Assembly: GCA_022573815.1 (NCBI GenBank)
Contig: JACZTG010000001.1
Location: 859 to 64,858, forward strand
Source: Fidelibacterota bacterium
GTDB taxonomy: Bacteria > Fidelibacterota > SORT01
Length of the DNA stretch: 64,000 nt
Direction: 5' to 3'
Positions within the stretch are counted from its first letter, which is position 1. Each line of letters begins with the position of its first letter. Made by a program: the position numbers and the translations under genes. Shown here piece after piece: positions 1 to 64,000 of the stretch. Below the pieces are notes generated by a model that saw nothing but the letters and a program-made list of their open reading frames with translations, made no database searches and had not been told where the DNA came from.

Positions 1-93
1 AACAGCGGTTGCGTGATTATGATTTGTCTGAGGAATATTTGCTCATGCATTCATTGTAAAGAATCCCTAATCGGGATTAGGTAAGACTTAATA

Positions 94-129
94 AGGTCAT
101 CGATATAAAATTCGATGACCTTGCTTTTT
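94..129 (+). terminator. Perfect 9-bp inverted repeat (ggtcatcga / tcgatgacc, 8-nt loop) followed by a T-rich run. Either a rho-independent terminator for the truncated upstream gene or an operator-like palindrome about 50 bp upstream of the first sHdr-locus gene.
   Basis: Read directly: ggtcatcgatataaaattcgatgacc then ttgcttttt. A second small hairpin, aatccc-taatc-gggatt, lies at 62-78. Confidence 0.45.
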
Positions 130-174
130 AGCTTACAAAATATGTCGAACGTTTTTGATTGAGGATTACTAATT

Positions 175-549
175 ATGGTAGAAGAAGGAAAGGTAACAAT
201 TTTTGTGACGTTCGGACCTGAGATGCCTCAACGGTGCGCTACACCGTTTTATATGGCAAATGTGGCTATGGCTATGGACAATGAGGCGGAAATGATATTT
301 CAGATAGACGGTACGTTGTTACTGAAAAAAGGTGTTGCAGAGGGAATAGTAGCCAAAGAAGGGGGAAAGAAAATAATTGATTTTATAAGAGAAGCAAAAG
401 AAGCAGGTGTGAAAATGCGCGTTTGTTCCGCGTCTCTTCAGCTCCACGATATGACAGAAGATGATTTGATCGAAGAAGTGGACGGCGTGGTAGGAGCCGC
501 TTATATGACAGATGTAGGTATGGACAGCGACTTAGTTTTAAGTTATTAA
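175..549 (+). CDS. DsrE/DsrF/TusD-family sulfur-carrier protein (DsrE3-like)
   Basis: 124 aa. The C-terminal AGVKMRVCSASL is typical of the conserved Cys loop of the DsrE/TusD fold, with a further Cys in QRCATPF. Its position directly upstream of the GcvH-like and hdrCBA genes matches the known sHdr locus context. Confidence 0.55.
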   Translation: MVEEGKVTIFVTFGPEMPQRCATPFYMANVAMAMDNEAEMIFQIDGTLLLKKGVAEGIVAKEGGKKIIDFIREAKEAGVKMRVCSASLQLHDMTEDDLIEEVDGVVGAAYMTDVGMDSDLVLSY

Positions 550-603
550 AAGGGGAGAAGCCTCATCGCCGAAATAAATAATTGTGTACTGCCGGATGAC
601 CTG

Positions 604-1026
604 ATGTATCATATTGATTTTAACGTTTGGGTCAGGGATAACGGCGATGGCACTCTGAATATCGGCTTGACGGATATAGCGCAAACAATGGCAGGCTCGG
701 TTATTCACTGCATGCCTAAAAAGGTCGGTAAAGTAGTCAAAAAAGGAAAAAGTCTCTCTACAGTTGAAAGCGGGAAATGGGTAGGTCCTATCAAATCACC
801 TTTTGGAGGCGAAATTATCGCCGTAAATGAAGAAGCACAAAAGGATGCCACTATTTTAAATCGAAGTCCTTATAAGGACGGATGGATAGTGCAACTTAAA
901 CCTAATAATTACGAAGAGGATAAAGCCGAATTACATACAGCCGAGGATGCGATACCTCTTTTTGCGGCATATATGTCCGAAAACGATCTGGGGGAATGTA
1001 TTCATTGCGAGGGATTTGAAAGCTGA
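604..1026 (+). CDS. lbpA: Glycine-cleavage-H-like lipoate-binding protein (LbpA-type)
   Basis: 140 aa. TVESGKWVGPIKSPFGGEI matches the GcvH lipoyl-lysine motif (E-S-x-K, with K the lipoylation site) and GcvH-like hybrid-barrel spacing. It sits in the sHdr locus. Confidence 0.6.
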   Translation: MYHIDFNVWVRDNGDGTLNIGLTDIAQTMAGSVIHCMPKKVGKVVKKGKSLSTVESGKWVGPIKSPFGGEIIAVNEEAQKDATILNRSPYKDGWIVQLKPNNYEEDKAELHTAEDAIPLFAAYMSENDLGECIHCEGFES

Positions 1027-1087
1027 GGGGAGCTTAAACTGATAATTCATATCAATACGCCAGGAATCAGAAAGGTTCGCTTATTTT

Positions 1088-1375
1088 TTGGAAAATAATA
1101 AAGATCTGCTCATTAAGGTATTTACACATCCTGCCTGCAGCGGCTGCGGGAGAGCGGTTGAACTTGCATGGAATCTCACACAGGAATACACTTCGTTGAA
1201 ATTGGTGACAATTAAACTCGAAAATAAAGAAGGTCTCCGGATGGCTCACGACGCAAAAATAAAAACAATCCCTACAGTGATTTATTATTCAGGTGAAGAA
1301 GAAAAAATACGAATTGTCGGAACGCCTAAAGGATCTGAACTGAAAGATTCTTATCTGAAATTGTTAGAAAATTAA
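1088..1375 (+). CDS. Small thioredoxin-fold protein with a CxxC motif (CSGC)
   Basis: 95 aa with a TTG start. HPACSGCGRAVE carries the CxxC motif. It occupies the slot where a TusA-like carrier is usually found in sHdr loci. Confidence 0.45.
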   Translation: MENNKDLLIKVFTHPACSGCGRAVELAWNLTQEYTSLKLVTIKLENKEGLRMAHDAKIKTIPTVIYYSGEEEKIRIVGTPKGSELKDSYLKLLEN

Positions 1376-1473
1376 AAGAACAGGAGAAAGCTCTGTCAAT
1401 TTATAAAGACGCAAAGTATCAGGACGTACCTTATGAAGAGAAGAAGGCTCTTTTCGATGAAGTTAAAGGCGAT

Positions 1474-2112
1474 ATGCGTTGGGATCACATATTCAATGGT
1501 TGTTATGAATGCGGCATCTGTGTAGCAGCGTGCCCTTCAGCAAGGTTCTACGACTTTAGTCCCCGTGTGTTCGTTCAAACTCTCGAGCGGGAAGATATTG
1601 ACACGTTTTATGAACTGATGAATGATTCCGTTTGGGATTGTTCCCAGTGTTTCTCCTGCACTCGCTGTCCGAGGCAGTCAAATCCCGGCGCTCTTATAAC
1701 CGTAATGCGGGAAGTAGCTGTGAACAACGGCCTGCAATCCGCCAAAGATGCGCTGAAATCATACAGTCGAATTATTTATAAAATTATGTCAACCGGAACG
1801 CAGGTGGCTCCTGATATGCTGCAGCCGGATGCGTTCCCCGATTGGGGTCCTCGTGTGAAGGAGATATCCGATAATCTTGAAGATTGGAGAAGAGCAATTC
1901 CGCCCGAGACGCTGCACACAGTTGAGCTCGCATGGGACGTAAGTATAAAAACGCGCTTGGAACTATTTATGATTTGGAAGCTTACAGGAAATCTTGATAT
2001 GATTCAAAATATCGATGAAGGAATATTTATGATACTTGAGGAAGTGATGGAAGAACTCCTTGAAGAACATGGATATGATATTGATGATTATGATAATATC
2101 ATCGATGATTAA
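1474..2112 (+). CDS. hdrC: Heterodisulfide reductase subunit C-like protein (sHdrC1)
   Basis: Two ferredoxin-type motifs: CGICVAACP and CSQCFSCTRCP. It is followed by the hdrB- and hdrA-like genes. Confidence 0.7.
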   Translation: MRWDHIFNGCYECGICVAACPSARFYDFSPRVFVQTLEREDIDTFYELMNDSVWDCSQCFSCTRCPRQSNPGALITVMREVAVNNGLQSAKDALKSYSRIIYKIMSTGTQVAPDMLQPDAFPDWGPRVKEISDNLEDWRRAIPPETLHTVELAWDVSIKTRLELFMIWKLTGNLDMIQNIDEGIFMILEEVMEELLEEHGYDIDDYDNIIDD

Positions 2113-2135
2113 AAGTTAAAAGAAAGGAACAGATA

Positions 2136-3332
2136 ATGTCCGGCATAACAGTGGATTCGGTAATACCTAAGGTAAGCATGAGAAAGTTCGAAAGAACTGA
2201 AGCGCCGCCTACCGAAGATTATAGAGAAAAATTATTCGAGCTGGAAAAAGCGGGCGAAATCGAAGTGATAAGAGTTCCAGAGCCTTACGTGGAAGTCGAA
2301 ACAAAATACGGAAGATTGAAAAAAATCCCGTTGGACCATACCTGGCATCATAAATCATGCGGTCAATGCGGGCATATTCCCGGATATTCAACGGCAATTT
2401 TCTGGCTCAACAGACAATTCGGTTTTGATTATCACGACCCGAGAGACCAGACCTCATGTACTGCATGGAATTATTATGCTTCTGCCACATCAAATTCAGC
2501 CGCTCAGGCATCAGTGGCAGTTCGAAATTTCGCACAGGCAAAAATTGACGGATATTTTCCGATAATCCATTGTGGTACTAGCTACGGACACTATAAAGAA
2601 GTGCGTTCGGATCTGTTGGAATTTCCTGAATTGAGAGAAAAAGTTCGTAAGGTATTAGCCCGAATGGGAAAAACTTTGGTATTCCCGGAAGAGATTGTGC
2701 ATTATTCGGAATGGGTTCACGTGATGCGACATAAAATTGCAGATAGACAAGTTTTGGACTTCAGCAATTTGACGATTACCGTTCATCCGGCGTGCCATTA
2801 TCATAAACTCGTGGTGGAAGACGCTATTTACGATAAAGAGCTATATAATGGTCAGCGAACTGCTATTGTCAGCGGATTGGTTAAGGCGATGGGAGCGAAA
2901 CTCGCTGATTACTCTACGTGGCATGATTGTTGTGGCTTCGGTTTCCGCCATATACTGGTCAGCAGAGATTTTTCACGTTCATTTGCAACATTGAGAAAAA
3001 TCGAAGTAATGATTAAAGAGGCTAACCCGGATCTTACGCTCACTCATGATACGGGCTGCGTGACTACTCTTGATCAGAGTCAGTTTGCCGCCAAAGCCCA
3101 CAACAAAAAAGTCGGAATTCCCGTGATGTCTGATGCTCAATTTGCGGCATTGTCTATGGGAGCGCATCCATTCAAAGTGTGCCAATTACACTGGCATAAT
3201 ATGGAAATAAGAACAATACTCGAAAAAATGGGAATTGATTATGATAAGGCTTGGGCTGAATTTCAGCTACAAGTCGATCGGATCAAGTCCGGAGAAATTG
3301 ATTACCTAACCTGGGAGGATGCAGATGCCTGA
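2136..3332 (+). CDS. hdrB: Heterodisulfide reductase subunit B-like protein (sHdrB1), two CCG domains
   Basis: 398 aa. It has the Cys-rich CCG signatures HKSCGQCGH and WHDCCGFGFRH and overlaps the start of hdrA by 14 nt. Confidence 0.7.
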   Translation: MSGITVDSVIPKVSMRKFERTEAPPTEDYREKLFELEKAGEIEVIRVPEPYVEVETKYGRLKKIPLDHTWHHKSCGQCGHIPGYSTAIFWLNRQFGFDYHDPRDQTSCTAWNYYASATSNSAAQASVAVRNFAQAKIDGYFPIIHCGTSYGHYKEVRSDLLEFPELREKVRKVLARMGKTLVFPEEIVHYSEWVHVMRHKIADRQVLDFSNLTITVHPACHYHKLVVEDAIYDKELYNGQRTAIVSGLVKAMGAKLADYSTWHDCCGFGFRHILVSRDFSRSFATLRKIEVMIKEANPDLTLTHDTGCVTTLDQSQFAAKAHNKKVGIPVMSDAQFAALSMGAHPFKVCQLHWHNMEIRTILEKMGIDYDKAWAEFQLQVDRIKSGEIDYLTWEDADA

Positions 3333-4386
3333 TCTGCCTGTTTTAGTTATCGGGGGAGGTCCGTGCGGGTTGGAGGCGACCCGGGGAATATCAGACCTTG
3401 GATATAATGTCATACTTGTTGATAAAGCCGAGTTTTTAGGCGGAACGCCTATTTCGGCAGACTACGCTGCGCTGACGCCTGATATGAGAAGCGCGGAAGA
3501 CGCTATGAATGAGATGATCGATGCCATAAAAGATAATCCGTTAGTTGACCTTCGCCTGAATTCATCAGTGATCTCGACTGAGGGCGACGCACCTGATTTG
3601 AAAATCGGAATCAAAAATGGAAAGGGTGAAGAAGTGGTAGATGTAGGCAGTGTCATCGTTTCTACCGGCTTTCAGCATTTTGATCCGGGCAAAGAAACAC
3701 AGATGTACGGATATTATGAATACGACGATGTAATAACTCTTGTGGATGTGGAGCGTATGCTGAAGGCGGGTACTTTCGTCCGTCCTTCCACAGGAGAAAA
3801 ACCGAAACAGGTTTGCTTTATCCAATGTGTTGGAAGCAGGGATCGGCAAATAGGAAATCAGTGGTGTTCCAAAGTGTGCTGCGGAGTCGCAACAAAAGAA
3901 GCAATTGAAATCCGGGATATGGTGCCCGATTGCCGGGTATTCGTTTTTTATATCGACATGAGAATGTATGGATTTTGGGAGGACGAGCTCTACTGGAAAG
4001 CGCAGGAAGAAAAACAGGTGAATTTCATCAGAGGCATTGTCACAGAGATAACGATGCGCGGAGATACTCTTGTGGTCAAAGGTGAAGATACTACTATGGG
4101 CAGACCGATGGAGATACCAATGGATGTTGTAATTTTATCAATTGGTATGGAACCGAGTAAAGGCTCAAAAGATATGGCAAAAATCTTCAAATTACCTTTG
4201 GAACCACACGGTTTTATTGAAACGATCGGTGGAGCGCTGAACACGGTTCAAACTTCCGTTAAAGGAGTATTCGCAGCCGGCGCATCCACAGGACCGGCGG
4301 ATTTGGAAGACTCGATATCAATGGGCGGCGCCGCCGCAATGAAGGCGTGCGCATTCATCAGAAAATCACAATTAGAGACTGCCTAA
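3319..4386 (+). CDS. hdrA: HdrA-like FAD-dependent FeS flavoprotein (short sHdrA type without ferredoxin domains)
   Basis: 355 aa. It has an N-terminal VIGGGPCGLEA dinucleotide fold and the HdrA-specific cluster motif CVGSRD...CSKVCC. Confidence 0.7.
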   Translation: MQMPDLPVLVIGGGPCGLEATRGISDLGYNVILVDKAEFLGGTPISADYAALTPDMRSAEDAMNEMIDAIKDNPLVDLRLNSSVISTEGDAPDLKIGIKNGKGEEVVDVGSVIVSTGFQHFDPGKETQMYGYYEYDDVITLVDVERMLKAGTFVRPSTGEKPKQVCFIQCVGSRDRQIGNQWCSKVCCGVATKEAIEIRDMVPDCRVFVFYIDMRMYGFWEDELYWKAQEEKQVNFIRGIVTEITMRGDTLVVKGEDTTMGRPMEIPMDVVILSIGMEPSKGSKDMAKIFKLPLEPHGFIETIGGALNTVQTSVKGVFAAGASTGPADLEDSISMGGAAAMKACAFIRKSQLETA

Positions 4387-4390
4387 CCGA

Positions 4391-5149
4391 TTGCTTTACG
4401 ACTCAATCACATTTAAGGAAATAGTAGATGCGGATTCCGCTCAGGAATTTATGAAAGAAGCAACCAAGCTAGCCAAAACGTGGGAGCTGGAGGATATTGG
4501 GAGAAAGCTCGAGGCTAAAAGCGCGATAATTTCCGGGATTCTTGCAGAGGATAAGATTGATTCGTTAAATGAAGATGATCTAAAAAAGGTCATCGGAATG
4601 ATTTTTACGATTCGCCGTAAAACCAAAAGGATATTGAAAGCGAACGGTCTTGATAATATCAGATCATCAATAACTGATTTACTTTACGGTGAAAAGCGAT
4701 TAGAAGACCGTTTTGATGAATTCGTCAATTCAATAGAATCTGTAGAGATGAAAATGCGGCTCAACTTTGCCGGCGAGCTCCTGCACTATAGCAACCCCGA
4801 TAAATATTGGTTATGGACGAATTGGATTTGGGATCCTGATACTAAAACAGGTTCTCTGCCGTTAGTGATACAGGATTTTTCCAATCTATCGGGAACGTCA
4901 TTAGGGGATACATATTTGCGAGTTGGTAAAGCTACTCTAATGGTGAATGCAGTTGGACATAAGGTAAGTTTTTCGGATATGGCAAAAGGACTTTTCGGAA
5001 CAAATTTATTCTTAGCGTGTGTTTACGCTGTATATATGTACACGGTGTTTAAAGTGAAATTATCTCAAGAATTCAATAGGATTTTACCCGAGTTGGCGGA
5101 ACTGACACAAAGGGTATTGGGTGTTTACCAAATGGAGCTTAAGAACTAA
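4391..5149 (+). CDS. Conserved hypothetical protein occupying the 'hyp' position of shdrC1B1A-hyp-... loci
   Basis: 252 aa with no recognisable motif. The call rests on position only, as I recall the sHdr locus architecture. Its stop overlaps the next gene's ATG by 1 nt. Confidence 0.4.
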   Translation: MLYDSITFKEIVDADSAQEFMKEATKLAKTWELEDIGRKLEAKSAIISGILAEDKIDSLNEDDLKKVIGMIFTIRRKTKRILKANGLDNIRSSITDLLYGEKRLEDRFDEFVNSIESVEMKMRLNFAGELLHYSNPDKYWLWTNWIWDPDTKTGSLPLVIQDFSNLSGTSLGDTYLRVGKATLMVNAVGHKVSFSDMAKGLFGTNLFLACVYAVYMYTVFKVKLSQEFNRILPELAELTQRVLGVYQMELKN

Positions 5150-6444
5150 TGGGAGATCATAAATACGAAAAATTCGTCCAATTAGATAACGCTATTGTTG
5201 ACGGTGTGGACATTTCAGGTGAATGGAACAAGATGTACGAACCCAGGGAAATCATGGAATATGATTTAACTTATCTGGACAAGGTTATTAATACTCCCGG
5301 CGGTGAATCTATGGGTTGGTGCTATCAATGCGCCAAGTGCATAGGCGTTTGTCCCGTAGATAATGTGGGAAGCTACGGGCCGAGAAAGATATACCGGAAA
5401 CTCCAAACCGGTTATAATCTTTTTGAGGAAGCTGATCTTTGGCTCTGTACTTCCTGCAATAACTGTCTGCGTGTATGTCCAAAAGAAGTTGATATGATGA
5501 AGATAATGCCGGCAATTCGCGAGCAAGCTGTCCTTGACGGAAACGTTCCCGAAGAATTGCAGACTATGCTTCAAAACGTAGCCGAATACGGCAATCCGAT
5601 GGGCGAGTCGCCGCGGAAAAGAGTCAAGTGGACAAAAGATTTGGATGAGACTGTTCGCGATCTTACAAAAGAAGAAGATCCCGGCGCTGTTGATGTCCTC
5701 TGGTATGTAAGCGATTATTTCAGCTATCATAATCGCGGTAATGACGCAGCCAAGGCGATGGTTCGTGTATTCAACAAATTGAATATTGATTACGGTATTT
5801 TAGGAAAAGAGGAAAGGTGCGACGGCGATTCTCAGCGGTTAGTAGGAGAATCAGGTCTTTTTGAACAGCTCGCCGAGCATAACGACGGACTCTTTCAGAA
5901 ATTCGAGCATAACACGCTTGTGGTAAGCGACCCTCACGCCTTTAACGCTTTCAAAAACTTCTATCCAAAAGTCACGGGCAATGAGTACAATGTTCAGCAT
6001 TATACTCAATTCCTGTCGGGCAAGGTGGAAGAATTGAAGTCACTCTATACAACGGAATTCAAGAAAAAAGTCACCTTTCATGACCCGTGCTACTTAGGAA
6101 GACACAACGGAGAGTTTGAGGCTCCCCGCGATCTGATAAATTCAATTCCCGGTGTTGAGTTTGTCGAAATGTACAGGAATCGTCAGCAGGGGTATTGTTG
6201 CGGCGGCGGCGGCGGTGGAATGTGGTTAGATGGATTGGTCGCCGATCATACGACCGAACGTCTGTCGGAAAACAGGGTAAAGGAAGCTGTGGAAGTAGGA
6301 GCGGAGGTATTGGTTGTATGCTGTCCCTACGAAGTGTCCCGTTTTGAAGATGCGGTAAAATCAACCAACAATGACGAAAATCTTGAAGTGTGGGATATTA
6401 TTGAGATAATTGATTTCTGCATCTCCGGCGGAGCTGCAGCGTAA
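5149..6444 (+). CDS. Fused HdrC-HdrB-like protein (ferredoxin-type dicluster N-terminus plus CCG domain C-terminus; sHdrB3 / C2B2-fusion-like)
   Basis: CYQCAKCIGVCP and CTSCNNCLRVCP form the 2x[4Fe-4S] region. The C-terminus has HDPCYLGRHNGEFEAPRDL...GYCCGGGGGGMW, a CCG domain. Confidence 0.65.
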   Translation: MGDHKYEKFVQLDNAIVDGVDISGEWNKMYEPREIMEYDLTYLDKVINTPGGESMGWCYQCAKCIGVCPVDNVGSYGPRKIYRKLQTGYNLFEEADLWLCTSCNNCLRVCPKEVDMMKIMPAIREQAVLDGNVPEELQTMLQNVAEYGNPMGESPRKRVKWTKDLDETVRDLTKEEDPGAVDVLWYVSDYFSYHNRGNDAAKAMVRVFNKLNIDYGILGKEERCDGDSQRLVGESGLFEQLAEHNDGLFQKFEHNTLVVSDPHAFNAFKNFYPKVTGNEYNVQHYTQFLSGKVEELKSLYTTEFKKKVTFHDPCYLGRHNGEFEAPRDLINSIPGVEFVEMYRNRQQGYCCGGGGGGMWLDGLVADHTTERLSENRVKEAVEVGAEVLVVCCPYEVSRFEDAVKSTNNDENLEVWDIIEIIDFCISGGAAA

Positions 6445-6497
6445 GATTTTATTAAGCGTTGAAAGACAAAATAACAATTAAAGAGAACGGCTGACCT

Positions 6498-7004
6498 ATG
6501 GAAAATTCACTTGCTGTCAATTTAGCGGATGCATCCTGGCAACGGTTGCGTTCTATGGCATTGGCAACCGAACGGTATGAAAACTTTGTGGCGCTGGGTT
6601 CATCGAATATGTCAGATGATAAAAGTAACGGGAAATGGACACCGAATTTAAAGATAAACCCGCCTGAGGCTCTGGCGCTGGATTATCTGTCTATGACCAT
6701 AAGAGACGCGTTTGAAAGAGAAAATTCTGAGATAATGCTCCAACTTTCAGGAACCGAGCAAATCCAGCCTCTGGCTTTATCCGAGAAATTGGGAATGGCA
6801 GAACTTTCCTTGAGAGAAAGACTCGGAAATCTTTCTCAATGCGGATTAGTAATGAAAAATCTTGAGAGCGGGGGATATTTACTTACCGATGCGGGTGACG
6901 CTGTTGCGAACCTGATTCGAGATGCGGTGACCAATTTATCCCTGCGGATCGAGAAGGAACTCCCGGAACTCAATATAAAAAAAGAAGAACTCAAACATTG
7001 CTGA
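6498..7004 (+). CDS. Putative winged-helix transcriptional regulator (ArsR/MarR-like fold suspected)
   Basis: 168 aa. The segment IQPLALSEKLGMAELSLRERLGNLSQCGLVMKNLESGGYLLTD resembles an HTH followed by a wing. sHdr loci are known to carry ArsR-type repressors. This is a weak pattern-only call. Confidence 0.3.
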   Translation: MENSLAVNLADASWQRLRSMALATERYENFVALGSSNMSDDKSNGKWTPNLKINPPEALALDYLSMTIRDAFERENSEIMLQLSGTEQIQPLALSEKLGMAELSLRERLGNLSQCGLVMKNLESGGYLLTDAGDAVANLIRDAVTNLSLRIEKELPELNIKKEELKHC

Positions 7005-7241
7005 TTGGCGAGCGCATTGAATTGGGTGATTGTGGAATGGGGATGCCTGTCATCCGCGCATGGCAGGCGCTGAAGAAACAGCCCGTCGGGGGAATAGTCT
7101 GGTTGACGAGTTCACATCCGTGAGCGGAGCCCGATATCAACGCCTGGTGCAGGTCGTCCGGACAGAAGTTGCTGAAGATGGAAGAGGACGCTGAAGGAAA
7201 ACATTTTTACGTTCAAAGGATGAACTGATAAGGGAGAAATA

Positions 7242-7985
7242 TTGAAAATAGTTGTTCCAATGCAATTAGTGCCTGATTTAGTGGAAGACCTTGAAGTAGA
7301 TAACACAGGAAAGGCTTTAAATGAGGAAGATCTAAAATTAAAACTTAATGAATTTGACGATCACGCTCTCGAAGAAGCGATACAGCTGAAGGAATCGGAC
7401 GGCGCTGAAGTGGTGGCGATGACTCTTGACGGAGAAGGCGCAGACAAACTTCTTTTTACCGCTCTGGCAAAAGGCGCCGACAAATGTCTGAAGATAACGG
7501 GTGCCGCAGCATCTGATTCACATCAACGGGCAAAGGTTTTTGCCAATGCTATCAGTTCCGAAGGTTACGATCTTGTGCTTACGGGTGTTCAATCAGTGGA
7601 CGATAGAGACGGTCAGCTGGGTCCTATCTTGGCAACTTATCTCGATGTTCCAAGCGTGAGCGTTGTTTCTAATGTCTCGATATCCGGTAGCACGGTAACT
7701 CTCCGCAAGGAATATTCAGGCGGCTACATGGCTGAGTATGATGTTGAAACGCCTGCTGTGCTTGGAATACAAGCCGCGCGGCAAACGCCGCGATATGCTC
7801 CTGTGAGTAAGATAAAACAGATACAGGAAACTATGAGTATTGACAATACGGAGGCTGGAGATTCAGGGTCAGGAAGTGGAAGCGAAATCACGAAAATGGC
7901 GCCCCCTGCAAAGGGAGAAGGAGCAAAGATGCTTGATTCTGTTGACGAGCTGATTGAAGTGCTGAAAAATGCGGGCGCACTTTAG
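7242..7985 (+). CDS. etfB: Electron transfer flavoprotein beta subunit
   Basis: 247 aa. It has an EtfB-like N-terminus (MKIVVPMQLVPD...), the usual size, and is followed by etfA. Confidence 0.75.
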   Translation: MKIVVPMQLVPDLVEDLEVDNTGKALNEEDLKLKLNEFDDHALEEAIQLKESDGAEVVAMTLDGEGADKLLFTALAKGADKCLKITGAAASDSHQRAKVFANAISSEGYDLVLTGVQSVDDRDGQLGPILATYLDVPSVSVVSNVSISGSTVTLRKEYSGGYMAEYDVETPAVLGIQAARQTPRYAPVSKIKQIQETMSIDNTEAGDSGSGSGSEITKMAPPAKGEGAKMLDSVDELIEVLKNAGAL

Positions 7986-8036
7986 TGAACAGTATTAAAA
8001 AACAGATATTAATTTTATATAATAAATGGAATATAT

Positions 8037-8972
8037 ATGAGCGAACTTTTTGTAGTAACTGAACATCTTAATGGCGATTTCCAGGATATAACGTTTGAAA
8101 TGTTAGGAAAAGCAAAGGAATTGTCAAACGGTGGGAAATGTACAGCCATTGTATTTGGGAATATGAAAGATAAATATGCGGAATTGGGAGCTGCCGATAA
8201 TGTTTTATCCGTAGGTGGAAGCAGCGAATATAATCCCGAAGAATATGCCGCAGCGGTGAAGTCGGCTGTGAGTGAGAAGAATCCGGATTTAGTTCTAATA
8301 GGTTCAACCTCAATGGGGATGGACATCGCATCTCCGGTGGGTACGGGTCTCAATATTCCTGTGGTAGCGTATTGTACGGCTATTGAAGCGTCTGATGGCG
8401 GTTTTTCGTGTACAAGTCAACTTTACGGCGGCAAGATGGACGTGGTTTCTAATGTTCCTTCGCCGGCTATAGTTATGGTGAGTTCCGGAGCGTTCGATGC
8501 CGCAGCAGGAAAAGTTTCCGGTTCGCCCGCCGTTGAAGAATTCAGCGGCGACGCAGGTGCCGGCAAGGTGACGTTCAAATCGCTTATTGAGCCGGAAGCA
8601 GCCGATGTTGACATCACTCAAAGTAATATTATAGTGGCGATCGGAAGAGGAATAGGAAGTAAGGATGATGTAGAAGTTGCTGAAGAGATCGCCGAAGCTT
8701 TGAACGCCGATGTTGCCGGAACAAGACCGCTTATAGATGCGGGTTGGCTGCCGAAATCAAGGCAGGTAGGGAAATCCGGGCTAAAAGTTAAGCCTAAGGT
8801 TTATATCGCTCTCGGAATATCAGGCGCTCCCGAACATATAGAGGGAATGAAAGAATCGTCCACTATAATCGCGATTAACACTGACAAAAACGCTCCGATT
8901 TTCGACGTGGCTCATTATGGAATGACGGAAGACCTTTTTGACGTGTGTGAGGATTTATTGGATAAACTGTAA
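8037..8972 (+). CDS. etfA: Electron transfer flavoprotein alpha subunit
   Basis: 311 aa. The C-terminal FAD-binding region VYIALGISGAPEHIEGM matches the EtfA signature. Confidence 0.75.
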   Translation: MSELFVVTEHLNGDFQDITFEMLGKAKELSNGGKCTAIVFGNMKDKYAELGAADNVLSVGGSSEYNPEEYAAAVKSAVSEKNPDLVLIGSTSMGMDIASPVGTGLNIPVVAYCTAIEASDGGFSCTSQLYGGKMDVVSNVPSPAIVMVSSGAFDAAAGKVSGSPAVEEFSGDAGAGKVTFKSLIEPEAADVDITQSNIIVAIGRGIGSKDDVEVAEEIAEALNADVAGTRPLIDAGWLPKSRQVGKSGLKVKPKVYIALGISGAPEHIEGMKESSTIIAINTDKNAPIFDVAHYGMTEDLFDVCEDLLDKL

Positions 8973-9051
8973 TCCGGTTGTCATATTGAGATATTCCATT
9001 TGGTCTGTCTCGTTGCTTCATTATTAATAACCTGTTAAATGCGAGTAAACT

Positions 9052-11097
9052 TTGTTAACGCAAACAGAACAGATAGCGTTTATACTTCTCACCGTTGTTA
9101 GCATAGCGTTTGCATGGCGTGGTTTCAGCCGATTATTCAAGATTGTCAAGAGTGGAGCTGATACCGACCGGAGCGACGGATTAAGCGTCAGATTCATAAA
9201 GGCTCTTTTTGAAGTTGGAATTCAGAAACCTGTCTTTAAAGCCCGTCGCTGGGTAAGCGTTTTTCACTCATTCATCTTTTTCGGGTTCAGCTTTTACCTC
9301 TTGGTGAACGTGAATGACATCTTGGAAGCGTATGTTGACGGGTGGCATCTTATCGGAGCCGGTACCTTAGCCGGAGTGTTCAATCTCTTTGCGGACATAT
9401 TCAGCATCTTCGTTATTGTCGGAATGAATTTTTTTCTTTATCGGCGATTTGTTACAAAACCGAAAGAACTTGGTTACAACGATAATGTTATGCTTCATCC
9501 CGGTGTAGATTCAGGGGGAATAAAACGGGATTCTCTGTTAGTGGGTGTGTTTATTCTGTTGCATGTGGGCTCAAGATGGCTCGGCACTGTTTTCCATATA
9601 GCGGAATTGGGGCATGGCGATCCGTGGCTTCCTATTGCCAATTTATTTGCGCCTCTCTTTTCATTTATGAGCCATGAGTCCCTTGAAATTGCGATTCATA
9701 TTACGTGGTGGCTTGCAATGGGTTTGATAGTAATTTTTATACCGTATTTCCCGAGGAGCAAACATCTTCATCTAATGGTTGCGCCTGTCAACTTAGCGTT
9801 AGGGCGAAAAACTCCCCCAGGGAGGATGGACGATGTACTGAATATATCTTCTCCGGGAGCTGCGTCTCTCACCGACCTTCCTTGGCCGCAGGTGCTGGAC
9901 GCTTATGCCTGTATAATGTGTAACAGATGTCAGGAAGTCTGTCCCGCTCACACGTCAGGAACTCCACTGAGTCCAGCGGCGTTGGAGATAAACAAGCGGT
10001 ATTTTATCAACGAAAAAGGCGATGAAGTTCTCAACGGCGCAGGCGCGCAAAGTCTGATCGATTATGCTATTTCAGATGAAGCCGTATGGGCCTGCACAAC
10101 CTGCTATGCGTGCGTTCAGGTCTGTCCGGTGGGAAACGAGCCTCTTATGGATATACTGGAATTACGTCGGAATATGGTTTTTGACGGTAGGATGCCGGAC
10201 GAGCTTGCCGATGTGCTTCGGAGCTTAGACGAGCAGGGCAATTCGTTCAGGGAATCTGCAAGAAGGCGAACGCGTTGGACGAAGGATTTAGATTTTGAAA
10301 TAAAAGACGCTAAATCGGAACCCGTGAAGTATTTATGGTATGTAGGCGATTTTGCGTCATACAACCAATCGTGCAGGGACGTGAGCAGAAAATTAGCGCG
10401 GATTCTCCATTCGGCGGGAGTGGATTTCGGAATTATTATGAAAGGCGAAAAATCTGCGGGCAACGATGTTCGCAGGGTTGGCGAAGAAGGATTATTCGAA
10501 GCATTGGCGGAAGAAAATATTGAAACTCTCGCTCAGTGCGATTACGAGGAGATTTTTACTACCGATCCTCATACATATAACGCGCTGCATAACGAATACG
10601 GAAAATTTGGCGCTGAATATAAGATTAAACACTACTCCACACTGTTGAATGAGCTGATTGAAAGCGGAATGATAGAAATTAAAAAGAAAATCGACGCAAA
10701 AGCCACTTATCACGATCCATGCTATCTCGGTCGTTATAACGGAAATTATGAAGCTCCGCGTGACTTGATGAAAAGTTGCGGGGTAGAGCTGGTAGAGATG
10801 CCTCGGAACAGAGAAAACTCTTTCTGCTGCGGCGCGGGAGGCGGAAGAATCTGGATGAAAGACCACGATGATATGACACAGCGTCCGAGTGAGAACAGAA
10901 TAGAGGAGGCGATGGCTCTCGGTGGGATCGAATATTTCACAGTTTCCTGTCCGAAGGACTTTACGATGTATTCCGATGCGGTGAAAACATCCGGCAACGA
11001 AGGGAAGATAGAAGTCAGGGATATTGTTGATTATCTGATGGAAGCAATGGATTTACATGAAGAATCTGCGGCGAAAGAACCTCTGATTACAGAATAG
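9052..11097 (+). CDS. Membrane-anchored HdrD/DsrK-like FeS/CCG oxidoreductase (candidate Etf:quinone oxidoreductase, Emo-like)
   Basis: 681 aa with a TTG start. The N-terminal ~250 aa form 5-6 hydrophobic helices. Then come CIMCNRCQEVCP and CTTCYACVQVCP (two [4Fe-4S] motifs) and a C-terminal CCG domain, YHDPCYLGRYNGNYEAPRDL...FCCGAGGG. Confidence 0.6.
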   Translation: MLTQTEQIAFILLTVVSIAFAWRGFSRLFKIVKSGADTDRSDGLSVRFIKALFEVGIQKPVFKARRWVSVFHSFIFFGFSFYLLVNVNDILEAYVDGWHLIGAGTLAGVFNLFADIFSIFVIVGMNFFLYRRFVTKPKELGYNDNVMLHPGVDSGGIKRDSLLVGVFILLHVGSRWLGTVFHIAELGHGDPWLPIANLFAPLFSFMSHESLEIAIHITWWLAMGLIVIFIPYFPRSKHLHLMVAPVNLALGRKTPPGRMDDVLNISSPGAASLTDLPWPQVLDAYACIMCNRCQEVCPAHTSGTPLSPAALEINKRYFINEKGDEVLNGAGAQSLIDYAISDEAVWACTTCYACVQVCPVGNEPLMDILELRRNMVFDGRMPDELADVLRSLDEQGNSFRESARRRTRWTKDLDFEIKDAKSEPVKYLWYVGDFASYNQSCRDVSRKLARILHSAGVDFGIIMKGEKSAGNDVRRVGEEGLFEALAEENIETLAQCDYEEIFTTDPHTYNALHNEYGKFGAEYKIKHYSTLLNELIESGMIEIKKKIDAKATYHDPCYLGRYNGNYEAPRDLMKSCGVELVEMPRNRENSFCCGAGGGRIWMKDHDDMTQRPSENRIEEAMALGGIEYFTVSCPKDFTMYSDAVKTSGNEGKIEVRDIVDYLMEAMDLHEESAAKEPLITE

Positions 11098-11106
11098 GAG
11101 AGAAGT

Positions 11107-11553
11107 ATGAGCGACAGCACACAACTAAAATTTCCTGCCGACCGATATTACCATTCATCCAATCATATGTGGGCTAAGGAGACGGATGAAAACGGTGAAA
11201 TACTGGTAGGCATTGATGCGTTAGCGCTCGATTCGCTGGGTGAAATAGCCTATGCGTCTTTTGTTGAGATAAATACGGAAGTTAAAGCAGGCGACTCTAT
11301 CGGTACGCTTGAATCCGCCAAGATGACCACCGAAATATTCTCTCCCATATCCGGCGTGGTATCAGCTGTGAACGACATAGTACCGGAAACTCCGCTGCTT
11401 ATCAACGAACAGCCCTACGGTGAGGGTTGGCTGGTTGTTATCCGTGCGTCAGCTTGGGAAGCTGAATGCGCTGATTTAATATCTGGCGAAGAGATTTTTG
11501 AATGGTCACAGAATGAAATCGCAAGATATGAAACGGAAAATAATCAGAACTGA
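11107..11553 (+). CDS. lbpA: Second GcvH-like lipoate-binding protein (LbpA paralog)
   Basis: 148 aa. GTLESAKMTTEIFSPISGVV carries the lipoyl-lysine motif. Its TGATG overlap couples it to the downstream ligase gene. Confidence 0.6.
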   Translation: MSDSTQLKFPADRYYHSSNHMWAKETDENGEILVGIDALALDSLGEIAYASFVEINTEVKAGDSIGTLESAKMTTEIFSPISGVVSAVNDIVPETPLLINEQPYGEGWLVVIRASAWEAECADLISGEEIFEWSQNEIARYETENNQN

Positions 11554-12677
11554 TGGACTTGCGTCTTATAAAAGAGAACGGAGTCAGTGGCAGTTCCGGT
11601 TTAGCTGCTGACGAATCAATGGCTCTCAGGGTGGGGAGTGAAAAATCCCGTCCAACCCTAAGGCTCTATACCTATGATTCCTACAGCGCTCTTGTAGGAA
11701 GATTCCAAAACATTCAGAAAGAACTTAATCTCGAATATTGTCTCCAAAACTGTGTGGAATTTAACAGGCGACCCACAGGCGGAGGCGCAATTATTATGGG
11801 CGCAGACCAGCTCGGCGTCGCGTTAGCGTTGAAAGGAAACAAAACCGATACATATCATCGCGCTCGAGTATTGATGAAACAGTTTTCTGAGGGAACGGTG
11901 AAAACGCTTTCGAAGTTCGGTATCGAAGCTTCGTTCCGCGGGAAGAATGATATTGAGGTTGATGGAAGAAAAATCGCCGGATTGGGACTGCATAAAACAA
12001 GGACAGGCGGTCTTCTTTTTCACGCTTCAATTCTTGTAAACCTTGACGTGGAGCTAATGCTCAACGTATTGAGAACTCCCCTTAAAAGAATAACTGATAA
12101 AGCGGTTAAACTCGTTTCCGGCAGGATTACAACTGTGCGTAAACTTTTATCAAATGATATAACTGTAGATGAATTCAGCGCCGAGTTGGAAAAAGGTTTT
12201 TCTAAAGTATTCGGAGTAAATCTGATAAAGGGAGACTGGAGCAGTGAAGAAATCGGAGAATCTAATAAGTTGGAAGCAGAAAAATATCTGACAGAAAAAT
12301 GGATCTATTCTAAATCAAATGTCAAGGAGATGAATGGGAGAGCGGTCAGAAAAACAGAGGGTGGATTATTAGAGGTATCTGTAAATTTAGCGGGAAACAC
12401 GCTCAAAAAAGTGCAGATCGGCGGAGACATTTACGTTTCCGAAAACGCGCTGGCAGATTTGGAGTTCAGCCTCGCCTGGCATTCCGCTGCCTCTGATAAG
12501 ATAAAGGAAACTTTGAAACGGGTGTATAAAAAAAGAGAAAATGAATTTTCCAGGATCAGCTTTGATGACTTATATAACGGCGTACAGGATGCTGTGAAAG
12601 ACGCTTCTAATAACAGAACGGATATTGAAACCATGCCTTACGGCTGTTTCGTTAAAACGGATGGAAGTTATGCCTGA
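11553..12677 (+). CDS. lplA: Lipoate-protein ligase A-like enzyme (sLpl(AB)-type), with a C-terminal accessory domain
   Basis: 374 aa. NRRPTGGGAIIMG and IEVDGRKIAGLG match the BPL/LplA/LipB catalytic domain, including the conserved Lys. Confidence 0.65.
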   Translation: MDLRLIKENGVSGSSGLAADESMALRVGSEKSRPTLRLYTYDSYSALVGRFQNIQKELNLEYCLQNCVEFNRRPTGGGAIIMGADQLGVALALKGNKTDTYHRARVLMKQFSEGTVKTLSKFGIEASFRGKNDIEVDGRKIAGLGLHKTRTGGLLFHASILVNLDVELMLNVLRTPLKRITDKAVKLVSGRITTVRKLLSNDITVDEFSAELEKGFSKVFGVNLIKGDWSSEEIGESNKLEAEKYLTEKWIYSKSNVKEMNGRAVRKTEGGLLEVSVNLAGNTLKKVQIGGDIYVSENALADLEFSLAWHSAASDKIKETLKRVYKKRENEFSRISFDDLYNGVQDAVKDASNNRTDIETMPYGCFVKTDGSYA

Positions 12678-13644
12678 GCTCCTAACTCTGCCGGAAAATG
12701 TGACCGAGTTCCAAGTTGACCCGAATTGTATGTCTATTCGTCGGAGGAATTTTTCAAACGAAATTACTTTTCATATGCCCGGCCTCAAGACGCACCGGAC
12801 TTCAGAAATTGAAGGTTCATTGACGGAATTTGTTTCTCTGAGTGTGACGGGTTCAGCCTGCGCATTGAGCTGCGAGCACTGCAAAACGGAAGTGCTGAAG
12901 GGAATGGTGGATCTGACAGCCGAAGGGGGTTCTTTATATGATACCTGCCAGCGATTAGCGGAAAAGGGCGCACGGGGAGTTTTGGTCTCAGGCGGCAGTG
13001 ACCTGAAAGGCAGAGTCCCACTGTTGCAGCACGTGCCCGATTTGATAAGGATTCGAAAGGAATTAGGTTTGATTATTCGTTTGCATGTCGGACTTCCCGA
13101 CGAGGAAACGTGCGCGGCTATCTCGGAAATCGGCATAGACGGAGCGATGCTGGATATCATCGGTGATCAGGAAACAATATCCGATGTCTATCATCTGTCG
13201 GCTACGCCGGATGATTACGGAATGGCATTGGAAAATCTACAGCGATACAATGTGCCGACAATTCCGCATATTATCATCGGGCATTATTTCGGAAAGATGA
13301 AAGGTGAATGGAACGCGCTTCAGATGATTAAGAATAACCCGCCGAAAATTTTGGTACTGGTAATATTGATGCCGCTCACGGGAACGCCTATGGCAAACGT
13401 TTTACCTCCTTCAATGGACGAAATCGGATTGTTTTTTCAGACAGCCCGGATTGCATTACCAGAGACTCCTGTTATGCTGGGATGCGCCAAGCCGATAGGC
13501 GAAATGAAGCTGGGAGTAGATAAATTAGCCCTTGAAACGGGATTGAACGGAATCGCTTACCCCGCTGACGGGATAGTGGGTCAATCCGAACAACTCGGAT
13601 TAAAGCCGAATATCGTAAATGCTTGTTGTGGAGTAACCTGGTAA
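12661..13644 (+). CDS. Radical SAM protein (LipS1/LipS2-type lipoyl synthase candidate)
   Basis: The CALSCEHC motif (CxxxCxxC) lies near the N-terminus. I moved the start to ATG 12661 (MEVMPELL), which removes most of the overlap with the ligase gene. The longest ORF begins at 12625. Confidence 0.5.
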   Translation: MEVMPELLTLPENVTEFQVDPNCMSIRRRNFSNEITFHMPGLKTHRTSEIEGSLTEFVSLSVTGSACALSCEHCKTEVLKGMVDLTAEGGSLYDTCQRLAEKGARGVLVSGGSDLKGRVPLLQHVPDLIRIRKELGLIIRLHVGLPDEETCAAISEIGIDGAMLDIIGDQETISDVYHLSATPDDYGMALENLQRYNVPTIPHIIIGHYFGKMKGEWNALQMIKNNPPKILVLVILMPLTGTPMANVLPPSMDEIGLFFQTARIALPETPVMLGCAKPIGEMKLGVDKLALETGLNGIAYPADGIVGQSEQLGLKPNIVNACCGVTW

Positions 13645-13655
13645 AAGGGATAATA

Positions 13656-14747
13656 ATGGCAACTGAGATGTTAGCTCTGAGTGAGCAAAAGGAAATGCGG
13701 AATTTAAGCCCCGATTATGTGAGGATAAGCGCGGCGGCGGCAATCGAGCTGGGGCTAAAGCCGGGTCGGCTTGACAGGTGTAACTGTGGATGTATCAACT
13801 TGCTTCAGAATTATCCTGAAGGCTGTTACGCGAATTGCAGCTATTGCGGATTGGCCAGGGAACGTCCCGGTATTGCAGAAGAAAATTCGTTTATCAGAGT
13901 TGATTGGCCCCTTTATCCAACGGAGCAGGTGGCGGAGAAAATAGCTGAAAGGGAAGCGAATGGCGGGGTCGGAAGAGTTTGTATTGCGCAGGTGCAGGAT
14001 CATCGGGCAAACGCAGATCTTCTAAGTATGACGAAAATTGTTCACAGCGCGGCTCCTGACGTGCCTATCTCTGCTTTGGTTACAGCGACACTGATGGACA
14101 GACAGGTTCTTGCGGAGATAAAAGAAGCCGGAGCGGATATTATCGGAATCGGGATGGACGCCGCCACAGAAGAGATTTTTTATAATACCCGCGGAAAAGG
14201 CGCAAAGGGTCCCCACGATTGGAATTATCACTGGGAAATTGTAAATCTTGCCCGCGAGATGTACGGCGCTTATAAAGTGAATTGCCATATCATCATCGGA
14301 TTGGGCGAGACCGACAGGGATTTGACGAACATCTTTTATAAATGTAAGGAAGAGCAGTTGTCGTGCTACCTGTTCTCATTCAATCCTGAGCCGGGAACGG
14401 CATTGCAGGATTCGGAACGTCAGCCGATAGCCAGGCATCGGCGTATTCAGCTGGTCAAACAGTTGATAGAAAATAATGGACTTTCAAAAGACGCATTGGA
14501 ATTTGATAAAAACGGATTTATCTCGAATATAGATTATTCCGCTGATATTATTAATTTAACAGTGAATGAAGGAATCGCGTTTATGACGGACGGATGTCCC
14601 GATAGAGATGGTGTGATGGCGTGCAACAGACCATGCGGTTCCTACAGACCCGGAGAGGAATTCCGGGATTATCCATTTCCGCCAATGTCGAAAGATATAG
14701 AAGTGATTCAAAACGAGATGCGTCTAAATGAGGTAATCACCGCGTAA
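13656..14747 (+). CDS. Radical SAM protein with an extra N-terminal Cys cluster (LipS1/LipS2-type candidate)
   Basis: CYANCSYC is the radical SAM CxxxCxxC motif, preceded by the CNCGC extra Cys cluster and followed by a second Cys group (CPDRDGVMACNRPC). The start was set at ATG 13656, which has an aaagggataata RBS. The longest ORF begins at 13623. Confidence 0.5.
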   Translation: MATEMLALSEQKEMRNLSPDYVRISAAAAIELGLKPGRLDRCNCGCINLLQNYPEGCYANCSYCGLARERPGIAEENSFIRVDWPLYPTEQVAEKIAEREANGGVGRVCIAQVQDHRANADLLSMTKIVHSAAPDVPISALVTATLMDRQVLAEIKEAGADIIGIGMDAATEEIFYNTRGKGAKGPHDWNYHWEIVNLAREMYGAYKVNCHIIIGLGETDRDLTNIFYKCKEEQLSCYLFSFNPEPGTALQDSERQPIARHRRIQLVKQLIENNGLSKDALEFDKNGFISNIDYSADIINLTVNEGIAFMTDGCPDRDGVMACNRPCGSYRPGEEFRDYPFPPMSKDIEVIQNEMRLNEVITA

Positions 14748-14750
14748 ATT

Positions 14751-15743
14751 ATGGTAAAACCGATACGATTGATAGATTTAGGAGCGATTGACGGCATAAT
14801 GACTCAGGCGGTGTATCACGCGGTAGCGGAGAAAATGGATGAGTCAACGCCCGATACCATAATACTGAACAGCACAAAATCTCCGTATGTTTGTTTTGGC
14901 TATCATCAGGATGCGGAAAGTGTCATAGATTTGGATGTGTGCAGAAAATTAAATGTACCTGCGGTTCGCCGTAAATTGGGCGGAGGCGCTACTTATCTTG
15001 ATGAAAATCAGCTCTTTTACCAGCTGGTATTTCAAAAATCGGAATTGCCGGCAAATTTCAGGAATGTTTATGCGAAAATGTTGGAAGCGCCCGTGAAAAC
15101 CCTAAAATCGTTTGGACTTAACGCAAAACTAAAAGATATAAACGAGATAGAGGTTGACGGCAAACGGATTGCCGGAACGGGTGGCGGGCAAATAGGCGAT
15201 GCGTGTGTTGTTGTGGGGAACTTTTTATTCGATTTCGATTTTGAAGCTATGTCTTCATTATGGAAAGCTCCATGGGATTCTTTCCGAACACTTGCGGGAA
15301 AAGCGCTTAGGAACCACATTACAACTCTTTGGGAATACGACAGTTCATTCAGCAAAGAAATCATATCGTCGCAACTGATAATAGATTTTTCAGCTGTTTT
15401 TCAAAGACCGATTCAGCCGGGAGAATTAACTTCAGATGAGAAAGAACTCTCGGAGGAATTATCTGAGAAATTGAGCTCAACAGAGTTTGTTGTTGATACC
15501 AATAAAAACGGTGCGTCGCCAAGACCGCTTAAAATTTCTAACGGAGTTTTTATACACGCTGAAAATTATTCTTTGGGAGTAAATAGAATACGCGGCAGCT
15601 TTACGGTGGCAAATAATTTCATAGAAGAATCAATAATCGAGCTGCGGAATGGCAATTTATGGGAAGCAATTGATGTTGATCTTTATGGAATAGAGATTGC
15701 TGATTGGACAAATCATATTAAAATTGAATTGCGTGCTGCCTGA
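14751..15743 (+). CDS. Second LplA/LipB-family protein (lipoate/octanoyl transferase paralog)
   Basis: 330 aa. RRKLGGGATYLDENQLFYQ and IEVDGKRIAGTG parallel the motifs of the ligase at 11553. Confidence 0.5.
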   Translation: MVKPIRLIDLGAIDGIMTQAVYHAVAEKMDESTPDTIILNSTKSPYVCFGYHQDAESVIDLDVCRKLNVPAVRRKLGGGATYLDENQLFYQLVFQKSELPANFRNVYAKMLEAPVKTLKSFGLNAKLKDINEIEVDGKRIAGTGGGQIGDACVVVGNFLFDFDFEAMSSLWKAPWDSFRTLAGKALRNHITTLWEYDSSFSKEIISSQLIIDFSAVFQRPIQPGELTSDEKELSEELSEKLSSTEFVVDTNKNGASPRPLKISNGVFIHAENYSLGVNRIRGSFTVANNFIEESIIELRNGNLWEAIDVDLYGIEIADWTNHIKIELRAA

Positions 15744-16906
15744 TGGTTAAACTGCTAAAAAAATATCTGTCTGACCCGTTCCTGAAGCGGCTTTACAGTG
15801 AGATTCGAAAAGCAGGCTCTCTCCGGTCCATCTCTGTGGACATCACTCACGAGTGCAATATCCGGTGCAGAGGGTGTTATTTTTTCAGCGAGGGAATGGA
15901 AGAGTCTGAGTCTCCTCCCGATGAAAACAAATTTGATGCGTTTATAGAACGAGAGCTCGAACGGGGAACTAATTTTGTCACTGTTGTGGGAGGCGAACCG
16001 AGTCTCATGCTGGGGAGACTGAAAAAACTTCATTCAAATTTTCATATAAATGTTTCAACAAACGGTCTTATAAAAATACCATATGAAGGGTTCGAGTCAA
16101 TGCCTATCGGTGTTTCGGTATGGGGAGATAATCAGACAGACAGATATATGCGAGGCGGCGGAAACGTTGATACATTCGCGATAGCGCTGAAGAATTACAA
16201 AGACGATCCAAGAGCGTTCTGGTACTATACTGTGGCTCCGGGACGGAAGAATGAGATTGAGCGGGTAGTGGAGAAGTGTATAAACAACGGTAATCAGGTT
16301 TTATTTAATTTTTACGGCGATTTGTTAGGATTTGGCGGGGAATTGGATTCCGGCAGCGGTTTTGACGAAGTGAGAATTGAGATAGACCGAATGATCAGCC
16401 TCTACCCTGATAAGATGTTTATGAGTTCTTACCTGAGTAAAATCGTTTCAACAGGCACTTTATACGGTTTGAAATGGGGACATGAAGTATGCACGAGTTT
16501 GAGCGCGAATCACGAGGCGAATTTCGAAAGATTGAAAAACGGAAATCCTTATAACCCGCACTTCAGAGCTTATAATGCTGATTTGGAATCTACTCGTAGA
16601 TGCTGTACCGGAATCAACCGTTCGTGCCATACTTGTTTCGATGTCTGGGAGCATTTTTCGTGGGTAATTCTCAATATGAAAAAACATATCGGATCTAAGC
16701 AGGAATTCAGTAACTGGCTAACGACTATGTATCTGTTTTATCTTATAAACCGATTGGTGAATTTTGATGAAGGGATCAAGCTACTGCCGGAAATCCACAA
16801 ACGGCTTGGAAATACGACTAAGAGAGAATCACATAATATAGATAGAATCAAAATTTCTGCTTTCGCTACCGTGGAAAGCGGGTTAATGGAGATTACCGAT
16901 CCCTGA
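15743..16906 (+). CDS. Third radical SAM enzyme, carrying an additional C-terminal Cys cluster
   Basis: ITHECNIRCRGCYF is the radical SAM motif. The C-terminal RRCCTGINRSCHTCFD cluster could hold an auxiliary FeS cluster. Confidence 0.5.
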   Translation: MVKLLKKYLSDPFLKRLYSEIRKAGSLRSISVDITHECNIRCRGCYFFSEGMEESESPPDENKFDAFIERELERGTNFVTVVGGEPSLMLGRLKKLHSNFHINVSTNGLIKIPYEGFESMPIGVSVWGDNQTDRYMRGGGNVDTFAIALKNYKDDPRAFWYYTVAPGRKNEIERVVEKCINNGNQVLFNFYGDLLGFGGELDSGSGFDEVRIEIDRMISLYPDKMFMSSYLSKIVSTGTLYGLKWGHEVCTSLSANHEANFERLKNGNPYNPHFRAYNADLESTRRCCTGINRSCHTCFDVWEHFSWVILNMKKHIGSKQEFSNWLTTMYLFYLINRLVNFDEGIKLLPEIHKRLGNTTKRESHNIDRIKISAFATVESGLMEITDP

Positions 16907-16934
16907 TTTTGATTCAAAACAGGAGGAGCGAAAA

Positions 16935-17951
16935 ATGATAAACAATAACCATCGTTACTTGTCGTTGTTGGTAACACTGTTTTTCTTAGTCTCAATCCCG
17001 GCATTCAGCGACGCAGCCAAAAAGGAATACAGAGTGTATGAGTTCGTAATTGAATCTGTCGAGGGTACATTTGAAGCGGCGGCAGACAGCCTTTCTTCGG
17101 CGATAGCAATGTCGGATTGGAAGCTGCTTACTACTATCAATTCCGGTGTTCCGGAAGATTGTGGATTCCGTGCTATAGTATTTGTTTTATATGATTCGAC
17201 ATTCGCGGCGAAAATAATGGATGCGAACCATAAAACAGGGGCTTACGGCACTGTTGACCGGATAAATCTCTTTGAAGATGAAAACGGATTTCACGTGTCG
17301 ATTGCAAACCGCAAATCAACTGACCGGACGGTCTTGTTGGATGATGAGTCATTCGAGGGAACTACTAAGGCGCAGCATGATAATCTCCGGCTGCTTATTG
17401 AATCAGCCCTAAAGGGCACATCAAGCAACAAAGAATATGGTCAGAAGCGTAAAAAAGGATATATCGGACGAACAATGGGCGTTATGGCCGGCGGAAGTTT
17501 TGATGGCAAGATTGGTAATATTATTGAATTACCCGGAGCAAACTTTGACGATGTGGTCGGTAAAGCTCGCCAGGGTTTATCTATGACCGGTGAGAAATGG
17601 GGGATGCACTTAGTTTACGAATTAAATCTTCCCGGATATAAAACTGTGGTATTCGGAAGTACGGGGACTCCGATGGACAGGAAATCATTCGATATAGTTA
17701 AGGCGGGTTCGGACAAATCACGCAAAAAGGGAAAGTGTCCCGGAATTGCTCATGCCGCCGCTTTTCCGATTGAAATCGTAGTACAGGAAGAAAACGGAGT
17801 TATCAATGTCAGTAGCGTTAATGCGATGTACAGGATGAAGATGTATTTTGAGGACGCCGGGAAATGGGCGTTTATGAAAAATATGACTATGCCCGGTTCA
17901 ATAGGAAGTGAATTGGAAGATCAGATCGAAGGAGTATTGGAAGAAGAATGA
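16935..17951 (+). CDS. Secreted protein with two DUF302-like repeats (tentative)
   Basis: The signal peptide is MINNNHRYLSLLVTLFFLVSIPAFSDA. Two segments have a DUF302-like pattern: AIVFVLYDS...GTVDRINLFEDENGFHVS and TVVFGSTGTPMD...FPIEIVVQEENGVINVS. Its stop overlaps the next gene (ATGA). Confidence 0.3.
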   Translation: MINNNHRYLSLLVTLFFLVSIPAFSDAAKKEYRVYEFVIESVEGTFEAAADSLSSAIAMSDWKLLTTINSGVPEDCGFRAIVFVLYDSTFAAKIMDANHKTGAYGTVDRINLFEDENGFHVSIANRKSTDRTVLLDDESFEGTTKAQHDNLRLLIESALKGTSSNKEYGQKRKKGYIGRTMGVMAGGSFDGKIGNIIELPGANFDDVVGKARQGLSMTGEKWGMHLVYELNLPGYKTVVFGSTGTPMDRKSFDIVKAGSDKSRKKGKCPGIAHAAAFPIEIVVQEENGVINVSSVNAMYRMKMYFEDAGKWAFMKNMTMPGSIGSELEDQIEGVLEEE

Positions 17952-19531
17952 ACTTAGCATTCACAATAGATAATCGGAAGTGTATCGGCTGTCATGCTTG
18001 CACGGTAGCATGTAAGTCAGAGCATGATATTCCATTAGGAGTCAACAGAACATGGGTAAAGTATGTGGAAAAGGGCGTTTATCCCGATACCCGCAGACTT
18101 TTCTCGGTTCTTCGGTGCAACCATTGTGAAGATGCTCCTTGCATTGATATATGCCCGACCAATGCTCTGCACACTCTCGATAACGGTATTGTGGACTTTG
18201 ATACTGATCGGTGTATAGGCTGCAAATCATGCATGCAAGCGTGTCCGTATGACGCGTTATATATCAATCCGGAAACTCACGTGGCAGAAAAATGTAATTT
18301 CTGCGCCCACCGGATAGAAGCGCAAATGGCGCCGGCATGCGTGATTGTATGTCCCGTTGAGGCGATTGGATTTGGCGATATAAGTGACCCGAACGCCGAT
18401 ATTACGAAACTTATCGCAATGGAAGCTGTTACCGTGCGAAAAGCGGAAAAAGGAACAAAGCCGAAAGTGTTTTATATTAACGGTGACAGCGCTTCGCTTG
18501 ATCCCGGCTCAACTGCAAAAAAAGACGAATATATGTGGAGCGAGCAATCACGCGGTGTGGGACATTTCGCTCATTACGCCGACCAACGGAGCTCTGAAAA
18601 AGACCCTGAAGATCTGCTCGTGCAACTCGCTCTTGATAATAAGGGTAAACATGGGAAAGAGATTCAGGAGACGCTGAAATCCGGGGATGCCCGAAGAGTT
18701 TACGACAGTCCGAGCAAGGGCGTTCTCTGGGGCTGGGAAGTATCCGCTTATGTTTGGACAAAGGCTATTTCAGCGGGTCTGTTTATGGTATTGGCTTTAG
18801 GAAGCTTGTTCGGATGGTTTGAGATAAGCGCTGGATTGAGAGAAAAATCTCTCTGGTCGTCAATGCTCTTTTTGGTCATTACCGGCGGACTGTTGGTTAA
18901 GGACCTTGACCAACCGAAACGGTTTCTCTATGTCCTGCTCCGACCTCATTGGTCATCGTGGTTGGTCAAAGGAGCTTATTTCATCACGGCGTTCGGGGCA
19001 ATCTTATCTCTTTCCATATTGAATCTTTATTTCCCAACAGGAATAGACAGTCGTCTGTTTGATATTATCGGAGGCTTGATTGCCTTTATGGTAGCCATAT
19101 ACACGGCGTTACTTTTCGCTCAGGCGAAGGGAAGAGATTTTTGGCAGTCGCCGATTGCGCCGGCGCAAATGGGTGTGAATTCACTGCTTGCCGGAACTGC
19201 GCTTCTGCTGATGCTCGGCTCCGGCTTAGGCAGCGGGATAATCAATCTCGCAATAGCTCTTCTGATTACAAACCTGTTATTCACCGCACTTGAGCTGTTC
19301 ACGCCGCATATGACGGACGACGCAAAATCGGTTGCGGATATGATTCTTAAAGGGAGATACGGCAGACAATTCTGGATAACGATAATTTTTTCAAGAGTAG
19401 TACCGCTATTATTGTTTATGTTCGCGCCGCAATTATTGCCAATAGATTTAGTGGCGTTGATAGTATTAGCGGGAATATTAAGTACTGAACATATCTGGGT
19501 CAGAGCTCCGCAACTGATAACCTTGAGTTGA
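17948..19531 (+). CDS. Fusion of a four-cluster ferredoxin subunit (PsrB/NrfC/DmsB-like) with an NrfD/PsrC-like integral membrane anchor
   Basis: 527 aa. The N-terminal ~180 aa hold four Cys clusters: CIGCHACTVAC, CNHCEDAPCIDICP, CIGCKSCMQACP and CNFCAHRIEAQMAPACVIVCP. The C-terminal ~330 aa form about 8 hydrophobic helices. No signal or Tat motif is visible. Confidence 0.6.
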   Translation: MNLAFTIDNRKCIGCHACTVACKSEHDIPLGVNRTWVKYVEKGVYPDTRRLFSVLRCNHCEDAPCIDICPTNALHTLDNGIVDFDTDRCIGCKSCMQACPYDALYINPETHVAEKCNFCAHRIEAQMAPACVIVCPVEAIGFGDISDPNADITKLIAMEAVTVRKAEKGTKPKVFYINGDSASLDPGSTAKKDEYMWSEQSRGVGHFAHYADQRSSEKDPEDLLVQLALDNKGKHGKEIQETLKSGDARRVYDSPSKGVLWGWEVSAYVWTKAISAGLFMVLALGSLFGWFEISAGLREKSLWSSMLFLVITGGLLVKDLDQPKRFLYVLLRPHWSSWLVKGAYFITAFGAILSLSILNLYFPTGIDSRLFDIIGGLIAFMVAIYTALLFAQAKGRDFWQSPIAPAQMGVNSLLAGTALLLMLGSGLGSGIINLAIALLITNLLFTALELFTPHMTDDAKSVADMILKGRYGRQFWITIIFSRVVPLLLFMFAPQLLPIDLVALIVLAGILSTEHIWVRAPQLITLS

Positions 19532-19535
19532 TAAA

Positions 19536-22394
19536 ATGAGTCATAATATAAAAAAATCAATGATCGAACGGGTATGCGAATCGATAGGCTTGTTAAAAAG
19601 TATCGAACAGTCCGGCGAATTAATAAATGAATTTACGGAAGCACCGGCTGATTTCTCGAATTATCCACCACCTGAGAAATGGGACGACTGGACCGAGTAC
19701 GATGCGAACTCGTGGCCGCGAAGGGTAAAGAAGAGCTACTCGATAGTTCCAACGACCTGCTTCAACTGCGAATCAGCATGCGGTATGCTGGCGTATATTG
19801 ATAAGGAAAATGGCACAATCAGGCGGTTTGAAGGTAATCCGTATCATCCGGGAAGCAGAGGAAGAAATTGCGCTAAAGGTCCCGCTACTATAAATCAGAT
19901 CAATGATCCCGAGAGGATATTATACCCGCTGAAACGTAAAGGCGAGAGAGGCAGCGGTGAATGGGAACGGGTTTCATGGGAAGACGCTCTTAACGATATA
20001 TCAGGAAAATTAAGAAAATCGTTGCAGGAAGGGCGACAAAATAATATAGCCTATCATGTAGGAAGACCGGGTCATGAAGGATACACGGAAAGGGTTCTTC
20101 AGGCGTGGGGAGTGGATGGGCATAATTCGCATACCAATATATGCTCTGCCGGAGCGCGGACAGGATATGCTCTCTGGCAAATGTTCGACAGACCCTCTCC
20201 CGACCACGCCAACGCAAAGACGATCTTACTCATCAGTTCACATTTGGAAACGGGACACTATTTCAATCCGCACGCGCAAAGGATAATTGAAGGGATGATG
20301 GACGGCGCGAAACTCATAGTTATGGATCCGCGACTTTCGAATACTGCGAGTATGGCGGATGTATGGATGCCGACTTATCCGGGTTCTGAAGCGGCTGTAC
20401 TGCTTGCAATTGCGAAAATCATTCTCGATGAAGGCAAATATGACAGACAATATATGGAAACATGGGTAAACTGGCAGGATTATATGGCGAAAGTTCATCC
20501 TTCTGATAATCCGACTTTTGATAACTTTATAGGACGACTCAAAAAAGAGTATGAAGAATTCACACCTGAATTCGCGGCGGCTGAGGCTAATATCACACCT
20601 GAGTCTATCGTACAGGCAGCTAAAATGGTGGCGGATGCGGGAAGTAAACTCTCAACGCACAACTGGCGTTCCGCGGGAAGCGGGAACCTCGGCGGATGGC
20701 AGGTAGCGCGTTGTCTCCACTTTCTGAATGTATTGACAGGCAGCGTTGGAACTGTAGGCGGCACATCTCCCAGCGGTTGGAATAAATTCAAGCCTAAATT
20801 CTTCGATGTTCCTCCGGCACAGAAATTCTGGAATGAACTGCACTATCCCGCTGAATATCCGATAGCGCACCATGAAATGAGTTTTCTTCTCCCGCATTTT
20901 CTAAAGGAGGGAAGAGGGGAATTAGACGTTTACTTCACCCGGGTTTTTAATCCTGTCTGGACTTATCCGGACGGATTCACATGGATAGAAGCGTTGAAGG
21001 ATGAATCAAAAATAAAATTACACGTTGCGATGACTCCCACATGGAACGAAACGGCTTATTGGGCGGATTATGTGCTTCCCATGGGGCATGCAGGCGAGCG
21101 GCACGACCTTAATTCCTACGAAACACATTCAGGAATGTGGATAGCGTTCCGTCAGCCGGTGCTACGGGAGTTTGCCCGCAGAGAAGGAAAAGAGGTTGAG
21201 TTTACTTATGAAGTGAACCCCGGTGAGGTATGGGAAGAAGATGAGTTTTGGATAGAGCTTTCGTGGAAGATAGACCCGGATGAATCGCTCGGCATAAGAA
21301 AACATTTCAAGTCTCCTTATCGTGATGGCGAAAAAATCAGTGTGGACGAATATTATCAATATATCTTTGAAAATATTCCGGGCTTGAAGGATAAAGCCGC
21401 TGAGGAAGATTTGGCTCCGCTTGACTATATGAGAAAATACGGCGCATTTGAAATTGAAGAAACTTCATACGAAAAAAACCGAAACCCGCTGGATGAATCA
21501 CAAATGGAAGGCACGGAACTGAACAGCGCCGGTCAGATCGTTAAAGACGGTAAAATTATCGGGGTTCAGGATGGCGAAGTAGCTGTCACCGGGTTTCCGA
21601 CACCATCGAAAAAACAGGAATTCTACTCCAACACAATGGCTGAATGGAAATGGGAAGAATTTACCATCCCTAAATATATCAAGAGTCACATTCACCCCGA
21701 GAATCTTGATAAATCGAAAAACGAATACGTCCTTGTGCCCACTTTCAGACTACCTACCTTGATTCACAGCCGGTCGGGAAACGCTAAATGGCTCGTTGAG
21801 ATTGCGCACCGAAATCCAATATGGATCCATCCTTCCACAGCTGAAAAAGTAGGTATAAAAAACAGCAGCGATCTACTGAAGATTGAAACAGAAATCGGCT
21901 ATTTCATAGACAAGGTATGGATAACGGAGGGGATGAAGCCCGATGTTATCGCCTGTTCCCATCATATCGGCAGATGGCGTCGCCGGCAGGATATGAAAGG
22001 AAACAGTTGGGCAATGAATACGGTTTCTATCGAAGAGGTAGAGCCGGGTAAGTATAAAATGTCGGTTTTGGATTCTGTTAAGCCATTTGACAGCAGCGAC
22101 AGCGACTCGAAACGTATCTGGTGGCGTGACGGCGGAGTGCATCAAAATATTACATTCCCTGTCCATCCCGATCCTATATCGGGTATGCATTGCTGGCATC
22201 AGAAAGTATCCATCAGCGTTCCGAAGGATGGGGAGAAATACGGCGATATATTCGTGGACACGAATAAGTCCCATGAGGTTTATAAAGAGTGGCTGAAGTT
22301 GACCCGTCCCGGCCCCGGCCCTGACGGCTTGAGACGTCCTCTCTGGTTTGCCCGGACTCTGAGACCGGCGGAAGAAACTTTCTACGTTAAATAA
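19536..22394 (+). CDS. Molybdopterin oxidoreductase catalytic subunit (MopB superfamily; Psr/Phs/Ttr/Arr-like branch suspected), apparently without a Tat signal
   Basis: 952 aa. CFNCESACGM...C provides the N-terminal FeS0 site. GNPYHPGSRGRNCAKG is a MopB signature and ICSAG is a candidate Mo-ligand Cys. The N-terminus has no RRxFLK motif. Confidence 0.7.
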   Translation: MSHNIKKSMIERVCESIGLLKSIEQSGELINEFTEAPADFSNYPPPEKWDDWTEYDANSWPRRVKKSYSIVPTTCFNCESACGMLAYIDKENGTIRRFEGNPYHPGSRGRNCAKGPATINQINDPERILYPLKRKGERGSGEWERVSWEDALNDISGKLRKSLQEGRQNNIAYHVGRPGHEGYTERVLQAWGVDGHNSHTNICSAGARTGYALWQMFDRPSPDHANAKTILLISSHLETGHYFNPHAQRIIEGMMDGAKLIVMDPRLSNTASMADVWMPTYPGSEAAVLLAIAKIILDEGKYDRQYMETWVNWQDYMAKVHPSDNPTFDNFIGRLKKEYEEFTPEFAAAEANITPESIVQAAKMVADAGSKLSTHNWRSAGSGNLGGWQVARCLHFLNVLTGSVGTVGGTSPSGWNKFKPKFFDVPPAQKFWNELHYPAEYPIAHHEMSFLLPHFLKEGRGELDVYFTRVFNPVWTYPDGFTWIEALKDESKIKLHVAMTPTWNETAYWADYVLPMGHAGERHDLNSYETHSGMWIAFRQPVLREFARREGKEVEFTYEVNPGEVWEEDEFWIELSWKIDPDESLGIRKHFKSPYRDGEKISVDEYYQYIFENIPGLKDKAAEEDLAPLDYMRKYGAFEIEETSYEKNRNPLDESQMEGTELNSAGQIVKDGKIIGVQDGEVAVTGFPTPSKKQEFYSNTMAEWKWEEFTIPKYIKSHIHPENLDKSKNEYVLVPTFRLPTLIHSRSGNAKWLVEIAHRNPIWIHPSTAEKVGIKNSSDLLKIETEIGYFIDKVWITEGMKPDVIACSHHIGRWRRRQDMKGNSWAMNTVSIEEVEPGKYKMSVLDSVKPFDSSDSDSKRIWWRDGGVHQNITFPVHPDPISGMHCWHQKVSISVPKDGEKYGDIFVDTNKSHEVYKEWLKLTRPGPGPDGLRRPLWFARTLRPAEETFYVK

Positions 22395-22402
22395 TTATCT
22401 GG

Positions 22403-22450
22403 TTTGTGCGGGTTAGGGCCGCCGCTTGAAGCGGGATTTACTTGCCCTGA
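22403..22450. repeat. Copy A of a 45-nt palindromic element (TTGTGCGGGTTAGGGCCGCCGCTTGAAGCGGGATTTACTTGCCCT). It is identical to the copy at 25990-26036 and related to the one at 27798-27830.
   Basis: Direct sequence comparison. The element contains the inner hairpin ccgcttgaagcgg. Confidence 0.7.
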
Positions 22451-22461
22451 ATGCACATAAG

Positions 22462-22498
22462 AAAAAATCCCGTGCGACTGTTCTGCACGGGATTTTTT
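22462..22498. terminator. Bidirectional rho-independent terminator between the convergent MopB and FadL-like genes
   Basis: aatcccgtgc-gactgttct-gcacgggatt is flanked by an A-run on one side and a T-run on the other. Confidence 0.6.
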
Positions 22499-22527
22499 AA
22501 GAAATGAAACTTTCTAAATCAGTTCAT

Positions 22528-23823
22528 TTAGAATGAGTATCCAACTTCAACCTCCCATTGATCCATCTCAAGGGTAATAGTCTGCTGAGAAGGAGCTTCT
22601 AATGGATTAGGACCTGAAATCGAATTTGACAATGCACGAGTAACTGCCAAGCTGACAGCATGACCGTTATTCATTGTTTTGGTAGCGCCGACGGAGATAT
22701 GAGTTTCCACCACTGCCGGAGCGAGTATATTAAACATTAAAGCAGTACTTGTGTCGCCGTCAGGTATGGGCTGACCACCGAATGAAAAACCGCCTCTAAG
22801 TGTGAGGCTTTCGTCCATAACGTATTGAATGCCTATTTTGATGATGGTCATATCTTCCCATCCGAATCCGGCGCCGTTATCTGCACCAAGAGGGTTTGTC
22901 GGCGCTCCGGTCGCAGGATCGAATTGAAGAAACGGGTTGCTGATTGATGCAACACCGCTGTATAAAATCTGCTGAACATCCGCCACAAGAGTAATATCAT
23001 CATTGGGACTCAGAGCAACGCCCGCTGTCCATGTGGCTGGAACGTCAAAATCACCCTGTTCGGCAAATAATCCGGCGTACTCGTCAAATTCACTCATCGC
23101 TGTTTTTAATTGGTATGAAGCCCCAACAGACAGCATTTCAGAAAGCTCGCCGAGATAACCGACTTTTAGACCGAACCCGATTGAAGTAGAATAATCATTG
23201 TCCGTTATATTAGCGCCATCGGAGGAAAATGGTGCGAATGCTCCCAAACCTTCCGCTCTGAAACGCTGAAATGCCAAAATCACGCCTGCTCCAACAGAAT
23301 GTTGTGAAGTAAGCTTGATAGCATACGTAGGTTGGATGAAGAGCTGCGCAAAATCAAGACCCGTTGGATTAAAACCGAAAACCGGTGATTCGTAATCAGA
23401 ATTCATACCGCCGTTGCCGTAAATAGAAACACCATATGAACTTGTCTCATTCAGCATCCTGTTAAATCCTAATGAAGGGATGATAAAAGTAGTGGAACTG
23501 CTTTCAACGGTGCCCGGCGCTAAACCGAAAGTACCCGGAAATCCTGACGGATTACCGTCAACAGTGAAATTTCTATTCGGGTTGAAGTAGGCGACGCTGA
23601 GGTCGTAGCGATTTCCAAGCCCTACCATAGATGCCGGATTAGTGGCGGCGGCTAAAGTGCTCAAAGAAAGAGCAACTCCTGCTCCGGCTAAACCTTTATA
23701 AGCGGTGCCGTATCCGCTGGAAAAATATCCGTTTGTTGCATTGGCAACCGGTGCCGTTATTAGAACTGCAACCAGAATAATTGCAGTTAGAGTTGTGAAA
23801 TTACGCATCTTTGATGTGATCAT
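22528..23823 (-). CDS. FadL/TodX/OmpP1-family outer-membrane beta-barrel transporter
   Basis: 431 aa with a signal peptide. The N-terminus, NGYFSSGYGTAYKGLAGAGVALS...NPASM, follows the FadL pattern. The C-terminus ends in EVGYSF, i.e. a terminal Phe. Confidence 0.55.
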   Translation of the reverse strand: MITSKMRNFTTLTAIILVAVLITAPVANATNGYFSSGYGTAYKGLAGAGVALSLSTLAAATNPASMVGLGNRYDLSVAYFNPNRNFTVDGNPSGFPGTFGLAPGTVESSSTTFIIPSLGFNRMLNETSSYGVSIYGNGGMNSDYESPVFGFNPTGLDFAQLFIQPTYAIKLTSQHSVGAGVILAFQRFRAEGLGAFAPFSSDGANITDNDYSTSIGFGLKVGYLGELSEMLSVGASYQLKTAMSEFDEYAGLFAEQGDFDVPATWTAGVALSPNDDITLVADVQQILYSGVASISNPFLQFDPATGAPTNPLGADNGAGFGWEDMTIIKIGIQYVMDESLTLRGGFSFGGQPIPDGDTSTALMFNILAPAVVETHISVGATKTMNNGHAVSLAVTRALSNSISGPNPLEAPSQQTITLEMDQWEVEVGYSF

Positions 23824-24264
23824 TTCATCTTCTCCTTATTTTGTTCATCATTGTTCGGTTAGTATCAGAGTAACTGTTTATTATTGAGATTAAAAGGGTG
23901 AAAAATGGAGCAGTGGGGGGCTGAACTTGGGATATTTCTTCGAAAATCGTCTGACGTTCTGAAATCAGCAATTTCCGTACAAAGATAGAATAATTAAATT
24001 AATTTGGTTGTTACCCTCCAAGCATCTCCGTCTAATGCTATTCACATATATATAATACATATTATATTAGAAAAGTGATATATAAAGATAACCTTATAGC
24101 TGTTATTTGACAAGGAAAATATCAGTGTTTTTAAGAAAATATTATGTTGATATTAAATGGTTAAAGTAACGCGCAGTGTCTATGAATTAATTTTCTTGGA
24201 TTATTAATCCAAAAATAGTAATATGAATTAGAATCTTGAATCAATTCCAACCGGGGGGGATAAG

Positions 24265-25131
24265 ATGAAAATCCTGCAAAGGTTATCGTTAGTGAGTATT
24301 CTTTTATTATTTGTTGTCTTAACAGCCTGTTCAGATGAATCCAAAAATGTTGCTACATCCGCAGATGGTGTACCCATAAGCTTTAGTGTATATGGTGAAG
24401 GGACACCGGCAATCGTTTTAATTCACGGCTGGTGCTGGGGTCAGAATAACTGGATTGGGCAAATCCGGGAATTGTCACGGCAGAATAAAATTATTACAAT
24501 TGATCTTGCGGGTTTCGGAGGATCCGGTCATGGTCGTACCGATTGGACTATGAAAGCTTTTGGAGAGGATGTGGTTTCGGTTGTTGAGAAACTCGGTCTC
24601 GAGCAGGTAGTGCTTGTAGGATTCTCAATGGGTGACAAAGTTATAGTCGAAGCTGCGCGGATTATGCCGGAACGTATTATTGGTTTGGTAGGGGTTGACA
24701 ATTTCCATAATGTGGAATCGAAACTTACAGATGAACAGATTGCTGGATTCATGGCCCCGTTTCGTGCTGATTTTGCCGGAGCTTTAAATGCAATGTTACT
24801 TTCCATGGTCCTCCCAAATGCTGATTCTACTAAGGTTCTGGAAAAAGTGAGAGCTGATTATGGTGGATGCGCCGCTCCACCTGATATTGCAATAGCTGTA
24901 CTGGAAAATTATATAAAACACGATATGACAGAGTCACTCAGGGAGATAAAAGCTCCTATTCACTGCATAAACTCTGATTTTGTTCCCACAGATATTGAAG
25001 CCGCTCAACGCTATGTTTCCTCCTTCAAGGTCGAAATAATGTCGGGAGTGGGTCATTTACTTCTCTGGGAAGATACTGCTACGTTTAATCGATTACTCGG
25101 TGAAATTGTTAAGACATTTGAAGCGTCTTAA
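24265..25131 (+). CDS. Alpha/beta-hydrolase-fold lipoprotein
   Basis: Lipobox LTAC. It has the VLIHGW oxyanion region and the GFSMGD nucleophile elbow (GxSxG). Confidence 0.55.
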   Translation: MKILQRLSLVSILLLFVVLTACSDESKNVATSADGVPISFSVYGEGTPAIVLIHGWCWGQNNWIGQIRELSRQNKIITIDLAGFGGSGHGRTDWTMKAFGEDVVSVVEKLGLEQVVLVGFSMGDKVIVEAARIMPERIIGLVGVDNFHNVESKLTDEQIAGFMAPFRADFAGALNAMLLSMVLPNADSTKVLEKVRADYGGCAAPPDIAIAVLENYIKHDMTESLREIKAPIHCINSDFVPTDIEAAQRYVSSFKVEIMSGVGHLLLWEDTATFNRLLGEIVKTFEAS

Positions 25132-25216
25132 TGCCGGCGCTTTACGGCTGATATGTATTCTATAACCTGTTGATCAGAATTCTATAGATATATAACAATT
25201 CTTATGAATATTTGGT

Positions 25217-25260
25217 GTGGCGAAAACGAACCGGCCAAAGCGTCACAAAACAATATCAAA
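25217..25260. repeat. Copy 1 of a ~45-bp intergenic stem-loop motif (GTGGCGAAAAnGArCCrrCCnAAAnnGTCACnAAACAnCAtCAAAc)
   Basis: Aligned by eye with three other copies. The GTGGCG and CGTCAC arms can pair around a ~20-nt A-rich loop. Confidence 0.6.
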
Positions 25261-25296
25261 TATCTCGGTAAAAATTTATCAGAAACAAAAATATAA

Positions 25297-25380
25297 AAGA
25301 GGGCAAGAATGATTTCCTTCCGCGTAGGAGGTTTCCAATGGGACTTGGCAAACCTTAGCGATCTTACCCTCTTTTAATTC
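25297..25380. terminator. Long-loop inverted repeat (aagagggcaaga ... tcttaccctctt) flanked by T-runs. It is the candidate terminator of the convergent 25419-25805 gene.
   Basis: Read directly from the sequence. Confidence 0.35.
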
Positions 25381-25418
25381 AGATTTCTTATAACAAGAAA
25401 ATCTTTACAAAATGTAAA

Positions 25419-25805
25419 TTACGGTAATGTGATCGTCGGTGTGCCCGAAACTCCCTGCTGAGTAATAGTGGCGACGATAATAACGCCTTCGTTAGAGCCT
25501 GTAGCTGTAAGGACGAACGATGTGGCCGTAACAGACGACATAAGGAAATTGCCGTTGGCGTTTGATGAATCAGCGCCAAAAGTTATTACATCGGTTGTTC
25601 CAACAAAGCTTCTCGCTCCACCGCCTAATGCCGCCGGTTTGCGCCAATAAGAAGCTGCTGACGATGCGACGTTATTCACATCCTGTAAAAGCGCGTCTCG
25701 CTCTGCGTTAACGGCGCCTGTCGTGAACATATTGATACCCACAACAACCGCAACACCAACGATAATGGTGCCGAGTACGATTAGTAGTAATTGCTGCTGT
25801 CCCAT
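25419..25805 (-). CDS. Small membrane-anchored or secreted hypothetical protein (N-terminal hydrophobic helix, Ser/Thr/Gly-rich body)
   Basis: 128 aa. MGQQQLLLIVLGTIIVGVAVVVGI is hydrophobic. There is no conserved pilin E5, so this is only weakly pilin-like. Confidence 0.3.
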   Translation of the reverse strand: MGQQQLLLIVLGTIIVGVAVVVGINMFTTGAVNAERDALLQDVNNVASSAASYWRKPAALGGGARSFVGTTDVITFGADSSNANGNFLMSSVTATSFVLTATGSNEGVIIVATITQQGVSGTPTITLP

Positions 25806-25896
25806 TAATCTATCTCCTTTTTCAGGTTAGATGTTCCATAATACTGCTTAACTATTCCTTTAATATATGATAGTTTTCAAGAACCAAAAAAGCAAG

Positions 25897-25940
25897 AAAA
25901 TTCAGTGTGGCGAAAAAGAGCCAACCTGAAAGTCACGAAA
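25897..25940. repeat. Copy 2 of the GTGGCGAAAA...GTCAC...AAACAA motif
   Basis: gtggcgaaaaagagccaacctgaaagtcacgaaacaacactaac. Confidence 0.6.
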
Positions 25941-25989
25941 CAACACTAACCTACAAATAGAAAAATCCCTAAAATTATTGGGTGGCGGT

Positions 25990-26105
25990 TAGGGCAAGTA
26001 AATCCCGCTTCAAGCGGCGGCCCTAACCCGCACAAAAAAGTGCTGAATTCGTAACTGAAATCAAGGATTTTGGTTCTATTACTTTTGTAGCGGGGGAATG
26101 TTGAA
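25990..26105. repeat. Direct-repeat block: 45-nt palindromic element copy B, a degenerate terminator region, and a degenerate duplicate of the tRNA-Met 3' end (ggttctattacttttgtagcgggggaatgttgaac)
   Basis: It matches 27798-27900 segment by segment. This is an att-like duplication of the tRNA 3' end. Confidence 0.6.
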
Positions 26106-26231
26106 CTACAATGATTCTTTTATATCAGTTGGAATTCCAAGCACACATTTAATTCTTCAAGTCATTTCTCGGCTTGATAGGCAAGCAATTTGTAGGTAAA
26201 TTTCACGTACCGATCATACAAGGAGCATAGT

Positions 26232-26435
26232 ATGTTAGTGCGTGATCTAATGAATCAACACCCCGACGGAGCTTGGGAGGCAAAGCAAATCATCGTTATT
26301 AACCATCCGAGCGGAGAGAAGATTACTCTGCGCCCCGGAATTAAAATGAATCCAGGATTTATGGCAATGGGATTTGATATAATTAAACTTCTTGATATTG
26401 AACTCGATGAAAAGGATTCTCAAAACCCAAAATAA
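26232..26435 (+). CDS. Small hypothetical protein (67 aa)
   Basis: An ORF with a plausible RBS (caaggagcatagtATG). No recognisable features. Confidence 0.2.
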   Translation: MLVRDLMNQHPDGAWEAKQIIVINHPSGEKITLRPGIKMNPGFMAMGFDIIKLLDIELDEKDSQNPK

Positions 26436-26494
26436 TTTAATGATATTTAAAGAAATAGCTACACTACTGTCAAGTCAGGATTTATATATTCGGA

Positions 26495-26540
26495 GTGGCG
26501 AAAATGAGCCGACCAAAACGTCACATAACAACATCAAACA
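26495..26540. repeat. Copy 3 of the GTGGCGAAAA...GTCAC...AAACAA motif
   Basis: gtggcgaaaatgagccgaccaaaacgtcacataacaacatcaaaca. Confidence 0.6.
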
Positions 26541-26726
26541 ACACTTAATTGCTTAATACAATAATTGGGATACCCACGGTTTTAAAGGGCTACTTTTTGC
26601 TCTATTATTGATTTTTGTCACATCTATTAGGTATAGCTGAAATATACTTGTGATAAAAATAGAATTAGAGTAGATTTAACGATACTCAATAACAATTAAT
26701 TAATAACTTCAAAGGGAAATGTCGAT

Positions 26727-27140
26727 ATGCGAAATATCATAATATTGAAATTCTCACTTTTACTTCTATTACTTGGAACGCTCGGTTGTGCGCACATGAA
26801 TTTTGATTCCGGGAACTCAGAATCAAGCATCTTGATGGGAAGAGGAGGTGAAAGTGTCGAATATACCCGAATGGGAGAATTCAACGTAGTTAAAGTGGGG
26901 GGATGGCTATTCTGGGGTATAACCAAAACAAGTCATCCGAATATTGGAGCGCTGATTGATAAAGAGGTATCAACATTGAGTGGTAATGGCGTCATAAACC
27001 TGGAGATTAAATCGACGAGAACATTTCTCGATGGATTTTTAGGAGTGATTACTCTCGGCATTTATACGAGAAGAACAGTACTGATTAGCGGCACTGTCGT
27101 GAAATTTACAAGTAGTGTGGGCTCTGTCCTTGGTGATTGA
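26727..27140 (+). CDS. Small lipoprotein (paralog 1)
   Basis: Lipobox LGTLGCAH. GNGVINLEIKSTRTF...RRTVLISGTVVKF parallels the next gene. Confidence 0.4.
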   Translation: MRNIIILKFSLLLLLLGTLGCAHMNFDSGNSESSILMGRGGESVEYTRMGEFNVVKVGGWLFWGITKTSHPNIGALIDKEVSTLSGNGVINLEIKSTRTFLDGFLGVITLGIYTRRTVLISGTVVKFTSSVGSVLGD

Positions 27141-27184
27141 TCGTTTGATATCCAATCAAAACTTCAATATGGAGATTTAATCTC

Positions 27185-27652
27185 ATGAAAGAGAAATCAT
27201 TTATCATTACTATAGCTTTGTCATTCGTATCATTCTTTTTTAGCTGTGAAAGTGTTATTTACGAAGCACATTCCTTGGAAAATTTCGTCTCCATGACAAC
27301 ACCGAAGGATATTGGTGAATATGAAGTGGTTGGAAAACTAAAATATGATACGAAAGCGGTCTTTCTCGTTCTGCAATTAATAACCATAAGAGACGCGGAA
27401 ATTGATAATGCTATTCAAAAACAGGTGGGGAAATACGAAGGTGATGGTGTAATAAACCTGAAGATTCATGAACAATATAAAATTGTTGATATCATAATTG
27501 CCGCTTTTGTAGGGGGATTGTTAAATACGAGAACTGTGGAAGTAAGAGGCGATATTATAAGGATAAATCCGGCATCCACAGTCGAGATACCTGAATTAAC
27601 TGACCAGATCGAACTTGCAATTCTTGATTATAACGAAGGTGTGGTTAGATAA
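27185..27652 (+). CDS. Small lipoprotein (paralog 2 of 26727-27140)
   Basis: Lipobox FFSCES. GDGVINLKIHEQYKI...TRTVEVRGDIIRI aligns with the previous protein. Confidence 0.4.
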   Translation: MKEKSFIITIALSFVSFFFSCESVIYEAHSLENFVSMTTPKDIGEYEVVGKLKYDTKAVFLVLQLITIRDAEIDNAIQKQVGKYEGDGVINLKIHEQYKIVDIIIAAFVGGLLNTRTVEVRGDIIRINPASTVEIPELTDQIELAILDYNEGVVR

Positions 27653-27692
27653 CCTCACTCAAATAATCAAATCTTTAATTAAAATATTCTAA

Positions 27693-27738
27693 TGTGGCGA
27701 AAATGAACCAGCCTAATAGTCACTAAACAGCATCAAAC
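27693..27738. repeat. Copy 4 of the GTGGCGAAAA...GTCAC...AAACAA motif
   Basis: gtggcgaaaatgaaccagcctaatagtcactaaacagcatcaaaca. Confidence 0.6.
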
Positions 27739-27797
27739 AATGGTAGGGTTCGTGGTGGTTGGGGCTTGCCCCGACACCAGTATTATTAGTTGAATGC

Positions 27798-27830
27798 GGT
27801 CAGGGCAAGCCCTAACCCGCACAAAAAAAT
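27798..27830. repeat. Diverged copy C of the palindromic element (cagggcaagccctaacccgcacaaaaaaa), immediately 3' of the tRNA-Met terminator
   Basis: It shares the GGGCAAG...CCCTAACCCGCACAAA ends with copies A and B. Confidence 0.5.
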
Positions 27831-27862
27831 CCCTGATTTCTTAAGTGAATTCAGGGATTGTG
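27823..27862 (-). terminator. Rho-independent terminator downstream of tRNA-Met (aatccctga-loop-tcagggatt + T7 on the minus strand)
   Basis: Read directly from the sequence. Confidence 0.55.
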
Positions 27863-27877
27863 GTACTATTACTTTCG

Positions 27878-27951
<74 letters not shown>

Positions 27952-28044
27952 ATCATCGGGAAGAATAATATAGCATCGGCTGATTACAGTCAAGCTTTGA
28001 ATTGGGGCTGAAACGAATTTTGAAAGAAAATTCGGTTATAAAGG

Positions 28045-28653
28045 TCAGTTGATGATAGCAGAGCCATGTGTAGCGTCTATGAGTTCTGATCTTAGGTTAT
28101 CCAGTTCGCTGTTTCTTACTGACAGCTGCACAAAAGCTTTGTCTCCCTTGTAGCCTTGACTGATCTCCGCCTTGAAAGCTGAAGCGGTCTTCAGCACAGC
28201 GCTCAGGAGGTTATAGTCCACTAATACCTCTAATTTTGCTCTGGCGATCTGTTCTACGATTTCCGCATTATTGATTAGTTCTTTTACGCAACCGCCGTAA
28301 GCTCTCGCCAATCCACCAACGCCTAATTTAGTACCTCCGTAATAGCGCGTCACCACGGCTAATATGTTAGTTAAGCCGGCGCCTTCCAATACGGCAAGCA
28401 TGGGAGCGCCCGCGGAACCCGACGGTTCTCCGTCATCGCTGGAAATTGCGCGAATATCATCGCCGATACCAATTCTGTATGCGTAGCAGTGATGTGTGGC
28501 ATCGCGCGATTTTTTCCGTATAAGATCGAGATTCGTTTTGACCTCATTTTCATCGTTGATGCGGGTCGCAAAGCCGATGAATTTTGAGCCTTTTTCTTTC
28601 AGGAGCGAATCAGAATCGCCTTTAATTGTGAGGAAGCTGTCTGCTTCGGGCAT
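28045..28653 (-). CDS. yigZ: IMPACT/YigZ-family protein
   Basis: 202 aa. The segment GEPSGSAGAPMLAVLEGAGLTNILAVVTRYYGGTKLGVGGLARAY is typical of UPF0029/IMPACT proteins. Confidence 0.65.
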   Translation of the reverse strand: MPEADSFLTIKGDSDSLLKEKGSKFIGFATRINDENEVKTNLDLIRKKSRDATHHCYAYRIGIGDDIRAISSDDGEPSGSAGAPMLAVLEGAGLTNILAVVTRYYGGTKLGVGGLARAYGGCVKELINNAEIVEQIARAKLEVLVDYNLLSAVLKTASAFKAEISQGYKGDKAFVQLSVRNSELDNLRSELIDATHGSAIIN

Positions 28654-28656
28654 AGA

Positions 28657-30378
28657 TTATCGCAGAAGAGTAAACTTACCGTTAATCTCCACTTCATCTC
28701 CCGAAATGCGGAAGAAATAAATGCCGCTGGCCAGGTTATCGGCGGGCGAATAGACTATTCTGTTCTCGCCTTTCAAGAAAAAACCCTTCGTTTGCCGATG
28801 GACAGTCTGGCCGAGCAGATTATAGACGGTGAATGTTATATCAGTATTATCGGCTTTGAGCTCAAATGTAATGTCTGTTTGTGTCTTAAATGGATTCGGA
28901 TAGAGCGCAATCAGGTTTGCGGGAGGAGCGCCTGTGATAGCCACTTCAAGGCTGTAAGTTTCTCGAACCGATCCACCGTCTCCTTCTATCGAACCATTAC
29001 TGACGGCAACAATTAATCCTTCGATATTGCTGACTTCATTCACATTCACAGCTGAACCGGGATTTAAAAAGGTAATATCCGGCGGACCGGCGGTTAAAGT
29101 CGTACTCCAGACATTTGGATTTCCGGCAGCCGTAAATGCCGCTTTAATTCGCGCATCATCAATGGGAATGAACCTGTTTATCCGAAACGAGAGTTCTTCT
29201 AAGCCGAAAAACGGTATATTCAGTACGGAACCCGAGAAAGTCGTATCACTGTAAGGTTCTAACTCAGGATATAATTCTCCCTCTTCAAAAAATGCGCCGG
29301 GTACTTTCCTGCTTCCTGTGAACCAGTTCCAGATAGCGAATTTACCCCATGCAGCCTTCAGACCGCCTTCGGGTTCATATGCGGCATTTTCTTTAAGCGC
29401 CAGGTCTAAAGCAATCTCAGCTTTGTTCGTAAGCATTTTTTCCCATGCGCCTCTGATTACATGAGCATCATAATTCTCTTGAATAAACTTCCCGAATATC
29501 GCCACATTGAAGCCGTTTGTATAATGTAATCCCTTATCGGTATCTGAATAATAAAACTCGATATATTGCAAATAATCGTTTATTGAGTCATAACCCAGGT
29601 CTTCAATCCAGGTTGCTGTGAGCTCAAAAAACCAGACATCGTTTGGTCTGAAAGTGTACCCGAGTTGGAATACATGAAAGAGTTCGTGAACAGCGGTTAC
29701 GCGCATGCCGTCTAAACCGTTGGAAAAATAGATGCTTTCGCTGAAATCATCATCCATCTCAATAAATGTTATGCTTGGCGCATTTTGAGCGAAGCCTGTA
29801 TCATCGACAGCATATGTAGTGCCGTAAGCCAAGGTAGGAGATAACTCCCTTATGAATACATCAATTTGATCACCGTCAATAGTGTCAACGGGAGGTATCT
29901 GATATCCGAGTGAATCAACAAACATACTCCAACCTCTTTCATATGCGCGACCCGTATAAAAAATCCAGTCCGGTACCGCATTTCCTAAGAGATTAGTCGT
30001 ATCAACTGCATTGACTCCTGTGGTATCATAATGGATTTTAAAATGTCCTTCTTCCGTTTTATAACTTGCCTGCGACAGCGGTCTGCCCTTGGCAAATGTT
30101 TTAGCGGACTTTTCGAGCGAACTTGAATGTTTTATCGCTTCAACCTGAATAGGGAAGAGACATTTGATATTACTTTCTCCCGCTTCAGGGGAATATTGTC
30201 CGGATTGCAATGCGGAATACAATGATTTGACCTTTGAAGAATAAACTTTTTTGTCTATCTCACCGGTTTGGTAACGTAGTTTCAATTTAGTGTAAACATC
30301 CTGAGCAAAGAGATCAGATCGGCTAATTCCAAGAAATTGTACCGCTAAATATAATATAATAATAGTCTTCATAGTCAA
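28657..30378 (-). CDS. Secreted HExxH-type metallopeptidase-like protein with a type IX secretion (Por) C-terminal sorting domain
   Basis: Signal peptide. VTAVHELFHVFQ carries the HExxH motif. The C-terminal ~80 aa (...GIYFFRISGDEVEINGKFTLLR) match the T9SS CTD pattern. Confidence 0.5.
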   Translation of the reverse strand: MTMKTIIILYLAVQFLGISRSDLFAQDVYTKLKLRYQTGEIDKKVYSSKVKSLYSALQSGQYSPEAGESNIKCLFPIQVEAIKHSSSLEKSAKTFAKGRPLSQASYKTEEGHFKIHYDTTGVNAVDTTNLLGNAVPDWIFYTGRAYERGWSMFVDSLGYQIPPVDTIDGDQIDVFIRELSPTLAYGTTYAVDDTGFAQNAPSITFIEMDDDFSESIYFSNGLDGMRVTAVHELFHVFQLGYTFRPNDVWFFELTATWIEDLGYDSINDYLQYIEFYYSDTDKGLHYTNGFNVAIFGKFIQENYDAHVIRGAWEKMLTNKAEIALDLALKENAAYEPEGGLKAAWGKFAIWNWFTGSRKVPGAFFEEGELYPELEPYSDTTFSGSVLNIPFFGLEELSFRINRFIPIDDARIKAAFTAAGNPNVWSTTLTAGPPDITFLNPGSAVNVNEVSNIEGLIVAVSNGSIEGDGGSVRETYSLEVAITGAPPANLIALYPNPFKTQTDITFELKADNTDITFTVYNLLGQTVHRQTKGFFLKGENRIVYSPADNLASGIYFFRISGDEVEINGKFTLLR

Positions 30379-30524
30379 TAGTTAGTTGGGTAAAGTTAAA
30401 CAAGAATAAGTATTTAATCAATTACGCGAATTTAAGAGTTTGAGACCTTGTAATATCAATTTTTCGGATTAAATTTAATTCGCCTTAACATAATTAACGA
30501 AATTAATATAGGTGAAATATTACT

Positions 30525-31142
30525 TTGATGAAAATATTAACTCTGTCTCTTTCAATTATTTTTTTTCTTATGAATTCGGGTTGTGAATCAGATTCGGAAA
30601 CGGTAATGTTGAAGATGGAAACAGAGCTGGGGGAAATAACGATTGAGATATATCTCGATAAAGCGCCCATCACCGCTCTGAATTTTCTGAAATACGTTGA
30701 CGACGGAGTGTTTAAGAATTCCAAATTTTACAGGGTTGTAAGAGATGACAACCAACCTGATAATGATGTAACAATTGATGTGATTCAAGGCGGGCTCTCC
30801 ACGGAAGAGGAAATGTATCCGCCGATTGAGCATGAAACCACGTTAAAAACAGGAATCAGACATAAAGACGGCGCGATTTCAATGGCGAGACTTGAACCGG
30901 GCACCGCTACGTCGGAGTTTTTCATATGTGTGGGCGACCAACCTGAACTTGATTTCGGAGGTCATCGCAATCCGGATGGACAGGGATTTGCGGCTTTCGG
31001 AAAAGTAGTTGAAGGAATGGAGGTTGTGAGAAAAATCCATCAGCAGCCTGTAGATGGACAGATATTGAATCCTGAAATATTAATTGTAAACCTGACGCGT
31101 CTTGAACGGGCAGGAACTCAAATTAGAAGTAAGTATTATTAA
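30525..31142 (+). CDS. Cyclophilin-type peptidyl-prolyl cis-trans isomerase (lipoprotein)
   Basis: FYRVV...GAISMARLEPGTATSEFFICVGDQPELDF is a cyclophilin signature. Lipobox NSGC. Confidence 0.7.
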   Translation: MMKILTLSLSIIFFLMNSGCESDSETVMLKMETELGEITIEIYLDKAPITALNFLKYVDDGVFKNSKFYRVVRDDNQPDNDVTIDVIQGGLSTEEEMYPPIEHETTLKTGIRHKDGAISMARLEPGTATSEFFICVGDQPELDFGGHRNPDGQGFAAFGKVVEGMEVVRKIHQQPVDGQILNPEILIVNLTRLERAGTQIRSKYY

Positions 31143-31241
31143 TCGTATAAAAAGTAGAATAATTTACTTGCGTTACCCTAAAAGAGTTATTAGATTTTTT
31201 CGTAATTATAAACTGAGTGACTAAAATGTGGAATAAAATAT

Positions 31242-32264
31242 ATGGCAATTAAAGTGGGAATAAACGGATTCGGCAGAATAGGACGTTCAGTCGTAAGAGC
31301 CGCAAAACTCATACGTAAAGCGGATTTTGATTTTGTAGCGATAAATGACCTTACGGATCCTTCAAAACTTTGTACAGTACTGAAATATGATTCTGTTCAC
31401 GGAACTTATCCCGGAGAAGTGATAATTGACGATGGTGATCTGTCGGTTGATGGCGATAAAATTAAAATGGTTTCAGAAAAAGATCCGGCGAATCTTCCGT
31501 GGGGAGAACTTGGAGTTGAGATAGTTGTTGAATCTACCGGTCTTTTTCGAGAAAGGTCTCAATTGGAGAAGCATCTGAGCGCAGGCGCGAAAAAGGTCAT
31601 TCTTACAGTTCCTCCTAAAGACGATATAGATGCAACTATAGTTCTCGGTGTTAACGATGATATATTGACAGGTGACGAGAAAATTGTCTCCAACGCCTCT
31701 TGCACAACAAATTGCGCGGCGTCTGTCACAAAAGTCATCCATGAAGCATTTAATATCAAGAAAGGATTTCTAAGTACGATACACGCTTACACGATGGATC
31801 AAAAGCTGTTAGACTCTCCTCATCCGGATATGCGAAGAGCAAGGGCTGCATCACTTTCGATAATTCCTACTTCCACAGGAGCTGCCAAAACACTTGGAGT
31901 TGTTCTTCCGAGCCTTGCCGGAAAAATTGACGGAATGTCCTTCAGAGTTCCAATTCCTGACGGTTCTATCGTTGACCTGATATTTGTAATAGAAAAATCA
32001 ACAACTGTTGAAGAGATAAATAAAGTTATGAAGGAAGCAGCGGAAGGCGAAATGAAAGGGATTATCGAGTATACGGAAGATCCCATTGTTTCTGTGGATA
32101 TTACAGGAAACGTTAATTCTGCCATATTTGACGCCGGTTTGACTCGCGCAATGGATGATAAATTCATTAAAGTATCGGCATGGTATGATAATGAAATGGG
32201 TTATGCTTGCAGAGTGGTGGACCTGATCACAAAGCTTCATTCGCTGTCAGCGGGAAGCGCTTAA
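31242..32264 (+). CDS. gap: Glyceraldehyde-3-phosphate dehydrogenase (type I)
   Basis: INGFGRIGR is the NAD-binding motif and SNASCTTNC carries the active-site Cys. 340 aa. Confidence 0.85.
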   Translation: MAIKVGINGFGRIGRSVVRAAKLIRKADFDFVAINDLTDPSKLCTVLKYDSVHGTYPGEVIIDDGDLSVDGDKIKMVSEKDPANLPWGELGVEIVVESTGLFRERSQLEKHLSAGAKKVILTVPPKDDIDATIVLGVNDDILTGDEKIVSNASCTTNCAASVTKVIHEAFNIKKGFLSTIHAYTMDQKLLDSPHPDMRRARAASLSIIPTSTGAAKTLGVVLPSLAGKIDGMSFRVPIPDGSIVDLIFVIEKSTTVEEINKVMKEAAEGEMKGIIEYTEDPIVSVDITGNVNSAIFDAGLTRAMDDKFIKVSAWYDNEMGYACRVVDLITKLHSLSAGSA

Positions 32265-33091
32265 TTTCTTGCGCGAAGAATTGTTTGTTTTTTAACGATG
32301 CCTTCTTTATTGATTATAGCCCTGCTGACCCATGTATTTCTCGGTCCTAAGGGAGGGAGTAATTGTTCATCAAGATAGATAGCGACAGATCTGGTTTTAC
32401 TGATTCTCAAAGAAAATTGGTCGTTAGCCTTCCAGGTACGTTCCTCTCCAAGTCTTTGGAAAGTAATATCATCGGGTTCTCCATCATCGGTAATAACTAC
32501 GACCCGAACGCGCACGCTGTCCATAGACATAATCCGCAGGGACATTGGGACGGGAGTAACGAACTCTACAGCATCTATAGAATCGGAAACAACGGAATCT
32601 GCGGCGGCTAAGGTGTCAGAAATAATAGATGACTTATCGGAGGACGAAACATCCCCACTCTCTACGGATTCTTCAAAAGAAGTTTTTATCGGTTCTTCAA
32701 CACCGCAAAATTTTACAGAGACCAATAATATTCCGAAAACTATGACAATTCCAGCCCACATAAGTCGCGGTGTAAATTTTGAATCTGAGTCGTCGCCGGA
32801 TTTAGTATCGCCTTCGGCAAGCTCGCGTCTGGCTCTGCGTTTTTCCTTTGGTAATTGTTCCGCCGCCCTGAAGAGGCGATATCTCCTGGCTGCATCATCA
32901 GGATCCATCCCTATTTCTTTGGCATAAGCTCTGATGAAAAGTACAATATACGGTTCAGGCAACACTTCATATTCGCCGGATTCAACAGCGTGCAGGTATA
33001 TCGGATTTATTTTGGTAACGCTTGCGATATCCTCAATTGAGAGACCTCGTGCAAGTCTGCTTTCGCGTAACTCTTCATAGAAATTTGCCAT
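32261..33091 (-). CDS. RodZ-like protein (N-terminal HTH, transmembrane segment, C-terminal domain)
   Basis: The HTH region is RLARGLSIEDIASVTKINPIYLHAVESGEY. A central hydrophobic helix and a low-complexity linker follow. Confidence 0.45.
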   Translation of the reverse strand: MANFYEELRESRLARGLSIEDIASVTKINPIYLHAVESGEYEVLPEPYIVLFIRAYAKEIGMDPDDAARRYRLFRAAEQLPKEKRRARRELAEGDTKSGDDSDSKFTPRLMWAGIVIVFGILLVSVKFCGVEEPIKTSFEESVESGDVSSSDKSSIISDTLAAADSVVSDSIDAVEFVTPVPMSLRIMSMDSVRVRVVVITDDGEPDDITFQRLGEERTWKANDQFSLRISKTRSVAIYLDEQLLPPLGPRNTWVSRAIINKEGIVKKQTILRARN

Positions 33092-33205
33092 TAAAACGAT
33101 TACTCCGTGTATGAAAGATGAATAATACTGAACCCTTTATTGAGAGTCAAATATAAAATATATGATGACGATTATATCAATACCGATTAACTTGGCTGAT
33201 AGCTT

Positions 33206-35371
33206 ATGAAGGGTCGTTTGAACATAGCTTTTCTTATTCACTATCACCAACCTTACTATGCCGCTCCGGATGATATGACAAATTCGCAGCCTTGGGTGAG
33301 GCTTCATGCAGCGCGGGATTACCTGAATATCGGGTCGCTCTTAAAACAATATCCAAACATCAGAGTTACATTCAGTTTTAGTTCTTCCCTTCTTGAGCAG
33401 CTAAAAGAATATTCAGATAACGAATATCAGGACAGGTTTCAGCAGCTTACGATAAAAGACCCCGGCAAAATGAACCTTGAAGAAAAAGAATTTCTATTAT
33501 CCAATATTTTTGATCTCTATTCTACCAAATCAGGAATTGATTTTCCCGGATGGAATAAATTAAGCAATATCTGGGCCGAAAGGGTCCAAGCGTACGGGGT
33601 TGAAAAGGCTGTTGAACAAACTTCGGACGGCGAGCTGCTTGACGCTCAGGTTCTTCACCTGCTCAGCTGGAGTGGTTGGGATATAATCCAAACAGAATCT
33701 ATCCGGGATCTATTGACAAAAACCGATAAGTTTACAGAGAATGATAAGGAAATAATCTTAGCTGTTCACAGTGATGTTTTGAAGCAAATTATTCCAATGT
33801 TCAATGAATTATCAGATTCCGGGCAAGCGGAATTAGCTATGTCACCATACTATAATCCAATACTGCCGCTTCTGATAGACAACGATTACGGTAAAATCGC
33901 TGATCGTTATTGTGATGAATCATCACTTCATTTCGCTCATCCCGAAGATGCATTATATCAGATACATAGCGCATTGAATTTTTGCAATACACGGTTTGGC
34001 GATATCCCGAACGGAATGTGGCTGCCTGAAGGATCAGTATGTTATGAAACTCTTGAGCATGCAGCGAAAGAAGGTCTTAAATGGTTGATAAGTGACGATC
34101 AGGTGTTGAGTCACACGCTTAAGGAACAGATGTCCGATGAAAAAAAATACCAAGCACACAAGATTAACGGAATTGAAAATTGTCCAGCGCTATTTTTTAG
34201 ATCTTCTGAATTATCCGATGCAATATCATTCAATTATTCGAAGCTTTCGCCGGAGCAAGCGGTAAAGGAACTGATACGGAATTTGGAGGAAATCCGAGAA
34301 TCTCTTTCCGGTGACGAAACGGAATACCTTGTAACGATAGTCTTGGACGGTGAAAATAGTTGGGAATATTATCCTAAGAATGGTTACCTGTTTTTTAACG
34401 AGCTCTTCTCCGTATTGAGCGAATCTGACACCTTAAAAACGATCTCATTTGATGAATACCTTAAAAACACCGCTGATATTCAGCAGCTGGAAACGCTCTC
34501 CCCCGGTTCAAGTGTGGATTGCAATTTTAATTCCTGGATAGGTCAGGAGCAAACCAATAGGGCATGGGATGTTCTTGCCGAAGCGAGAGAAGTTCTGAAA
34601 GAAGCAAAGCAGATGGATAACGTGGATAAAGAACCGTTTAAGGGAATGTATAACGCTGCGCATAAACATTTAATGGCCGCTGAAGGCGCTGATTGGTTCT
34701 GGTGGTATGGAAAGAACCGTTTTTTATCACATTCCATCTTGTTTGATAATCTGTTCAGAGCTCATTTGCAGAAGGTTTACTCCTATCTGAATCTGCCCGT
34801 GCCGGACGGTATATCGGAACCCCTTGAATCAAGTATCTCCGAAGAAGAGGCTCCGCCCGAAGCTGAATTTTCTCCGGAGATAGATGGAATAGAAACCGAA
34901 AGCGATGAATGGCAGTATGCAGGGCACCTCAAATTAGAAGAAAGCACGGGTAATCACGCTTCTCATATAATAAAGGGGGTCAAATATGGCTTTGACACTG
35001 ATTATATCTATCTGAGGCTTGATGGAGATATGGGAATTTTGAAATCAACCGAAGAATCGGTCAGAATAGAACTATGCGTTGTAAAACCAATTGAAGTCGT
35101 AATAAGTATCCCTCTTTCAGAAAATACGGGAAAGATTCAATTGGTCTCCCATAATGTGCAAAAGGAACTATCAGAAGGGAAGGTTGCATTTCAAGAGTTT
35201 ATTGAAATTAAGATACCTATGGATGATTTGAGTATGAATTTGGATGAAAAATTTTATTTCTTTATCAGATTGAAATCAGAAGATAAAGAACTGGAAAGAT
35301 TACCTCTGCAAGGCGTAATAAAGGCGAATTTCTCTTTTTCCAAAGAAAATAATTTAAGAAGGTATCAGTAA
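33206..35371 (+). CDS. Glycoside hydrolase family 57 enzyme (alpha-glucan-active)
   Basis: The N-terminal NIAFLIHYHQPYY has the GH57 H-Q-P signature. 721 aa. Confidence 0.55.
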   Translation: MKGRLNIAFLIHYHQPYYAAPDDMTNSQPWVRLHAARDYLNIGSLLKQYPNIRVTFSFSSSLLEQLKEYSDNEYQDRFQQLTIKDPGKMNLEEKEFLLSNIFDLYSTKSGIDFPGWNKLSNIWAERVQAYGVEKAVEQTSDGELLDAQVLHLLSWSGWDIIQTESIRDLLTKTDKFTENDKEIILAVHSDVLKQIIPMFNELSDSGQAELAMSPYYNPILPLLIDNDYGKIADRYCDESSLHFAHPEDALYQIHSALNFCNTRFGDIPNGMWLPEGSVCYETLEHAAKEGLKWLISDDQVLSHTLKEQMSDEKKYQAHKINGIENCPALFFRSSELSDAISFNYSKLSPEQAVKELIRNLEEIRESLSGDETEYLVTIVLDGENSWEYYPKNGYLFFNELFSVLSESDTLKTISFDEYLKNTADIQQLETLSPGSSVDCNFNSWIGQEQTNRAWDVLAEAREVLKEAKQMDNVDKEPFKGMYNAAHKHLMAAEGADWFWWYGKNRFLSHSILFDNLFRAHLQKVYSYLNLPVPDGISEPLESSISEEEAPPEAEFSPEIDGIETESDEWQYAGHLKLEESTGNHASHIIKGVKYGFDTDYIYLRLDGDMGILKSTEESVRIELCVVKPIEVVISIPLSENTGKIQLVSHNVQKELSEGKVAFQEFIEIKIPMDDLSMNLDEKFYFFIRLKSEDKELERLPLQGVIKANFSFSKENNLRRYQ

Positions 35372-35488
35372 AGAACAAAAGTGGGGAAGGCTAATCTTGC
35401 AATAGGGCTCCATTGTCACCAACCTGTGCACAAAAAGATTCTGATCGGCTTCGCATGCATAAGTTACTATAAATTACATTGATTTATC

Positions 35489-36232
35489 TTGGATAGTATT
35501 ACGTCAAATAATTTAGAAGACACAGGCGAACGGATGATTCCCCCTCAAAAAGGGGAATTAAGCGTAGTTTATGAACATCACAAATATGCTTATGAAGAAA
35601 CACTACAATATGTAACTGATAAGATCGTCTTAGATGTTGGATGCGGCACAGGATATGGCGTAAAAATTTGTTCAGAAACTGCTAAATTCGTAGTCGGCTT
35701 AGATTATGATTTATCTGCCGTCAAATATTGTAATGATAATTTTGCTACTGAGAACAACTCATTCATAAACTCAAATGCTTTATTATTATCTATTGGAACT
35801 GATTCTTTTGATGTAGCCATCACATTCCAGGTCATAGAGCATATTTCTGATTCTTTAAAATTTATTGAAGAGCTGAAGAGGGTTGTAAAACCCTCCGGTT
35901 TAATAATTATTTCAACGCCAAACGTCACTGACTCCGCAAAGAGGAAATTTGGTAATCCATTTCATATAAATGAGATGGGATATGACGATCTTGAGGATCT
36001 ATTAAGAAAATCATTTGAGTCCTTTGAGATATTCGGGCACACCTACAAATCTCAGGGTACTTTAATGAAAATGATACGAAAACTCCCATTGTATAAAATA
36101 GGCGCTTGGTTCAGGAGGAGCAGTATTATTAAAAAACAAGTCTCCAAATCATTAGGAATGACAAAGTTTAGAACGGTTCGAGACAACGTTGAAAATTCAA
36201 TGGATCTTTACGCTGTTTGTAAAAATGAATGA
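35489..36232 (+). CDS. Class I SAM-dependent methyltransferase
   Basis: VLDVGCGTGYG is motif I. TTG start; an internal ATG (MIPPQKG) is also possible. Confidence 0.55.
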   Translation: MDSITSNNLEDTGERMIPPQKGELSVVYEHHKYAYEETLQYVTDKIVLDVGCGTGYGVKICSETAKFVVGLDYDLSAVKYCNDNFATENNSFINSNALLLSIGTDSFDVAITFQVIEHISDSLKFIEELKRVVKPSGLIIISTPNVTDSAKRKFGNPFHINEMGYDDLEDLLRKSFESFEIFGHTYKSQGTLMKMIRKLPLYKIGAWFRRSSIIKKQVSKSLGMTKFRTVRDNVENSMDLYAVCKNE

Positions 36233-36252
36233 ACTGCTAAAGCCAAGAAAAG

Positions 36253-36858
36253 TTATTCGCTTAAACTCAGTCGCTTCCGATTGTCAGGATCGATCATCAT
36301 CTCATAAAAGCGGGTAAGCGGGAATCCCATTACATTATTATAACAGCCTTCTATTTTTTGAACAAATAACGCTCCCGAGTCTTGAATCCCATAAGCTCCG
36401 GCTTTATCAAGCGGTTTTGCCGTATCAACGTATAACATAATCTCTTTTTCGCTGAGCGCCCTGAAATAAACTTTAGTCTGCACATAATCTGTGATAGAAT
36501 ATGATGAGGGAGTTGACAATATAAAAATCGCCGTTAAAACGGTGTGCATTTTCCCGCTGAGTTCTCTCAACATATTTATCGCTTCGTCCCGGCCGGCAGG
36601 TTTCCCGATTACTCTGTCCCCCAATGCCACGATTGTATCCGCGCTGATTATAATGCCATCCTCAACTTTCTCGGCAATTGACCTTCCTTTTGATTCCGCC
36701 AATTTCTGAATTAAGTGGATTATCGATGAATCCGTTACCTCATCTTCATTGATCTTCGGAGGAATAACTTCAGGTTCCAAGCCTATCTGCCTAAGAAGTT
36801 GTAGTCGTCGTGGTGACTCTGATGCAAGAACGAGTCGGCGATTAATTTTTAGTAGCAT
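36253..36858 (-). CDS. maf: Maf-family nucleoside triphosphate pyrophosphatase
   Basis: The N-terminus is RLVLASESPRRLQLLRQIGL. Confidence 0.7.
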   Translation of the reverse strand: MLLKINRRLVLASESPRRLQLLRQIGLEPEVIPPKINEDEVTDSSIIHLIQKLAESKGRSIAEKVEDGIIISADTIVALGDRVIGKPAGRDEAINMLRELSGKMHTVLTAIFILSTPSSYSITDYVQTKVYFRALSEKEIMLYVDTAKPLDKAGAYGIQDSGALFVQKIEGCYNNVMGFPLTRFYEMMIDPDNRKRLSLSE

Positions 36859-36868
36859 TGAAACAGAA

Positions 36869-37057
36869 TTAACTTTTTAAGATTCGTAGAAGTTTCTTCT
36901 TGTTGATTTTATGCTTGAAAGCGATCTCCCCGTCAATTTCGATAACAGGGATTTCAATATCGAATTTCTTCATAAGTTCTTCGTCTTGAGTAATATCAAT
37001 GGAGCTGAATTGGAAGTCCGCTTCTTCAGCTGCATGCTCAATTATATTCAGAGCCAC
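36869..37057 (-). CDS. Glutaredoxin-like small protein (YruB/DUF836-like). The annotated ORF looks N-terminally truncated relative to the conserved CxxC motif.
   Basis: The 62-aa ORF starts at GTG. The in-frame upstream translation ...TDIYHTVKFYTKEGCHLCD is Grx-like but has no ATG/GTG/TTG before the CxxC. It is bounded by a TGA at 37136-37138. Confidence 0.4.
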   Translation of the reverse strand: MALNIIEHAAEEADFQFSSIDITQDEELMKKFDIEIPVIEIDGEIAFKHKINKKKLLRILKS

Positions 37058-37113
37058 GTCGCACAGGTGACATCCTTCTTTCGTATAAAATTTAACGGTG
37101 TGATAAATATCAG

Positions 37114-40100
37114 TTACCGGGCTATTGCCAATTTTTCAATTACCTCGACCCATTGGCCCGTGAAGGAAGATTTCACTCTTAATCTGTAGATATAAACGCC
37201 ATTTGCGAGCCGGTCGCCTACTTCGTCTCTGCCGTCCCACCTTATTTTTTGAAAGCCGATAGAAACAGAAGAGAAATCATTTATTTTTCGAATGAGCCTG
37301 CCTGCTACGGTATAAATATTAATCTCTATTTCTTCAACCGGCTGACTTAGAAAATAGGTAAAGTCCGTGGAGGTTGACATTGGATTCGGGTAATTATAAA
37401 CACGCTCGATAGAAAGCTCATCGCTTGTGGCGATATTGAAAACAACCGATTCCTCGGTAAAATTATTGTAACTATCCCAAGCTTTTACGGTGAGAGAGTG
37501 CTCTCCGGCGTCAAGAATCGGCAAGGGATAGCTGATGTTACCTTTTTGATAACTGTCAATATCATATTCAAAGAACTGTGTAATATTAAACTTATTATTG
37601 AAATCTTCATCAATTGTCAAAGTGATTTTGTGACCGACTTCTTCCGCCAAATTTATTCCATTCTCATCATTTAAAGATATTTCGAGCAAGGCGTCCTGTG
37701 GCACTATATCTCCGGGTCGAAAAAACAGACCCTGAAATCCGACAGATATTTCAGGTCCAAGGTTATCCGCGGTGGCAGCCGCAGTTCCATCGTATTCTAT
37801 ATTACCAATCGCTCCCGCTCCATCCAATCCGGAGGCTTCGTCCCACCAATATATTATGGTCTTACCGCTGTTACCGCCATAGCTGATGTCACGCGGAACG
37901 ATAAACGAGCTTTCATAGCTTCCGGCGGTAGCGCTTACAGGTCCGCTGAATATACGAGGACCCGGCAATTTATAACTGATTGAACCTGTAACGCCATTAT
38001 GTGTTTCTGATCGTGTCACTGATTTTTCGGAATCAAATACATTTACGGCGACAGAGACCGATCCGAGATTCAAAATGTTACCGTTTTTATCAAGAATTTT
38101 ACCGCGTATGCTTGCTTTGCCGAGAGCCTGCAAAACAGGAGGGTCTATGCTTTCTATGGTAGCGCGCCCCTGAGGTAATGCTACCCGCATAGTCGGATCT
38201 CCAAGATAATGATATTTTTGATCGTTACTGTCATCGGAGCGGGCAAGTTTTGTGGCTAAAAGCGCCGCACCTACACGCGGCGCATTACTTGAGAAAGGTT
38301 GTTCCGGAAGTAACATATTAAAGAATTTCGCAGTTATGGTAGCATTCGGTCCCGAATATACAAGTCGAGATGCCGCGAACATTCCAATAGCGCCATTCTG
38401 CTTTTGGACGAGGAGATCCTCAGCCATTGATTGGATATTCGGGTCATCATATCTTCCGAATTCACAAGTTCCCGCCACCCAAATGGGAAGTTTTTGTCCT
38501 GTGTTAATAATATTTAAGTCGCGTTCGCTTGTCAGAAGTCGCTCTTGCGCTAATACGGTGGGCCCTCCATGACCTATGTAAATGAGAAACGTCGTTCCCC
38601 TGTTTAATTGCTCCAAAAGAGCCGAAGTGGCATCCGGTTTTCTTACTCCGAATACTGCGGCATCAGTTTCAACTTTAAATTCGGTCATATATATTTTTCT
38701 GATATCACTACTCTGCGGAAGCGTTTTTATGATCTTATCTTCCGAATCTCTGATGTGATTTGTCTCCGGATTTTTCGATGGTCGAAACAGATCATCGGCA
38801 ACAATGGTGACGGTATTTTTCCAGTTTCCGAAAATTGGTTCGGACTCGTATAAAATCAGCTTTTCCACAAAGTTAGCGGCATCTTCCGGAGTTCTTGATA
38901 CTATCCTTCCGAGAGAAATATCAGCTTTTCTGTCTGTGCCTGATATAAATGCAAAATGGTCATCCGCTGCCCGAGAGTCTATGAAACTGATATGAGTTGT
39001 AGTTGTAGAAGTGTCATCAATAAGTTGATATGTAAGTATAAAATTTGTCGACTCACCTGTGATATTTCGATAATCGTAATCACCGTCGCCGAAGAGGAGA
39101 GCAAAGCTGGGTTTAGGAGCATTCCAGTTTTCATAAGCGTGCTTGAAAAAATATCTGAGAGCCATAGGGTCAATCTGTCCGGCGCTAAATTCATTTATTA
39201 TGTCGTCAATATCAATTACAATCGTTTTAAGCCGGTCATCCGGTTTGGCTTCAAAACTTCTATAATCAGCCAATTGGTCGGCGGATTCTCTGAAATCTTT
39301 GTGAGTAACGATAATGTAATCTGCCTGAATACCGCTGATTCTTGCCCTCGGAGTGCCAAGTCCGTCAACTTTGGTAATCTCCGATACGGATAAATATGCT
39401 GAAGACGCTGAAACGTAATATTCATTTCGCATACCCGGATTCACCTGTTCCTGCCAGATTATGCTTGAAGATGAAATGGTAGTAGGGGAAATTTTATAGG
39501 TCTCTCCGATATTGGAAATATTGAATATGTTCACATCGTTTGAAGAAAATCCTGATGCATTATATTTCATTAAACCGCTATCGGAGGAGGTGAAAAAATG
39601 AAGTATATCCGACTCAGCCTTCATTAATCTGGTATATCTAATCTCAAACCAATCTAAAAACCCCTTGGAAGGAGAATCAACACCCTCATATGCTAATATG
39701 AATCTATTCACTCCTGATTTCAGAGGGCTGTTAGACACCGTTTTTCGCCGAAAATTTACTCTATAGTTACTAACAATACTTGTAGAAAGTAATTGCGTGC
39801 CATCGAGGCTAAGTATAAACCTGCCTCCAAAAGATGCATCTTCTATACCGCTGCGGGTTCGCATAGAAAACTTACTATTTTGCGAACTGACCACATCATT
39901 TAACATTATTGGGTACTCCTGAAAATCGGAAATACCGGTAAGGCTTACTCCAAAAAAACCTGTTCCGGTTCGGAGAAAATTAATGAACTCATCTTCCTGA
40001 TGGTAGAATGCTTCGTATTGCGATATGTCCGAATCAGGAATACCGGCTGTTGAGGGAGTCGTTATCATCTCTTTTCCGGGCGAGGAGCCGGTAGGCGCAA

Positions 40101-41163
40101 CGTTTAGCCAATAAAATGATAAGTTTGAATACGGATTTTGAGAAAACCTAATCTGATTCTTCAGGCTATTGAATTCGAAACCGGAGGCGCCCTTACCGTA
40201 AAATATAACTTCATCGTTTGAATCAAAATTACCGTCTGAATTATTATCCTGTCTCCATGCCGGGATTTCAATTAGGTTATCAGTTACTACAGCTCCGATT
40301 TTTCCGTTCATTACTCTACCGCCGAAATAGGGTGAATAGATTTTTAGACGATTTAAATCGATGTTATTCAGATTTATACCAAATGAACTTAGGTCATCAG
40401 TCGTTAACTTATATATACCGTCATTTAATAGAGTCATTTTATACCAATCTCCCGGACCGAAAGAGACTGTTTTGTTAAATGGAGAATATCTTTTGTTCTC
40501 CACAAGCCAATCTTTCGACTGATTAAAATTGACGATAGCGGCGCTGTATATCTCTTCTTCGGCTGAGGAAATCCGTTGAATACTTTTTTTGGCTGAAGGT
40601 ATGTCACCGAAGGATATTTCGACTGAAATCTCATTAAAAAGATTTATTCCGTCAGATGAAGCGGAAACCTCGTACGGGTGGATAATAACCTGAAAAATCC
40701 GTTGCTGCCGGAAATAACCCACGTCTTTAATTGTGACCAAATTAATCTTCGGGATGCTATTAGAATTAATATTGCTTTTATCCATGAAAAAAACGGGGAC
40801 TCCGGTTGATCTGCTTATCGAATTAGGGTGACGAGCCGGAATACCTTTTAATGTTTTACCACCACTTTTACTTACACCTGTTATCCTTGGAACTGCTCCG
40901 TCTGGAACTCCAAAGGTATAAACCGCCGCAGGCAGGGCGATCTCGCCGGGGGAACCGGTAATTTCAGATTCTCCCTGGAACGAAATATCAAGCGTTCGGG
41001 AATTAAGTTTGTTTTCATTGAATACAGGCCTGAGAGTTATGCTCAGTCCCCTTTCAGAAGTTTTTATAGTTGAAGGTTTTCTGTTCAGATTTTCCGACTG
41101 GGTCGCAGGAGTGGAGCCGTCGGATGCAAACTGTAAAAGAGCAAGGATAATAAGCGCAGGCAT
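37114..41163 (-). CDS. Very large secreted peptidase-C25 (gingipain)-like protein with a T9SS C-terminal sorting domain
   Basis: Signal peptide. IYIGHGGPT and VAGTCEFG are candidate catalytic His and Cys in C25-like spacing. The C-terminal ...NGVYIYRLRVKS...KLAIAR matches the CTD. 1349 aa. Confidence 0.5.
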   Translation of the reverse strand: MPALIILALLQFASDGSTPATQSENLNRKPSTIKTSERGLSITLRPVFNENKLNSRTLDISFQGESEITGSPGEIALPAAVYTFGVPDGAVPRITGVSKSGGKTLKGIPARHPNSISRSTGVPVFFMDKSNINSNSIPKINLVTIKDVGYFRQQRIFQVIIHPYEVSASSDGINLFNEISVEISFGDIPSAKKSIQRISSAEEEIYSAAIVNFNQSKDWLVENKRYSPFNKTVSFGPGDWYKMTLLNDGIYKLTTDDLSSFGINLNNIDLNRLKIYSPYFGGRVMNGKIGAVVTDNLIEIPAWRQDNNSDGNFDSNDEVIFYGKGASGFEFNSLKNQIRFSQNPYSNLSFYWLNVAPTGSSPGKEMITTPSTAGIPDSDISQYEAFYHQEDEFINFLRTGTGFFGVSLTGISDFQEYPIMLNDVVSSQNSKFSMRTRSGIEDASFGGRFILSLDGTQLLSTSIVSNYRVNFRRKTVSNSPLKSGVNRFILAYEGVDSPSKGFLDWFEIRYTRLMKAESDILHFFTSSDSGLMKYNASGFSSNDVNIFNISNIGETYKISPTTISSSSIIWQEQVNPGMRNEYYVSASSAYLSVSEITKVDGLGTPRARISGIQADYIIVTHKDFRESADQLADYRSFEAKPDDRLKTIVIDIDDIINEFSAGQIDPMALRYFFKHAYENWNAPKPSFALLFGDGDYDYRNITGESTNFILTYQLIDDTSTTTTHISFIDSRAADDHFAFISGTDRKADISLGRIVSRTPEDAANFVEKLILYESEPIFGNWKNTVTIVADDLFRPSKNPETNHIRDSEDKIIKTLPQSSDIRKIYMTEFKVETDAAVFGVRKPDATSALLEQLNRGTTFLIYIGHGGPTVLAQERLLTSERDLNIINTGQKLPIWVAGTCEFGRYDDPNIQSMAEDLLVQKQNGAIGMFAASRLVYSGPNATITAKFFNMLLPEQPFSSNAPRVGAALLATKLARSDDSNDQKYHYLGDPTMRVALPQGRATIESIDPPVLQALGKASIRGKILDKNGNILNLGSVSVAVNVFDSEKSVTRSETHNGVTGSISYKLPGPRIFSGPVSATAGSYESSFIVPRDISYGGNSGKTIIYWWDEASGLDGAGAIGNIEYDGTAAATADNLGPEISVGFQGLFFRPGDIVPQDALLEISLNDENGINLAEEVGHKITLTIDEDFNNKFNITQFFEYDIDSYQKGNISYPLPILDAGEHSLTVKAWDSYNNFTEESVVFNIATSDELSIERVYNYPNPMSTSTDFTYFLSQPVEEIEINIYTVAGRLIRKINDFSSVSIGFQKIRWDGRDEVGDRLANGVYIYRLRVKSSFTGQWVEVIEKLAIAR

Positions 41164-41527
41164 TTGGATTACTTATTTTCCGTGAAAAGATAAAAGTTGG
41201 TTTTCGATTCTACCCCGAAGCAATCGGATAAATTTGAAAAGCCGCGCAGAATATTATACATTCCCATAACTGATCCTTATTATAGATAAAATTCTGTAAC
41301 TATTTTCTTGGCTTTTCCTCAATATGTGTGAGCAAATATATTCAGAAAGTTCAACTCTGTCAAGCCTATTTAGTTCCAATAGATGAATATAAATAAAGCG
41401 ATAGTAAAATAATATTTAACTCCTTAATTTAATGTAAGACGGTTTACATTATCATAATTAGCGTAAAAAGAAGTGAAAGATAGAAAAACTGTTCGATTAA
41501 ATGAAAAATCAATAGGAAGAAGGAAAA

Positions 41528-42070
41528 GTGGAAAACCTAATAAAAGAATTATTAGAAATTATAGGTGAAGACCCTAACCGGGAAGGATTGCTGAAAACAC
41601 CTTCAAGAGTATCAAAATCGCTGAAATTTTTGACTAAAGGCTACAATGAAAGTGTAGAAGAAGTATTGAACGGTGCGATTTTCACAGAAAAATTTGATGA
41701 AATGATAATCGTAAAAGATATTGATTTGTACAGCCTATGTGAACATCATTTATTACCGTTTTTCGGAAAATGCCACGTTGCGTATATTCCGAATAAAAAG
41801 ATAATAGGCTTGAGTAAAATACCGAGAATTGTGGAAATATTCGCCCGACGATTGCAAGTTCAGGAACGCTTGACAACTCAAATAGCCGAAGCGGTTCAGT
41901 CAGCAATAAATCCACTTGGAGTGGCTGTAACCATTGAAGCTACTCACCTTTGTACAGTTATGAGAGGTGTAGAAAAACAAAACGCTGTAGCTGTGACCAA
42001 TTCCATGCTTGGCAATTTTAAAACGGACCCGAAAACGAGAATGGAATTCCTGTCGATGATCAGTTCCTGA
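41528..42070 (+). CDS. folE: GTP cyclohydrolase I
   Basis: [18 protein letters not shown] matches the FolE signature. GTG start. Confidence 0.8.
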
Positions 42071-42092
42071 ATTAATTCGGAAGAAGAAAAAG

Positions 42093-42755
42093 ATGCAAAA
42101 GTCTTTCAAAAATCCATTTTTTGATTTTGATAAAGAGGCGGAGCTCAGGATATTGTACAGCGGGGGAATTGAAAGTTCAGTAATGGTCGGAAAAGCTGTT
42201 GAAGAGGGACTGAATCCAACACCGGTTTATGTTTCTATCGGCACGCGATGGGAAGATGCTGAAATCAAAGCGGCAAAAAACTATCTGGAAGCTCTTGAAA
42301 CAGGGTTTTCAGAAAATATGGTGATAATAAAAACCCGTACGAATCAAAATTATCCGGATTGGGTTTATGGCGGAGAGGGTTTCCCGATTTCTGATGCGGG
42401 TGTATCAAGTTTGGAGCTGCCCGATAGAAACGAAACCCTCATTCGGGAGGCGCTGAATTACAAAGATGGGCAAAATTCGCTGAATATTTTCATTGGAACT
42501 ACTGCGGACAATCCATTTGACGACGGTACGGCAGAATTTTTTCTGAATTTAGAGGCTCAGCTTTTCAATGAAAAGAAACGGAAAGTGAAGATAATTGCTC
42601 CGCTGCACCATTTAAATAAGAAAGAGGTTATAGAGTTGGGTAAACGATTTCCGTTAGAACTGACTCTTTCGTGCGTTGCGCCGATAGAAGGAAAACCGTG
42701 CAAGAAATGTATCAAATGCGCTATAAGAAATGAAGCGTTTCTGTTAGCAGGCTAA
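42093..42755 (+). CDS. QueC-like PP-loop ATPase (7-cyano-7-deazaguanine synthase family, divergent)
   Basis: LYSGGIESSV is a PP-loop (QueC has SGGxDS). The C-terminal CVAPIEGKPCKKCIKC is a Zn motif like that of QueC. It lies 22 nt after folE. Confidence 0.5.
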   Translation: MQKSFKNPFFDFDKEAELRILYSGGIESSVMVGKAVEEGLNPTPVYVSIGTRWEDAEIKAAKNYLEALETGFSENMVIIKTRTNQNYPDWVYGGEGFPISDAGVSSLELPDRNETLIREALNYKDGQNSLNIFIGTTADNPFDDGTAEFFLNLEAQLFNEKKRKVKIIAPLHHLNKKEVIELGKRFPLELTLSCVAPIEGKPCKKCIKCAIRNEAFLLAG

Positions 42756-42777
42756 AATAATAAAGAAAGGATTAAAT

Positions 42778-43233
42778 ATGAATCTAACTGTTGGAGATAA
42801 TGCTCCCGAGTTCAATTTGAAAGACCAAAACGGAAATGATATTAGTTTAAGCGGTTTGAAAGGGAAGAGAGTAATTTTGTATTTCTATCCAAAAGATGAT
42901 ACGCCCGGATGTACTGTCGAAGCATGCAATTTCAGAGATGATTTCTCGCTTTATACGGACAACGATACAGTCATATTGGGTGTAAGCCCCGATGGTGAAC
43001 AATCACACCAAAAATTCATCAAGAAATTTGACCTTCCTTTTTCACTTTTATGCGATGAAGATCATTCCGTTGCCGAAAAATATGGCGCATGGGATGAAAA
43101 AAGTATGTATGGCAGAAAATATATGGGAATTATCAGGACTACCGTGCAAATCGATAAAGATGGAAAAGTCGAAAAAGTCTATGAAAAAGTCAAAGCGAAA
43201 GACCATAGCAAGGAAGTGCTTGAATCTTTTTAA
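42778..43233 (+). CDS. bcp: Bcp-type peroxiredoxin (thiol peroxidase)
   Basis: FYPKDDTPGCTVEAC carries the peroxidatic and resolving Cys. Confidence 0.8.
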   Translation: MNLTVGDNAPEFNLKDQNGNDISLSGLKGKRVILYFYPKDDTPGCTVEACNFRDDFSLYTDNDTVILGVSPDGEQSHQKFIKKFDLPFSLLCDEDHSVAEKYGAWDEKSMYGRKYMGIIRTTVQIDKDGKVEKVYEKVKAKDHSKEVLESF

Positions 43234-43351
43234 ATATTAACGATTATGGATAGCCGGTATGAGGTCAAACGTATTGATTCAGAAGCAGAAAACACTTGCA
43301 AGGATAAACAAGATTATATAACTTTCTTGGCTTGAAACTACTTAGGAAAAT

Positions 43352-44689
43352 ATGTTTGAACAGTTAACTAATAGATTCACGGAAATTGTGAAAAATCTTC
43401 GGGGATTAGGAAAGATTACCGAGAAAAACGTAGAAGATACTCTGCGTTCGGTGAGGCGTACCCTCTTGGAGGCTGATGTAAATTACAAGGTGGTCAAGAA
43501 TTTCATTGAATCTGTAAAAGAGAAAGCGTTAGGCGAGAAAGTTGTAAAATCTATCACACCGGGGCAGCAACTTGTCAAAATCATTCATGACGAGCTGGTC
43601 GGTCTTATGGGCGGGAGTTCTGTCGGGGAGCCGGAATTGTCCCTTAGAAATCCAAGTGTGGTAATGATAGTTGGTTTGCAGGGTTCAGGAAAGACAACAT
43701 TTTGTGCAAAATATGCCAAACGACTGAAAAAATCCGGGAAAACGCCTTTATTGGTCGCTGCCGATGTTCAGCGCCCTGCCGCTATTGAACAGTTGAAACA
43801 ATTAGCGTCACAGGTCGGTGTTGAAGTTCATTCCCAAAAAGACGATTCACCGATTAAACTTTCGATGGATGCCGTAAATTATGCTAAGGAAAACGGCCAG
43901 GATGTGGTTATCATAGATACCGCGGGAAGACTTCAGATAGATAATCAAATGATGGATGAGCTAAAGCAGATAAAAGAGAGAGTGAATCCTGAACTTATTC
44001 TTTTTGTCGCCGATGGAATGAGCGGGCAAGACGCTGTTAACGCAGCCAGCGAATTTGCCGATCAGGTCGATTACAACGGAGTCGTTCTTACAAAGATGGA
44101 CGGAGATGCTCGCGGAGGCGCTGCGCTATCAATTCTTGCAGCTACAGGAAAACCAATATACTATGCAGGTATTGGTGAATCGCTTGATGCGCTTGAACTG
44201 TTTCATCCTGATAGGATGACGGGACGAATCCTCGGAATGGGGGATGTCGTAACACTTGTAGAGAAAGCACAGAGTGTAATCGATGAAGAAAGCGCTAAGA
44301 AAATAGAGGAAAAATTATTAAAGCAGACATTCACTTTGGAAGACTTTCTTGAACAACTGGGCAGCATAAAGAAAATGGGGCCTTTGGAAGATATTATCGG
44401 TATGATCCCCGGAATGGGAAGCAAACTGAAAGGAATCAATTTGAATGACAATGCCCTGACGAAAACCGAGGCTATAATACAATCTATGACCCCTGAAGAA
44501 CGCAATAATCCGGGCATATTAGACGGTAGCCGTCGAAAAAGAATTTCAACAGGCAGTGGCACGTCGGTAAACGAAGTAAATAAGGTACTTAACCAGTTCA
44601 GTCAAATGAAAAAAATGATGAAGATGTTCGGATCAGGTAAGATGCGGAAAGGAATAAGCATCCCCGGACCTACAATGTTTACAGGGTAA
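43352..44689 (+). CDS. ffh: Signal recognition particle protein Ffh
   Basis: GLQGSGKTT is the P-loop, DTAGR follows, and the M domain is Met-rich. Confidence 0.9.
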   Translation: MFEQLTNRFTEIVKNLRGLGKITEKNVEDTLRSVRRTLLEADVNYKVVKNFIESVKEKALGEKVVKSITPGQQLVKIIHDELVGLMGGSSVGEPELSLRNPSVVMIVGLQGSGKTTFCAKYAKRLKKSGKTPLLVAADVQRPAAIEQLKQLASQVGVEVHSQKDDSPIKLSMDAVNYAKENGQDVVIIDTAGRLQIDNQMMDELKQIKERVNPELILFVADGMSGQDAVNAASEFADQVDYNGVVLTKMDGDARGGAALSILAATGKPIYYAGIGESLDALELFHPDRMTGRILGMGDVVTLVEKAQSVIDEESAKKIEEKLLKQTFTLEDFLEQLGSIKKMGPLEDIIGMIPGMGSKLKGINLNDNALTKTEAIIQSMTPEERNNPGILDGSRRKRISTGSGTSVNEVNKVLNQFSQMKKMMKMFGSGKMRKGISIPGPTMFTG

Positions 44690-44712
44690 ACCCCTAAAAA
44701 GGAGGATATAAC

Positions 44713-45759
44713 TTGGCAGTAAGGTTGCGATTAAGAAGAACGGGAAAAAAGAAGCAGGTTCACTATCGTTTAGTGGCTGCGGATGCCAGATTTCCACGCG
44801 ATGGAAGATTTTTAGAAACTGTGGGACATTTCAATCCACGAATGAATCCACCTACAGCTGTGGTAAATGAAGAGAGAGTATTTTATTGGCTGGACAAAGG
44901 CGCGGAAATGTCAGAAGCATTCCGTGGTGTGCTGAAAAATAAGGGACTCCTTCTAAAATATGAATTGATAAAAAAGGATACTCCTGAAGCAAAAATAGAT
45001 GAAGAAATGCAAAAGTGGGCAATGTCCTATGAATTACGTCAGAAGAAGAAATCTGAAAAATTAACGAAAACCAAGAAGAAAAAAGCGAAAATGGAAGCGG
45101 AAGCCGCCGAGTCAGTAGATGAGAAAACTGCTGTAGCGGAAGAAACCGCAGAAGAAGTAAAAGCAGAAGAAACAGCTACCGAAGATGCTCCTGCTGAGAC
45201 AGAAGAAAAGGCTGAGACTGAAAAGTCTGCGGCGGAAGAACCCGCGGAAGAAGTAAAGGCAGAAGAAACAGCTGCCGAAGAAGCTCCTGCTGAGGCTGAG
45301 AAGCCTGCGGCTGAAGAGCCTGCGGCAGAAGAACCTGCAGCTGAAGAGAAGGCTGAAGAGCCTGCTACGGAAGAACCCGCTAAAGAGGTAAAAGCAGAAG
45401 AAACAGCTGCCGAAGAAGTTCCGGCTGAGACAGAAGAAAAGGCTGAGACTGAAAAGTCTGAGGCGGAAGAACCCGCGGAAGAAGTAAAGGCAGAAGAAAC
45501 AGCTGCCGAAGATGCTCCTGCTGAGACAGAAGAAAAGCCTGCGGCGGAAGAACCCGCTGAAGAAGTAAAAGCAGAAGAAACACCTGCCGAAGAAGCTCCC
45601 GTCGAAAAGAAAAAGGCGAAAAAGAAACCCGCTAAGAAAAATGCAGACGACAAACCAAAAAAGATAGCTGCCGAAAAAGAGAGCGCAGCAGATAAAAAAC
45701 CGGAAAAGAAGAAAAAAGCGCCGGCAAAACCAAAGAAAAGCGATGATAGTAAGGAATAA
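44713..45759 (+). CDS. rpsP: 30S ribosomal protein S16 with a ~260-aa C-terminal E/A/K-rich repeat extension
   Basis: The N-terminus MAVRLRLRRTGKKKQVHYRLVAADARFPRDGRFLETVGHFNP is canonical S16. The remainder is low-complexity repeats ending in a Lys-rich tail. Confidence 0.8.
   Translation: MAVRLRLRRTGKKKQVHYRLVAADARFPRDGRFLETVGHFNPRMNPPTAVVNEERVFYWLDKGAEMSEAFRGVLKNKGLLLKYELIKKDTPEAKIDEEMQKWAMSYELRQKKKSEKLTKTKKKKAKMEAEAAESVDEKTAVAEETAEEVKAEETATEDAPAETEEKAETEKSAAEEPAEEVKAEETAAEEAPAEAEKPAAEEPAAEEPAAEEKAEEPATEEPAKEVKAEETAAEEVPAETEEKAETEKSEAEEPAEEVKAEETAAEDAPAETEEKPAAEEPAEEVKAEETPAEEAPVEKKKAKKKPAKKNADDKPKKIAAEKESAADKKPEKKKKAPAKPKKSDDSKE
45100..45600 (+). repeat. In-frame imperfect tandem repeats (~93-nt units encoding AEEPAEEVKAEETAAEEAPAETEEKAETEKS) inside rpsP
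   Basis: Recurring gaagaaacagctgccgaagaagctcctgctgag blocks, about five units. Confidence 0.7.
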
Positions 45760-45767
45760 AGGTCTAA

Positions 45768-46316
45768 ATGAGTAAGATAAAAAGCGATAAAGATAAATTT
45801 CATAAGGAAGATGATTTTAATTATGTAGGATCCATTGGAGGAGCAAGAGGTCTCAAGGGAGAGATTTTGGTAAATCTCTTCACAGCACATCCGGCGCATC
45901 TTGCCGGGCTGGAAAGTCTATACTTGAGGTTTGATGGATTACCAAAAATTCTTTACACTATTCAGAGGGCTAAATGGGACGGCTCAAAATTTATTCTCAA
46001 ATTGCACGATGTTGATGATCGGAATAAAGCAGAGTCACTTAAGGGAGCAAAAATATTTATACCTGAAAGTGCCGCTTATCAAACAGAAGAAAATGAATAT
46101 TTCATTGATGACCTTATAGGAATGAATGTGGTGGACACTACAGGAACCAAACTCGGTACGATACGGGATGTCCTGAATTATCCCGCTCATGATGTTTACG
46201 TTATTTCAGACGATAAAAAGGAGATTCTTGTTCCTGCCGTTCAGGAATATGTACGTGAAGTGAATCTAACTACCGGTACCGTTATGATATCAATTATAGA
46301 CGGGCTGTCTGATTAA
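45768..46316 (+). CDS. rimM: Ribosome maturation factor RimM
   Basis: It sits between rpsP and trmD and has a GKEILVPAV-type PRC-barrel C-terminus. Confidence 0.7.
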   Translation: MSKIKSDKDKFHKEDDFNYVGSIGGARGLKGEILVNLFTAHPAHLAGLESLYLRFDGLPKILYTIQRAKWDGSKFILKLHDVDDRNKAESLKGAKIFIPESAAYQTEENEYFIDDLIGMNVVDTTGTKLGTIRDVLNYPAHDVYVISDDKKEILVPAVQEYVREVNLTTGTVMISIIDGLSD

Positions 46317-46317
46317 G

Positions 46318-47007
46318 ATGCGAATTACTTTTATTACTCCGTTTCCTGAAATATTGAAAGGCGCTCTCTCGGCGAGTATACTCGGCCGGGCGGAAACGAA
46401 TGATATAGTTAAATACAATATCATAAATCTTCGTGAATTCGGGGATGGACCTCATAAAAAAGTAGATGACTATCCTTTTAGCGGCGGCCCCGGAATGGTA
46501 CTGACACCCGGACCGATTTTCAAGGCGTTTGAGGATTCGTTTGGCGAAAATCCAGAGGGGTTAAGAGTAATACTTCCCTCACCTTCAGGCAGACAGTTTA
46601 CTCAGCAGATGGCTAAAGAATTAACAGAAGAGAGTGAGATAGTGTTTATCTGCGGTCATTACAAAGGAGTGGACGAGAGAGTAATCGATTCTCTTGTCAC
46701 AGATGAAATATCAATAGGCGACTATGTATTGTCAGGCGGGGAGATACCTTCTCTGGCTATCAGCGATTCGATTGTGCGGTTACTCGACGGTGCGCTTAAT
46801 GACCCTGAATCAGCGGAAACCGACTCATTCACGCATCCTCTTTTAGATCAGCCTCACTACACTCGCCCATCAAATTTTAGGGGGATGGAAGTACCCGAAG
46901 TTTTACTTTCCGGCGATCATGAAAAAATCCGTTCATGGAAAGCGGAACAAAGACTTAAAAGAACTGAAGAGCGGAGGAGTGATCTTCTGCAGGACAAATT
47001 AAACTAA
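46318..47007 (+). CDS. trmD: tRNA (guanine37-N1)-methyltransferase TrmD
   Basis: MRITFITPFPE matches the TrmD N-terminus and GDYVLSGGE the SPOUT motif. Confidence 0.85.
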   Translation: MRITFITPFPEILKGALSASILGRAETNDIVKYNIINLREFGDGPHKKVDDYPFSGGPGMVLTPGPIFKAFEDSFGENPEGLRVILPSPSGRQFTQQMAKELTEESEIVFICGHYKGVDERVIDSLVTDEISIGDYVLSGGEIPSLAISDSIVRLLDGALNDPESAETDSFTHPLLDQPHYTRPSNFRGMEVPEVLLSGDHEKIRSWKAEQRLKRTEERRSDLLQDKLN

Positions 47008-47020
47008 AAAGATTTACTAA

Positions 47021-47383
47021 TTGGAGATTTTGGAAATGAATAAAGTACAAGAGTTTGGAAAAGCTCAGTTGAAAGATAAAATTACCGACTTTAGGGCCGG
47101 TGATACTTTAGAGATTGCCGTTAGAATTCGTGAAGGCGGGAAGGAAAGAACTCAGATGTTTGAAGGCGTAGTAATGCAGATTCGCGGTGACGGACTGAAC
47201 AAAACCTTTACAATCAGGAAAGTATCCGGCGGAGTGGGTGTAGAACGAATTTTTCCGCTGCATTCTCCAAGCGTTACCGGAATAAAGAAAATTAAAAGCG
47301 GAAGAGTGCGAAGAGCGAATATTTCCTATTTCAGGAAGCTAAAAGGAAGAGCTGCTCGAATCACGGAAAGAAGGGACCGATAA
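47021..47383 (+). CDS. rplS: 50S ribosomal protein L19
   Basis: FRAGDTLEIAVRIREGGKERTQMFEGVV is canonical L19. Confidence 0.85.
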   Translation: MEILEMNKVQEFGKAQLKDKITDFRAGDTLEIAVRIREGGKERTQMFEGVVMQIRGDGLNKTFTIRKVSGGVGVERIFPLHSPSVTGIKKIKSGRVRRANISYFRKLKGRAARITERRDR

Positions 47384-47425
47384 TTCCTCATATATAAGAT
47401 TAACCAATCAAATATTTCAGTGAGT

Positions 47426-47468
47426 ATTCGCCGCCTCCGTAAAAAAATCGGGCGGCGATTTATTTTAA
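47426..47468 (+). terminator. Rho-independent terminator after rplS (tcgccgcc-loop-ggcggcga + T-run)
   Basis: Read directly from the sequence. Confidence 0.55.
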
Positions 47469-47486
47469 AGGAATAAGAAAAGAGAG

Positions 47487-48674
47487 ATGGAAGACAAAAA
47501 ATTAAATTCGGATGAAAGAAAAACAATGGCTTTTGCGTCAACGGCGCATGCTCTTGTCCATTCGTTTATGCTTATATTTCCGGCTGTAATGCTTCCCGTT
47601 ATGAAAGAGTTTGACTTAACGAGTACCGATGCGGGATTTCTTGTTACGTTTTCATACCTGATGTTCGGGCTCGGAGCGATTCCGGCGGGATGGCTCACCG
47701 ATCATTTCGGTTCAAGAGGATTAATCGTGATATGTCTAATCGGCTCCGGCTTATCCTCAATTTTCATTGGAACGTCAGAGGATTATTTTCAGCTTGCCGC
47801 AGGACTGCTCTCTCTCGGCGCGTTCACAAGTATTTATCACCCGGCAGGTCTTGCATTGATATCAAGGAGAATTAGAAACAGACCTCGCGCTCTCGGGTAT
47901 CACGGAATATTCGGCAATTTAGGTTTAGCGGGAGCCCCTTTCGCAGCGGGAATTATTTCGAGTATCGGTCAATGGCGCGACGCCTATCTTCTGTTTGGTA
48001 TTATTTCTATAGTCGCAGCATCATATTTTCTTATTCGACCTGTCTCCGAACGCAAGATAGACGACAGTGGCGAAAACAGAGGCGAAGTTAAAACCAAGTT
48101 CCGCGAGGTAATCATATTATTTATGACAACTGTGATATTCGGGTTTATCTATCGCGGCGCATTGACGTTTATGCCGTATCTGTTTACCCATAACGTAACA
48201 CAGTGGACAGCTGTTGACCCTATCGTTATCGGAGGAAGTGTAACGGCGGCAGCGCTTCTTGTTGGTATATTCGGTCAATGGTTCGGAGGCAGGGTGGCGG
48301 AGAAATATTCGCTGACCTTCATTTTGACAATAATCTGGGCGGCGCTTATTCCGGCGCTCCTGCTAATGGGAACATTTGAACAATACCTGCTCATTGGTAC
48401 CGCATTCATATTCACAATATTCATATTCGCTTCCCAGCCTGTGGGGAATACGCTGCTTGCGACATACATCGCAATGAAAAGCAAAGGAATGGGTTACGGA
48501 TTGAACATAGCCATAGGTTTCGGAATCGGTTCTTTTGCTGCTCCCGTCTGCGGCTACATCGCGGAGAAGACTTCAGCAGGGGGAGTATTTATTTTCTTAG
48601 GTCTGCTTGCTCCTATAGGATTGGGATTGTCGCTATGGCTTAACCGGATTGAAAGAAAAAAATTGGTTGCCTGA
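47487..48674 (+). CDS. MFS-family transporter
   Basis: 395 aa. It has about 12 hydrophobic segments and an MFS-like loop 2-3 region. Confidence 0.6.
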   Translation: MEDKKLNSDERKTMAFASTAHALVHSFMLIFPAVMLPVMKEFDLTSTDAGFLVTFSYLMFGLGAIPAGWLTDHFGSRGLIVICLIGSGLSSIFIGTSEDYFQLAAGLLSLGAFTSIYHPAGLALISRRIRNRPRALGYHGIFGNLGLAGAPFAAGIISSIGQWRDAYLLFGIISIVAASYFLIRPVSERKIDDSGENRGEVKTKFREVIILFMTTVIFGFIYRGALTFMPYLFTHNVTQWTAVDPIVIGGSVTAAALLVGIFGQWFGGRVAEKYSLTFILTIIWAALIPALLLMGTFEQYLLIGTAFIFTIFIFASQPVGNTLLATYIAMKSKGMGYGLNIAIGFGIGSFAAPVCGYIAEKTSAGGVFIFLGLLAPIGLGLSLWLNRIERKKLVA

Positions 48675-48793
48675 TAACGAACTTTCGCGAAGTAGGGAAG
48701 TTATTCGCAGATGCTGAAACAAGAATTTCCACTATTGACTAATCTTATGAATATCAATATCTTTATTAGCTGTTATATAGTGTTTGTTATCAT

Positions 48794-50209
48794 ATGAATA
48801 GTAAAGACATCATTCAAAACAATTTGAAAAATCTTCCGTCGGTTGACTTGGTTTTGTCTCAGCAGGTACTTGCCGGACTTAAACTGCCCCACGAATTGAT
48901 ATTATCGGAAATTCAACGGCTGATAGCGGTTGAACGTGATAAGATGATGGATGATGGAGAAACGATTGAAGCAACAAAGGAATCATTGGCGAAAGAGCTA
49001 GCCGCAGAAGCTTCCAAGACACTTCGCAGAAATTATCTGCCGAGCCTTCGAAAGGTCATCAATGCCACCGGAGTTATCCTGCATACCAATTTAGGAAGGG
49101 CGCCCCTGTCTAAGAGCGTTGCGAAACGTGTGAGCGAAATTGCAGGAGGTTACACTAATCTTGAAATAGACCTCGAAAGCGGGAAACGTTCGGACCGGAC
49201 GCTGCATATTGAGCGATTACTCACATCGCTCACAGGTGGAGAATCCGCGGCTATAGTGAATAATAATGCTGCGGCTGTATTGCTTTCTATAAACTCTTTA
49301 GCGTATAAAAAAGAATGTATAGTCTCACGCGGTCAGCTGGTGGAGATTGGCGGGTCGTTCCGAATGCCTGATGTAATGGAGAGAGCCGGAACCCGAATGA
49401 TAGAGGTAGGCACCACAAATCGTACTCATCTGAAAGATTTCAAGAATGCTGTAAATGACGAGACAGGCGCCATTATCTTGGTTCATACAAGCAATTATAA
49501 GATAACAGGTTTTACCAATTTCCCGAGTCATTCGGAAATTGTCAATATAGCGCACGAGAATTCGATTCCGGTTATATACGATCTGGGAAGCGGCGCATTA
49601 ACGGATTTAAGCAGTTTCGGCCTGCCTCCGGAGGAACTCGTTTCTTCAGTTCTTAAATCGGGAGTGGATGTTGTTACATTCTCAGGCGATAAATTGCTTG
49701 GAGGACCGCAGGCGGGACTTTTGGTCGGCTCCACGAATGTGATAAAGAAGTGTAAAGAAAATCCGATGATGCGAGTCCTTCGATGTGATAAAATCACGCT
49801 TACCGCAATGGAAGAAACTCTGAAACTATTTGCCGACACGGAATCATTATCGGATAATCACGCAGTCTATTCACTTTTTTCTAAGACTATAGAAGCCTTA
49901 ACCGGAAGAGCGGAGAAAATTGTCGCTGATTCAGAAGGAAAAATTGACGAAGAATATACTTTGGAAATCGTCAGCGTTACGGGAGAAGCGGGCAGCGGCT
50001 CGCTTCCTGTTGCGGAGCTTCCAAGCATGGCAATCAGAATTCAATCCGAATCTAAAAGTATGAATAAAACTGCCCATAATTTCAGATCACTTGCTGTTCC
50101 CGTCATCGGTTACATCAAGGAGAACGCATTTTATCTTGATATGAGAACTCTGCTTGAAGAAGATATTGACTTACTTTCCAAATCAATAAAAGAGGTTTTG
50201 GGTAAATAA
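48794..50209 (+). CDS. selA: L-seryl-tRNA(Sec) selenium transferase
   Basis: The N-terminus is LPSVDLVL and [17 protein letters not shown] holds the PLP-Lys region. 471 aa, directly followed by selB. Confidence 0.8.
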
Positions 50210-52089
50210 TGAGCCACATTGTAATTGGAACAGCAGGACACATAGACCACGGTAAGACGGCGTTGGTCAAAGCGCTCACCGGAACCGATACCGACAGGCT
50301 TCCCGAAGAAAAATCCCGCGGCGTGACGATAGATATCGGGTTTGCGTTTCTTGGCGATAATATTACAATAATTGACGTGCCGGGGCATGAACGATTCATT
50401 AAGAATATGGTTACGGGAATCTCGTCAATTTCATATGTGATTTTAGTGATTGCGGCGGATGATGGAGTTATGCCGCAGACTCGAGAACACTTGGATATAC
50501 TTGATATTTTAGGTGTAAAAGATGGGTGCGTTGTACTGAATAAAACCGATCTTGTGAAGCCCGATTGGCTTGAATTAGTGGAAGCAGACGTGAAAAAACT
50601 TCTGAGAGGGACATTTCTTGAAAATGCAATGATATTAAAAGCGTCATCTGTAAATGGCAACGGCATAGAGGATATTAAGAAACACTTAAAGGACATTATA
50701 TCTAATAAAAGGGATAATATTGATAGAGGCTACTTCCGTTTACCGGTCGATCGCGCTTTTTCAGTTAAAGGATTCGGAACGGTTGTGACAGGAACGGTCA
50801 TATCCGGTTCAGTGAAAAAGGGTGACCTGCTCGATGCGCTCCCCGGCGGCTTAGAAGTGAAAGTACGCGGCATTCAAAAACATAATCGTGACGCAGAATC
50901 AGCCGAGATCGGAGAGAGAGCTGCGCTCAATCTTTCAGGTGTCAACCTGACCGAAGTGGGAAGGGGTCACCATCTGTCAGAAAAAGGATATTTGCGTTCT
51001 ACATCACTCTTGGAAGCAAATATTGAACTCCTTAAAAACGCTCCTAAAAAGTTAAGTAATCGGACTCGAGTGCGCTTGCATCTTGGAACCGGAGAAGTGA
51101 TGGGCAGGCTGTCAATTTTTGGCGGAAAAGATATTGAGCCGGGCGAGAGCGGATTGGTTCAAATATTCCTCGAAAAGGAATCGGCTGTCGCTGTGGCAGA
51201 CAAATTCATTATGAGAAGGTATTCGCCTTCTTTAACAATCGGCGGTGGAAAGGTTCTTCAAATCTCCAACAAAAGGTATAAGAGAAATGATGAACATATT
51301 CAGAATATTCTGTCTCAGTTAAATGAAGGGGACGAACTGAAGTCCGCAGAGCTTATCGCAAGGGAATGCCGCCAAAGCGGAATCAACGCAAAAGAGCTGG
51401 GAATAAAATTGGGCGTTTCCTCAACTCTTGGGTTGAGCTTACTAAAAGATCTGTCGAAATCGGGAAAGTTGGTGGTTTTGGAGAATGAATCAAAAGAGAG
51501 ATATTATTCTCCTGAAATGCTTGATGATCTGAAAGACCGATTAAGTGAGCAAATTGATTCATTATTCAAGAAAAATCCGTTATCGGGCGGTATAAAGAGC
51601 GTTGAGATAAAAGAACAGTTGGCATTACCAAACAAAGTGTTCGAGCATATCGTTGGACAGCTTATAAGTGAAAATAAAATTGCGAAAAGTGGTGATCTGA
51701 TTTCGAGAGTAGAAAATGGTGATGAAAAATCTGATAAAGAAACCGAAGAATTAGAAAAAGTCTTAATGTCGCGCAGCTACAATGCGTTCACTACGGAAGA
51801 ACTGTCCGAGAAAATAGATAGAGATAAAAAAGAGACTTTTCAGCTGGTCAAACGGCTTATATCTAACGGAAAAGCGATCAGACTTGACGGTGATTATTTC
51901 CTTCATACAGACCTTCTTGAGAATCTCAAAGAGAAAGTTGACAAACACTTTGAAGATAACGATGAACTAACAGTGTCTGACCTGAAACAACTAGCTGATG
52001 TATCAAGGAAATTCGCTATTCCGCTGTTGCTCTGGTTAGATGACAACGAGGTAACCCGACGCGATGGAAATATAAGGATAAAAGCCTGA
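50209..52089 (+). CDS. selB: Selenocysteine-specific elongation factor SelB
   Basis: [20 protein letters not shown] is the G-domain, followed by a long C-terminal winged-helix extension. 626 aa. Confidence 0.85.
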
Positions 52090-52090
52090 T

Positions 52091-54700
52091 ATGACATCGA
52101 ATATAATTGCTGAATCTACGCCTCTAATGCGGCAATATTCGAAAATCAAAGCCGCACACCCGGATTCCATCCTTCTCTACAGGATGGGGGATTTCTACGA
52201 GACATTTGAAGAAGACGCAAAAATCACCGCAAAGGTGTTGGGAATTACGCTTACCGCCCGCGCCAACGGTAAAGCCGGAAAGGTTGCTCTCGCCGGATTC
52301 CCATGGCACTCGCTTGATTCACATCTGTACAAATTGATTAATAGCGGTTACAAAGTGGCGATTTGTGAACAGGTGGAAGACCCGGCTGCTGCTAAGGGGA
52401 TAGTAAAAAGAGAAGTGGTGGAAGTAGTTACTCCCGGTTCCGCCGTTTCTGATAAGATGCTTGATGAAGGAAGAAATAATTATATTGCGGCTGTCACTAT
52501 AATGGAAAACGAGGTAGGGCTCGCATGGGCAGACGCTTCCACAGGTGCGTTTAAGGTTTGTGAGCTGGACTTGATGTCTTTGAAAGAAAAACTCCGGGCT
52601 ATCGAACCTTCGGAGATTTTAATCCAGGATTCTGTGGAGGACGATAAAGATGAGTTTCTTCCTGAGTCGCGAAGAGCTATGGTTTCCACGGTGGAAGATT
52701 GGGTATTCTCCTACGATTACGGCTATGAACTGCTGACAGGGCATTTTAATACTAAAAATCTGAAAGGCTACGGAATTGAATCTTTGCGTCTTGGGGTTCA
52801 AAGCGCCGGCGCTCTGCTGCACTATCTTGATCTGAATCATAAAGAAAGCTTACGGCATTTCACTACTATCTCCCTTCACAGTGATGATATGTACATGGGA
52901 CTTGACCAAACGACAGTTCGAAATTTAGAAATGTTCGAACCGTTGATGCAGGGAATTGAGCGCAGTTGTCTGCTTGACGTGTTAAACAGGACTAAAACAG
53001 CAATGGGCTCTCGATTGTTGCGAAGCTGGCTTCGGAATCCGCTTTCGCAAGCAGATGAAATTGATAAACGGTTAAACGTGATTGAAGCATTTTTTTCAGG
53101 AGGCGGCAAGCGGGAAGAGGTAAGAACCCTTTTAGGAAATATGAATGATATTGAGCGGTTGCTGTCGAGATTATCCTCAGGAAGGGCAATTCCCCGAGAC
53201 CTTTACGGTCTGAGGGTCAGCCTTGAATTGCTGCCTTCATTCAAAAAGCTGTTAGGAGAATTTAATAATGATTCAATAAATAAAATAGCAGCCGAATTTA
53301 CAGATATGGATCCCATCACAAATCTTATCAAAGAATCCCTGCGGGATGATCCGCCGGCATCGAAAACTGATGGGGGATATATAAAAGAGGGTTTTAATTC
53401 TGAACTTGACGACCTGCGTAAAATTTCTTCTTCAGGAAAAGACTGGATAGCCTCTATGCAGGAAAAAGAACGGGTGCGGCTCGGAATCCCGTCCTTGAAA
53501 GTCGGTTATAATAAAATTTTCGGTTATTTTCTCGAAGTGACTAAACCGCATGTTCATAAAGTTCCGGAAGATTTTATCCGAAAACAAACTCTCGTGAATT
53601 CCGAACGGTATATAACTCCCGACTTAAAGGAGTATGAAGAGAAAGTGTTGGGCGCGGAAGAGAAAATAAAGGCGTTGGAGCTGAAATTATTTGATGAAGT
53701 ACGCGATAAAGTTTTAGGGTACGCCGGTGAAATCCAATGGAATGCCGATGTTATAGCCCGCTTGGATGTTCTTTCCTCGTTGGGACTCATAGCGGAGAGT
53801 GAAAATTGGGTTCGCCCTGTTCTTGATGATTCTCTACGAATCGTTATCAAGGACGGGAGACATCCGGTAGTGGAATATTTAATGCCTCCGGGCGAATCGT
53901 TCATACCAAACGATCTCGAAATAGATAACAGTGAGCGACAAATTCTTATTGTGACAGGTCCTAATATGGCAGGGAAGTCCACTTATCTCAGGCAGATAGC
54001 GGTGATAATTCTAATGGCGCAAATGGGAAGTTTTGTGCCCGCAAGCGAAGCGAAAATCGGAATGGTAGATAAGCTCTTCACACGGGTGGGAGCATCGGAT
54101 AATTTAGCGGGCGGGGAGAGCACATTTCTTGTTGAGATGAACGAAACGGCAAATATATTGAATAACGCCACCGTTCGCAGCCTTATCCTGCTGGACGAAA
54201 TTGGACGAGGCACAAGCACTTATGACGGATTATCCATTGCCTGGGCTGTGACAGAATATCTTCATAACAATTCTTCTGTAGCGGCTAAAACCATATTCGC
54301 TACACACTATCACGAACTTGCCGAGCTTGAGGAACTGCTTCCGAGGGTATTCAATCTAAACGTTGCGGTAAAGGAATATGGAGACAAGATAGTGTTTCTG
54401 CGGAAAATAATTGAAGGCAGCGCCGACCACAGCTACGGTATTCAGGTGGCTCAGCTGGCGGGACTGCCGCAGACAGTTATCGAACGGGCAAAAGAAGTAT
54501 TGTGGTCGCTTGAGACTCAATATACCACTCTCCAAAGAAAGCGGGTAAAAAAAGAGGATGTTTCAAAATATCAAATTGGTATATTCGATGAGAAGGAAGC
54601 GAAGTTCAAAGCCGAGTTGAAAGCTGTGGATATTGATAATATGACACCATTGGAAGCGATGGCAAAACTAAATGATTTGAAAAAGAAATGGGGATTATGA
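52091..54700 (+). CDS. mutS: DNA mismatch repair protein MutS
   Basis: The N-terminal TPLMRQYSKIKAAHPDSILLYRMGDFYE region and the Walker A TGPNMAGKST. 869 aa. Confidence 0.9.
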   Translation: MTSNIIAESTPLMRQYSKIKAAHPDSILLYRMGDFYETFEEDAKITAKVLGITLTARANGKAGKVALAGFPWHSLDSHLYKLINSGYKVAICEQVEDPAAAKGIVKREVVEVVTPGSAVSDKMLDEGRNNYIAAVTIMENEVGLAWADASTGAFKVCELDLMSLKEKLRAIEPSEILIQDSVEDDKDEFLPESRRAMVSTVEDWVFSYDYGYELLTGHFNTKNLKGYGIESLRLGVQSAGALLHYLDLNHKESLRHFTTISLHSDDMYMGLDQTTVRNLEMFEPLMQGIERSCLLDVLNRTKTAMGSRLLRSWLRNPLSQADEIDKRLNVIEAFFSGGGKREEVRTLLGNMNDIERLLSRLSSGRAIPRDLYGLRVSLELLPSFKKLLGEFNNDSINKIAAEFTDMDPITNLIKESLRDDPPASKTDGGYIKEGFNSELDDLRKISSSGKDWIASMQEKERVRLGIPSLKVGYNKIFGYFLEVTKPHVHKVPEDFIRKQTLVNSERYITPDLKEYEEKVLGAEEKIKALELKLFDEVRDKVLGYAGEIQWNADVIARLDVLSSLGLIAESENWVRPVLDDSLRIVIKDGRHPVVEYLMPPGESFIPNDLEIDNSERQILIVTGPNMAGKSTYLRQIAVIILMAQMGSFVPASEAKIGMVDKLFTRVGASDNLAGGESTFLVEMNETANILNNATVRSLILLDEIGRGTSTYDGLSIAWAVTEYLHNNSSVAAKTIFATHYHELAELEELLPRVFNLNVAVKEYGDKIVFLRKIIEGSADHSYGIQVAQLAGLPQTVIERAKEVLWSLETQYTTLQRKRVKKEDVSKYQIGIFDEKEAKFKAELKAVDIDNMTPLEAMAKLNDLKKKWGL

Positions 54701-54737
54701 TATTATCAGGGAACCGTTTACGAGTTAAATCGTAAAA

Positions 54738-55832
54738 ATGGCATCAGGTATGTATTTGAAATTTAAAAATATAACTCCAATTGTATTAACATTAATTATT
54801 TTGTCGATACCAACTTCGGCAATACCGCAGAGCGTAGCAAAATATGCGGGAGAGTTCATTTCAACTGGTGTGGGAGCGCGCGCTCTCGGTATGGGAGGCG
54901 CATTCGTTAGCGTTGTGGACGATGTGACGGCGGGATATTGGAATGCTGCCGGTCTTTCAGAGATTAGATATCAACAAGCGGCAGCAATGCATTCGGAGCG
55001 GTTTGCGGGAATCGTTACCTATGATTACGCAGCTTACGCCCGGCCTTATGGCAACGACAGAACAATCGGTTTCAGTATGATACGGCTCGGTGTTGACGGC
55101 ATTTCAAATACCACGAACGCACTTCTTGATTATGGTACAGACGGAATTCCCGGTACTGACGATCCTGACGGAACGGAGGGGAATGGCCAGTTAGATGAAG
55201 GAGAAAGGCTGAACGAGGATGCTATAACGAAGTTTGGAGATTCGGAATGGGCGTTCTATGTTTCGTATGGAAGGCAATTAACTTCCCGGTTTTCTTACGG
55301 TGGAAGTGTGAAGTTTATTAGAAAAGCATTTGCGAACCATTCAGCCAACGGTCTGGGATTTGACGTTGCCTTCAAATACCGCTTTCGCGATAATATCTTT
55401 ATTGGAGCAAATTTTCAGGATGTAACTACCACGCTTCTCGCATGGGATACAGGCACAAAAGAGCTAATTTCTCCCACTCTTCGTTCAGGAATATCTACCC
55501 GACTTGAAATCCCGTTTACAAACAGCGCATGGATAATGCCGGCTATTGAGATAGTTACGCGAACTGACGGAGACAGACCATACTCGGATGGGATTAGTCT
55601 GGGTTCGGCCTTTAGCTCGCTTACGTTTGGGGCGGAACTGCATCTGAACGACCGACTCGTGCTGCGAGCGGGCAGAGGCGAAGTAGAGCCGTTCAGCGCG
55701 GGAATGGGAATAAAAGTAAGAGGCGCCATGGTTGATTACTCATTCGGGTCTGTCGGCTCTCAGGAAAATCTCGGTGACACGCACCGTGTCTCATTGATGG
55801 TGGATTTCAACAGCAGTCTTTGGGTTCGATAA
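54738..55832 (+). CDS. Putative FadL/PorV-like outer-membrane beta-barrel protein
   Basis: Signal peptide. GVGARALGMGGAFVSVVDDVTAGYWNAAGLS follows the FadL-family N-terminal pattern GxGxRAxxGxGA...NPAxL. This is a weak call. Confidence 0.35.
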   Translation: MASGMYLKFKNITPIVLTLIILSIPTSAIPQSVAKYAGEFISTGVGARALGMGGAFVSVVDDVTAGYWNAAGLSEIRYQQAAAMHSERFAGIVTYDYAAYARPYGNDRTIGFSMIRLGVDGISNTTNALLDYGTDGIPGTDDPDGTEGNGQLDEGERLNEDAITKFGDSEWAFYVSYGRQLTSRFSYGGSVKFIRKAFANHSANGLGFDVAFKYRFRDNIFIGANFQDVTTTLLAWDTGTKELISPTLRSGISTRLEIPFTNSAWIMPAIEIVTRTDGDRPYSDGISLGSAFSSLTFGAELHLNDRLVLRAGRGEVEPFSAGMGIKVRGAMVDYSFGSVGSQENLGDTHRVSLMVDFNSSLWVR

Positions 55833-55946
55833 AACAAATCCGGAACTTATCCGAATCTTCTTCGTTAAGACTTGAATATTCGTCTCTGTTTGCATAGATT
55901 TATCATATTAATAATCAATTGGAATTTAATAATTCAGAGGATAATT

Positions 55947-57992
55947 ATGAAAAATTATAGAACAGCTCTGGCAGTGCTAATGTCGGTTATGGTACTGTTT
56001 ATCTCCTGCTCAAAAAGGGATTCAAACAACATGACTGAAAAGAAGTATTTCTTAGAAAAAGTCAGAAACGTTCTTGTAGTTCAGGCATACGCTGATGAAT
56101 TTAAGGAATTAAGTCTGAAAGAAAAAATGCTCGCATGGCATCTATATCGCTCTTCAATCGCGGGCAGAAATATCTATTATGACCAAAACCACAAATACGG
56201 ATTGAAGATCAGAAATATTCTTGAAGGAGTTATTGAAAATGGGGACGGTATTGATGAAAATCTGTATGCGAGCGTCTTGGAATACACTAAAATGTTCTGG
56301 ATAAATAATGGACAGTATGATAATCTCACAGCAAAAAAGTTTGTTCCTAATTTCAACTATCTGGACTTTTCCAAAGCAGTGAATAGCGCAATGATCAATG
56401 GAGCTGATTTTGGTCTTGGTGAAAATGATAATATCGATGAGGTTTTAAGACACCTCAGACCGTATATTTTTGATAGTGATTTCGAATCGGTCAAAACGAA
56501 TAAAAGCCCGCCGGAAGGGAAAGATATGCTTGAAGCCAGCGCTGTTAATTTCTATGATGGCGTTACTTTGGCTGACTTAGAAGGCTTCGAGGAAATTAAT
56601 CCGCTGAACTCCAAAGTAGTAGTACAGGAAGGGAAATTAAAGGAGCTTGTTTACAGGGCAGGCGGTGATGGAATCGAACCCGGCTTATACGCAGAAGAAC
56701 TCGGTTTGGCGGCGAAAGAACTTGAGGAGGCGGCTGAATACGCTGATCCGGGACAGGCAAATGTCTTGAGGCTTCTGGCTAAATATTTCCGCACAGGAGA
56801 TCTTAAAGACTTCCAGACATATAACATCGCATGGGTGCAGGATAGTTCGTTCTTTGATATTATCAATGGATTTATCGAAGTATATGACGATCCGCGCGCG
56901 CAAAAGGGTTCTTATGAGGCGGTGCTTGAAATGATTGACACTGAAAATTCAAAGCTTATGAAACAATTTGCAAGCAACGCTTTGTATTTCGAAAATAAAG
57001 CTCCCTGGCCCGATGAATATAAAAGGAAGGAAATAAATCCACCGCTGGCTAATGTAATGACAATATTGGTGGAGACAGGAAACGCGGGACCGATTAGTCC
57101 CGGTGGAATTAACTTGCCTAACGAACAATTTATCAGACAGGAATACGGCTCAAAAAGTATATTGCTTGGGAATGTGGTCAAAGCCAGATTGGAAGCGGTG
57201 GCGGGTGAAGAAGTTGATGAATTTCTCTCTTCGGAAGTAGAAAAAGAGATATTAAAGAAATACAGCAATATTGAATACGACTTGAAAGTAGGCATGCATG
57301 AGGTAGTTGGACACGCTTCCGGGAAACAATCCGAATCGCTTGAGGGAGACCCTGCAGAGTATATAAAGGAGTATTACTCCACTCTTGAGGAAGCACGGGC
57401 TGACCTTGTGGCTCTTTGGAATTTCTTTGACGAAAAATTGGTGGAATTGGGTCTAACCCCATCAACGGAAGTTGGAAAGGCAGGCTACATTAAATACGCT
57501 ATGAGCGCTCTTACGCAGCATCGAACTGTTCCGAATGGCGACCAGTACGAGGAAGACCATGACCGGGGAACACAGATGATAGTAGAGTATATTAAAAGAA
57601 ATACGTCCGGTATTGAAGTGATAAAACGGGATGGAAAGACGTATTACAAGGTTGTGGATTTTGAAGAAATGCGCAGAGGTGTGGGTGAAATACTCTCTAA
57701 ATTGATGGTGATTAAGGCTACCGGCGATTATGAAGGAGCCAAAGCTCTGATAGAAGAGTACGGATTAAAGTTTGACACTGCGCTCAGGGATGAAGTTCTT
57801 GAGCGTTCCAGAGCTATTGGACTCACCGACTATACGGCAGTAGTATTCCCCCGACTGACGCCGGTTTACGATGCTGATGGAAATATTGAAGACATCTCAA
57901 TATCCTATCCAAAGGATCTGAAAACCCAGATGCTGGATTTCAAACACTTTTTTGATGAGGAAGAAGAGAAGGATGATGATCCGGTAATGTAG
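55947..57992 (+). CDS. Dipeptidyl-peptidase III (peptidase family M49) lipoprotein
   Basis: HEVVGH is the M49 HExxGH motif and EEARAD is the second Zn-ligand motif (EECRAE-like). The start was set at ATG 55947 (MKNYRTALAVLMSVMVLFISCSK, lipobox). The longest ORF begins at 55872. Confidence 0.65.
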   Translation: MKNYRTALAVLMSVMVLFISCSKRDSNNMTEKKYFLEKVRNVLVVQAYADEFKELSLKEKMLAWHLYRSSIAGRNIYYDQNHKYGLKIRNILEGVIENGDGIDENLYASVLEYTKMFWINNGQYDNLTAKKFVPNFNYLDFSKAVNSAMINGADFGLGENDNIDEVLRHLRPYIFDSDFESVKTNKSPPEGKDMLEASAVNFYDGVTLADLEGFEEINPLNSKVVVQEGKLKELVYRAGGDGIEPGLYAEELGLAAKELEEAAEYADPGQANVLRLLAKYFRTGDLKDFQTYNIAWVQDSSFFDIINGFIEVYDDPRAQKGSYEAVLEMIDTENSKLMKQFASNALYFENKAPWPDEYKRKEINPPLANVMTILVETGNAGPISPGGINLPNEQFIRQEYGSKSILLGNVVKARLEAVAGEEVDEFLSSEVEKEILKKYSNIEYDLKVGMHEVVGHASGKQSESLEGDPAEYIKEYYSTLEEARADLVALWNFFDEKLVELGLTPSTEVGKAGYIKYAMSALTQHRTVPNGDQYEEDHDRGTQMIVEYIKRNTSGIEVIKRDGKTYYKVVDFEEMRRGVGEILSKLMVIKATGDYEGAKALIEEYGLKFDTALRDEVLERSRAIGLTDYTAVVFPRLTPVYDADGNIEDISISYPKDLKTQMLDFKHFFDEEEEKDDDPVM

Positions 57993-58027
57993 AATCCGAT
58001 TTAATCAGATAATTCAGGTTATAGATT

Positions 58028-58052
58028 AAAGCCCGGCTATTGGTCGGGCTTT
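58028..58052. terminator. Short hairpin (aaagcccg-loop-cgggcttt) at the convergent junction of the DPP-III and rqcH-like genes. It overlaps the rqcH-like stop codon.
   Basis: Read directly from the sequence. Confidence 0.3.
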
Positions 58053-59674
58053 ACCATTATGGACTTTTCGTTCTTAATATGCACCGCGCCGGGCGCCGAC
58101 CCTTTTTTCTTCCAGACATATTTTCGTAAGGTGTAAATGACCGGAACAATACCGGAATGTTTCTGCGAACTGTATCGCGCGGCGAGTTGGGCCGCCTGAA
58201 TTATTACGTCTCGAGGGAAAGGGTCTCCCTTTTTTATTGCCGGAACTATCACGTGAGAGCCTTGACCTCCTTGCACGTGCAGCCAGAGGTCGTTCTTTTT
58301 AGCTACTTTGAAAGTGAGTTTATCGTTGTCTCTTGAGCTTTTACCAACCAATACTGAATATCCGTTACCTGCGTCAAACTTCCGATAAGGATAAGAACTG
58401 AATTCTTTTTTCTTCTTCAGTGGAGTTTTCTTTTTCTTTAGAATCTTTTCAAAAGCGTTCCATTCGTTTATTGATTTAACTTTTTCGATTTCAGTCAGCA
58501 GATTGCTGATATTCGGTATTTCTCTTTCGCCTTCCGCAATAACTTTTTCAAGTTTTTTCTCACCCGAACGGGCTGATTTAGCTTTTTTATAATATCGTTC
58601 GGCGTTAGCGGCAGGTGGTATGAGGGGGTCGAGTTTTATCTCCACTTCGTCTCCGTTAAAATCGGTTAAAGAAACAGTTGTCATCCCTTTTTTGAACAAT
58701 GTCAGGTTGGATATGAGAAGGTCGGCAATTTTATCCCAATCTTTTCGCTCTTTTAGTTTCGAGAGATCGACTTTCTGTTTTTTGGTTCTTTCAAATACGG
58801 ATTTTAATTTTGATTTCAATCCTTTTACAGCCTCTCTTTTCTTTTTGATTAAATTTTCATAACCATATACGGCTTTATTAGTTTCGATAATCGCATCATT
58901 TATGGATTTAAACTTCTCCGTCGAGACTCCCTGCAGGTGAGTCAACTCAATAAGAGAGAAAATCGGCGGGGAAGAATGATAGAGAAACTGTTTTGGATTA
59001 GAAAATGCCGACGTGATTGAGTTATATGCCGTGAAAAGTTTCTTATAACCGCTATCGGAAAGTGTGTGGCTCAGTGCGTCAGGTTGTAATCCCGCACTGA
59101 AAATCAGTTCATCGGCAATAGTTTTGTTCACCAAAGGAAGTGAATTACGAAGCGCCTTTTTAAGTTTGACGGACGTTTTAGATTTTAATGATTCTTTAAG
59201 TTTTTTAACGCTATTAAGTGTCTGAATGTTATTCGGCTGAAAAACGTCGCTATAATGTAAATTCATTAATTTTGCCGGGCTTTTGAATGAGTTCAGAATT
59301 TCAGATTCATTATTTAGAATCACCACATTTGGCAGGGAGCCGTAAAAGATAAACCGTAAAATCAAATTTCTTTCAAATCGAAAGGAAATTACCTTCTCAT
59401 CTCCGGAAATCAGATTGGAAATAAATTTCAAACCGTTTAATTCATTGAATAATCGCACTGTTTGTTTTTTCTTCGGCTTAAAACTTCCTGCAATGGCATA
59501 AAGATAAGATTTTCCTTTAACCGCATTGAAAAATAGTGTTTTTGTTTCTTTGCCTTCGAATTCCAAAAGTAATTCGTTCTTACGAAATGTGAAAGCTGAG
59601 GAGAATCGCATTCCTTTGAGCATAACCTCCAATTCAAGAGATAGGAGTTTCAATGTTTCATGATGATTAATCAT
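58037..59674 (-). CDS. NFACT-family protein (FbpA/RqcH-like ribosome quality-control factor)
   Basis: The C-terminal DLWLHVQGGQGSHVIV matches the NFACT-R (DUF814) motif. 545 aa with a Lys-rich coiled-coil middle region. Confidence 0.55.
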   Translation of the reverse strand: MINHHETLKLLSLELEVMLKGMRFSSAFTFRKNELLLEFEGKETKTLFFNAVKGKSYLYAIAGSFKPKKKQTVRLFNELNGLKFISNLISGDEKVISFRFERNLILRFIFYGSLPNVVILNNESEILNSFKSPAKLMNLHYSDVFQPNNIQTLNSVKKLKESLKSKTSVKLKKALRNSLPLVNKTIADELIFSAGLQPDALSHTLSDSGYKKLFTAYNSITSAFSNPKQFLYHSSPPIFSLIELTHLQGVSTEKFKSINDAIIETNKAVYGYENLIKKKREAVKGLKSKLKSVFERTKKQKVDLSKLKERKDWDKIADLLISNLTLFKKGMTTVSLTDFNGDEVEIKLDPLIPPAANAERYYKKAKSARSGEKKLEKVIAEGEREIPNISNLLTEIEKVKSINEWNAFEKILKKKKTPLKKKKEFSSYPYRKFDAGNGYSVLVGKSSRDNDKLTFKVAKKNDLWLHVQGGQGSHVIVPAIKKGDPFPRDVIIQAAQLAARYSSQKHSGIVPVIYTLRKYVWKKKGSAPGAVHIKNEKSIMVKPDQ

Positions 59675-59814
59675 AGTAAAATAAACTTAAACAATTATTT
59701 AGAAGAAAAATAATACTATTGACTATCCGTCCGGTAATATTTACTTTACCTTGCTTAATATAAAATGAGTTATAACGCTCATTTCAGGTAATAAAAAAGC
59801 GCTAAGGAGATAGT

Positions 59815-60687
59815 TTGCTCAGTAGTATGACAGGATACGGAAGAGGGGAATCCACCGGACCACACTGCACAGTTGCGGTGGAATTACGGTCGGTGAACAA
59901 TCGCTATTGCGACGTTGTTTTGAGAAATAACAAAGGTTTTATGCAATGGGATGACGAGGTAAGACGCATAATACAGAAAAATCTTAAGCGTGGGAAAATC
60001 TATGTTAATATAAATGTGGAAGCTACGAATTCAAACGGAGATGTTTCTAAATTAGATTCGGACGCGGTAAAAAAATATGCTTCTCTTTTAGAAGAGATTA
60101 AGAAACACGCAGGAATAGATGAGCCTATTCAGCTCAGTCATCTGCTCAGTAATAACAATATATATGCTCAGCCATCAGAGATAGACGAAGAAGATTTGCA
60201 CAAGTTAATGCTTAAAGCCCTTGAAAGCGCGCTTACTCAGGTAGAAAATATGCGGAGCGAAGAAGGGGAAAAATTATCAGCAGATATTACAGAAAGAATT
60301 AATTTGATAAAAGAAGAGGTTACAAGCATAAAGAATATATCTTCTGATAATGCGTCTACGCAATTCGAAAAATTAAAAGTAAGAGCCCAAGAGCTCATCG
60401 GCAATGAAATGGAGTTCGACCGGCTTAATCAAGAGCTCGCCCTGCTATCAGATAAATTGGATATTTCGGAAGAATGTGTAAGAATAGATAGTCATGTCGG
60501 TCAATTCACAGATTATTTAACAATTGACGAGCCTGTGGGTAAAAGACTTGATTTTTTATTGCAGGAAATGAATCGTGAATCCAATACGATTTCTTCTAAA
60601 AGTAATAATGTATCAATTTCTCATATAATAGTAGAAATGAGAAACGTAATTGAATCGTTACGAGAACAAGTACAAAATATAATTTAA
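59815..60687 (+). CDS. yicC: YicC-family stress-induced protein
   Basis: MLSSMTGYGRGE parallels the E. coli YicC N-terminus MIRSMTAYARRE. TTG start. Confidence 0.8.
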   Translation: MLSSMTGYGRGESTGPHCTVAVELRSVNNRYCDVVLRNNKGFMQWDDEVRRIIQKNLKRGKIYVNINVEATNSNGDVSKLDSDAVKKYASLLEEIKKHAGIDEPIQLSHLLSNNNIYAQPSEIDEEDLHKLMLKALESALTQVENMRSEEGEKLSADITERINLIKEEVTSIKNISSDNASTQFEKLKVRAQELIGNEMEFDRLNQELALLSDKLDISEECVRIDSHVGQFTDYLTIDEPVGKRLDFLLQEMNRESNTISSKSNNVSISHIIVEMRNVIESLREQVQNII

Positions 60688-60693
60688 ACGAAA

Positions 60694-61272
60694 TTGTCAT
60701 CAGGAAATAAAAGAGGTTTACTTGTGGTAGTATGCGCGCCATCCGGCTCCGGGAAAACATCAATCTGCAAAGCATTTATGAGCAGAAATTCACGTTCAGG
60801 CTATTCCATATCCCTCACAACGCGTCCGCCGAGAGCCGGGGAAGTGGACGGAGTTGACTTCCGATTTGTGAGTACCGAAGAATTTCAAAATGCGGTGAAT
60901 AATGATGAATTTGTTGAATATGAAAAGGTACATGATTCAATGTACGGCACTCGTAAGGACGACATAGAAACTGCTCTCAGCAATGGAAATATATTGTTAA
61001 TCGATATAGACGTGCATGGCGGCATGGCAATAAAAAATGAATACCCGGATGATACAATTACTATTTTTATAAAACCGCCGTCTATTGAGGAATTAAAACG
61101 AAGACTTCAGGCAAGAGGAACTGAATCGGAAGAAAAAATTATAAAGCGTTTGGAACGATACGAGTATGAACTTTTAAAATCAAAAGATTTTGATATAATA
61201 ATTAAAAACGAAGATTTTGATGTCGCAGTAAGTGATTTTGAAAACAGTATTAACAATAAAGGAGGAAGTTAG
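60694..61272 (+). CDS. gmk: Guanylate kinase
   Basis: VVVCAPSGSGKTS is the P-loop. It has the usual size and the yicC-gmk-rpoZ context. Confidence 0.85.
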   Translation: MSSGNKRGLLVVVCAPSGSGKTSICKAFMSRNSRSGYSISLTTRPPRAGEVDGVDFRFVSTEEFQNAVNNDEFVEYEKVHDSMYGTRKDDIETALSNGNILLIDIDVHGGMAIKNEYPDDTITIFIKPPSIEELKRRLQARGTESEEKIIKRLERYEYELLKSKDFDIIIKNEDFDVAVSDFENSINNKGGS

Positions 61273-61275
61273 CGA

Positions 61276-61608
61276 ATGGGGTTAGAAACAATAAGAATGC
61301 GAGACTTGGAAGGAAAAGCTAAAAACTTGTATGAGGCGGTTACTGTAATGGCAAAACGAGCCAAACATATAAATAACACCAGACTTTCAAAAAAAGAAGA
61401 AATTTTAGACCACGACGACGCAGAGGATTACTCGGCTGAACCGATAGTTCCGGTAATCAGCACAGTGAAAGAAACTAAAGTAGCTACTGTTGCGCTCAAC
61501 GAGTTTTTAAACGGCGAAATTGAATTCGAGTACGTAAAACCGATGCCTGTCTCTGAAGACGAAGAGTTGAGTGAAGGCGAAGAAGAAGAAAAAACCGAAA
61601 AATCCTAA
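61276..61608 (+). CDS. rpoZ: DNA-directed RNA polymerase subunit omega
   Basis: NLYEAVTVMAKRAKHIN is the omega core, followed by an acidic tail. It lies after gmk. Confidence 0.6.
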   Translation: MGLETIRMRDLEGKAKNLYEAVTVMAKRAKHINNTRLSKKEEILDHDDAEDYSAEPIVPVISTVKETKVATVALNEFLNGEIEFEYVKPMPVSEDEELSEGEEEEKTEKS

Positions 61609-61619
61609 AGCAGCGGAAG

Positions 61620-62822
61620 ATGATTTTCAAAGATCATAAAATAGTTCTCGGAGTGACCGGTGGCATAGCAATATATAAATCCGCTGCTCTATTGCGTGAG
61701 CTGGTGAATGAACATGGGGCAGAAGTACAGGTCATAATGAGCGACTCTGCCCTGAAATTTATGACTCCGCTGATATTCGAGACGTTCTCGGGGAAACCTG
61801 TCTGGACGAGCTTGTTCAGTGATGAAGAAGCTGTTGGCGTTCGTCATGTTACAATTTCAAAGTGGGCTGATGTAGTTCTTGTGTGCCCTGCTACTGCCAA
61901 TATCATTGGAAAAGCGGCGAATGGAATAGCTGACGATTTGCTTTCAACAGTAATTTGTGATGCCGGTACAAAAACAATATTTGCCGCCGCAATGGAAACA
62001 GGAATGTATTATAACCCGATTGTTCAGGGAAATGTTGCCCGATTAAAAGAAGCGGGTTTTGGATTTATCGAGCCTGAGACGGGAGAATTAGCGAGCGGTT
62101 CAATCGGGGTAGGCAGACTCGCAGAAAATAAAACAATAATTCATTCAGTGGAAAGACATTTGCAGCCGGGCAGCCTTAATGGTAAGAAAATATTGGTTAC
62201 GGCCGGTTCTACAAGAGAATTCATTGATCCTGTACGTTTTATTTCAAATCCCTCAACAGGGAAAATGGGATACGCGATTGCTGAAGCAGCTTCTCTTCAG
62301 GGCGCTGAAGTTACACTTGTAAGCGGACATTCTGAATTGGAAGAACCTGCAATTTCTAAATTAATTCGAGTATCAACCGCTGAGGAGATGAAAAACGCGG
62401 TGGTTAAGGAGTTTAAGAAATCAGATGCATTGATAATGGCTGCGGCAGTGGGTGATTACACAAATTCAGATATTAAAAAACACAAACTGAAAAAGAATTG
62501 GGGAACATTGAAACTCGAGCTAAAACCTACCGATGACATCCTGACACTGATCGGCAAAGATAAGGGAAATAAGAAAATTATAGGTTTTAGTCTGGAAACC
62601 GAAAATATGATCAAGAATTCAAAGGCCAAGCTGAAGAATAAGAACCTCGACCTTATCATCGCCAACAATCCCACTGAAGAGGGTGCGGGATTCGGATATG
62701 ATACAAATAAAGTCTCGATGATAAACTCTGCCGGCGAAGTGGAAAATTTTGATTTAATGAGCAAGAAAAAGCTATCACGTATAATCGTTGATAAGTTATC
62801 GAATATGATGAACGGAAATTAA
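61620..62822 (+). CDS. coaBC: Bifunctional phosphopantothenoylcysteine decarboxylase / phosphopantothenate-cysteine ligase
   Basis: [22 protein letters not shown] is the flavoprotein N-terminus. 400 aa. Confidence 0.85.
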
Positions 62823-62826
62823 TCGT

Positions 62827-63525
62827 TTGTCGCCTCCATTAAATAGCAAAGCAGCTCGATATTTTGAACAGCAGAAGGAATTGTATGGTTCGGAAATCCT
62901 GCTTGACGAAAAACTCAGACCGAATCGAAATGCCGATAAAAACGGTGATTCAGCGAAACTTCTTGAAGCATATTATAATGAAATTAAAGATTGCCAGCTC
63001 TGCTCACTTGGAAGCACTCGCACTAAATTTGTATTCGGAGTCGGTAATCCGAACGCCGACCTGCTGCTTATCGGCGAAGCGCCGGGACAAAATGAAGATC
63101 TTCAGGGAGAGCCGTTTGTAGGACGAGCAGGGCAATTACTCGACAAGATACTTCATTCGATAGGGCTTTCGAGAGAAGAAGTCTATATTGCAAATGTTTT
63201 GAAATGCAGACCTCCCAATAACAGGGACCCATTAAAAACTGAATCTGAAACCTGTAAGCCTTATCTTAAGAAACAAATAGAGATCATCAAACCAAAATTG
63301 ATTCTTGCTCTCGGGCGGATATCGGGTGTTTGGCTCATCGGCGAGGAAATGTCGCTTGGTGATATGAGAGGTAAAACTTTCTTTTTCGGTGACAGCGAGA
63401 TGATGGTCACATACCATCCGGCAGCCTTATTGAGGAATCCGAATTGGAAGAGACCATGTTGGGAAGATATGCAAAAGGTAAGGGATCGGTTAAAAGAATT
63501 GACAGCTAATTCGAGTATGGCATAA
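62827..63525 (+). CDS. Uracil-DNA glycosylase, family 4
   Basis: LLLIGEAPGQNEDLQGEPFVGRAGQLLDKIL is the family-4 UDG motif. Confidence 0.75.
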   Translation: MSPPLNSKAARYFEQQKELYGSEILLDEKLRPNRNADKNGDSAKLLEAYYNEIKDCQLCSLGSTRTKFVFGVGNPNADLLLIGEAPGQNEDLQGEPFVGRAGQLLDKILHSIGLSREEVYIANVLKCRPPNNRDPLKTESETCKPYLKKQIEIIKPKLILALGRISGVWLIGEEMSLGDMRGKTFFFGDSEMMVTYHPAALLRNPNWKRPCWEDMQKVRDRLKELTANSSMA

Positions 63526-64000
63526 ATGGCTAAATCAAAGGGTTCACAGGAAAAAGTACCTCCATATTCGAGGGAAGCGGAAGAATCTGTCCTCGGCGCA
63601 ATGATGCTGAGCAAAGAAGCGACATTTAAAGCATTCGAGCGGATTTGGGATACAAACGTATTTTATTTTGCCGAGCACAGATTCATCTATACCGCGATGA
63701 ATGAGCTTTTTAATGATTCTCAGCCCATAGATCAGATTACTGTATCCGATAAGCTGAAACAAAAGGGTCAGCTCGAAAAAGTGGGTGGAAGTTTTTATGT
63801 GACCGGATTATTGGAAAGTACCCCCTTAGCTTCAAATATTGATAAATACATTGATATAATTATCGAGAAGGTGCTGCTCCGAAATTTGATTTCCCTGGGA
63901 GGCAGAATGACCTCTGACGGATATGACGCTTCCACGGGAGTAAATGAGTTGATTGAATCTTACGAGCAAAAGATATTTCAGCTTACCGAAGGGAGATGGA
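63526..64000 (+). CDS. dnaB: Replicative DNA helicase DnaB, N-terminal part (truncated by the window end)
   Basis: PYSREAEESVLGAMMLSKEA is the DnaB N-terminal domain signature. Confidence 0.75.
   Translation, partial: MAKSKGSQEKVPPYSREAEESVLGAMMLSKEATFKAFERIWDTNVFYFAEHRFIYTAMNELFNDSQPIDQITVSDKLKQKGQLEKVGGSFYVTGLLESTPLASNIDKYIDIIIEKVLLRNLISLGGRMTSDGYDASTGVNELIESYEQKIFQLTEGRW

Follow-up and report, generated by a model that had tools for sequence, protein, structure and literature searches.

The bacterial sHdr pathway, which oxidises sulfur bound to proteins as far as sulfite, has already been described, with lipoate helper genes alongside. Its type II variant is defined by shdrC1B1AHB3 plus etfAB (and emo) in one syntenic cluster. 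Marinisomatota are already on the list of phyla with this type II sHdr-LbpA system, and none of the type II sHdr complexes has been characterised biochemically. A dedicated LipS1/LipS2 set is characteristic of sHdr clusters, LipT is missing in about half of the bacteria that have LipS1/S2, and a second ligase paralog, apparently inactive, has been reported from Thioalkalivibrio. From another side, fosmids of Marine Group A (2013) were shown to carry psrBCA genes with a PsrBC fusion, lacking Tat signals and resembling green-sulfur-bacterial homologs. Characterised Psr, Phs and Ttr enzymes are periplasmic; SoeABC faces the cytoplasm, and PSRLC3 is a sulfite oxidase by inference. Reviews note that Psr, Phs, Sre and Soe are difficult to distinguish from their sequences.

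A compact sulfur oxidation locus

The window analysed here (the whole stretch of 64,000 nucleotides) carries 21 co-directional, tightly packed plus-strand ORFs at positions 175-22394. The first-pass annotation was right about packing and strand, but its count of 22 genes disagrees with the ORF listing and with its own list. Intergenic gaps are at most 98 bp throughout, with the sole exception of 237 bp before etfB, and start and stop codons overlap at six gene junctions. A scan for intrinsic terminators inside the cluster gave no convincing candidate, and the genes may be co-transcribed. According to Pfam and NCBIfam, the cluster encodes DsrE, two GcvH-like and one thioredoxin-like protein, HdrC-like, HdrB-like (CCG) and short HdrA subunits, a family-less protein, an HdrC/B fusion, EtfB, EtfA, a membrane protein with two [4Fe-4S] and a CCG domain, two LplA-family proteins, three radical SAM proteins (two of them LipS1 and LipS2), a Fer4_11+NrfD fusion and a MopB protein. 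The features are as follows:

92..123, + strand, strong terminator-like hairpin (12 bp stem and T-run), separating an upstream tusA-dsrE2 unit outside the window from dsrE
175..549, + strand, DsrE-family sulfur transferase, 124 aa, first gene of the cluster (Pfam DsrE 53.7 bits)
604..1026, + strand, LbpA1, GcvH-like lipoate-binding protein with ESGK lipoyl-lysine motif (GCV_H 122.9 bits, full-length)
1088..1375, + strand, thioredoxin-like protein, 95 aa (Thioredoxin 26.6 bits)
1474..2112, + strand, sHdrC1, ferredoxin-like, two CX2CX2CX3C motifs (Fer4_8 and HdrC models, sub-threshold)
2136..3332, + strand, sHdrB1, CCG-domain (non-cubane FeS) protein, putative catalytic subunit (CCG 34 bits)
3319..4386, + strand, sHdrA, short FAD/[4Fe-4S] flavoprotein, 355 aa (gene callers' start 3325)
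4391..5149, + strand, hypothetical protein at the sHdrH position, 252 aa (position between A and B3 conserved)
5149..6444, + strand, sHdrB3, HdrC2-HdrB2 fusion with two ferredoxin motifs (Fer4; CCG 71.7 bits)
6498..7004, + strand, 168-aa ORF, weak match to a winged-helix model (HVO_A0261_N, 21 bits; cutoff 35)
7242..7985, + strand, EtfB (ETF 98.6 bits)
8037..8972, + strand, EtfA (ETF and ETF_alpha)
9052..11097, + strand, EMO/EtfD-like membrane ETF:(methyl)menaquinone oxidoreductase, 5-6 N-terminal TM helices, 2x[4Fe-4S], one CCG
11107..11553, + strand, LbpA2, second GcvH-like lipoate-binding protein, ESAK motif (GCV_H 95.7 bits)
11553..12677, + strand, sLpl(AB) lipoate:protein ligase (LplA-B_cat 132 bits; TIGR00545 164.7 bits; LplB match)
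12625..13644, + strand, LipS1, radical SAM lipoyl synthase component (NCBIfam LipS1 230.6 bits, cutoff 230)
13623..14747, + strand, LipS2, radical SAM lipoyl synthase component (NCBIfam LipS2 196.3 bits, below the cutoff of 270; Radical_SAM 58 bits)
14751..15743, + strand, Lpl2, LplA-family paralog without the LplB part (LplA-B_cat 106 bits)
15743..16906, + strand, rSAM3, SPASM/twitch-like radical SAM protein without family, CX3CX2C and six further invariant Cys
16935..17951, + strand, o338, 338-aa protein without family, signal/anchor helix (TM helix 9-27)
17948..19531, + strand, fused four-cluster ferredoxin (SoeB/PsrB-like) and NrfD-type anchor (SoeC/PsrC-like) (Fer4_11 and NrfD)
19536..22394, + strand, Mo-bisPGD catalytic subunit (MopB), 952 aa, 109.1 kDa, FS0 Cys motif, SoeA/PSRLC3-like

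We suggest that this locus, from a Marinisomatota (SAR406) bacterium, probably specifies the full conversion of protein-bound sulfane sulfur to sulfate in the cytoplasm and is built from three evolutionarily separable modules. TusA and DsrE2, whose genes lie just ahead of the window, would together with DsrE deliver sulfane sulfur to the lipoamide arm of LbpA1 and LbpA2, and the sHdrA-B1-C1-H-B3 complex would convert the LbpA-bound sulfur to sulfite. Electrons would flow through EtfBA and the EMO/EtfD-like membrane protein to the menaquinone pool. The carriers would receive octanoate or lipoate from sLpl(AB), with LipS1 and LipS2 inserting the sulfurs. Finally, the molybdoenzyme would oxidise sulfite to sulfate and reduce quinone.

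The molybdoenzyme as a probable sulfite oxidase

We read the Mo module as most plausibly Soe/PSRLC3-like, a cytoplasmic sulfite:quinone oxidoreductase that probably consumes the product of sHdr. Neither MopB nor the FeS-NrfD subunit shows a Tat or Sec signal. The latter has no signal peptide, and its alignments to the TtrB, NrfC and DsrO profiles begin only at about position 41-45, so that the Tat leader is missing. Because both subunits are Tat-less, the Mo active site is predicted to face the cytoplasm. Within MopB, the conserved Cys203 is the probable Mo ligand. The first-pass annotation considered a coupled molybdoenzyme to be new here, but the module is of the Tat-less psrBCA type, with a PsrBC fusion, already described for Marine Group A.

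That earlier description read psrBCA as a polysulfide reductase, and the best NCBIfam and PDB matches of MopB are PhsA (far under its cutoff) and PsrA. Given also that reviews hold these enzymes inseparable by sequence, the module could be a Psr/Phs/Sre-like polysulfide, thiosulfate or sulfur reductase, working reductively or reversed to oxidise sulfide. We consider this unlikely, since MopB resembles PsrA only weakly and over part of its length (113 bits), the predicted cytoplasmic site conflicts with the periplasmic location of Psr, Phs and Ttr, and the conserved neighbours are cytoplasmic sulfite producers and sulfur carriers. MopB homologs from many phyla are about 70% identical to it. A related Marinimicrobia genome has the module without sHdr, following ArsR-TusA-DsrE2 and a Rhodanese+Lactamase_B fusion that we read as a persulfide-dioxygenase type, another sulfite producer; a Na_sulph_symp permease comes after. 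The Thermomicrobium module, whose FeS-NrfD fusion is 43% identical to the one in the window, also lacks sHdr and is preceded by a CsoR-type regulator.

These arrangements bear on a further proposal of the first-pass annotation, that the Mo enzyme may belong to one electron-transfer unit with sHdr, Etf and the HdrD-like membrane protein. If physically coupled, such a unit would be a single supercomplex from one supraoperon. The tight co-directional packing, the overlap of the o338 and FeS-NrfD genes and the 4-bp gap before the MopB gene would favour it, as would the recurrence of the full sHdr-to-Mo arrangement in Marinimicrobia, KSB1 and Bacteroidota. However, elsewhere the Mo module stands by itself or beside another enzyme that produces sulfite. 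Among 26 loci recovered through rSAM3 and carrying lipoate-assembly genes (most also with sHdr/Etf/EMO genes), it lies within 10 kb in four, and the other 22 show none in that range. Moreover, the Bacteroidota locus L066 has its Mo genes on the other strand, a natural variant without the sHdr block retains the Mo genes (see below), and both EMO and the NrfD domain are complete quinone-coupling modules in their own right. A single unit is thus quite improbable, and the linkage is better explained by a metabolic hand-over of sulfite from sHdr to the Mo enzyme.

A type II sHdr-LbpA core with its lipoate assembly genes

In order and domains, the core shdrC1B1A-H-B3/etfBA/emo, together with the two LbpA, sLpl(AB), LipS1 and LipS2, corresponds to the type II sHdr-LbpA system as published, in agreement with the first-pass reading of the backbone. 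The gene set recurs across several phyla, in Marinimicrobia, Calditrichota, KSB1, Planctomycetota, Bacteroidota and Acidobacteriota loci. Orthologs share 66-82% identity for sHdrC1, 66-72% for sHdrB1 and 34-49% for the protein at the sHdrH position, which had no match in Pfam and NCBIfam searches. sHdrB1 reaches 123 bits with the HdrB model (cutoff 450) and 59 bits with HdrB in the PDB. The single CCG motif of sHdrB3 is as published for that type II subunit. Orthologs of DsrE adjoin LbpA1-sHdrC1 in Marinimicrobia, Planctomycetota, KSB1 and Bacteroidota, those of LbpA1 flank sHdrC1 in other phyla, and LbpA2 always adjoins sLpl/LipS genes in related loci. A thioredoxin-like gene is likewise drawn, as thdx, in Sulfobacillus hdr clusters.

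EtfAB-EMO/EtfD also has a role in fatty-acid oxidation. The EMO/EtfD-like protein resembles the iron-sulfur-binding reductase of PDB 9OJN (280 bits), and both GcvH-like proteins match GCV_H strongly. The Hdr/Etf/EMO genes might then have a redox role outside sulfur metabolism, such as the Flx/Hdr-type or acyl-CoA/ETF-linked respiration of syntrophs and mycobacteria, with ordinary glycine-cleavage H proteins next to them. This is very improbable. sHdrA is specifically closest to the sulfur-oxidiser protein (Hyphomicrobium sHdrA, PDB 6TJR: 304.6 bits, residues 7-349, full-length), whereas methanogen HdrA gives about 200 bits with only partial coverage. Both LbpAs score below the NCBIfam GcvH equivalog cutoffs (for LbpA1, 107.2 versus 117 and 75.4 versus 115.85). 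The cluster lacks gcvT/gcvP and acyl-CoA dehydrogenase genes, includes the dedicated LipS1/S2 set typical of sHdr, and is flanked by DsrE, TusA and DsrE2. The last two lie beyond the window: contig L094, 99.86% identical to window positions 1-11026, has TusA and DsrE2-like genes directly upstream of the window edge, and a second contig, 98.7% identical, has TusA (with a CPLP motif), a DsrE2-like gene and an ArsR regulator there. The tusA-dsrE2 unit is visible in L001 and L094. The reported absence of TusA is thus an artefact of the window edge, because near-identical contigs carry it just upstream.

Continuing with the type II reading, LipS1 and LipS2 are the best NCBIfam matches for their respective proteins, but the scores weigh against our model, as LipS1 barely reaches its curated cutoff and LipS2 stays below its own. 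Their true starts are likely 12670 (LipS1, as called in L096) and 13656 (LipS2). No LipT was found within the window, as first noted, which is no novelty given its distribution. In the alignment, sLpl(AB), whose LplB-like part is C-terminal, has an intact G-R-K-I-A-G motif. At the conserved lysine position Lpl2 reads G-K-R-I-A-G, a substitution kept in three orthologs from two phyla, and is comparable to the apparently inactive second ligase TK90_0648 of Thioalkalivibrio; a second ligase had been counted as new, and this precedent removes the claim.

The third radical SAM with extra cysteines has held up: rSAM3 is a genuine accessory that apparently had not been described before. It is highly conserved, often paired with Lpl2, and found in type II clusters of about seven phylum-level lineages; it is also present in cyanobacterial PKS clusters. 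Its AF2 model (pLDDT 85.9) gave BlsE, CteB, SuiB and anSME as best Foldseek matches (TM about 0.4). Synteny places rSAM3 with the sHdr/lipoate genes and not with the Mo enzyme. Lpl2 and rSAM3 are conserved accessories, probably for another step on the carrier-bound acyl chain.

Two first-pass labels were not confirmed. The 168-aa ORF, called regulator-like, has a single sub-threshold winged-helix match; most related loci lack a conserved counterpart, and a homolog was seen only in the KSB1 locus L065. For o338, described as tandem DUF302-like, there was no Pfam match even at E<=10, no PDB sequence match and nothing significant in an internal-repeat test. It is 59% identical, without gaps, to a Calditrichaceae homolog.

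Presence/absence polymorphism of the sHdr block

One further feature concerns the population:

677..17494, no strand, 16.8-kb block from LbpA1 codon 25 to o338 codon 187, absent in a co-occurring strain variant

Within the population, some genomes have this sHdr block and others lack it, a presence/absence polymorphism. In the strain variant, one contig joins window position 676 straight to 17495, so that the whole block is lost and the Mo module kept; two other assemblies break exactly at 17495, with the block as a separate contig of 17,017 bp. Direct linkage of rSAM3/o338 to the Mo genes is seen in this window and in homologous arrangements, and independent assemblies break at the right-hand junction of the block. 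Such contigs could suggest that the block was mis-joined into a DsrE/Mo-enzyme locus, but this is extremely improbable, as both junction-cut genes are intact in the window (LbpA1 with its full-length GCV_H match, o338 gapless across the junction), the left junction is spanned independently by L094, the block contigs overlap both flanks, the order from rSAM3 to the Mo enzyme is the same in homologous loci, and the coverage of 10.1x versus 16.3x fits a mixed population.

Significance

The locus is mostly ordinary, a well-preserved copy of a described pathway beside a probable sulfite-oxidising molybdoenzyme. The remaining interest lies in rSAM3, often with Lpl2, and in the polymorphism of the sHdr block within the population. 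The locus also helps to explain the long-puzzling "polysulfide reductase" genes of the uncultured marine Marinimicrobia (SAR406).

A type II sHdr cluster in a marine Marinisomatota genome

The cluster at 175-22394 very probably combines a type II sHdr system with genes for lipoate assembly. As the first-pass annotation proposed, its genes are co-directional, all lying on the plus strand; the 22 genes counted there reduce to 21, both in the ORF listing of the interval and in the annotation's own list. Neighboring genes are at most 98 bp apart, with the sole exception of 237 bp ahead of etfB. Start and stop codons overlap in six pairs: sHdrB1/A, H/B3, LbpA2/sLpl, sLpl/LipS1, Lpl2/rSAM3 and o338/FeS-NrfD (Lpl2, a second ligase-family protein; rSAM3, a third radical SAM protein; o338, a 338-aa protein; FeS-NrfD, the fused partner of the molybdoenzyme catalytic subunit MopB). 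On the coding strand, the sole convincing hairpin of terminator type is at 92-123, 5' of the first gene; we found none comparable inside the cluster, and a weak one after its last gene. A scan for sigma-70 promoters, whose scope is other than FCB-type promoters, returned 44 against 36 expected from shuffled background, and thus no excess.

The encoded proteins follow the order DsrE, GcvH-like (LbpA1), Trx-like, HdrC-like, HdrB-like (CCG), a 355-aa HdrA, a family-less protein of 252 aa and an HdrC/HdrB fusion, and then a 168-aa ORF, EtfB, EtfA and a 681-aa protein (EMO) with N-terminal TM helices, two ferredoxin motifs and a CCG domain. The core features are as follows.

1474-6444, plus strand: shdrC1-B1-A-H-B3, with type II order and domains, in one syntenic cluster
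7242-7985, plus strand: EtfB, in the same cluster as the shdr genes, as in type II
8037-8972, plus strand: EtfA, also in that cluster, as in type II
9052-11097, plus strand: EMO, with the TM helices, Fer4 and CCG of type II systems

The published type II arrangement is shdrC1B1AHB3-etfAB-emo (Justice 2014; Cao 2018; Tanabe 2024), with sHdrB3 described as a C2/B2 fusion that has room for one non-cubane cluster only. The sHdrB3 of the window is such a fusion, with two CX2CX2CX3C motifs and exactly one CCG motif. Gene order, domains, the single CCG motif of B3, and etfBA with emo all agree with the published definition, and the first-pass assignment of this backbone to type II sHdr/LbpA is upheld. 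Two LbpA paralogs, the Trx-like gene and sulfur-transferase neighbors are further shared traits: LbpA1, LbpA2 and DsrE are encoded inside the window, TusA and DsrE2 upstream of it in two closely related contigs. The window cluster differs from described type II sHdr-LbpA systems in being directly continued by a molybdoenzyme, in lacking LipT, and in adding Lpl2, rSAM3 and the putatively secreted o338, none of which is mentioned in accessible descriptions.

Two other identities were weighed. Glycine cleavage H protein is rejected for the GcvH-like pair: LbpA1 scores 107.2 and LbpA2 104.9 against one GcvH model (cutoff 117), and 75.4 and 96.1, respectively, against another (cutoff 115.85), and neither gcvT nor gcvP was found within the window. 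Both proteins retain the lipoyl-lysine motif, and every one of their PDB matches is labelled GcvH. Orthologs in several phyla keep the same neighborhoods, LbpA1 adjoining sHdrC1 and LbpA2 the ligase and LipS genes. The second identity, HdrABC of methanogens or sulfate reducers, is rejected as well: the 355-aa HdrA contrasts with the long form (~650 aa, several ferredoxin domains), and scores against the methanogen equivalog models fall far under their cutoffs (HdrA, 217-259 bits, cutoffs 1100-1400; HdrB, 123, cutoff 450; HdrC, 79, cutoff 350). The best PDB match of the HdrA-like protein is Hyphomicrobium denitrificans sHdrA (6TJR), with 305 bits over the whole length, versus ~200 bits over a sub-region only for methanogen HdrA. 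On both points, which the first-pass annotation had named as decisive, the outcome favors sHdr and LbpA.

The EMO-like protein matches PDB 9OJN ("iron-sulfur-binding reductase") with 280 bits, a structure that we take to be mycobacterial ETF:menaquinone oxidoreductase EtfD. It resembles mycobacterial EtfD and syntroph EMO in its membrane domain, two [4Fe-4S] clusters, CCG domain and gene position after etfBA, whereas the predicted electron source is sHdr here and acyl-CoA dehydrogenases in theirs.

The remaining window carries chromosomal housekeeping genes (ffh, rpsP, rimM, trmD, rplS, selAB, mutS, gmk, rpoZ, coaBC) and type IX secretion. Its MutS is 74% identical to the closest named homolog, from Candidatus Marinimicrobia, which places the host in Marinisomatota (SAR406); contigs identical or nearly identical to the window come from marine metagenome assemblies. 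The type IX secretion genes, a Por_Secre_tail sorting-domain protein and a PorU sortase (28657-30378 and 37114-41163, both minus strand), are consistent with an FCB-group host. The selenocysteine machinery genes selA and selB lie at 48794-52089; neither a tRNA-Sec nor an obvious selenoprotein gene was found within the window, and the expected Mo-ligand position of MopB is occupied by Cys. The ORF of ribosomal protein S16 (44713-45759) is 348 aa long, with the S16 domain in the first ~67 residues only, and its strong AT skew (0.34) suggests a long low-complexity C-terminal extension.

Lipoate assembly and a second ligase paralog

The first ligase, sLpl(AB), is a protein of 374 aa with an LplA-B_cat match of 132 bits, an LplB match at residues 267-347 and a G-R-K-I-A-G motif; against TIGR00545 it reaches 164.7 bits (cutoff 280). 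LipS1 passes its family model NF053742 by a narrow margin (230.6 bits, cutoff 230), and LipS2 has NF053743 as its best match over the full-length profile, at 196.3 bits and under the cutoff of 270. The second ligase-family protein, Lpl2 (330 aa), is without the LplB part, and its motif reads G-K-R-I-A-G, with a change at the position of the conserved lysine, presumably the catalytic lysine of the LplA family; orthologs in Marinimicrobia and Acidobacteriota have the same change.

A ligase and two radical SAM proteins encoded beside lbpA, with LipS1 and LipS2 as best family matches, correspond to the sLpl(AB)-LipS1/LipS2 pathway (Tanabe 2023), from which the window differs by the missing LipT and by an extra ligase paralog, altered at the lysine position, and an extra radical SAM. 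These differences had been put forward as new. LipT is indeed absent within the window, but it occurs in only ~53% of bacteria with LipS1/S2; since LipT-less bacteria of this kind are common (~47%), its absence says little. The second ligase paralog is likewise real and not without precedent, a second paralog near shdr genes, TK90_0648 of Thioalkalivibrio, having been reported earlier as showing neither ligase nor transferase activity on LbpA1/2.

A radical SAM family shared with polyketide clusters

The most novel part of the locus is rSAM3 (15743-16906, 387 aa). It reached no curated family, and the accessible sHdr literature yielded no reference to it. The family is 60%-77% identical across phyla, with an invariant CX3CX2C motif and six more invariant cysteines. 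The AF2 model of rSAM3 is confident (pLDDT 85.9) and aligns with the SPASM/twitch radical SAM proteins BlsE, CteB, SuiB, anSME and GDGT-MAS at a TM score of only ~0.4.

We surveyed species-representative genomes for rSAM3 and then searched with all 21 window proteins by tblastn, keeping loci at 46% identity or more. Among the 54 loci obtained, 26 have LipS or Lpl within 10 kb, most of them together with sHdr, Etf and EMO. These lipoate-type loci are found in Marinimicrobia, Calditrichota, KSB1, Planctomycetota, Saprospirales, Cyclobacteriaceae and other Bacteroidota, and Acidobacteriota provide one further lineage. The Mo enzyme is present within the same distance in only four of the 26, and rSAM3 therefore travels with sHdr and lipoate genes and not with the Mo enzyme. 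A role as Mo-enzyme maturase is excluded by its company in Bacteroidota and Acidobacteriota, where it occurs with sHdr and lipoate genes and no Mo enzyme. Nor is it specific to sHdr: sHdr and lipoate genes are missing around the other 28 of the 54 close homologs.

Homologs also occur far from any sulfur genes, in clusters with PKS, HMG-CoA synthase, enoyl-CoA hydratase and ACP genes. Nostoc punctiforme NIES-2108 has two tandem paralogs, 59% and 55% identical (homologous locus L034, 9956-12225), in a PKS/HMG-CoA-synthase cassette with an ACP gene on one side of them and ketosynthase genes on the other, and in Enhygromyxa salina (L033, 10001-11158) the homolog abuts a hybrid acyl-AMP-ligase/PKS. 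rSAM3 itself probably acts on acyl chains bound to a carrier. A bolder proposal, which we rate as rather improbable, is that the conserved Lpl2/rSAM3 pair carries out a third, undescribed step of LbpA maturation, required by the type II sHdr systems of FCB, PVC and Acidobacteriota. In PKS clusters of cyanobacteria and myxobacteria the family is found in duplicate, flanked by ACP and ketosynthase genes, and on this proposal it may therefore catalyze C-H functionalization of a carrier-bound aliphatic chain. If so, the LbpA cofactor would be a modified rather than a plain lipoate, or lipoylation would proceed by a different chemistry.

The 338-aa protein

Between rSAM3 and the Mo genes lies o338 (16935-17951), which has a predicted signal peptide and seems to belong with the sHdr side of the locus. 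Its earlier description as a tandem DUF302-like protein does not hold: no Pfam match at E ≤ 10 and no PDB match was obtained, and comparison of its two halves gave no significant similarity (E = 0.75). No homology was detectable with the 314-aa protein that takes its place in Marinimicrobia GCA_002717695, and similarity to a 347-aa protein of another homologous locus (L008) is confined to the last 76 residues. Homologs 57%-59% identical lie 3' of EMO in sHdr clusters of Calditrichaceae (L016, 16721-17866; L058), with no adjacent Mo enzyme.

A predicted cytoplasm-facing molybdoenzyme downstream of sHdr

An FS0 motif is present in MopB (952 aa, 109 kDa), and its conserved Cys203 is the putative Mo ligand. 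Its conserved N-terminal extension is hydrophilic, with no RRxFLK Tat motif, no h-region and no predicted TM helix. FeS-NrfD (527 aa) begins directly at the first ferredoxin motif and aligns to the profiles of the Tat-dependent TtrB, NrfC and DsrO only from position ~41-45. Since neither protein has an export signal, both catalytic parts should face the cytoplasm, and by analogy with the proposal for SoeC the NrfD domain should be inverted. The AF2 model of MopB is poor (pLDDT 59). The FadL/TodX-type outer-membrane channel gene directly after MopB (22528-23823, minus strand) is convergent with it and is retained in the deletion-variant contigs.

Homologs of ~70% identity are found in Marinimicrobia, Bacteroidota, KSB1, Calditrichota, SAR324 and Verrucomicrobiota, and others of 50%-57% in Thermomicrobium, Rhodococcus and haloarchaea (plasmid tblastn). 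A further widespread lineage of Marinimicrobia, like KSB1, has sHdr/lipoate/rSAM3 followed by FeS-NrfD and MopB, as in the window. The genes of Marinimicrobia GCA_002717695 run ArsR, TusA, DsrE2, Rhodanese+Lactamase_B, the 314-aa protein, FeS/NrfD, MopB and a Na_sulph_symp anion permease; the Rhodanese+Lactamase_B fusion (6320-7474 of that locus, L004), which we read as of the persulfide-dioxygenase type, occupies the place of the sHdr block. On the megaplasmid of Thermomicrobium roseum (L007, 18099-22850), FeS-NrfD and MopB stand alone behind a regulator of the CsoR family ("metal-sensitive"), a family that includes persulfide sensors.

The Mo module is the "psrBCA" of Marine Group A (Wright et al. 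2013/2014), described as having a PsrBC fusion, no Tat signal, pentose-phosphate and rhodanese neighbors, and greatest similarity to green-sulfur-bacterial homologs. Fusion, BC-A order and Tat-less PsrA are common to both, and in the GCA_002717695 relative the resemblance extends to the flanking pentose-phosphate and rhodanese genes. The role of psrBCA, read as polysulfide reductase, is called unresolved in the literature. Membership of the PsrABC/PhsABC polysulfide/thiosulfate reductases is not supported for the window enzyme: neither subunit has a Tat signal, and family-level scores are not reached (195 bits against PhsA NF012032, cutoff 694). Its closest solved structure, PsrA 2VPW, matches with only 113 bits, over residues 65-319. 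A difference from the published psrBCA is that the window module follows an sHdr system, a position that favors an oxidative role in which sulfite is consumed.

The characterized cytoplasmic sulfite:quinone oxidoreductase SoeABC (A. vinosum, A. aeolicus) and the green-sulfur-bacterial PSRLC3, a two-gene system inferred to be a sulfite oxidase, offer the closer parallel. They share with the window a three-function CISM enzyme without signal peptides, a catalytic subunit of ~109 kDa and a tie to cytoplasmic sulfite-producing pathways; all parts of the SoeABC architecture are encoded in the window, namely the Mo-bisPGD subunit with FS0, the FeS subunit with four clusters and the NrfD anchor, and PSRLC3 is likewise encoded by two genes. 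The window enzyme differs from SoeABC in having its FeS and NrfD subunits (B and C) fused and the gene order BC-A, and a KEGG-based survey placed SoeC in Proteobacteria, Clostridia and Aquificae only. On balance we lean toward a Soe/PSRLC3-like sulfite dehydrogenase, likened to these enzymes by architecture, cytoplasmic facing, gene context and the literature on psrBCA and PSRLC3. The best reading of its substrate would be sulfite, supplied by sHdr here and by persulfide dioxygenase in relatives.

Upstream genes and a strain-level deletion

The reported lack of TusA is an artifact of the window edge. A contig 99.86% identical to window 1-11026 (L094) runs 967 bp further upstream of position 1, with genes for TusA and a DsrE2-like protein; a second one (L001, 98.7% identical) has directly upstream, at its positions 6036-7201, an ArsR-type regulator with one Cys, a TusA with a C-P-L-P motif and a 173-aa DsrE2-like protein. 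The hairpin at 92-123 divides these upstream ArsR/TusA/DsrE2 genes from dsrE.

The second contig joins window position 676 straight to 17495, so that 16.8 kb are missing, beginning at codon 25 of LbpA1 and ending at codon 187 of o338, and both genes are truncated. Almost no homology is present at the junctions 676/677 and 17494/17495 (CGGA/A). In two other samples the sHdr block is a separate contig of 17,017 bp with overlap into either flank, and position 17495 is exactly where the right flank begins; in one of these samples the block is covered 10.1x and the flank 16.3x. Exact-sequence look-ups for a second source of the right junction returned no record for o338 and FeS-NrfD, and only the 17,017-bp block contig for rSAM3. 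Assembly chimerism as the source of these junctions is unlikely. In the window both junction-cut genes are intact, LbpA1 with a full-length GCV_H match and o338 with a gapless alignment across the junction at 59% identity to its Calditrichaceae homolog; it follows that the deletion is the derived state and that the sHdr block is polymorphic within the population.

Probable sulfur oxidation in SAR406

We consider it likely that the three modules of the locus together serve the oxidation of sulfane sulfur to sulfate. Gene content and order, family assignments, the absence of export signals and modular conservation are direct observations. From these, we infer that sulfane sulfur would pass from TusA, DsrE2 and DsrE to the lipoamide of LbpA and be converted to sulfite by sHdr, with electrons flowing through EtfBA and EMO to menaquinone. 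The cytoplasm-facing Mo enzyme would then oxidize sulfite to sulfate and deliver its electrons to quinone. What the three parts have in common would be their substrates and the quinone pool. The first-pass proposal of one electron-transfer unit is not borne out: nothing points to a single complex, and a Mo module that also occurs on its own speaks against one.

Marinisomatota are already among the phyla listed with type I or type II systems (Tanabe et al. 2024). Neither the system nor its presence in this phylum is new, most of the novelties claimed for the locus are explained away, and the basic picture of the sHdr pathway is unchanged. Three matters of interest are left. Type II sHdr clusters have two conserved accessories, Lpl2 and rSAM3, with no description in the accessible literature. 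Within one population, the 16.8-kb sHdr block comes and goes as a unit, which matters for the sulfur-oxidation potential inferred from MAGs. Finally, an ambiguity of long standing in marine microbiology gains a concrete reading: the abundant "psr" genes of SAR406/Marinimicrobia are usually cited for polysulfide reduction in oxygen-minimum zones; in the window and its relatives they lie directly behind sHdr or a persulfide-dioxygenase-like fusion, a context that points instead to sulfite oxidation and a sulfur-oxidizing lifestyle.

Follow-up and report, generated by a model that had tools for sequence, protein, structure and literature searches.

The window, i.e. the whole 64,000-nucleotide stretch of DNA analyzed here, derives from a Candidatus Marinimicrobia bacterium and carries a sulfur-oxidising heterodisulfide-reductase-like (sHdr) cluster with the gene order dsrE-lbpA-trx-shdrC1-B1-A-H-B3-etfB-etfA-emo-lbpA followed by lipoate genes. 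The annotated features of the cluster are as follows (+, forward strand):

175..549, +, DsrE-family sulfur transferase
604..1026, +, lbpA copy 1, GcvH-like lipoate-binding protein
1474..2112, +, shdrC1, matching HdrC families, product 46-47% identical to type I sHdrC1
2136..3332, +, shdrB1, proposed catalytic subunit, matching HdrB families, product 50-51% identical to type I sHdrB1
3319..4386, +, shdrA, short HdrA-like flavoprotein, matching HdrA families, product 40-42% identical to type I sHdrA
4391..5149, +, shdrH, conserved hypothetical protein without Pfam match, 24-27% identical to the product of the same-position gene of type I loci
5149..6444, +, shdrB3, soluble 431-aa Fe-S protein with an HdrC-like dicluster domain and a predicted EMO/EtfD-type noncubane-cluster domain
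7242..7985, +, etfB, nearest solved structure the non-bifurcating Methylophilus ETF 1O94
8037..8972, +, etfA
9052..11097, +, emo, ETF:(methyl)menaquinone oxidoreductase-like protein with about 5 TM helices and a soluble module paralogous to sHdrB3
11107..11553, +, lbpA copy 2
11553..16906, +, lipoate-assembly genes, whole block
11553-12677 and 14751-15743, +, lipoate-protein ligase-like genes
12625-13644, +, LipS1 (230.6 bits, at the curated cut-off)
13623-14747, +, LipS2
15743-16906, +, further radical-SAM gene

In the operational definition of a type II cluster shdrC1, shdrB1, shdrA, shdrH and etfAB are syntenic in one cluster with shdrB3 (PMC11094781). The genes of the window are arranged in this way, C1 (1474)-B1 (2136)-A (3319)-H (4391)-B3 (5149)-etfB (7242)-etfA (8037), and emo, lbpA and the lipoate-maturation genes are present in the same locus. 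Chloroherpeton, Thalassarchaeaceae and Myxococcales share this gene order, and Armatimonadota do so in part: there etfB follows shdrB3, but etfA and emo are missing from that place. A Mo-enzyme is also encoded, with DsrE, LbpA and LipS1/S2, among the oxidative sulfur metabolism genes of this context.

Since the locus of its gene is a classic example of the type II sHdr arrangement, the 431-aa protein is the sHdrB3 of a type II cluster, and the fused protein is therefore already known. sHdrB3 was named in 2024; the definition used here is the one given in PMC11094781 and PMC11582611 with reference to Kuempel et al. 2024, in which the protein is described as a fusion of sHdrC2 and sHdrB2 with one noncubane cluster only (Tanabe et al. 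2024, PMC11094781; Kuempel et al. 2024, as cited there). The sHdrB3 of the window shares with those of published type II systems the locus position, the fused dicluster and CCG architecture and the single noncubane site; it shows no material difference from them and is a member of the group. Marinisomatota are among the phyla recorded with type II sHdr systems (PMC11094781).

The shdrB3 gene and its product

The open reading frame of shdrB3 (5149..6444, +) is intact and runs in one frame from an ATG start, which overlaps the stop codon of shdrH by one base (TAATG), to give a product of 431 aa deposited as MCH8927090.1. The best named matches had pointed to an archaeal (MGII) source of the window; this was discarded once the exact protein had been traced to that entry, which comes from a Ca. 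Marinimicrobia MAG. No TM segment was found in sHdrB3 by a hydrophobicity scan (maximum KD19 1.21), as against about 5 in the EMO of the window, and the AF2 model of the protein has a pLDDT of 87.7. The elements of the gene are listed below.

5167..5298, +, N-terminal extension, residues ~7-50, starting with 'VDGVDISGEWNKMYEPR...', common only to type I sHdrC2; putative sHdr-core docking element
5320..5355, +, first CxxCxxCxxxCP motif CYQCAKCIGVCP, residues 58-69, with C58, C61, C64 and C68, 100% conserved and aligned to cubane-cluster ligands of EtfD (PMC13083937)
5446..5481, +, second CxxCxxCxxxCP motif CTSCNNCLRVCP, residues 100-111, with C100, C103, C106 and C110, aligned to EtfD C412/C415/C418/C422
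5689..5958, +, degenerate first CCG-like sub-domain, residues 181-270, delimited by alignment to the EtfD ligands
6070..6327, +, intact CCG domain, residues 308-393, with C314, C350-C351 and C391-C392, assigned by Pfam and conservation

Pfam places a 4Fe-4S dicluster domain at residues 58-115 and one CCG domain (PF02754, E 5e-20) at residues 308-393, the latter with the motif GYCCGGGGGGMW at residues 348-359. The assignment of motifs and domains is far beyond chance. Together with the open reading frame it confirms the original prediction of a single 431-aa protein with two CxxCxxCxxxCP motifs and a C-terminal CCG domain. In a set of 121 sequences all eight ferredoxin cysteines and C314, C350, C351 and C392 are conserved at 99-100%, and C391 at 98%.

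Type I loci carry two separate genes at the position of shdrB3, and the single frame might accordingly be an assembly or sequencing artefact masking hdrC2 and hdrB2. The likelihood of such an artefact is vanishingly small. The exact protein, with the same gene call, is found on at least five independent contigs; the best 120 homologues have 398-450 aa with a median of 431, nearly all being full-length; the nearest relatives (50% clustering) are fused in every case, the short ones being contig-edge fragments which align end to end; and sHdrB3 aligns without a break over its full length to the fused EtfD, EMO and TfrB proteins. A hidden frameshift, or two genes under one open reading frame, for which a check against orthologs had been proposed, was thereby ruled out.

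Affinities of the two halves of sHdrB3

The comparison set comprised 38 type I loci, in which sHdrC2 and sHdrB2 are encoded at the same place, after shdrH (as in Thioalkalivibrio, Ectothiorhodospira and Sulfuriferula), and a type I sHdrB2 profile built from 25 sequences of Pseudomonadota only. The seed for the type I genome scan was an sHdrB1-like gene from an Acidithiobacillus ferrooxidans plasmid; that match was itself rejected as a type I cluster, being an orphan sHdrB1-like gene accompanied by LbpA, thioredoxin and hemerythrin genes, with no C2/B2.

The N-terminal half of sHdrB3 is 34-38% identical to type I sHdrC2 (105-111 bits; hhalign E 3.5e-29). The BLASTP alignment begins at residue 7, and the match includes the N-terminal extension unique to sHdrC2, in agreement with the orthology of this half to sHdrC2. 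An HMM of residues 1-50 matched all 34 type I sHdrC2 proteins with 46-51 bits; it had no match among the 139 full-length EMO/HdrD-like relatives, in sHdrC1 or in the EMO of the window. Taken alone, the ferredoxin core (residues 51-150) is ambiguous, with no clear preference for sHdrC2 over HdrD-like proteins. BLASTP detected no significant similarity between sHdrB3 and sHdrB1.

The C-terminal half has other affinities. In an HMM search (E<=10) it matched none of the ORFs in the 38 type I loci, and in hhalign it reached E 3e-5 with the Pseudomonadota-only sHdrB2 profile versus 2e-107 with the profile of the noncubane-cluster (NCB) domain of EMO, so that in this set sHdrB2 is a remote relative only and not the closest one. 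Type I sHdrB2 stands alone as a protein of 303 aa; it has 10 Cys and two complete CCG motifs (CNGC, CPTC) and lacks a capping His. The EMO encoded 2.6 kb downstream of shdrB3 is 36% identical to sHdrB3 (E 3e-87), and among solved structures EtfD (9ojn) comes closest, both in sequence (E 2e-52) and in fold (Foldseek with the AF2 model, E 8.5e-24, TM 0.69).

EtfD of M. smegmatis (PDB 9OJN) and EMO of S. aciditrophicus (SaEMO) are likewise etfAB-adjacent and contain two cubane clusters and a His-capped proximal noncubane cluster, for all of which the corresponding residues are present in sHdrB3. The capping residue, H263 (nt 5935-5937), aligns with EtfD H583, is invariant and is present in 138 of the 139 relatives. 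Two parts of EMO/EtfD are missing from sHdrB3, namely the membrane domain at the N-terminus, with its heme b and quinone site, and the distal cluster, a linear [3Fe-4S] or [4Fe-5S] one: at the positions of the distal ligands EtfD C503/C538/C581/C584 it has D189, C224, D261 and A264, only C224 being kept. Its last ligand motif is an sHdrB3-specific CC (391/392) instead of CxxC, and the sHdrC2-type N-terminal extension is added. With the first CCG sub-domain reduced to C224 and the second complete, sHdrB3 has one noncubane site only, with five Cys in one CCG motif. On sequence comparison the C-terminal half is a noncubane-cluster domain of the EMO/EtfD type, and its intact CCG domain is predicted to form a His-capped noncubane [4Fe-4S] site.

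The architecture of a dicluster and an NCB domain in one chain is shared with the fused HdrC-HdrB proteins of the HdrD/TfrB/GlpC type. HdrD itself contains two complete CCG motifs (10 Cys) and has the cytochrome HdrE as a partner; in the sHdr cluster there is no HdrE-type cytochrome b, and the sole membrane heme-type domain lies within EMO. The best NCBIfam match of sHdrB3 was TfrB (E 7e-42), with partial similarity to DsrK, HmcF and TmcB; all scores were far below the curated cut-offs, which places sHdrB3 outside the TfrB/HdrD/GlpC-type equivalogs.

Of the resemblances proposed in the original prediction, that to the type II sHdrB3 is borne out by the gene order shdrC1-B1-A-H-B3-etfBA-emo, which agrees with the published definition (PMC11094781), and that to HdrD by the HdrC and HdrB folds in one chain, as in HdrD/EtfD. 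The notion of an HdrC-HdrB fusion holds for the single chain with HdrC plus HdrB fold; it fails for the second half, where only one CCG motif is intact and the domain appears to be EMO/EtfD-type, not sHdrB2-type. We depart here from the usual description, as the C-terminal half groups with the NCB domains of EMO/EtfD, and the common label 'fusion of sHdrC2 and sHdrB2' may be incorrect as regards this half.

A putative role of sHdrB3 in electron exit

We consider it probable, judging from sequence relationships, that sHdrB3 is a non-catalytic electron-exit adaptor in the route sHdrA to EtfAB to EMO to menaquinone, in which it would replace sHdrC2 and sHdrB2; the sulfane-sulfur-oxidising complex would have the composition sHdrAA'C1B1B3. 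Electrons would arise from the oxidation of sulfane sulfur at sHdrB1 and pass from sHdrA through sHdrB3, EtfAB and EMO to menaquinone. The sHdrC2-type extension may anchor sHdrB3 to the sHdrA core, as homology and gene neighbourhood suggest, since this extension is common only to sHdrC2. The two cubane clusters would connect sHdrA to the His-capped, non-catalytic noncubane [4Fe-4S] cluster at C314, C350, C351, C392 and H263, with the sHdrB3-specific C391 in addition, and the EMO-type domain would dock EtfAB, for which homology and the neighbouring etfBA genes speak. [quoted passage not shown]

In EtfD and SaEMO the catalytic site is blocked by a His (H583 and H534, respectively), H534 of SaEMO obstructing the site at which Hdr binds its substrate (for EtfD, PMC13083937). 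In the cryo-EM complex of SaEMO with EtfAB the ETF flavin is 12-13 Å from the NCB clusters. The distal cluster is also absent from FadF and DgcB, for which the authors of the EtfD study infer uptake of electrons at the proximal one (PMC13083937). The nearest relative outside the sHdrB3 group is encoded in an sHdr-free cassette, B3-like-etfB-etfA-emo, orthologous gene for gene, and another relative lies between etfBA and hdrA-C-B.

Like HdrB, HdrD or DsrK, sHdrB3 might instead catalyse thiol/disulfide or persulfide oxidoreduction, its noncubane cluster acting directly on the LbpA-bound lipoate dithiol/disulfide or on a protein persulfide, as assigned to type I sHdrB2. DsrK, HmcF and TmcB, to which sHdrB3 is partially similar, have one noncubane cluster and use it catalytically; because DsrK is catalytic with one such cluster, a single cluster alone is not enough to argue against catalysis. 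The cluster of genes is flanked by two copies of lbpA, and the conserved extra C391 adjoins a cluster ligand and could be a redox-active thiol, or could provide a different, possibly reactive, cluster environment. In the literature sHdrB3 replaces sHdrC2B2, with sHdrB2 as the probable disulfide reductase (PMC11094781). Against this, the C-terminal half is remote from the Pseudomonadota sHdrB2 set and falls in the EMO/EtfD clade, two structures of which show the clusters to be shielded and non-catalytic, the His blocking the substrate site does not vary, and the second cluster required in Hdr-type homolytic disulfide cleavage is missing. We therefore regard a catalytic role as unlikely.

As to the direction of flow, the original prediction was that the fused protein may be the place where electrons from Etf enter. 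The interface with Etf is retained here as probable, whereas exit towards Etf and EMO is the most plausible direction. With reverse flow, sHdrA/sHdrB1 would carry out a reductive or confurcating reaction with electrons from EtfAB, which would be reduced by oxidation of organic substrates and would pass them through sHdrB3 to the sHdr complex. The relatives that have been characterised, EMO and EtfD, all receive electrons from ETF at the NCB domain, HdrA-type flavoproteins are able to bifurcate or confurcate, and Marinimicrobia and MGII archaea are mostly heterotrophs and should have reduced ETF on hand. We nevertheless hold reverse flow to be quite improbable: family searches of the locus genes found a dedicated ETF oxidase in the operon, namely EMO, and neither an acyl-CoA dehydrogenase nor any further ETF reductase, and Etf is nearest to non-bifurcating ETFs, on which grounds the outward direction is preferred. 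The context of DsrE, LbpA, LipS1/S2 and the Mo-enzyme points to oxidative sulfur metabolism. In Methylophilus, trimethylamine dehydrogenase passes electrons from its [4Fe-4S] cluster to this ETF. Outward flow has also been proposed in the literature (PMC11094781).

Extending the model of an electron-exit adaptor, we see an even chance that sHdrB3 is chimera-like, i.e. not an end-to-end fusion, but the EMO/EtfD-type module of an etfBA-emo cassette provided with the sHdrC2 N-terminal extension to plug into sHdrA. Type II sHdr would then consist of the catalytic half of type I (C1-B1-A-H) and a recruited ETF/quinone electron-exit module; the four-gene B3-like-etfBA-emo cassette does exist without sHdr genes. 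If this is true, the paralogous NCB domains of sHdrB3 and EMO would serve as ETF reductase and ETF oxidase, respectively.

The fused protein as such is nothing new: type II sHdr loci have it as a standard component, and the phylum was already on record as carrying such loci. The Marinimicrobia genome encodes a complete cytoplasmic sHdr-LbpA sulfur-oxidation pathway linked through EtfAB and EMO to the quinone pool. The comparison at the domain level offers a concrete model of how type II systems may be wired, with sHdrB3 proposed as a His-capped, non-catalytic, ETF-reducing adaptor, and the affiliation of its C-terminal half bears on whether type II complexes have a second disulfide-reducing active site.

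Reading frame and cysteine motifs of sHdrB3

The fused Fe-S protein sHdrB3 is encoded by a single ORF of 431 codons (5149..6444, + strand). Its ATG shares one base with the stop codon of the ORF upstream (TAATG), as is typical of translationally coupled genes in an operon. Of the 15 cysteines, eight make up a pair of canonical CxxCxxCxxxCP motifs (residues 58-69 and residues 100-111), five (C314, C350, C351, C391 and C392) belong to the C-terminal CCG domain, in which residues 348-359 read GYCCGGGGGGMW, and C224 and C424 lie outside the motifs. Pfam recognizes a 4Fe-4S dicluster domain (residues 58-115) and exactly one CCG domain (PF02754, residues 308-393, E 5e-20). The fused 431-aa protein and the motifs described in the original prediction are thus present in the sequence, at the positions given there. 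When sHdrB3 was aligned with the 120 best homologues, conservation was 99-100% for all eight ferredoxin cysteines and for C314, C350, C351 and C392, and 98% for C391; C224 (76%) and C424 (71%) vary. At residue 344 (window nt 6178-6180), six residues ahead of the CC in the CCG motif, 88% of sHdrB3 homologues have Cys, and the window protein and 10 of its close relatives have Asn: this lineage has lost an extra cysteine that is otherwise widely conserved.

Gene calls give the identical 431-aa protein on five or more independent contigs, which belong to different assemblies; the deposited copy, from a MAG of Candidatus Marinimicrobia (Neomarinimicrobiota), is MCH8927090.1, annotated as "(Fe-S)-binding protein". 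Among the 120 best homologues, lengths range over 398-450 aa (median 431). When 1.84 billion cluster representatives were searched exhaustively, the sHdrB3 family fell into one 50%-identity cluster; the next-nearest full-length relatives are all fused, being either soluble (~380-415 aa) or membrane-anchored (~640-780 aa), and the few short matches (50-68% identity) align over their whole length, as fragments cut at contig edges would. The recurrence on contigs, the full-length homologues and the fused nearest relatives exclude a frameshift or artefactual fusion; the split of orthologues into two genes envisaged in the original prediction was not seen among full-length relatives.

Gene neighbourhood of the type II cluster

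Gene organization around shdrB3 (window positions; strand where recorded)
175-549, DsrE-family sulfur transferase
604-1026, LbpA/GcvH-like protein, first copy
1088-1375, thioredoxin-like protein
1474-2112, sHdrC1, HdrC-like
2136-3332, sHdrB1, HdrB-like
3319-4386, sHdrA, short HdrA-like
4391-5149, sHdrH, 252 aa, no Pfam match
5149-6444, +, sHdrB3, fused protein
6498-7004, +, 168-aa ORF between shdrB3 and etfB
7242-7985, EtfB
8037-8972, EtfA
9052-11097, ETF:(methyl)menaquinone oxidoreductase (EMO), 681 aa, ~5 TM helices, dicluster and CCG domains
11107-11553, LbpA, second copy
11553-16906, +, two lipoate-protein-ligase-like genes, LipS1, LipS2 and a further radical-SAM gene

Type II sHdr has been defined by shdrC1B1AHB3 and etfAB in one syntenic cluster (Tanabe et al. 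2024, PMC11094781), with which PMC11582611 agrees. Since the order in the window is the published shdrC1B1AHB3-etfAB-emo, the 431-aa protein is a bona fide sHdrB3, the subunit that it was said to resemble in the original prediction; the fusion is already known and the host phylum has been reported to have type II loci. The same order surrounds the orthologues of Chloroherpeton thalassium (71% identity), Thalassarchaeaceae archaea (72%) and Myxococcales, and in part that of Armatimonadota. In the Armatimonadota MAG locus L094 (8001-10620) shdrB3 and etfB are followed by a thioredoxin-like gene in place of etfA and emo, which is either a variant type II arrangement or an assembly problem of the MAG.

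The 168-aa ORF, with a weak sub-threshold match to the HVO_A0261 N-terminal (winged-helix-like) domain only, recurs in two near-identical contigs (L004 and L005) and is absent at the same position in the Chloroherpeton, Thalassarchaeaceae and Myxococcales loci. In comparison with the canonical sLpl(AB)-LipS1-LipS2 set, the window has one more ligase gene and one more radical-SAM gene (15743-16906), the latter with weak viperin/SPASM-type matches only. Adjoining the cluster are genes for a fused Fe-S (Fer4_11) and NrfD membrane protein (17948-19531, +) and a 952-aa molybdopterin oxidoreductase (19536-22394, +), whose best NCBIfam matches are PhsA/DmsA-type, far below cut-offs. This pair also lies beside the type II clusters of Thalassarchaeaceae and Myxococcales (L002, 15009-19154; L095, 1-2712); it looks like a conserved partner and may be a sulfite:quinone enzyme resembling SoeABC, or one resembling Psr/Phs, in which the B and C subunits are fused.

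The Marinimicrobia sHdrB3 is 74-76% (Poseidoniia) and 72% (Thalassarchaeaceae) identical to proteins of Marine Group II archaea, 71% to that of Chloroherpeton and 69% to another Marinimicrobia protein (comparisons with P0007, P0012, P0019, P0021 and P0024). It is thus closer to the archaeal and Chloroherpeton proteins than to the other one of its own phylum, a pattern suggestive of horizontal transfer of the entire type II cluster between domains within the marine plankton.

Origin of the two halves

Type I loci, in which separate shdrC2 and shdrB2 genes stand in place of shdrB3, were sought to test the description of sHdrB3 as a C2-B2 fusion. GTDB genomes were scanned with an alignment of type II sHdrB1s and a homologue from an Acidithiobacillus ferrooxidans plasmid (NZ_CP040512.1, locus L006, 5705-10194). 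That orphan gene, 51% identical to the window sHdrB1, is accompanied by GcvH/LbpA-like, thioredoxin, hemerythrin and globin genes and by no other sHdr subunit. The scan yielded 80 loci, all proteobacterial, 38 of them full length with the type I order C1-B1-A-H-C2 (238-256 aa)-B2 (~303 aa).

On sHdrC2 the N-half profile (1-150) scored 105-111 bits, as against 45 for the window EMO and 43 for sHdrC1. The N-terminal extension (1-50, VDGVDISGEWNKMYEPR) matched 34/34 sHdrC2 and three short sHdrB3 fragments, and neither sHdrC1, the window EMO nor any of 139 full-length EMO/HdrD-like relatives; the ferredoxin core (51-150) is about as similar to sHdrC2 as to soluble HdrD-like proteins. The C-half profile (165-431), in contrast, scored the window EMO at 273 bits and fused relatives in the representative search at up to 337 (337 for soluble P0126, 332 for 745-aa P0127), and did not match sHdrB2 of the proteobacterial loci even at E<=10. 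By hhalign the C-half aligned with the noncubane-cluster (NCB) domain of EMO over 253 columns (E 2e-107, score 691) and with the sHdrB2 profile in the second CCG sub-domain only (E 3e-5, score 42). Type I sHdrB2 differs in that it has at least 10 cysteines and carries both CCG motifs complete, with CNGC and CPTC as their endings. In pairwise comparison, sHdrB3 shares 36% identity (E 3e-87) with the soluble portion of the EMO 2.6 kb downstream, and BLASTP against sHdrB1 gave nothing significant. Its best curated-family match is TfrB (E 7e-42), HdrB reaching only 7e-4, all far below curated cut-offs. By sequence, the C-half is of EMO/EtfD rather than sHdrB2 type.

The nearest relative outside the family, P0126 (45-47% identity), is soluble, lacks the extension and lies in a B3-like-etfB-etfA-emo cassette that has no sHdr genes in its vicinity and whose four genes are each 39-45% identical to the window counterpart. 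Since P0126 and sHdrB3 resemble one another more closely than they resemble an EMO, the duplication giving soluble and EMO forms would predate the split of sHdr-linked and sHdr-free cassettes. The sHdr-free cassette of loci L087-L089 (6001-11008 in L087), which encodes a soluble sHdrB3-like protein devoid of the extension, EtfB, EtfA and EMO, is flanked by two-component regulators. A further soluble relative, P0157, is encoded between etfBA and hdrA-hdrC-hdrB, so soluble modules of this clade recur beside EtfAB.

Cluster ligands and electron transfer

The best solved structure for sHdrB3 by sequence is Mycobacterium smegmatis EtfD (9OJN, E 2e-52), which the confident AF2 model (pLDDT 87.7) also matches (Foldseek E 8.5e-24, TM 0.69); HdrB and HdrC folds each cover their own half only (14-18% and 27% identity). 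Published EtfD ligands (PMC13083937) were carried over via HMMER alignment. The two cubane clusters map to C58-C110. The ligands of noncubane cluster D2 (Cys637, 672, 673, 709, 712 and His583) correspond to C314, C350, C351, C392 and H263, with Cys712 in an alignment gap. Those of the linear [3Fe-4S] cluster D1 (Cys503, 538, 581 and 584) align with D189, C224, D261 and A264, so that this cluster is lost. H263 is invariant in sHdrB3 and present in 138/139 EMO/HdrD-like relatives; its equivalent in S. aciditrophicus EMO, H534, takes up the position at which CoM is bound in Hdr. The last ligand motif is CxxC in 107/139 relatives. Because sHdrB3 lacks the second cysteine, and a CC at this site occurs in 98% of sHdrB3 versus 1/139 relatives, C391, directly ahead of C392, may be a relocated fifth ligand. 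In favor of catalysis on a disulfide or persulfide, as in sHdrB2 or DsrK, C391 is an unexplained conserved thiol and one-cluster CCG proteins can be catalytic; given the invariant capping histidine, membership of the EMO clade and the missing second cluster, we consider such a role unlikely.

In the cryo-EM complex of S. aciditrophicus EMO:EtfAB, ETF docks on the cytoplasmic domain with its flavin 12-13 A from the NCB clusters, and the EtfD authors argued from FadF and DgcB, also without the distal cluster, that the noncubane cluster facing ETF can be the proximal one (PMC13083937). The operon ETF is nearest to the non-bifurcating Methylophilus ETF. As the operon encodes an ETF and an ETF oxidase (EMO) and no conventional ETF reductase, the simplest wiring would make sHdrB3 the ETF reductase. 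Sulfane-sulfur oxidation at sHdrB1 would release electrons that travel via sHdrC1 and sHdrA to sHdrB3, across its two cubane clusters and its His-capped noncubane cluster, and on to the EtfAB flavin, EMO and menaquinone. This route is in line with a proposal, cited in PMC11094781, by which electrons reach menaquinone by way of EtfAB and EMO. The sHdrC2-type extension is the obvious candidate anchor to the sHdr core. The contact with Etf at the fused protein, as originally suggested, is thus favored, but electrons probably leave toward Etf instead of entering from it: flow from ETF into sHdr appears improbable beside a co-encoded EMO in an oxidative sulfur context.

The remaining value of the analysis is the domain-level result, an EMO/EtfD-type, His-capped C-half within a portable B3-like-etfBA-emo cassette, which provides a specific, testable model of how type II sHdr would deliver electrons to the quinone pool.

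Follow-up and report, generated by a model that had tools for sequence, protein, structure and literature searches.

What two Etf genes and a gene for a 681-aa membrane protein are doing inside a sulfur-oxidation cluster, and in which direction electrons would pass through their products, is the question raised by a 64,000-nucleotide stretch of DNA from a Fidelibacterota bacterium, hereafter the window. An initial annotation had read these genes as a candidate link between Etf and the quinone pool serving the sHdr genes. This electron-link reading is supported, but it has already been published as a role of type II sHdr systems, in which EtfAB/EMO was proposed to pass sulfur-derived electrons to menaquinone (Tanabe 2024, PMC11094781; PMC11582611). 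Because EtfBA-EMO is a standard published part of type II sHdr clusters, the observation is genuine without being novel. We consider it probable that the three genes form the EtfAB-EMO module of a type II sHdr-LbpA sulfur-oxidation system, carrying sulfur-derived electrons to quinone.

Both Etf genes lie directly 5' of the gene for the 681-aa protein, with open reading frames exactly where they had been placed and with Pfam confirmation (Table 1). The etfB gene opens with a TTG start codon preceded by AAGGGAG, the FAD domain of EtfA is complete (Pfam ETF_alpha, E 6.9e-32, 1-81/81), and a gap of 79 bp separates the end of etfA from the start of emo. An NCBI entry identical to the emo product is described as '(Fe-S)-binding protein [Candidatus Marinimicrobia bacterium]'. 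As initially described, the three genes stand between sHdr and lipoate genes: upstream of etfB are genes for DsrE, LbpA, a thioredoxin-like protein and sHdrC1, B1, A, H and B3, and downstream of emo are those for LbpA, a lipoate-protein ligase, LipS1 and LipS2. From shdrC1 to etfA (1474-8972) the sHdr and Etf genes are all on the + strand and follow the order of the type II definition, which comprises shdrC1B1AHB3 and etfAB within one syntenic cluster (Tanabe 2024, PMC11094781; PMC11582611). The window, from a Ca. Marinimicrobia MAG, holds a type II sHdr-LbpA sulfur-oxidation cluster in full, shdrC1B1AHB3-etfBA-emo-lbpA-slpl-lipS1S2, and this architecture is beyond chance. TusA and a second DsrE are encoded on the same contig just 5' of the window (locus L001). 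The same gene arrangement has been described before (Cao 2018, Justice 2014, Kümpel 2024, Tanabe 2024), and the phylum Marinisomatota is already listed with type I or type II sHdr systems (PMC11094781).

Table 1. Features of the locus, with positions counted from the first letter of the window.
Feature	Position	Strand	Basis or remark
DsrE	175-549		
lbpA1 (GcvH-like lipoate-binding protein)	604-1026	+	Pfam GCV_H, E 9.2e-36
shdrC1	1474-2112	+	Pfam, NCBIfam HdrC/HdrB/HdrA-like matches
shdrB1	2136-3332	+	Pfam, NCBIfam HdrC/HdrB/HdrA-like matches
shdrA	3319-4386	+	Pfam, NCBIfam HdrC/HdrB/HdrA-like matches
shdrH	4391-5149	+	Pfam, NCBIfam HdrC/HdrB/HdrA-like matches
shdrB3	5149-6444	+	Pfam, NCBIfam HdrC/HdrB/HdrA-like matches
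TusA-like ORF, in-frame TGA at 7121-7123	6998-7228	+	Between shdrB3 and etfB, directly 5' of etfB
etfB (ETF beta/small subunit, 247 aa)	7242-7985	+	Pfam ETF, E 4.9e-28
etfA (alpha/large subunit with FAD domain, 311 aa)	8037-8972	+	Pfam ETF, 4.8e-31
emo/etfD (ETF:menaquinone oxidoreductase family, 681 aa)	9052-11097	+	phmmer, Foldseek vs 9OJN
EMO membrane domain, residues 1-250, five TM helices, NarI-like cytochrome b	9052-9801	+	Kyte-Doolittle, AlphaFold2
EMO H72 codon	9265-9267	+	
EMO H171 codon	9562-9564	+	
EMO A222 codon	9715-9717	+	
EMO H240 codon	9769-9771	+	
EMO dicluster FeS region	9889-10137	+	Pfam Fer4_8/9/10
EMO HdrB-like CCG/non-cubane-cluster domain	10309-11046	+	Ligand alignment
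lbpA2	11107-11553	+	Pfam
sLpl ligase	11553-12677	+	Pfam
lipS1	12625-13644	+	Pfam; NCBIfam LipS1 230.6 bits, at its cutoff
lipS2	13623-14747	+	Pfam; NCBIfam LipS2 196 bits
FeS+NrfD fusion	17948-19531	+	Pfam
Mo-bisPGD catalytic subunit	19536-22394	+	Pfam
SelA	48794-50209		E 1.8e-139
SelB	50209-52089		

The 681-aa protein (EMO) is a single chain that joins a five-TM NarI-like domain to an HdrC-like 2x[4Fe-4S] domain and an HdrB-like CCG domain. It matches Mycobacterium smegmatis EtfD over its full length (phmmer, 9OJN_A, E 3.1e-82), and 9OJN, 'M. smegmatis EtfD', is also the best Foldseek match to its AlphaFold2 model (pLDDT 92.7; TMq 0.86, TMt 0.80, E 4.4e-37). The Etf:menaquinone oxidoreductase architecture first proposed agrees with this solved structure and with features reported for the Syntrophus enzyme. 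The polytopic N-terminal third, estimated beforehand at five or six helices, is indeed a membrane domain, and the count is five: Kyte-Doolittle analysis gave five hydrophobic segments in the N-terminal ~250 residues, and the model has five long helices (4-33, 66-94, 105-135, 156-186 and 208-235). The loops, as read from the sequence, follow a positive-inside pattern, which puts the FeS domains on the cytoplasmic side, the same as Etf.

The membrane helices contain a near-invariant histidine pair, as expected for a heme site: among 137 EMO family representatives, H72 is kept in 136 and H240 in all 137, and the two align with H87/H251 of the Syntrophus aciditrophicus enzyme (SaEMO) and H78/H241 of the M. 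smegmatis enzyme (MsEMO), the axial pair of the proximal heme b. The canonical distal-heme histidine is missing from the window's EMO, in which position 222 is Ala (WWLA, not WWLH; His in 107/137). Its clade has H171 in TM IV instead, a residue that is present in 20 of the 137 and never co-occurs with H222. H171 and H216 could be ligands of a distal heme, permitting coupling to the membrane potential; the number of hemes in this protein is likewise something that we infer.

Two CX2CX2CX3CP motifs and a Pfam CCG match (residues 552-634, E 1.4e-18) bear out the two [4Fe-4S] motifs and the CCG domain that had been noted. The dicluster domains (Pfam, residues 282-361) hold C287, C290, C293 and C297 and then C348, C351, C354 and C358, each set followed by Pro, and all eight cysteines are invariant in 137/137 representatives. 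When the clusters are mapped from the described SaEMO and MsEMO structures, the C-terminal CCG half retains C557, C592, C593, C633 and H507 of the proximal non-cubane cluster FeS3, with D636 in place of the fifth Cys (a pattern that holds in 41/137), and the N-terminal half, the site of the distal cluster FeS4, has no Cys at all, the residues there being D433, S468, A469, D505 and T508. Because FeS4 is missing and the fifth FeS3 Cys is Asp, the electron entry point would be unlike those of both solved EMOs. The novel details of this EMO are the kept H72/H240 pair, A222, H171, the absence of FeS4 cysteines and a soluble part that is 36% identical to sHdrB3.

Association of Etf/EMO with the sHdr module is a matter of conserved synteny. 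The five closest EMO homologs with inspected neighborhoods are 65-78% identical and carry the labels Marinimicrobia, Calditrichaeota, Chloroherpeton thalassium, marine metagenome and, for one MAG, 'Methanobacteriota archaeon'. Full shdr-etfBA-emo-lbpA synteny is present in four of these five, so that orthologs are not confined to beta-oxidation contexts; C. thalassium carries exactly this locus, and the fifth (L008) ends just 5' of etfA and retains etfA-emo with the downstream genes. The same order is found in loci labelled Chloroflexota and Actinomycetota, at least five phyla being assigned overall. In a rough tree, the clade of the window's EMO is sHdr-linked in 9/9 cases, and all 12 sHdr-linked EMOs with enough flanking sequence belong to one EMO subfamily. 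Within that subfamily etfBA adjoins emo in 28 of 29 loci; outside it, etf genes are nearby in 7/44 loci and sHdr linkage occurs in 0/44.

For the electron path itself, TusA and DsrE carriers would deliver sulfane sulfur, which the cytoplasmic sHdr complex and lipoylated LbpA would oxidize to sulfite. The electrons would then exit via sHdrB3, an HdrC-HdrB fusion with an HdrC-like dicluster (Fer4 residues 58-114) and a single CCG domain (308-393). The FAD of soluble EtfAB would take them up singly, and the next acceptor would be the HdrCB-like cytoplasmic domain of EMO, which is homologous to sHdrB3. The solved SaEMO:ETF complex has EtfB docked on the HdrCB-like domain, with the FAD 12-13 A from the CCG clusters (10.64898/2026.08.18.745454); the partner-recognition loop PRYA is present in EtfB of the window. 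Since the distal-heme histidine is missing and sulfur-derived electrons are presumably low in potential, plain downhill quinone reduction is expected, unlike the reverse loop that the proton motive force drives in the Syntrophus enzyme. Conserved sHdr synteny and heme ligands support the proposed transfer of sulfur-derived electrons via Etf to the quinone pool, and we infer the direction of flow, the role of sHdrB3 as Etf donor and the type of quinone.

It is unlikely that EtfAB-EMO supplies electrons to the cluster instead, reducing LbpA-bound lipoate or feeding the radical-SAM lipoyl synthases LipS1/LipS2. Such a supply might use the membrane potential to drive quinol electrons uphill, for which SaEMO is a precedent in the family, or a bifurcating Etf that splits NADH electrons between menaquinone (via EMO) and a low-potential acceptor. 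The genes lbpA2-slpl-lipS1-lipS2 directly 3' of emo would suit this, as would the lack of any match between 11107 and 17951 to a LipT-like FAD/NAD(P)H oxidoreductase, which in type I clusters is proposed to donate electrons to LipS (PMC11094781). The window's Etf may carry either AMP or a second, bifurcating FAD. The EtfB nucleotide loop, GVQSVDDRDGQLGP, has 'Q-x-G-P' in common with bifurcating 5OL2_B, but it is neither the bifurcating signature DGDTAQVGP nor the human DDDCNQTGQ; DDRDGQLGP is identical to the former at 5/9 positions and to the latter at 4/9. Moreover, the nearest solved relatives of both subunits are non-bifurcating: 1O94_C, the AMP-containing ETF of Methylophilus methylotrophus, for EtfB (E 1.7e-30), and 3CLU_D/1O94_D for EtfA (E 1.4e-46). 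The window's EMO lacks the canonical distal-heme histidine of the reverse loop, and Etf/EMO accompanies sHdr even where the lipoate genes are more distant, for example in L005 with its intervening genes. Typical Etf potentials are also much too positive for reducing radical-SAM clusters.

A housekeeping Etf/EMO for fatty-acid or amino-acid oxidation, located in the sulfur cluster by chance, is very improbable. What is known of the EMO family as a whole comes mainly from the beta-oxidation of Syntrophus and mycobacteria, and 16/28 etfBA-adjacent members of the same subfamily have no shdr genes; however, loci of at least five assigned phyla share this position and order, every member of the window's EMO clade is sHdr-linked, and a Neomarinimicrobiota genome has a separate EMO paralog (L029, 39% identity) with neither etf nor shdr genes nearby. 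No acyl-CoA dehydrogenase was seen among the scanned window ORFs of at least 150 aa. We regard it as equally implausible that the 681-aa protein is a quinol-driven membrane heterodisulfide/thiol reductase of the HdrDE/DsrMK type, acting on a protein or lipoate disulfide (e.g., on LbpA), with Etf merely loosely associated. Its domain types equal those of HdrD plus HdrE, LbpA genes lie on both sides, and there are weak NCBIfam matches to DsrK, TmcB, HmcF and TfrB, but the scores fall far under the cutoffs (DsrK 50.8 vs 400, TmcB 62.9 vs 735) and five of the ten Cys of the HdrB-type catalytic cluster pair are absent. Its His507 is kept, whose SaEMO equivalent H534 blocks the substrate site, and the structural match over the whole chain is EtfD.

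Two neighbors of the EtfAB-EMO module deserve mention. The TusA-like ORF directly 5' of etfB is probably a selenium-containing sulfur carrier that public annotation has missed. The window shares the position of its TGA with the diverged homologs L004, L007, L088, L089, L091/L092 and L093; L090 (TGC) and P0272 (SSHPCVEPDL) have Cys there, and differences 3' of the TGA cluster at third codon positions (523 vs 294 and 229). SelA and SelB are encoded in the window; tRNA-Sec and SelD were not seen within it, and TGA is the stop codon of 15 of its 48 genes. Located 20-37 nt 3' of the UGA is a hairpin, ACGCCUG-GUG-CAGG(U)CGU, whose core overlaps conserved AWCR codons; its pairing holds in 87.8% of cells vs ~33% in slid controls, its covariation does not exceed that of shuffles (161/500), and no Rfam SECIS match was found for it. 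Farther downstream, the FeS+NrfD and Mo-bisPGD pair, conserved 3' of the cluster in L004, L006-L010 and L065, may represent a Soe-like second quinone-linked module, cytoplasm-facing and with an NrfD membrane anchor. The N-terminus of the Mo-bisPGD subunit has no twin-arginine RR motif, and every NCBIfam match of the pair is under its cutoff. This module is consistent with sulfite electrons also entering quinone.

Compared with published type II sHdr-LbpA systems, the gene set and order are identical, including the carriers TusA and DsrE on the upstream side, the fused shdrB3, etfBA, emo, both lbpA genes, sLpl and LipS1/S2; the module itself shows no difference. The TGA-containing TusA-like ORF and the fused FeS-NrfD subunit of the Mo enzyme go unmentioned in the published accounts that were read. 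ETF-QO/FixCX (EtfABCX) also joins Etf to the quinone pool, but ETF-QO is a monotopic FAD/[4Fe-4S] flavoprotein of an unrelated family, and no gene for it was seen among the scanned window ORFs.

The S. aciditrophicus EMO (10.64898/2026.08.18.745454) and M. smegmatis EtfD (9OJN) have the same single-chain, three-domain build, the proximal-heme pair and the substrate-site histidine (H507 here), and in Syntrophus etfBA adjoins emo as in the window. However, the distal-heme histidine (Sa H233, Ms H223) is Ala in the window's EMO, with a TM IV His instead; FeS4, a [4Fe-5S] cluster in Sa and [3Fe-4S] in Ms, has none of its ligands here; the fifth FeS3 Cys is Asp; and the long C-terminal extension is absent (681 aa vs 1042 aa in Ms). 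The context is sulfur oxidation rather than beta-oxidation, and the proposed flow is downhill, in contrast to the reverse loop of Syntrophus. HdrDE of Methanosarcina, which has been modelled as EMO-like (10.64898/2026.08.18.745454), has the same three modules and overall shape, but consists of two polypeptides with a full ten-Cys site, CoM-S-S-CoB as substrate and methanophenazine as electron donor, whereas the window's EMO is a fused chain with half those Cys missing and an Etf partner. Finally, sHdrB3 is a paralog of the whole soluble part of EMO (residues 259-662; 36% identity over 414 residues, E 3e-87), with a common single-CCG ligand pattern, D..DPH..C..CC..CPx[D/E]. At one position that is Ser in EMO, sHdrB3 still has a Cys (ERCDGD), and it has no membrane domain, being part of the soluble sHdr complex.

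Positions 1-22394 of the window hold, in order, genes for DsrE, the lipoate-binding protein LbpA and a thioredoxin-like protein, then sHdrC1, sHdrB1, sHdrA, sHdrH, sHdrB3 and a 168-aa ORF, followed by EtfB, EtfA, the ETF:(methyl)menaquinone oxidoreductase EMO, a second LbpA, an sLpl ligase, LipS1 and LipS2, and finally a second ligase-like gene, a third radical-SAM gene, a 338-aa secreted protein, an FeS-NrfD fusion and a molybdopterin oxidoreductase. The same public contig has TusA and a further DsrE gene directly upstream of the window, and no LipT-like flavoprotein was seen in the sHdr-lipoate cluster. The arrangement is that of type II sHdr systems, defined as shdrC1B1AHB3-etfAB-emo (Tanabe 2024, PMC11094781; repeated in PMC11582611) and found in 130 assemblies, with Marinisomatota among the phyla named (Tanabe 2024, PMC11094781). 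For the arrangement Tanabe 2024 (PMC11094781) cites Cao 2018, Justice 2014 and Kümpel 2024, the last being, as cited there, the primary source of the Etf/EMO proposal. The initial annotation had proposed EtfBA and the membrane HdrD-like FeS/CCG protein as an Etf-to-quinone link for sHdr; the observation is real, was correctly interpreted and matches the published type II proposal, the role itself being a predicted one. Because the idea was already in print, the window adds one more example of it and no new concept. The EMO of the window and an NCBI protein from a Candidatus Marinimicrobia MAG have the same sequence (100% identity). The 168-aa ORF, which may encode a regulator, has a 174-aa counterpart in the closest relative, L004; the Calditrichaeota, Chloroherpeton and L007 loci lack it.

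Features of the cluster and of related loci (L0xx, loci fetched for comparison, each in its own coordinates; all others in the window)
Feature	Position	Strand	Remarks
168-aa ORF	6498-7004	+	between shdrB3 and TusA-like ORF; weak winged-helix-like match HVO_A0261_N, E 3e-4
TusA-like ORF	6998-7228	+	76 codons; in-frame TGA at 7121-7123; Pfam TusA E 2e-10, above gathering score
TusA-like homologue, L004	7959-8186		
TusA-like homologue, L007	7627-7851		
TusA-like homologues, L088-L093			
EtfB	7242-7985	+	247 aa, single ETF domain
EtfA	8037-8972	+	311 aa, ETF and FAD-binding ETF_alpha domains
EMO/EtfD family protein	9052-11097	+	681 aa; hydrophobic N-terminal third, two CX2CX2CX3CP motifs, CCG domain
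Second LplA/B-like gene	14751-15743	+	after lipS2; conserved in L004-L007
Third radical-SAM gene (Fer4_12)	15743-16906	+	conserved in L004-L007
338-aa protein	16935-17951	+	signal-peptide-like N-terminus; no Pfam match
Fused FeS (Fer4_11) and NrfD membrane subunit	17948-19531	+	
Mo-bisPGD subunit	19536-22394	+	952 aa; no twin-arginine signal
selA	48794-50209	+	Pfam SelA, E 1.8e-139
selB	50209-52089	+	Sec-specific elongation factor with winged-helix domains

The ORFs of etfB, etfA and the 681-aa gene lie exactly where they had first been placed, and all three elements ascribed to the last product (membrane third, FeS motifs, CCG domain) were found. Five to six helices had been expected; the AlphaFold2 model (pLDDT 92.7, pTM 0.90; 30 homologues as input) contains five long ones, at residues 4-33, 66-94, 105-135, 156-186 and 208-235, and no sixth; helices I and IV lead into short connecting helices. 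In the sequence, loops 34-65, 136-155 and the one after 235 are rich in Lys/Arg, and the alternating loops 95-104 and 187-207 have none, an alternation that places the N-terminus on the outer side of the membrane and the FeS domains on the cytoplasmic side. In cryo-EM structures of Syntrophus aciditrophicus EMO (SaEMO), solved both alone and in complex with EtfAB, the membrane domain is NarI-like with five helices, H87/H251 bind a proximal heme and H233 a distal stacked heme pair; an HdrC-like domain carries two cubane clusters, and an HdrB-like domain two non-cubane ones, FeS3 and FeS4; EtfB docks on the cytoplasmic domain and places the FAD 12-13 Å from FeS3 and FeS4 (preprint 10.64898/2026.08.18.745454).

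With its HdrD-like soluble part, the 681-aa protein might be read as an HdrDE-like disulfide reductase. The top structural match of the model is the Mycobacterium smegmatis EtfD structure 9OJN (TM-score 0.86/0.80, E 4.4e-37), with HdrB subunits well behind; chain A of 9OJN is also homologous over the whole length, membrane and soluble parts both being covered (E 3.1e-82). NCBIfam models for DsrK, TmcB, HmcF and TfrB match far under their cutoffs; the comparison with Emo and DsrMK fusions suggested at the outset favors EMO/EtfD. Full-length homology, the best structural match and the features held in common with SaEMO together identify the protein, on sequence and model, as a member of the EMO/EtfD family.

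Two other readings concern whom the pair serves: Etf and EMO could supply electrons to lipoate or LipS, or the Etf could be a housekeeping one. Among EMO homologues at 78, 70, 70 and 67% identity (labeled Marinimicrobia, Calditrichaeota, marine metagenome contig and Chloroherpeton thalassium complete genome), shdr-etfBA-emo-lbpA-lipS synteny occurs in 4/4 loci. A wider family-alignment scan, with one genome per species, gave the best 80 of at least 600 stretches, a sample and not a census; loci were classed by tblastn with the window proteins and by the ligand pattern of each EMO, and were counted where at least 2.5 kb lay upstream. Among the matches listed, the Cys-poor EMO subfamily is represented by 29 such loci, with etfBA adjoining in 28 and shdr genes too in 12; other EMOs have etf genes nearby in 7/44 and shdr genes in 0/44, and one Neomarinimicrobiota genome has another EMO paralogue (L029) whose surroundings contain neither etf nor shdr genes. 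In a rough neighbor-joining tree, the EMO of the window belongs to a nine-member clade (labeled Marinimicrobia, Calditrichaeota, Chlorobi, Chloroflexota and one archaeal MAG), all nine sHdr-linked. Conserved synteny, locus counts, this clade and the separate paralogue in L029 show that Etf and EMO of the window form a dedicated module, tied to sHdr as first suggested, and not a displaced housekeeping pair.

The sHdr-linked EMOs are not monophyletic in the same rough tree. They occupy at least two places in one subfamily, the clade of the window and a mixed clade in which five further ones (four actinobacterial, one Anaerolineaceae) are intermixed with Etf-only EMOs. Separately, four loci labeled Opitutaceae, Chloroflexia, Vicinamibacterales and Ignavibacteria (L034, L040, L054 and L058) combine a Cys-poor EMO with an HdrA-like gene (34-38% identity to sHdrA) and an sHdrB3-like gene (37-44%). 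In three of them etfBA lies next to the EMO gene, L058 being cut upstream, and sHdrB1, sHdrH and LbpA are absent from all four; they may represent another Hdr-Etf-EMO module. A MAG labeled 'Methanobacteriota archaeon' (L008, PCBV01000012.1) has etfA-emo-lip-Soe-like genes 62-72% identical to those of the window and is probably a mis-binned bacterial contig.

The 431-aa sHdrB3 can be aligned to all of the EMO soluble part, residues 259-662, with 36% of positions identical (E 3e-87) and a common ligand pattern of VSD / DPH / HDPC / CCG / CPxE, and by this alignment the two are paralogues. In SaEMO this domain is where Etf docks, and the paralogy suggests that EtfAB may shuttle between two related modules, receiving electrons at sHdrB3 and handing them to EMO. 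Both Etf subunits are nearest, among PDB entries, to the AMP-containing, non-bifurcating ETF of Methylophilus methylotrophus, bifurcating ETFs being nearly equal in score, and the nucleotide loop of EtfB, GVQSVDDRDGQLGP, agrees with neither the bifurcating form of 5OL2_B nor the human form. Ranking and loop are both ambiguous in this respect; the Etf of the window is more likely non-bifurcating than bifurcating.

The complete path that we consider probable would start with sulfane sulfur, oxidized to sulfite by sHdr and LbpA. Electrons would leave sHdr through sHdrB3 to the Etf FAD and reach menaquinone by way of the single CCG cluster in EMO, the two cubane clusters and heme b (H72/H240), a downhill step in which a reverse loop would be unneeded, and the sulfite would then be taken on by the downstream Mo enzyme. 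In several phyla the FeS-NrfD/Mo pair is conserved immediately after the sHdr-lipoate cluster. The enzyme scores under every NCBIfam cutoff; its fused FeS-NrfD anchor and lack of a twin-arginine signal suggest a resemblance to a cytoplasm-facing Soe-type sulfite:quinone oxidoreductase. The pair may also be related to the 'psrABC' genes read as a sign of sulfur reduction in Marinimicrobia. Where the electrons of cytoplasmic sulfur oxidation join the respiratory chain depends on the EtfAB-EMO link: type II systems would feed them in at the quinone, and for type I systems the acceptor proposed is NAD+. How much energy abundant uncultured marine groups such as Marinimicrobia gain from sulfur oxidation is set by this entry point, and Chloroherpeton thalassium, which has a public complete genome and bears the same locus (CP001100, 143030-165069), could be used for experiments. 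Testable specifics added here are the heme and FeS ligands present or missing in this EMO clade and the paralogy of sHdrB3 with the EMO soluble domain; the most novel elements are two side observations, a selenoprotein candidate and the altered cofactor set of the clade.

The candidate is a TusA-like ORF that lies in a 237-bp 'gap' between the 168-aa ORF and etfB, its TTG start overlapping the preceding stop. The TGA follows ...SSHP at the same codon in the window and in six more sequences, each distinct, at 59-76% identity (from seven loci, of which two are identical), and the ORF lies between shdrB3 and etfB in the window and in all six loci with enough flank to check. The family pattern is GDCGMGMP...SSHP-U-A.PDI.AWC; downstream of the TGA the frame is conserved (PDI.AWCRSSGQKLL), with differences concentrated at third codon positions, and Cys replaces the TGA in one metagenome homologue (L090) and one database protein (P0272). 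In the database, 19/23 clusters of the family end exactly at ...SSHP and two show Trp there, probably a product of code-4 gene calling. Genes selA and selB lie about 42 kb downstream, tRNA-Sec and selD were not seen within the window, and TGA is the stop of 15/48 window genes, so the codon is not reassigned. A hairpin downstream of the TGA can form in most sequences; an Rfam SECIS search of the region gave no match, RNAalifold recovered only an invariant 5-bp core, and by pair counting the extended stem pairs well with no significant covariation. NCBIfam has no model for the family, and the searchable literature contains no report of a TusA/SirA-type selenoprotein, only Cys-type SirA-like/YedF proteins tied to selenium metabolism. 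The sequences thus point to a probable new, unannotated selenoprotein family inside the cluster, with TGA read as selenocysteine, which current gene callers truncate at ...SSHP.

The cofactor sites of EMO were compared across 137 aligned sequences (127 family representatives at 31-52% identity, plus 10 sequences closely homologous to the window protein), with ligands mapped through the SaEMO-like CPHG pattern (database representatives P0182 and P0208) and the 9OJN alignment. P0124, a 706-aa representative considered as the Syntrophus EMO, was dropped because its residues disagree with the published numbering. The conserved His pair that the initial annotation had wished to see checked is there: H72 in 136/137 and H240 in 137/137, aligned with H78/H241 of the M. 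smegmatis protein and hence with the proximal-heme pair of SaEMO. The eight Cys of the cubane clusters are invariant. Conservation of the three heme His in every EMO-like membrane domain has been stated (10.64898/2026.08.18.745454); exceptions in our alignment are the clade of the window and a large Chloroflexota-rich clade. The canonical distal-heme His at position 222 (WWLH, helix V) occurs in 107/137 sequences; the clade of the window has Ala there (WWLA; A222 codon 9715-9717) and instead a helix-IV His, H171 (ILLHVG; codon 9562-9564), present in 20/137 and mutually exclusive with H222. Helix boundaries put H171 near mid-membrane, about nine residues above the level of H72. It could bind a distal heme or equally line a central quinone pocket, and we do not claim it as a substitute distal-heme ligand.

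In the N-terminal CCG half, the FeS4 ligand positions are all non-Cys (D433, S468, A469, D505, T508), and the C-terminal half keeps C557, C592, C593, C633 and H507, its fifth Cys being D636. This 'D-variant' occurs in about 41/137 sequences. FeS4 is already variable between the two solved enzymes (10.64898/2026.08.18.745454), and the D-variant stretches that variability to complete loss; with the FeS4 ligands absent, three FeS clusters are predicted for the EMO of the window instead of four. It is conceivable, though we are inclined to doubt it somewhat, that in the Marinimicrobia-type type II sHdr the electron exit is more specialized than published. A Sec TusA-like protein (C12...HP-U42) would then serve as a selenium-based sulfur/redox relay at the sHdr/Etf interface, EtfAB would dock in turn, as a mirror-image shuttle, on the paralogous single-CCG modules sHdrB3 and EMO, and a clade of EMO that has lost the fourth FeS cluster and moved or lost its distal-heme ligand would be a simple downhill quinone reductase, as opposed to a reverse-loop enzyme. 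Compared with SaEMO, the EMO of the window has neither the canonical distal-heme His nor the FeS4 ligands, whereas the proximal-heme pair is common to both.
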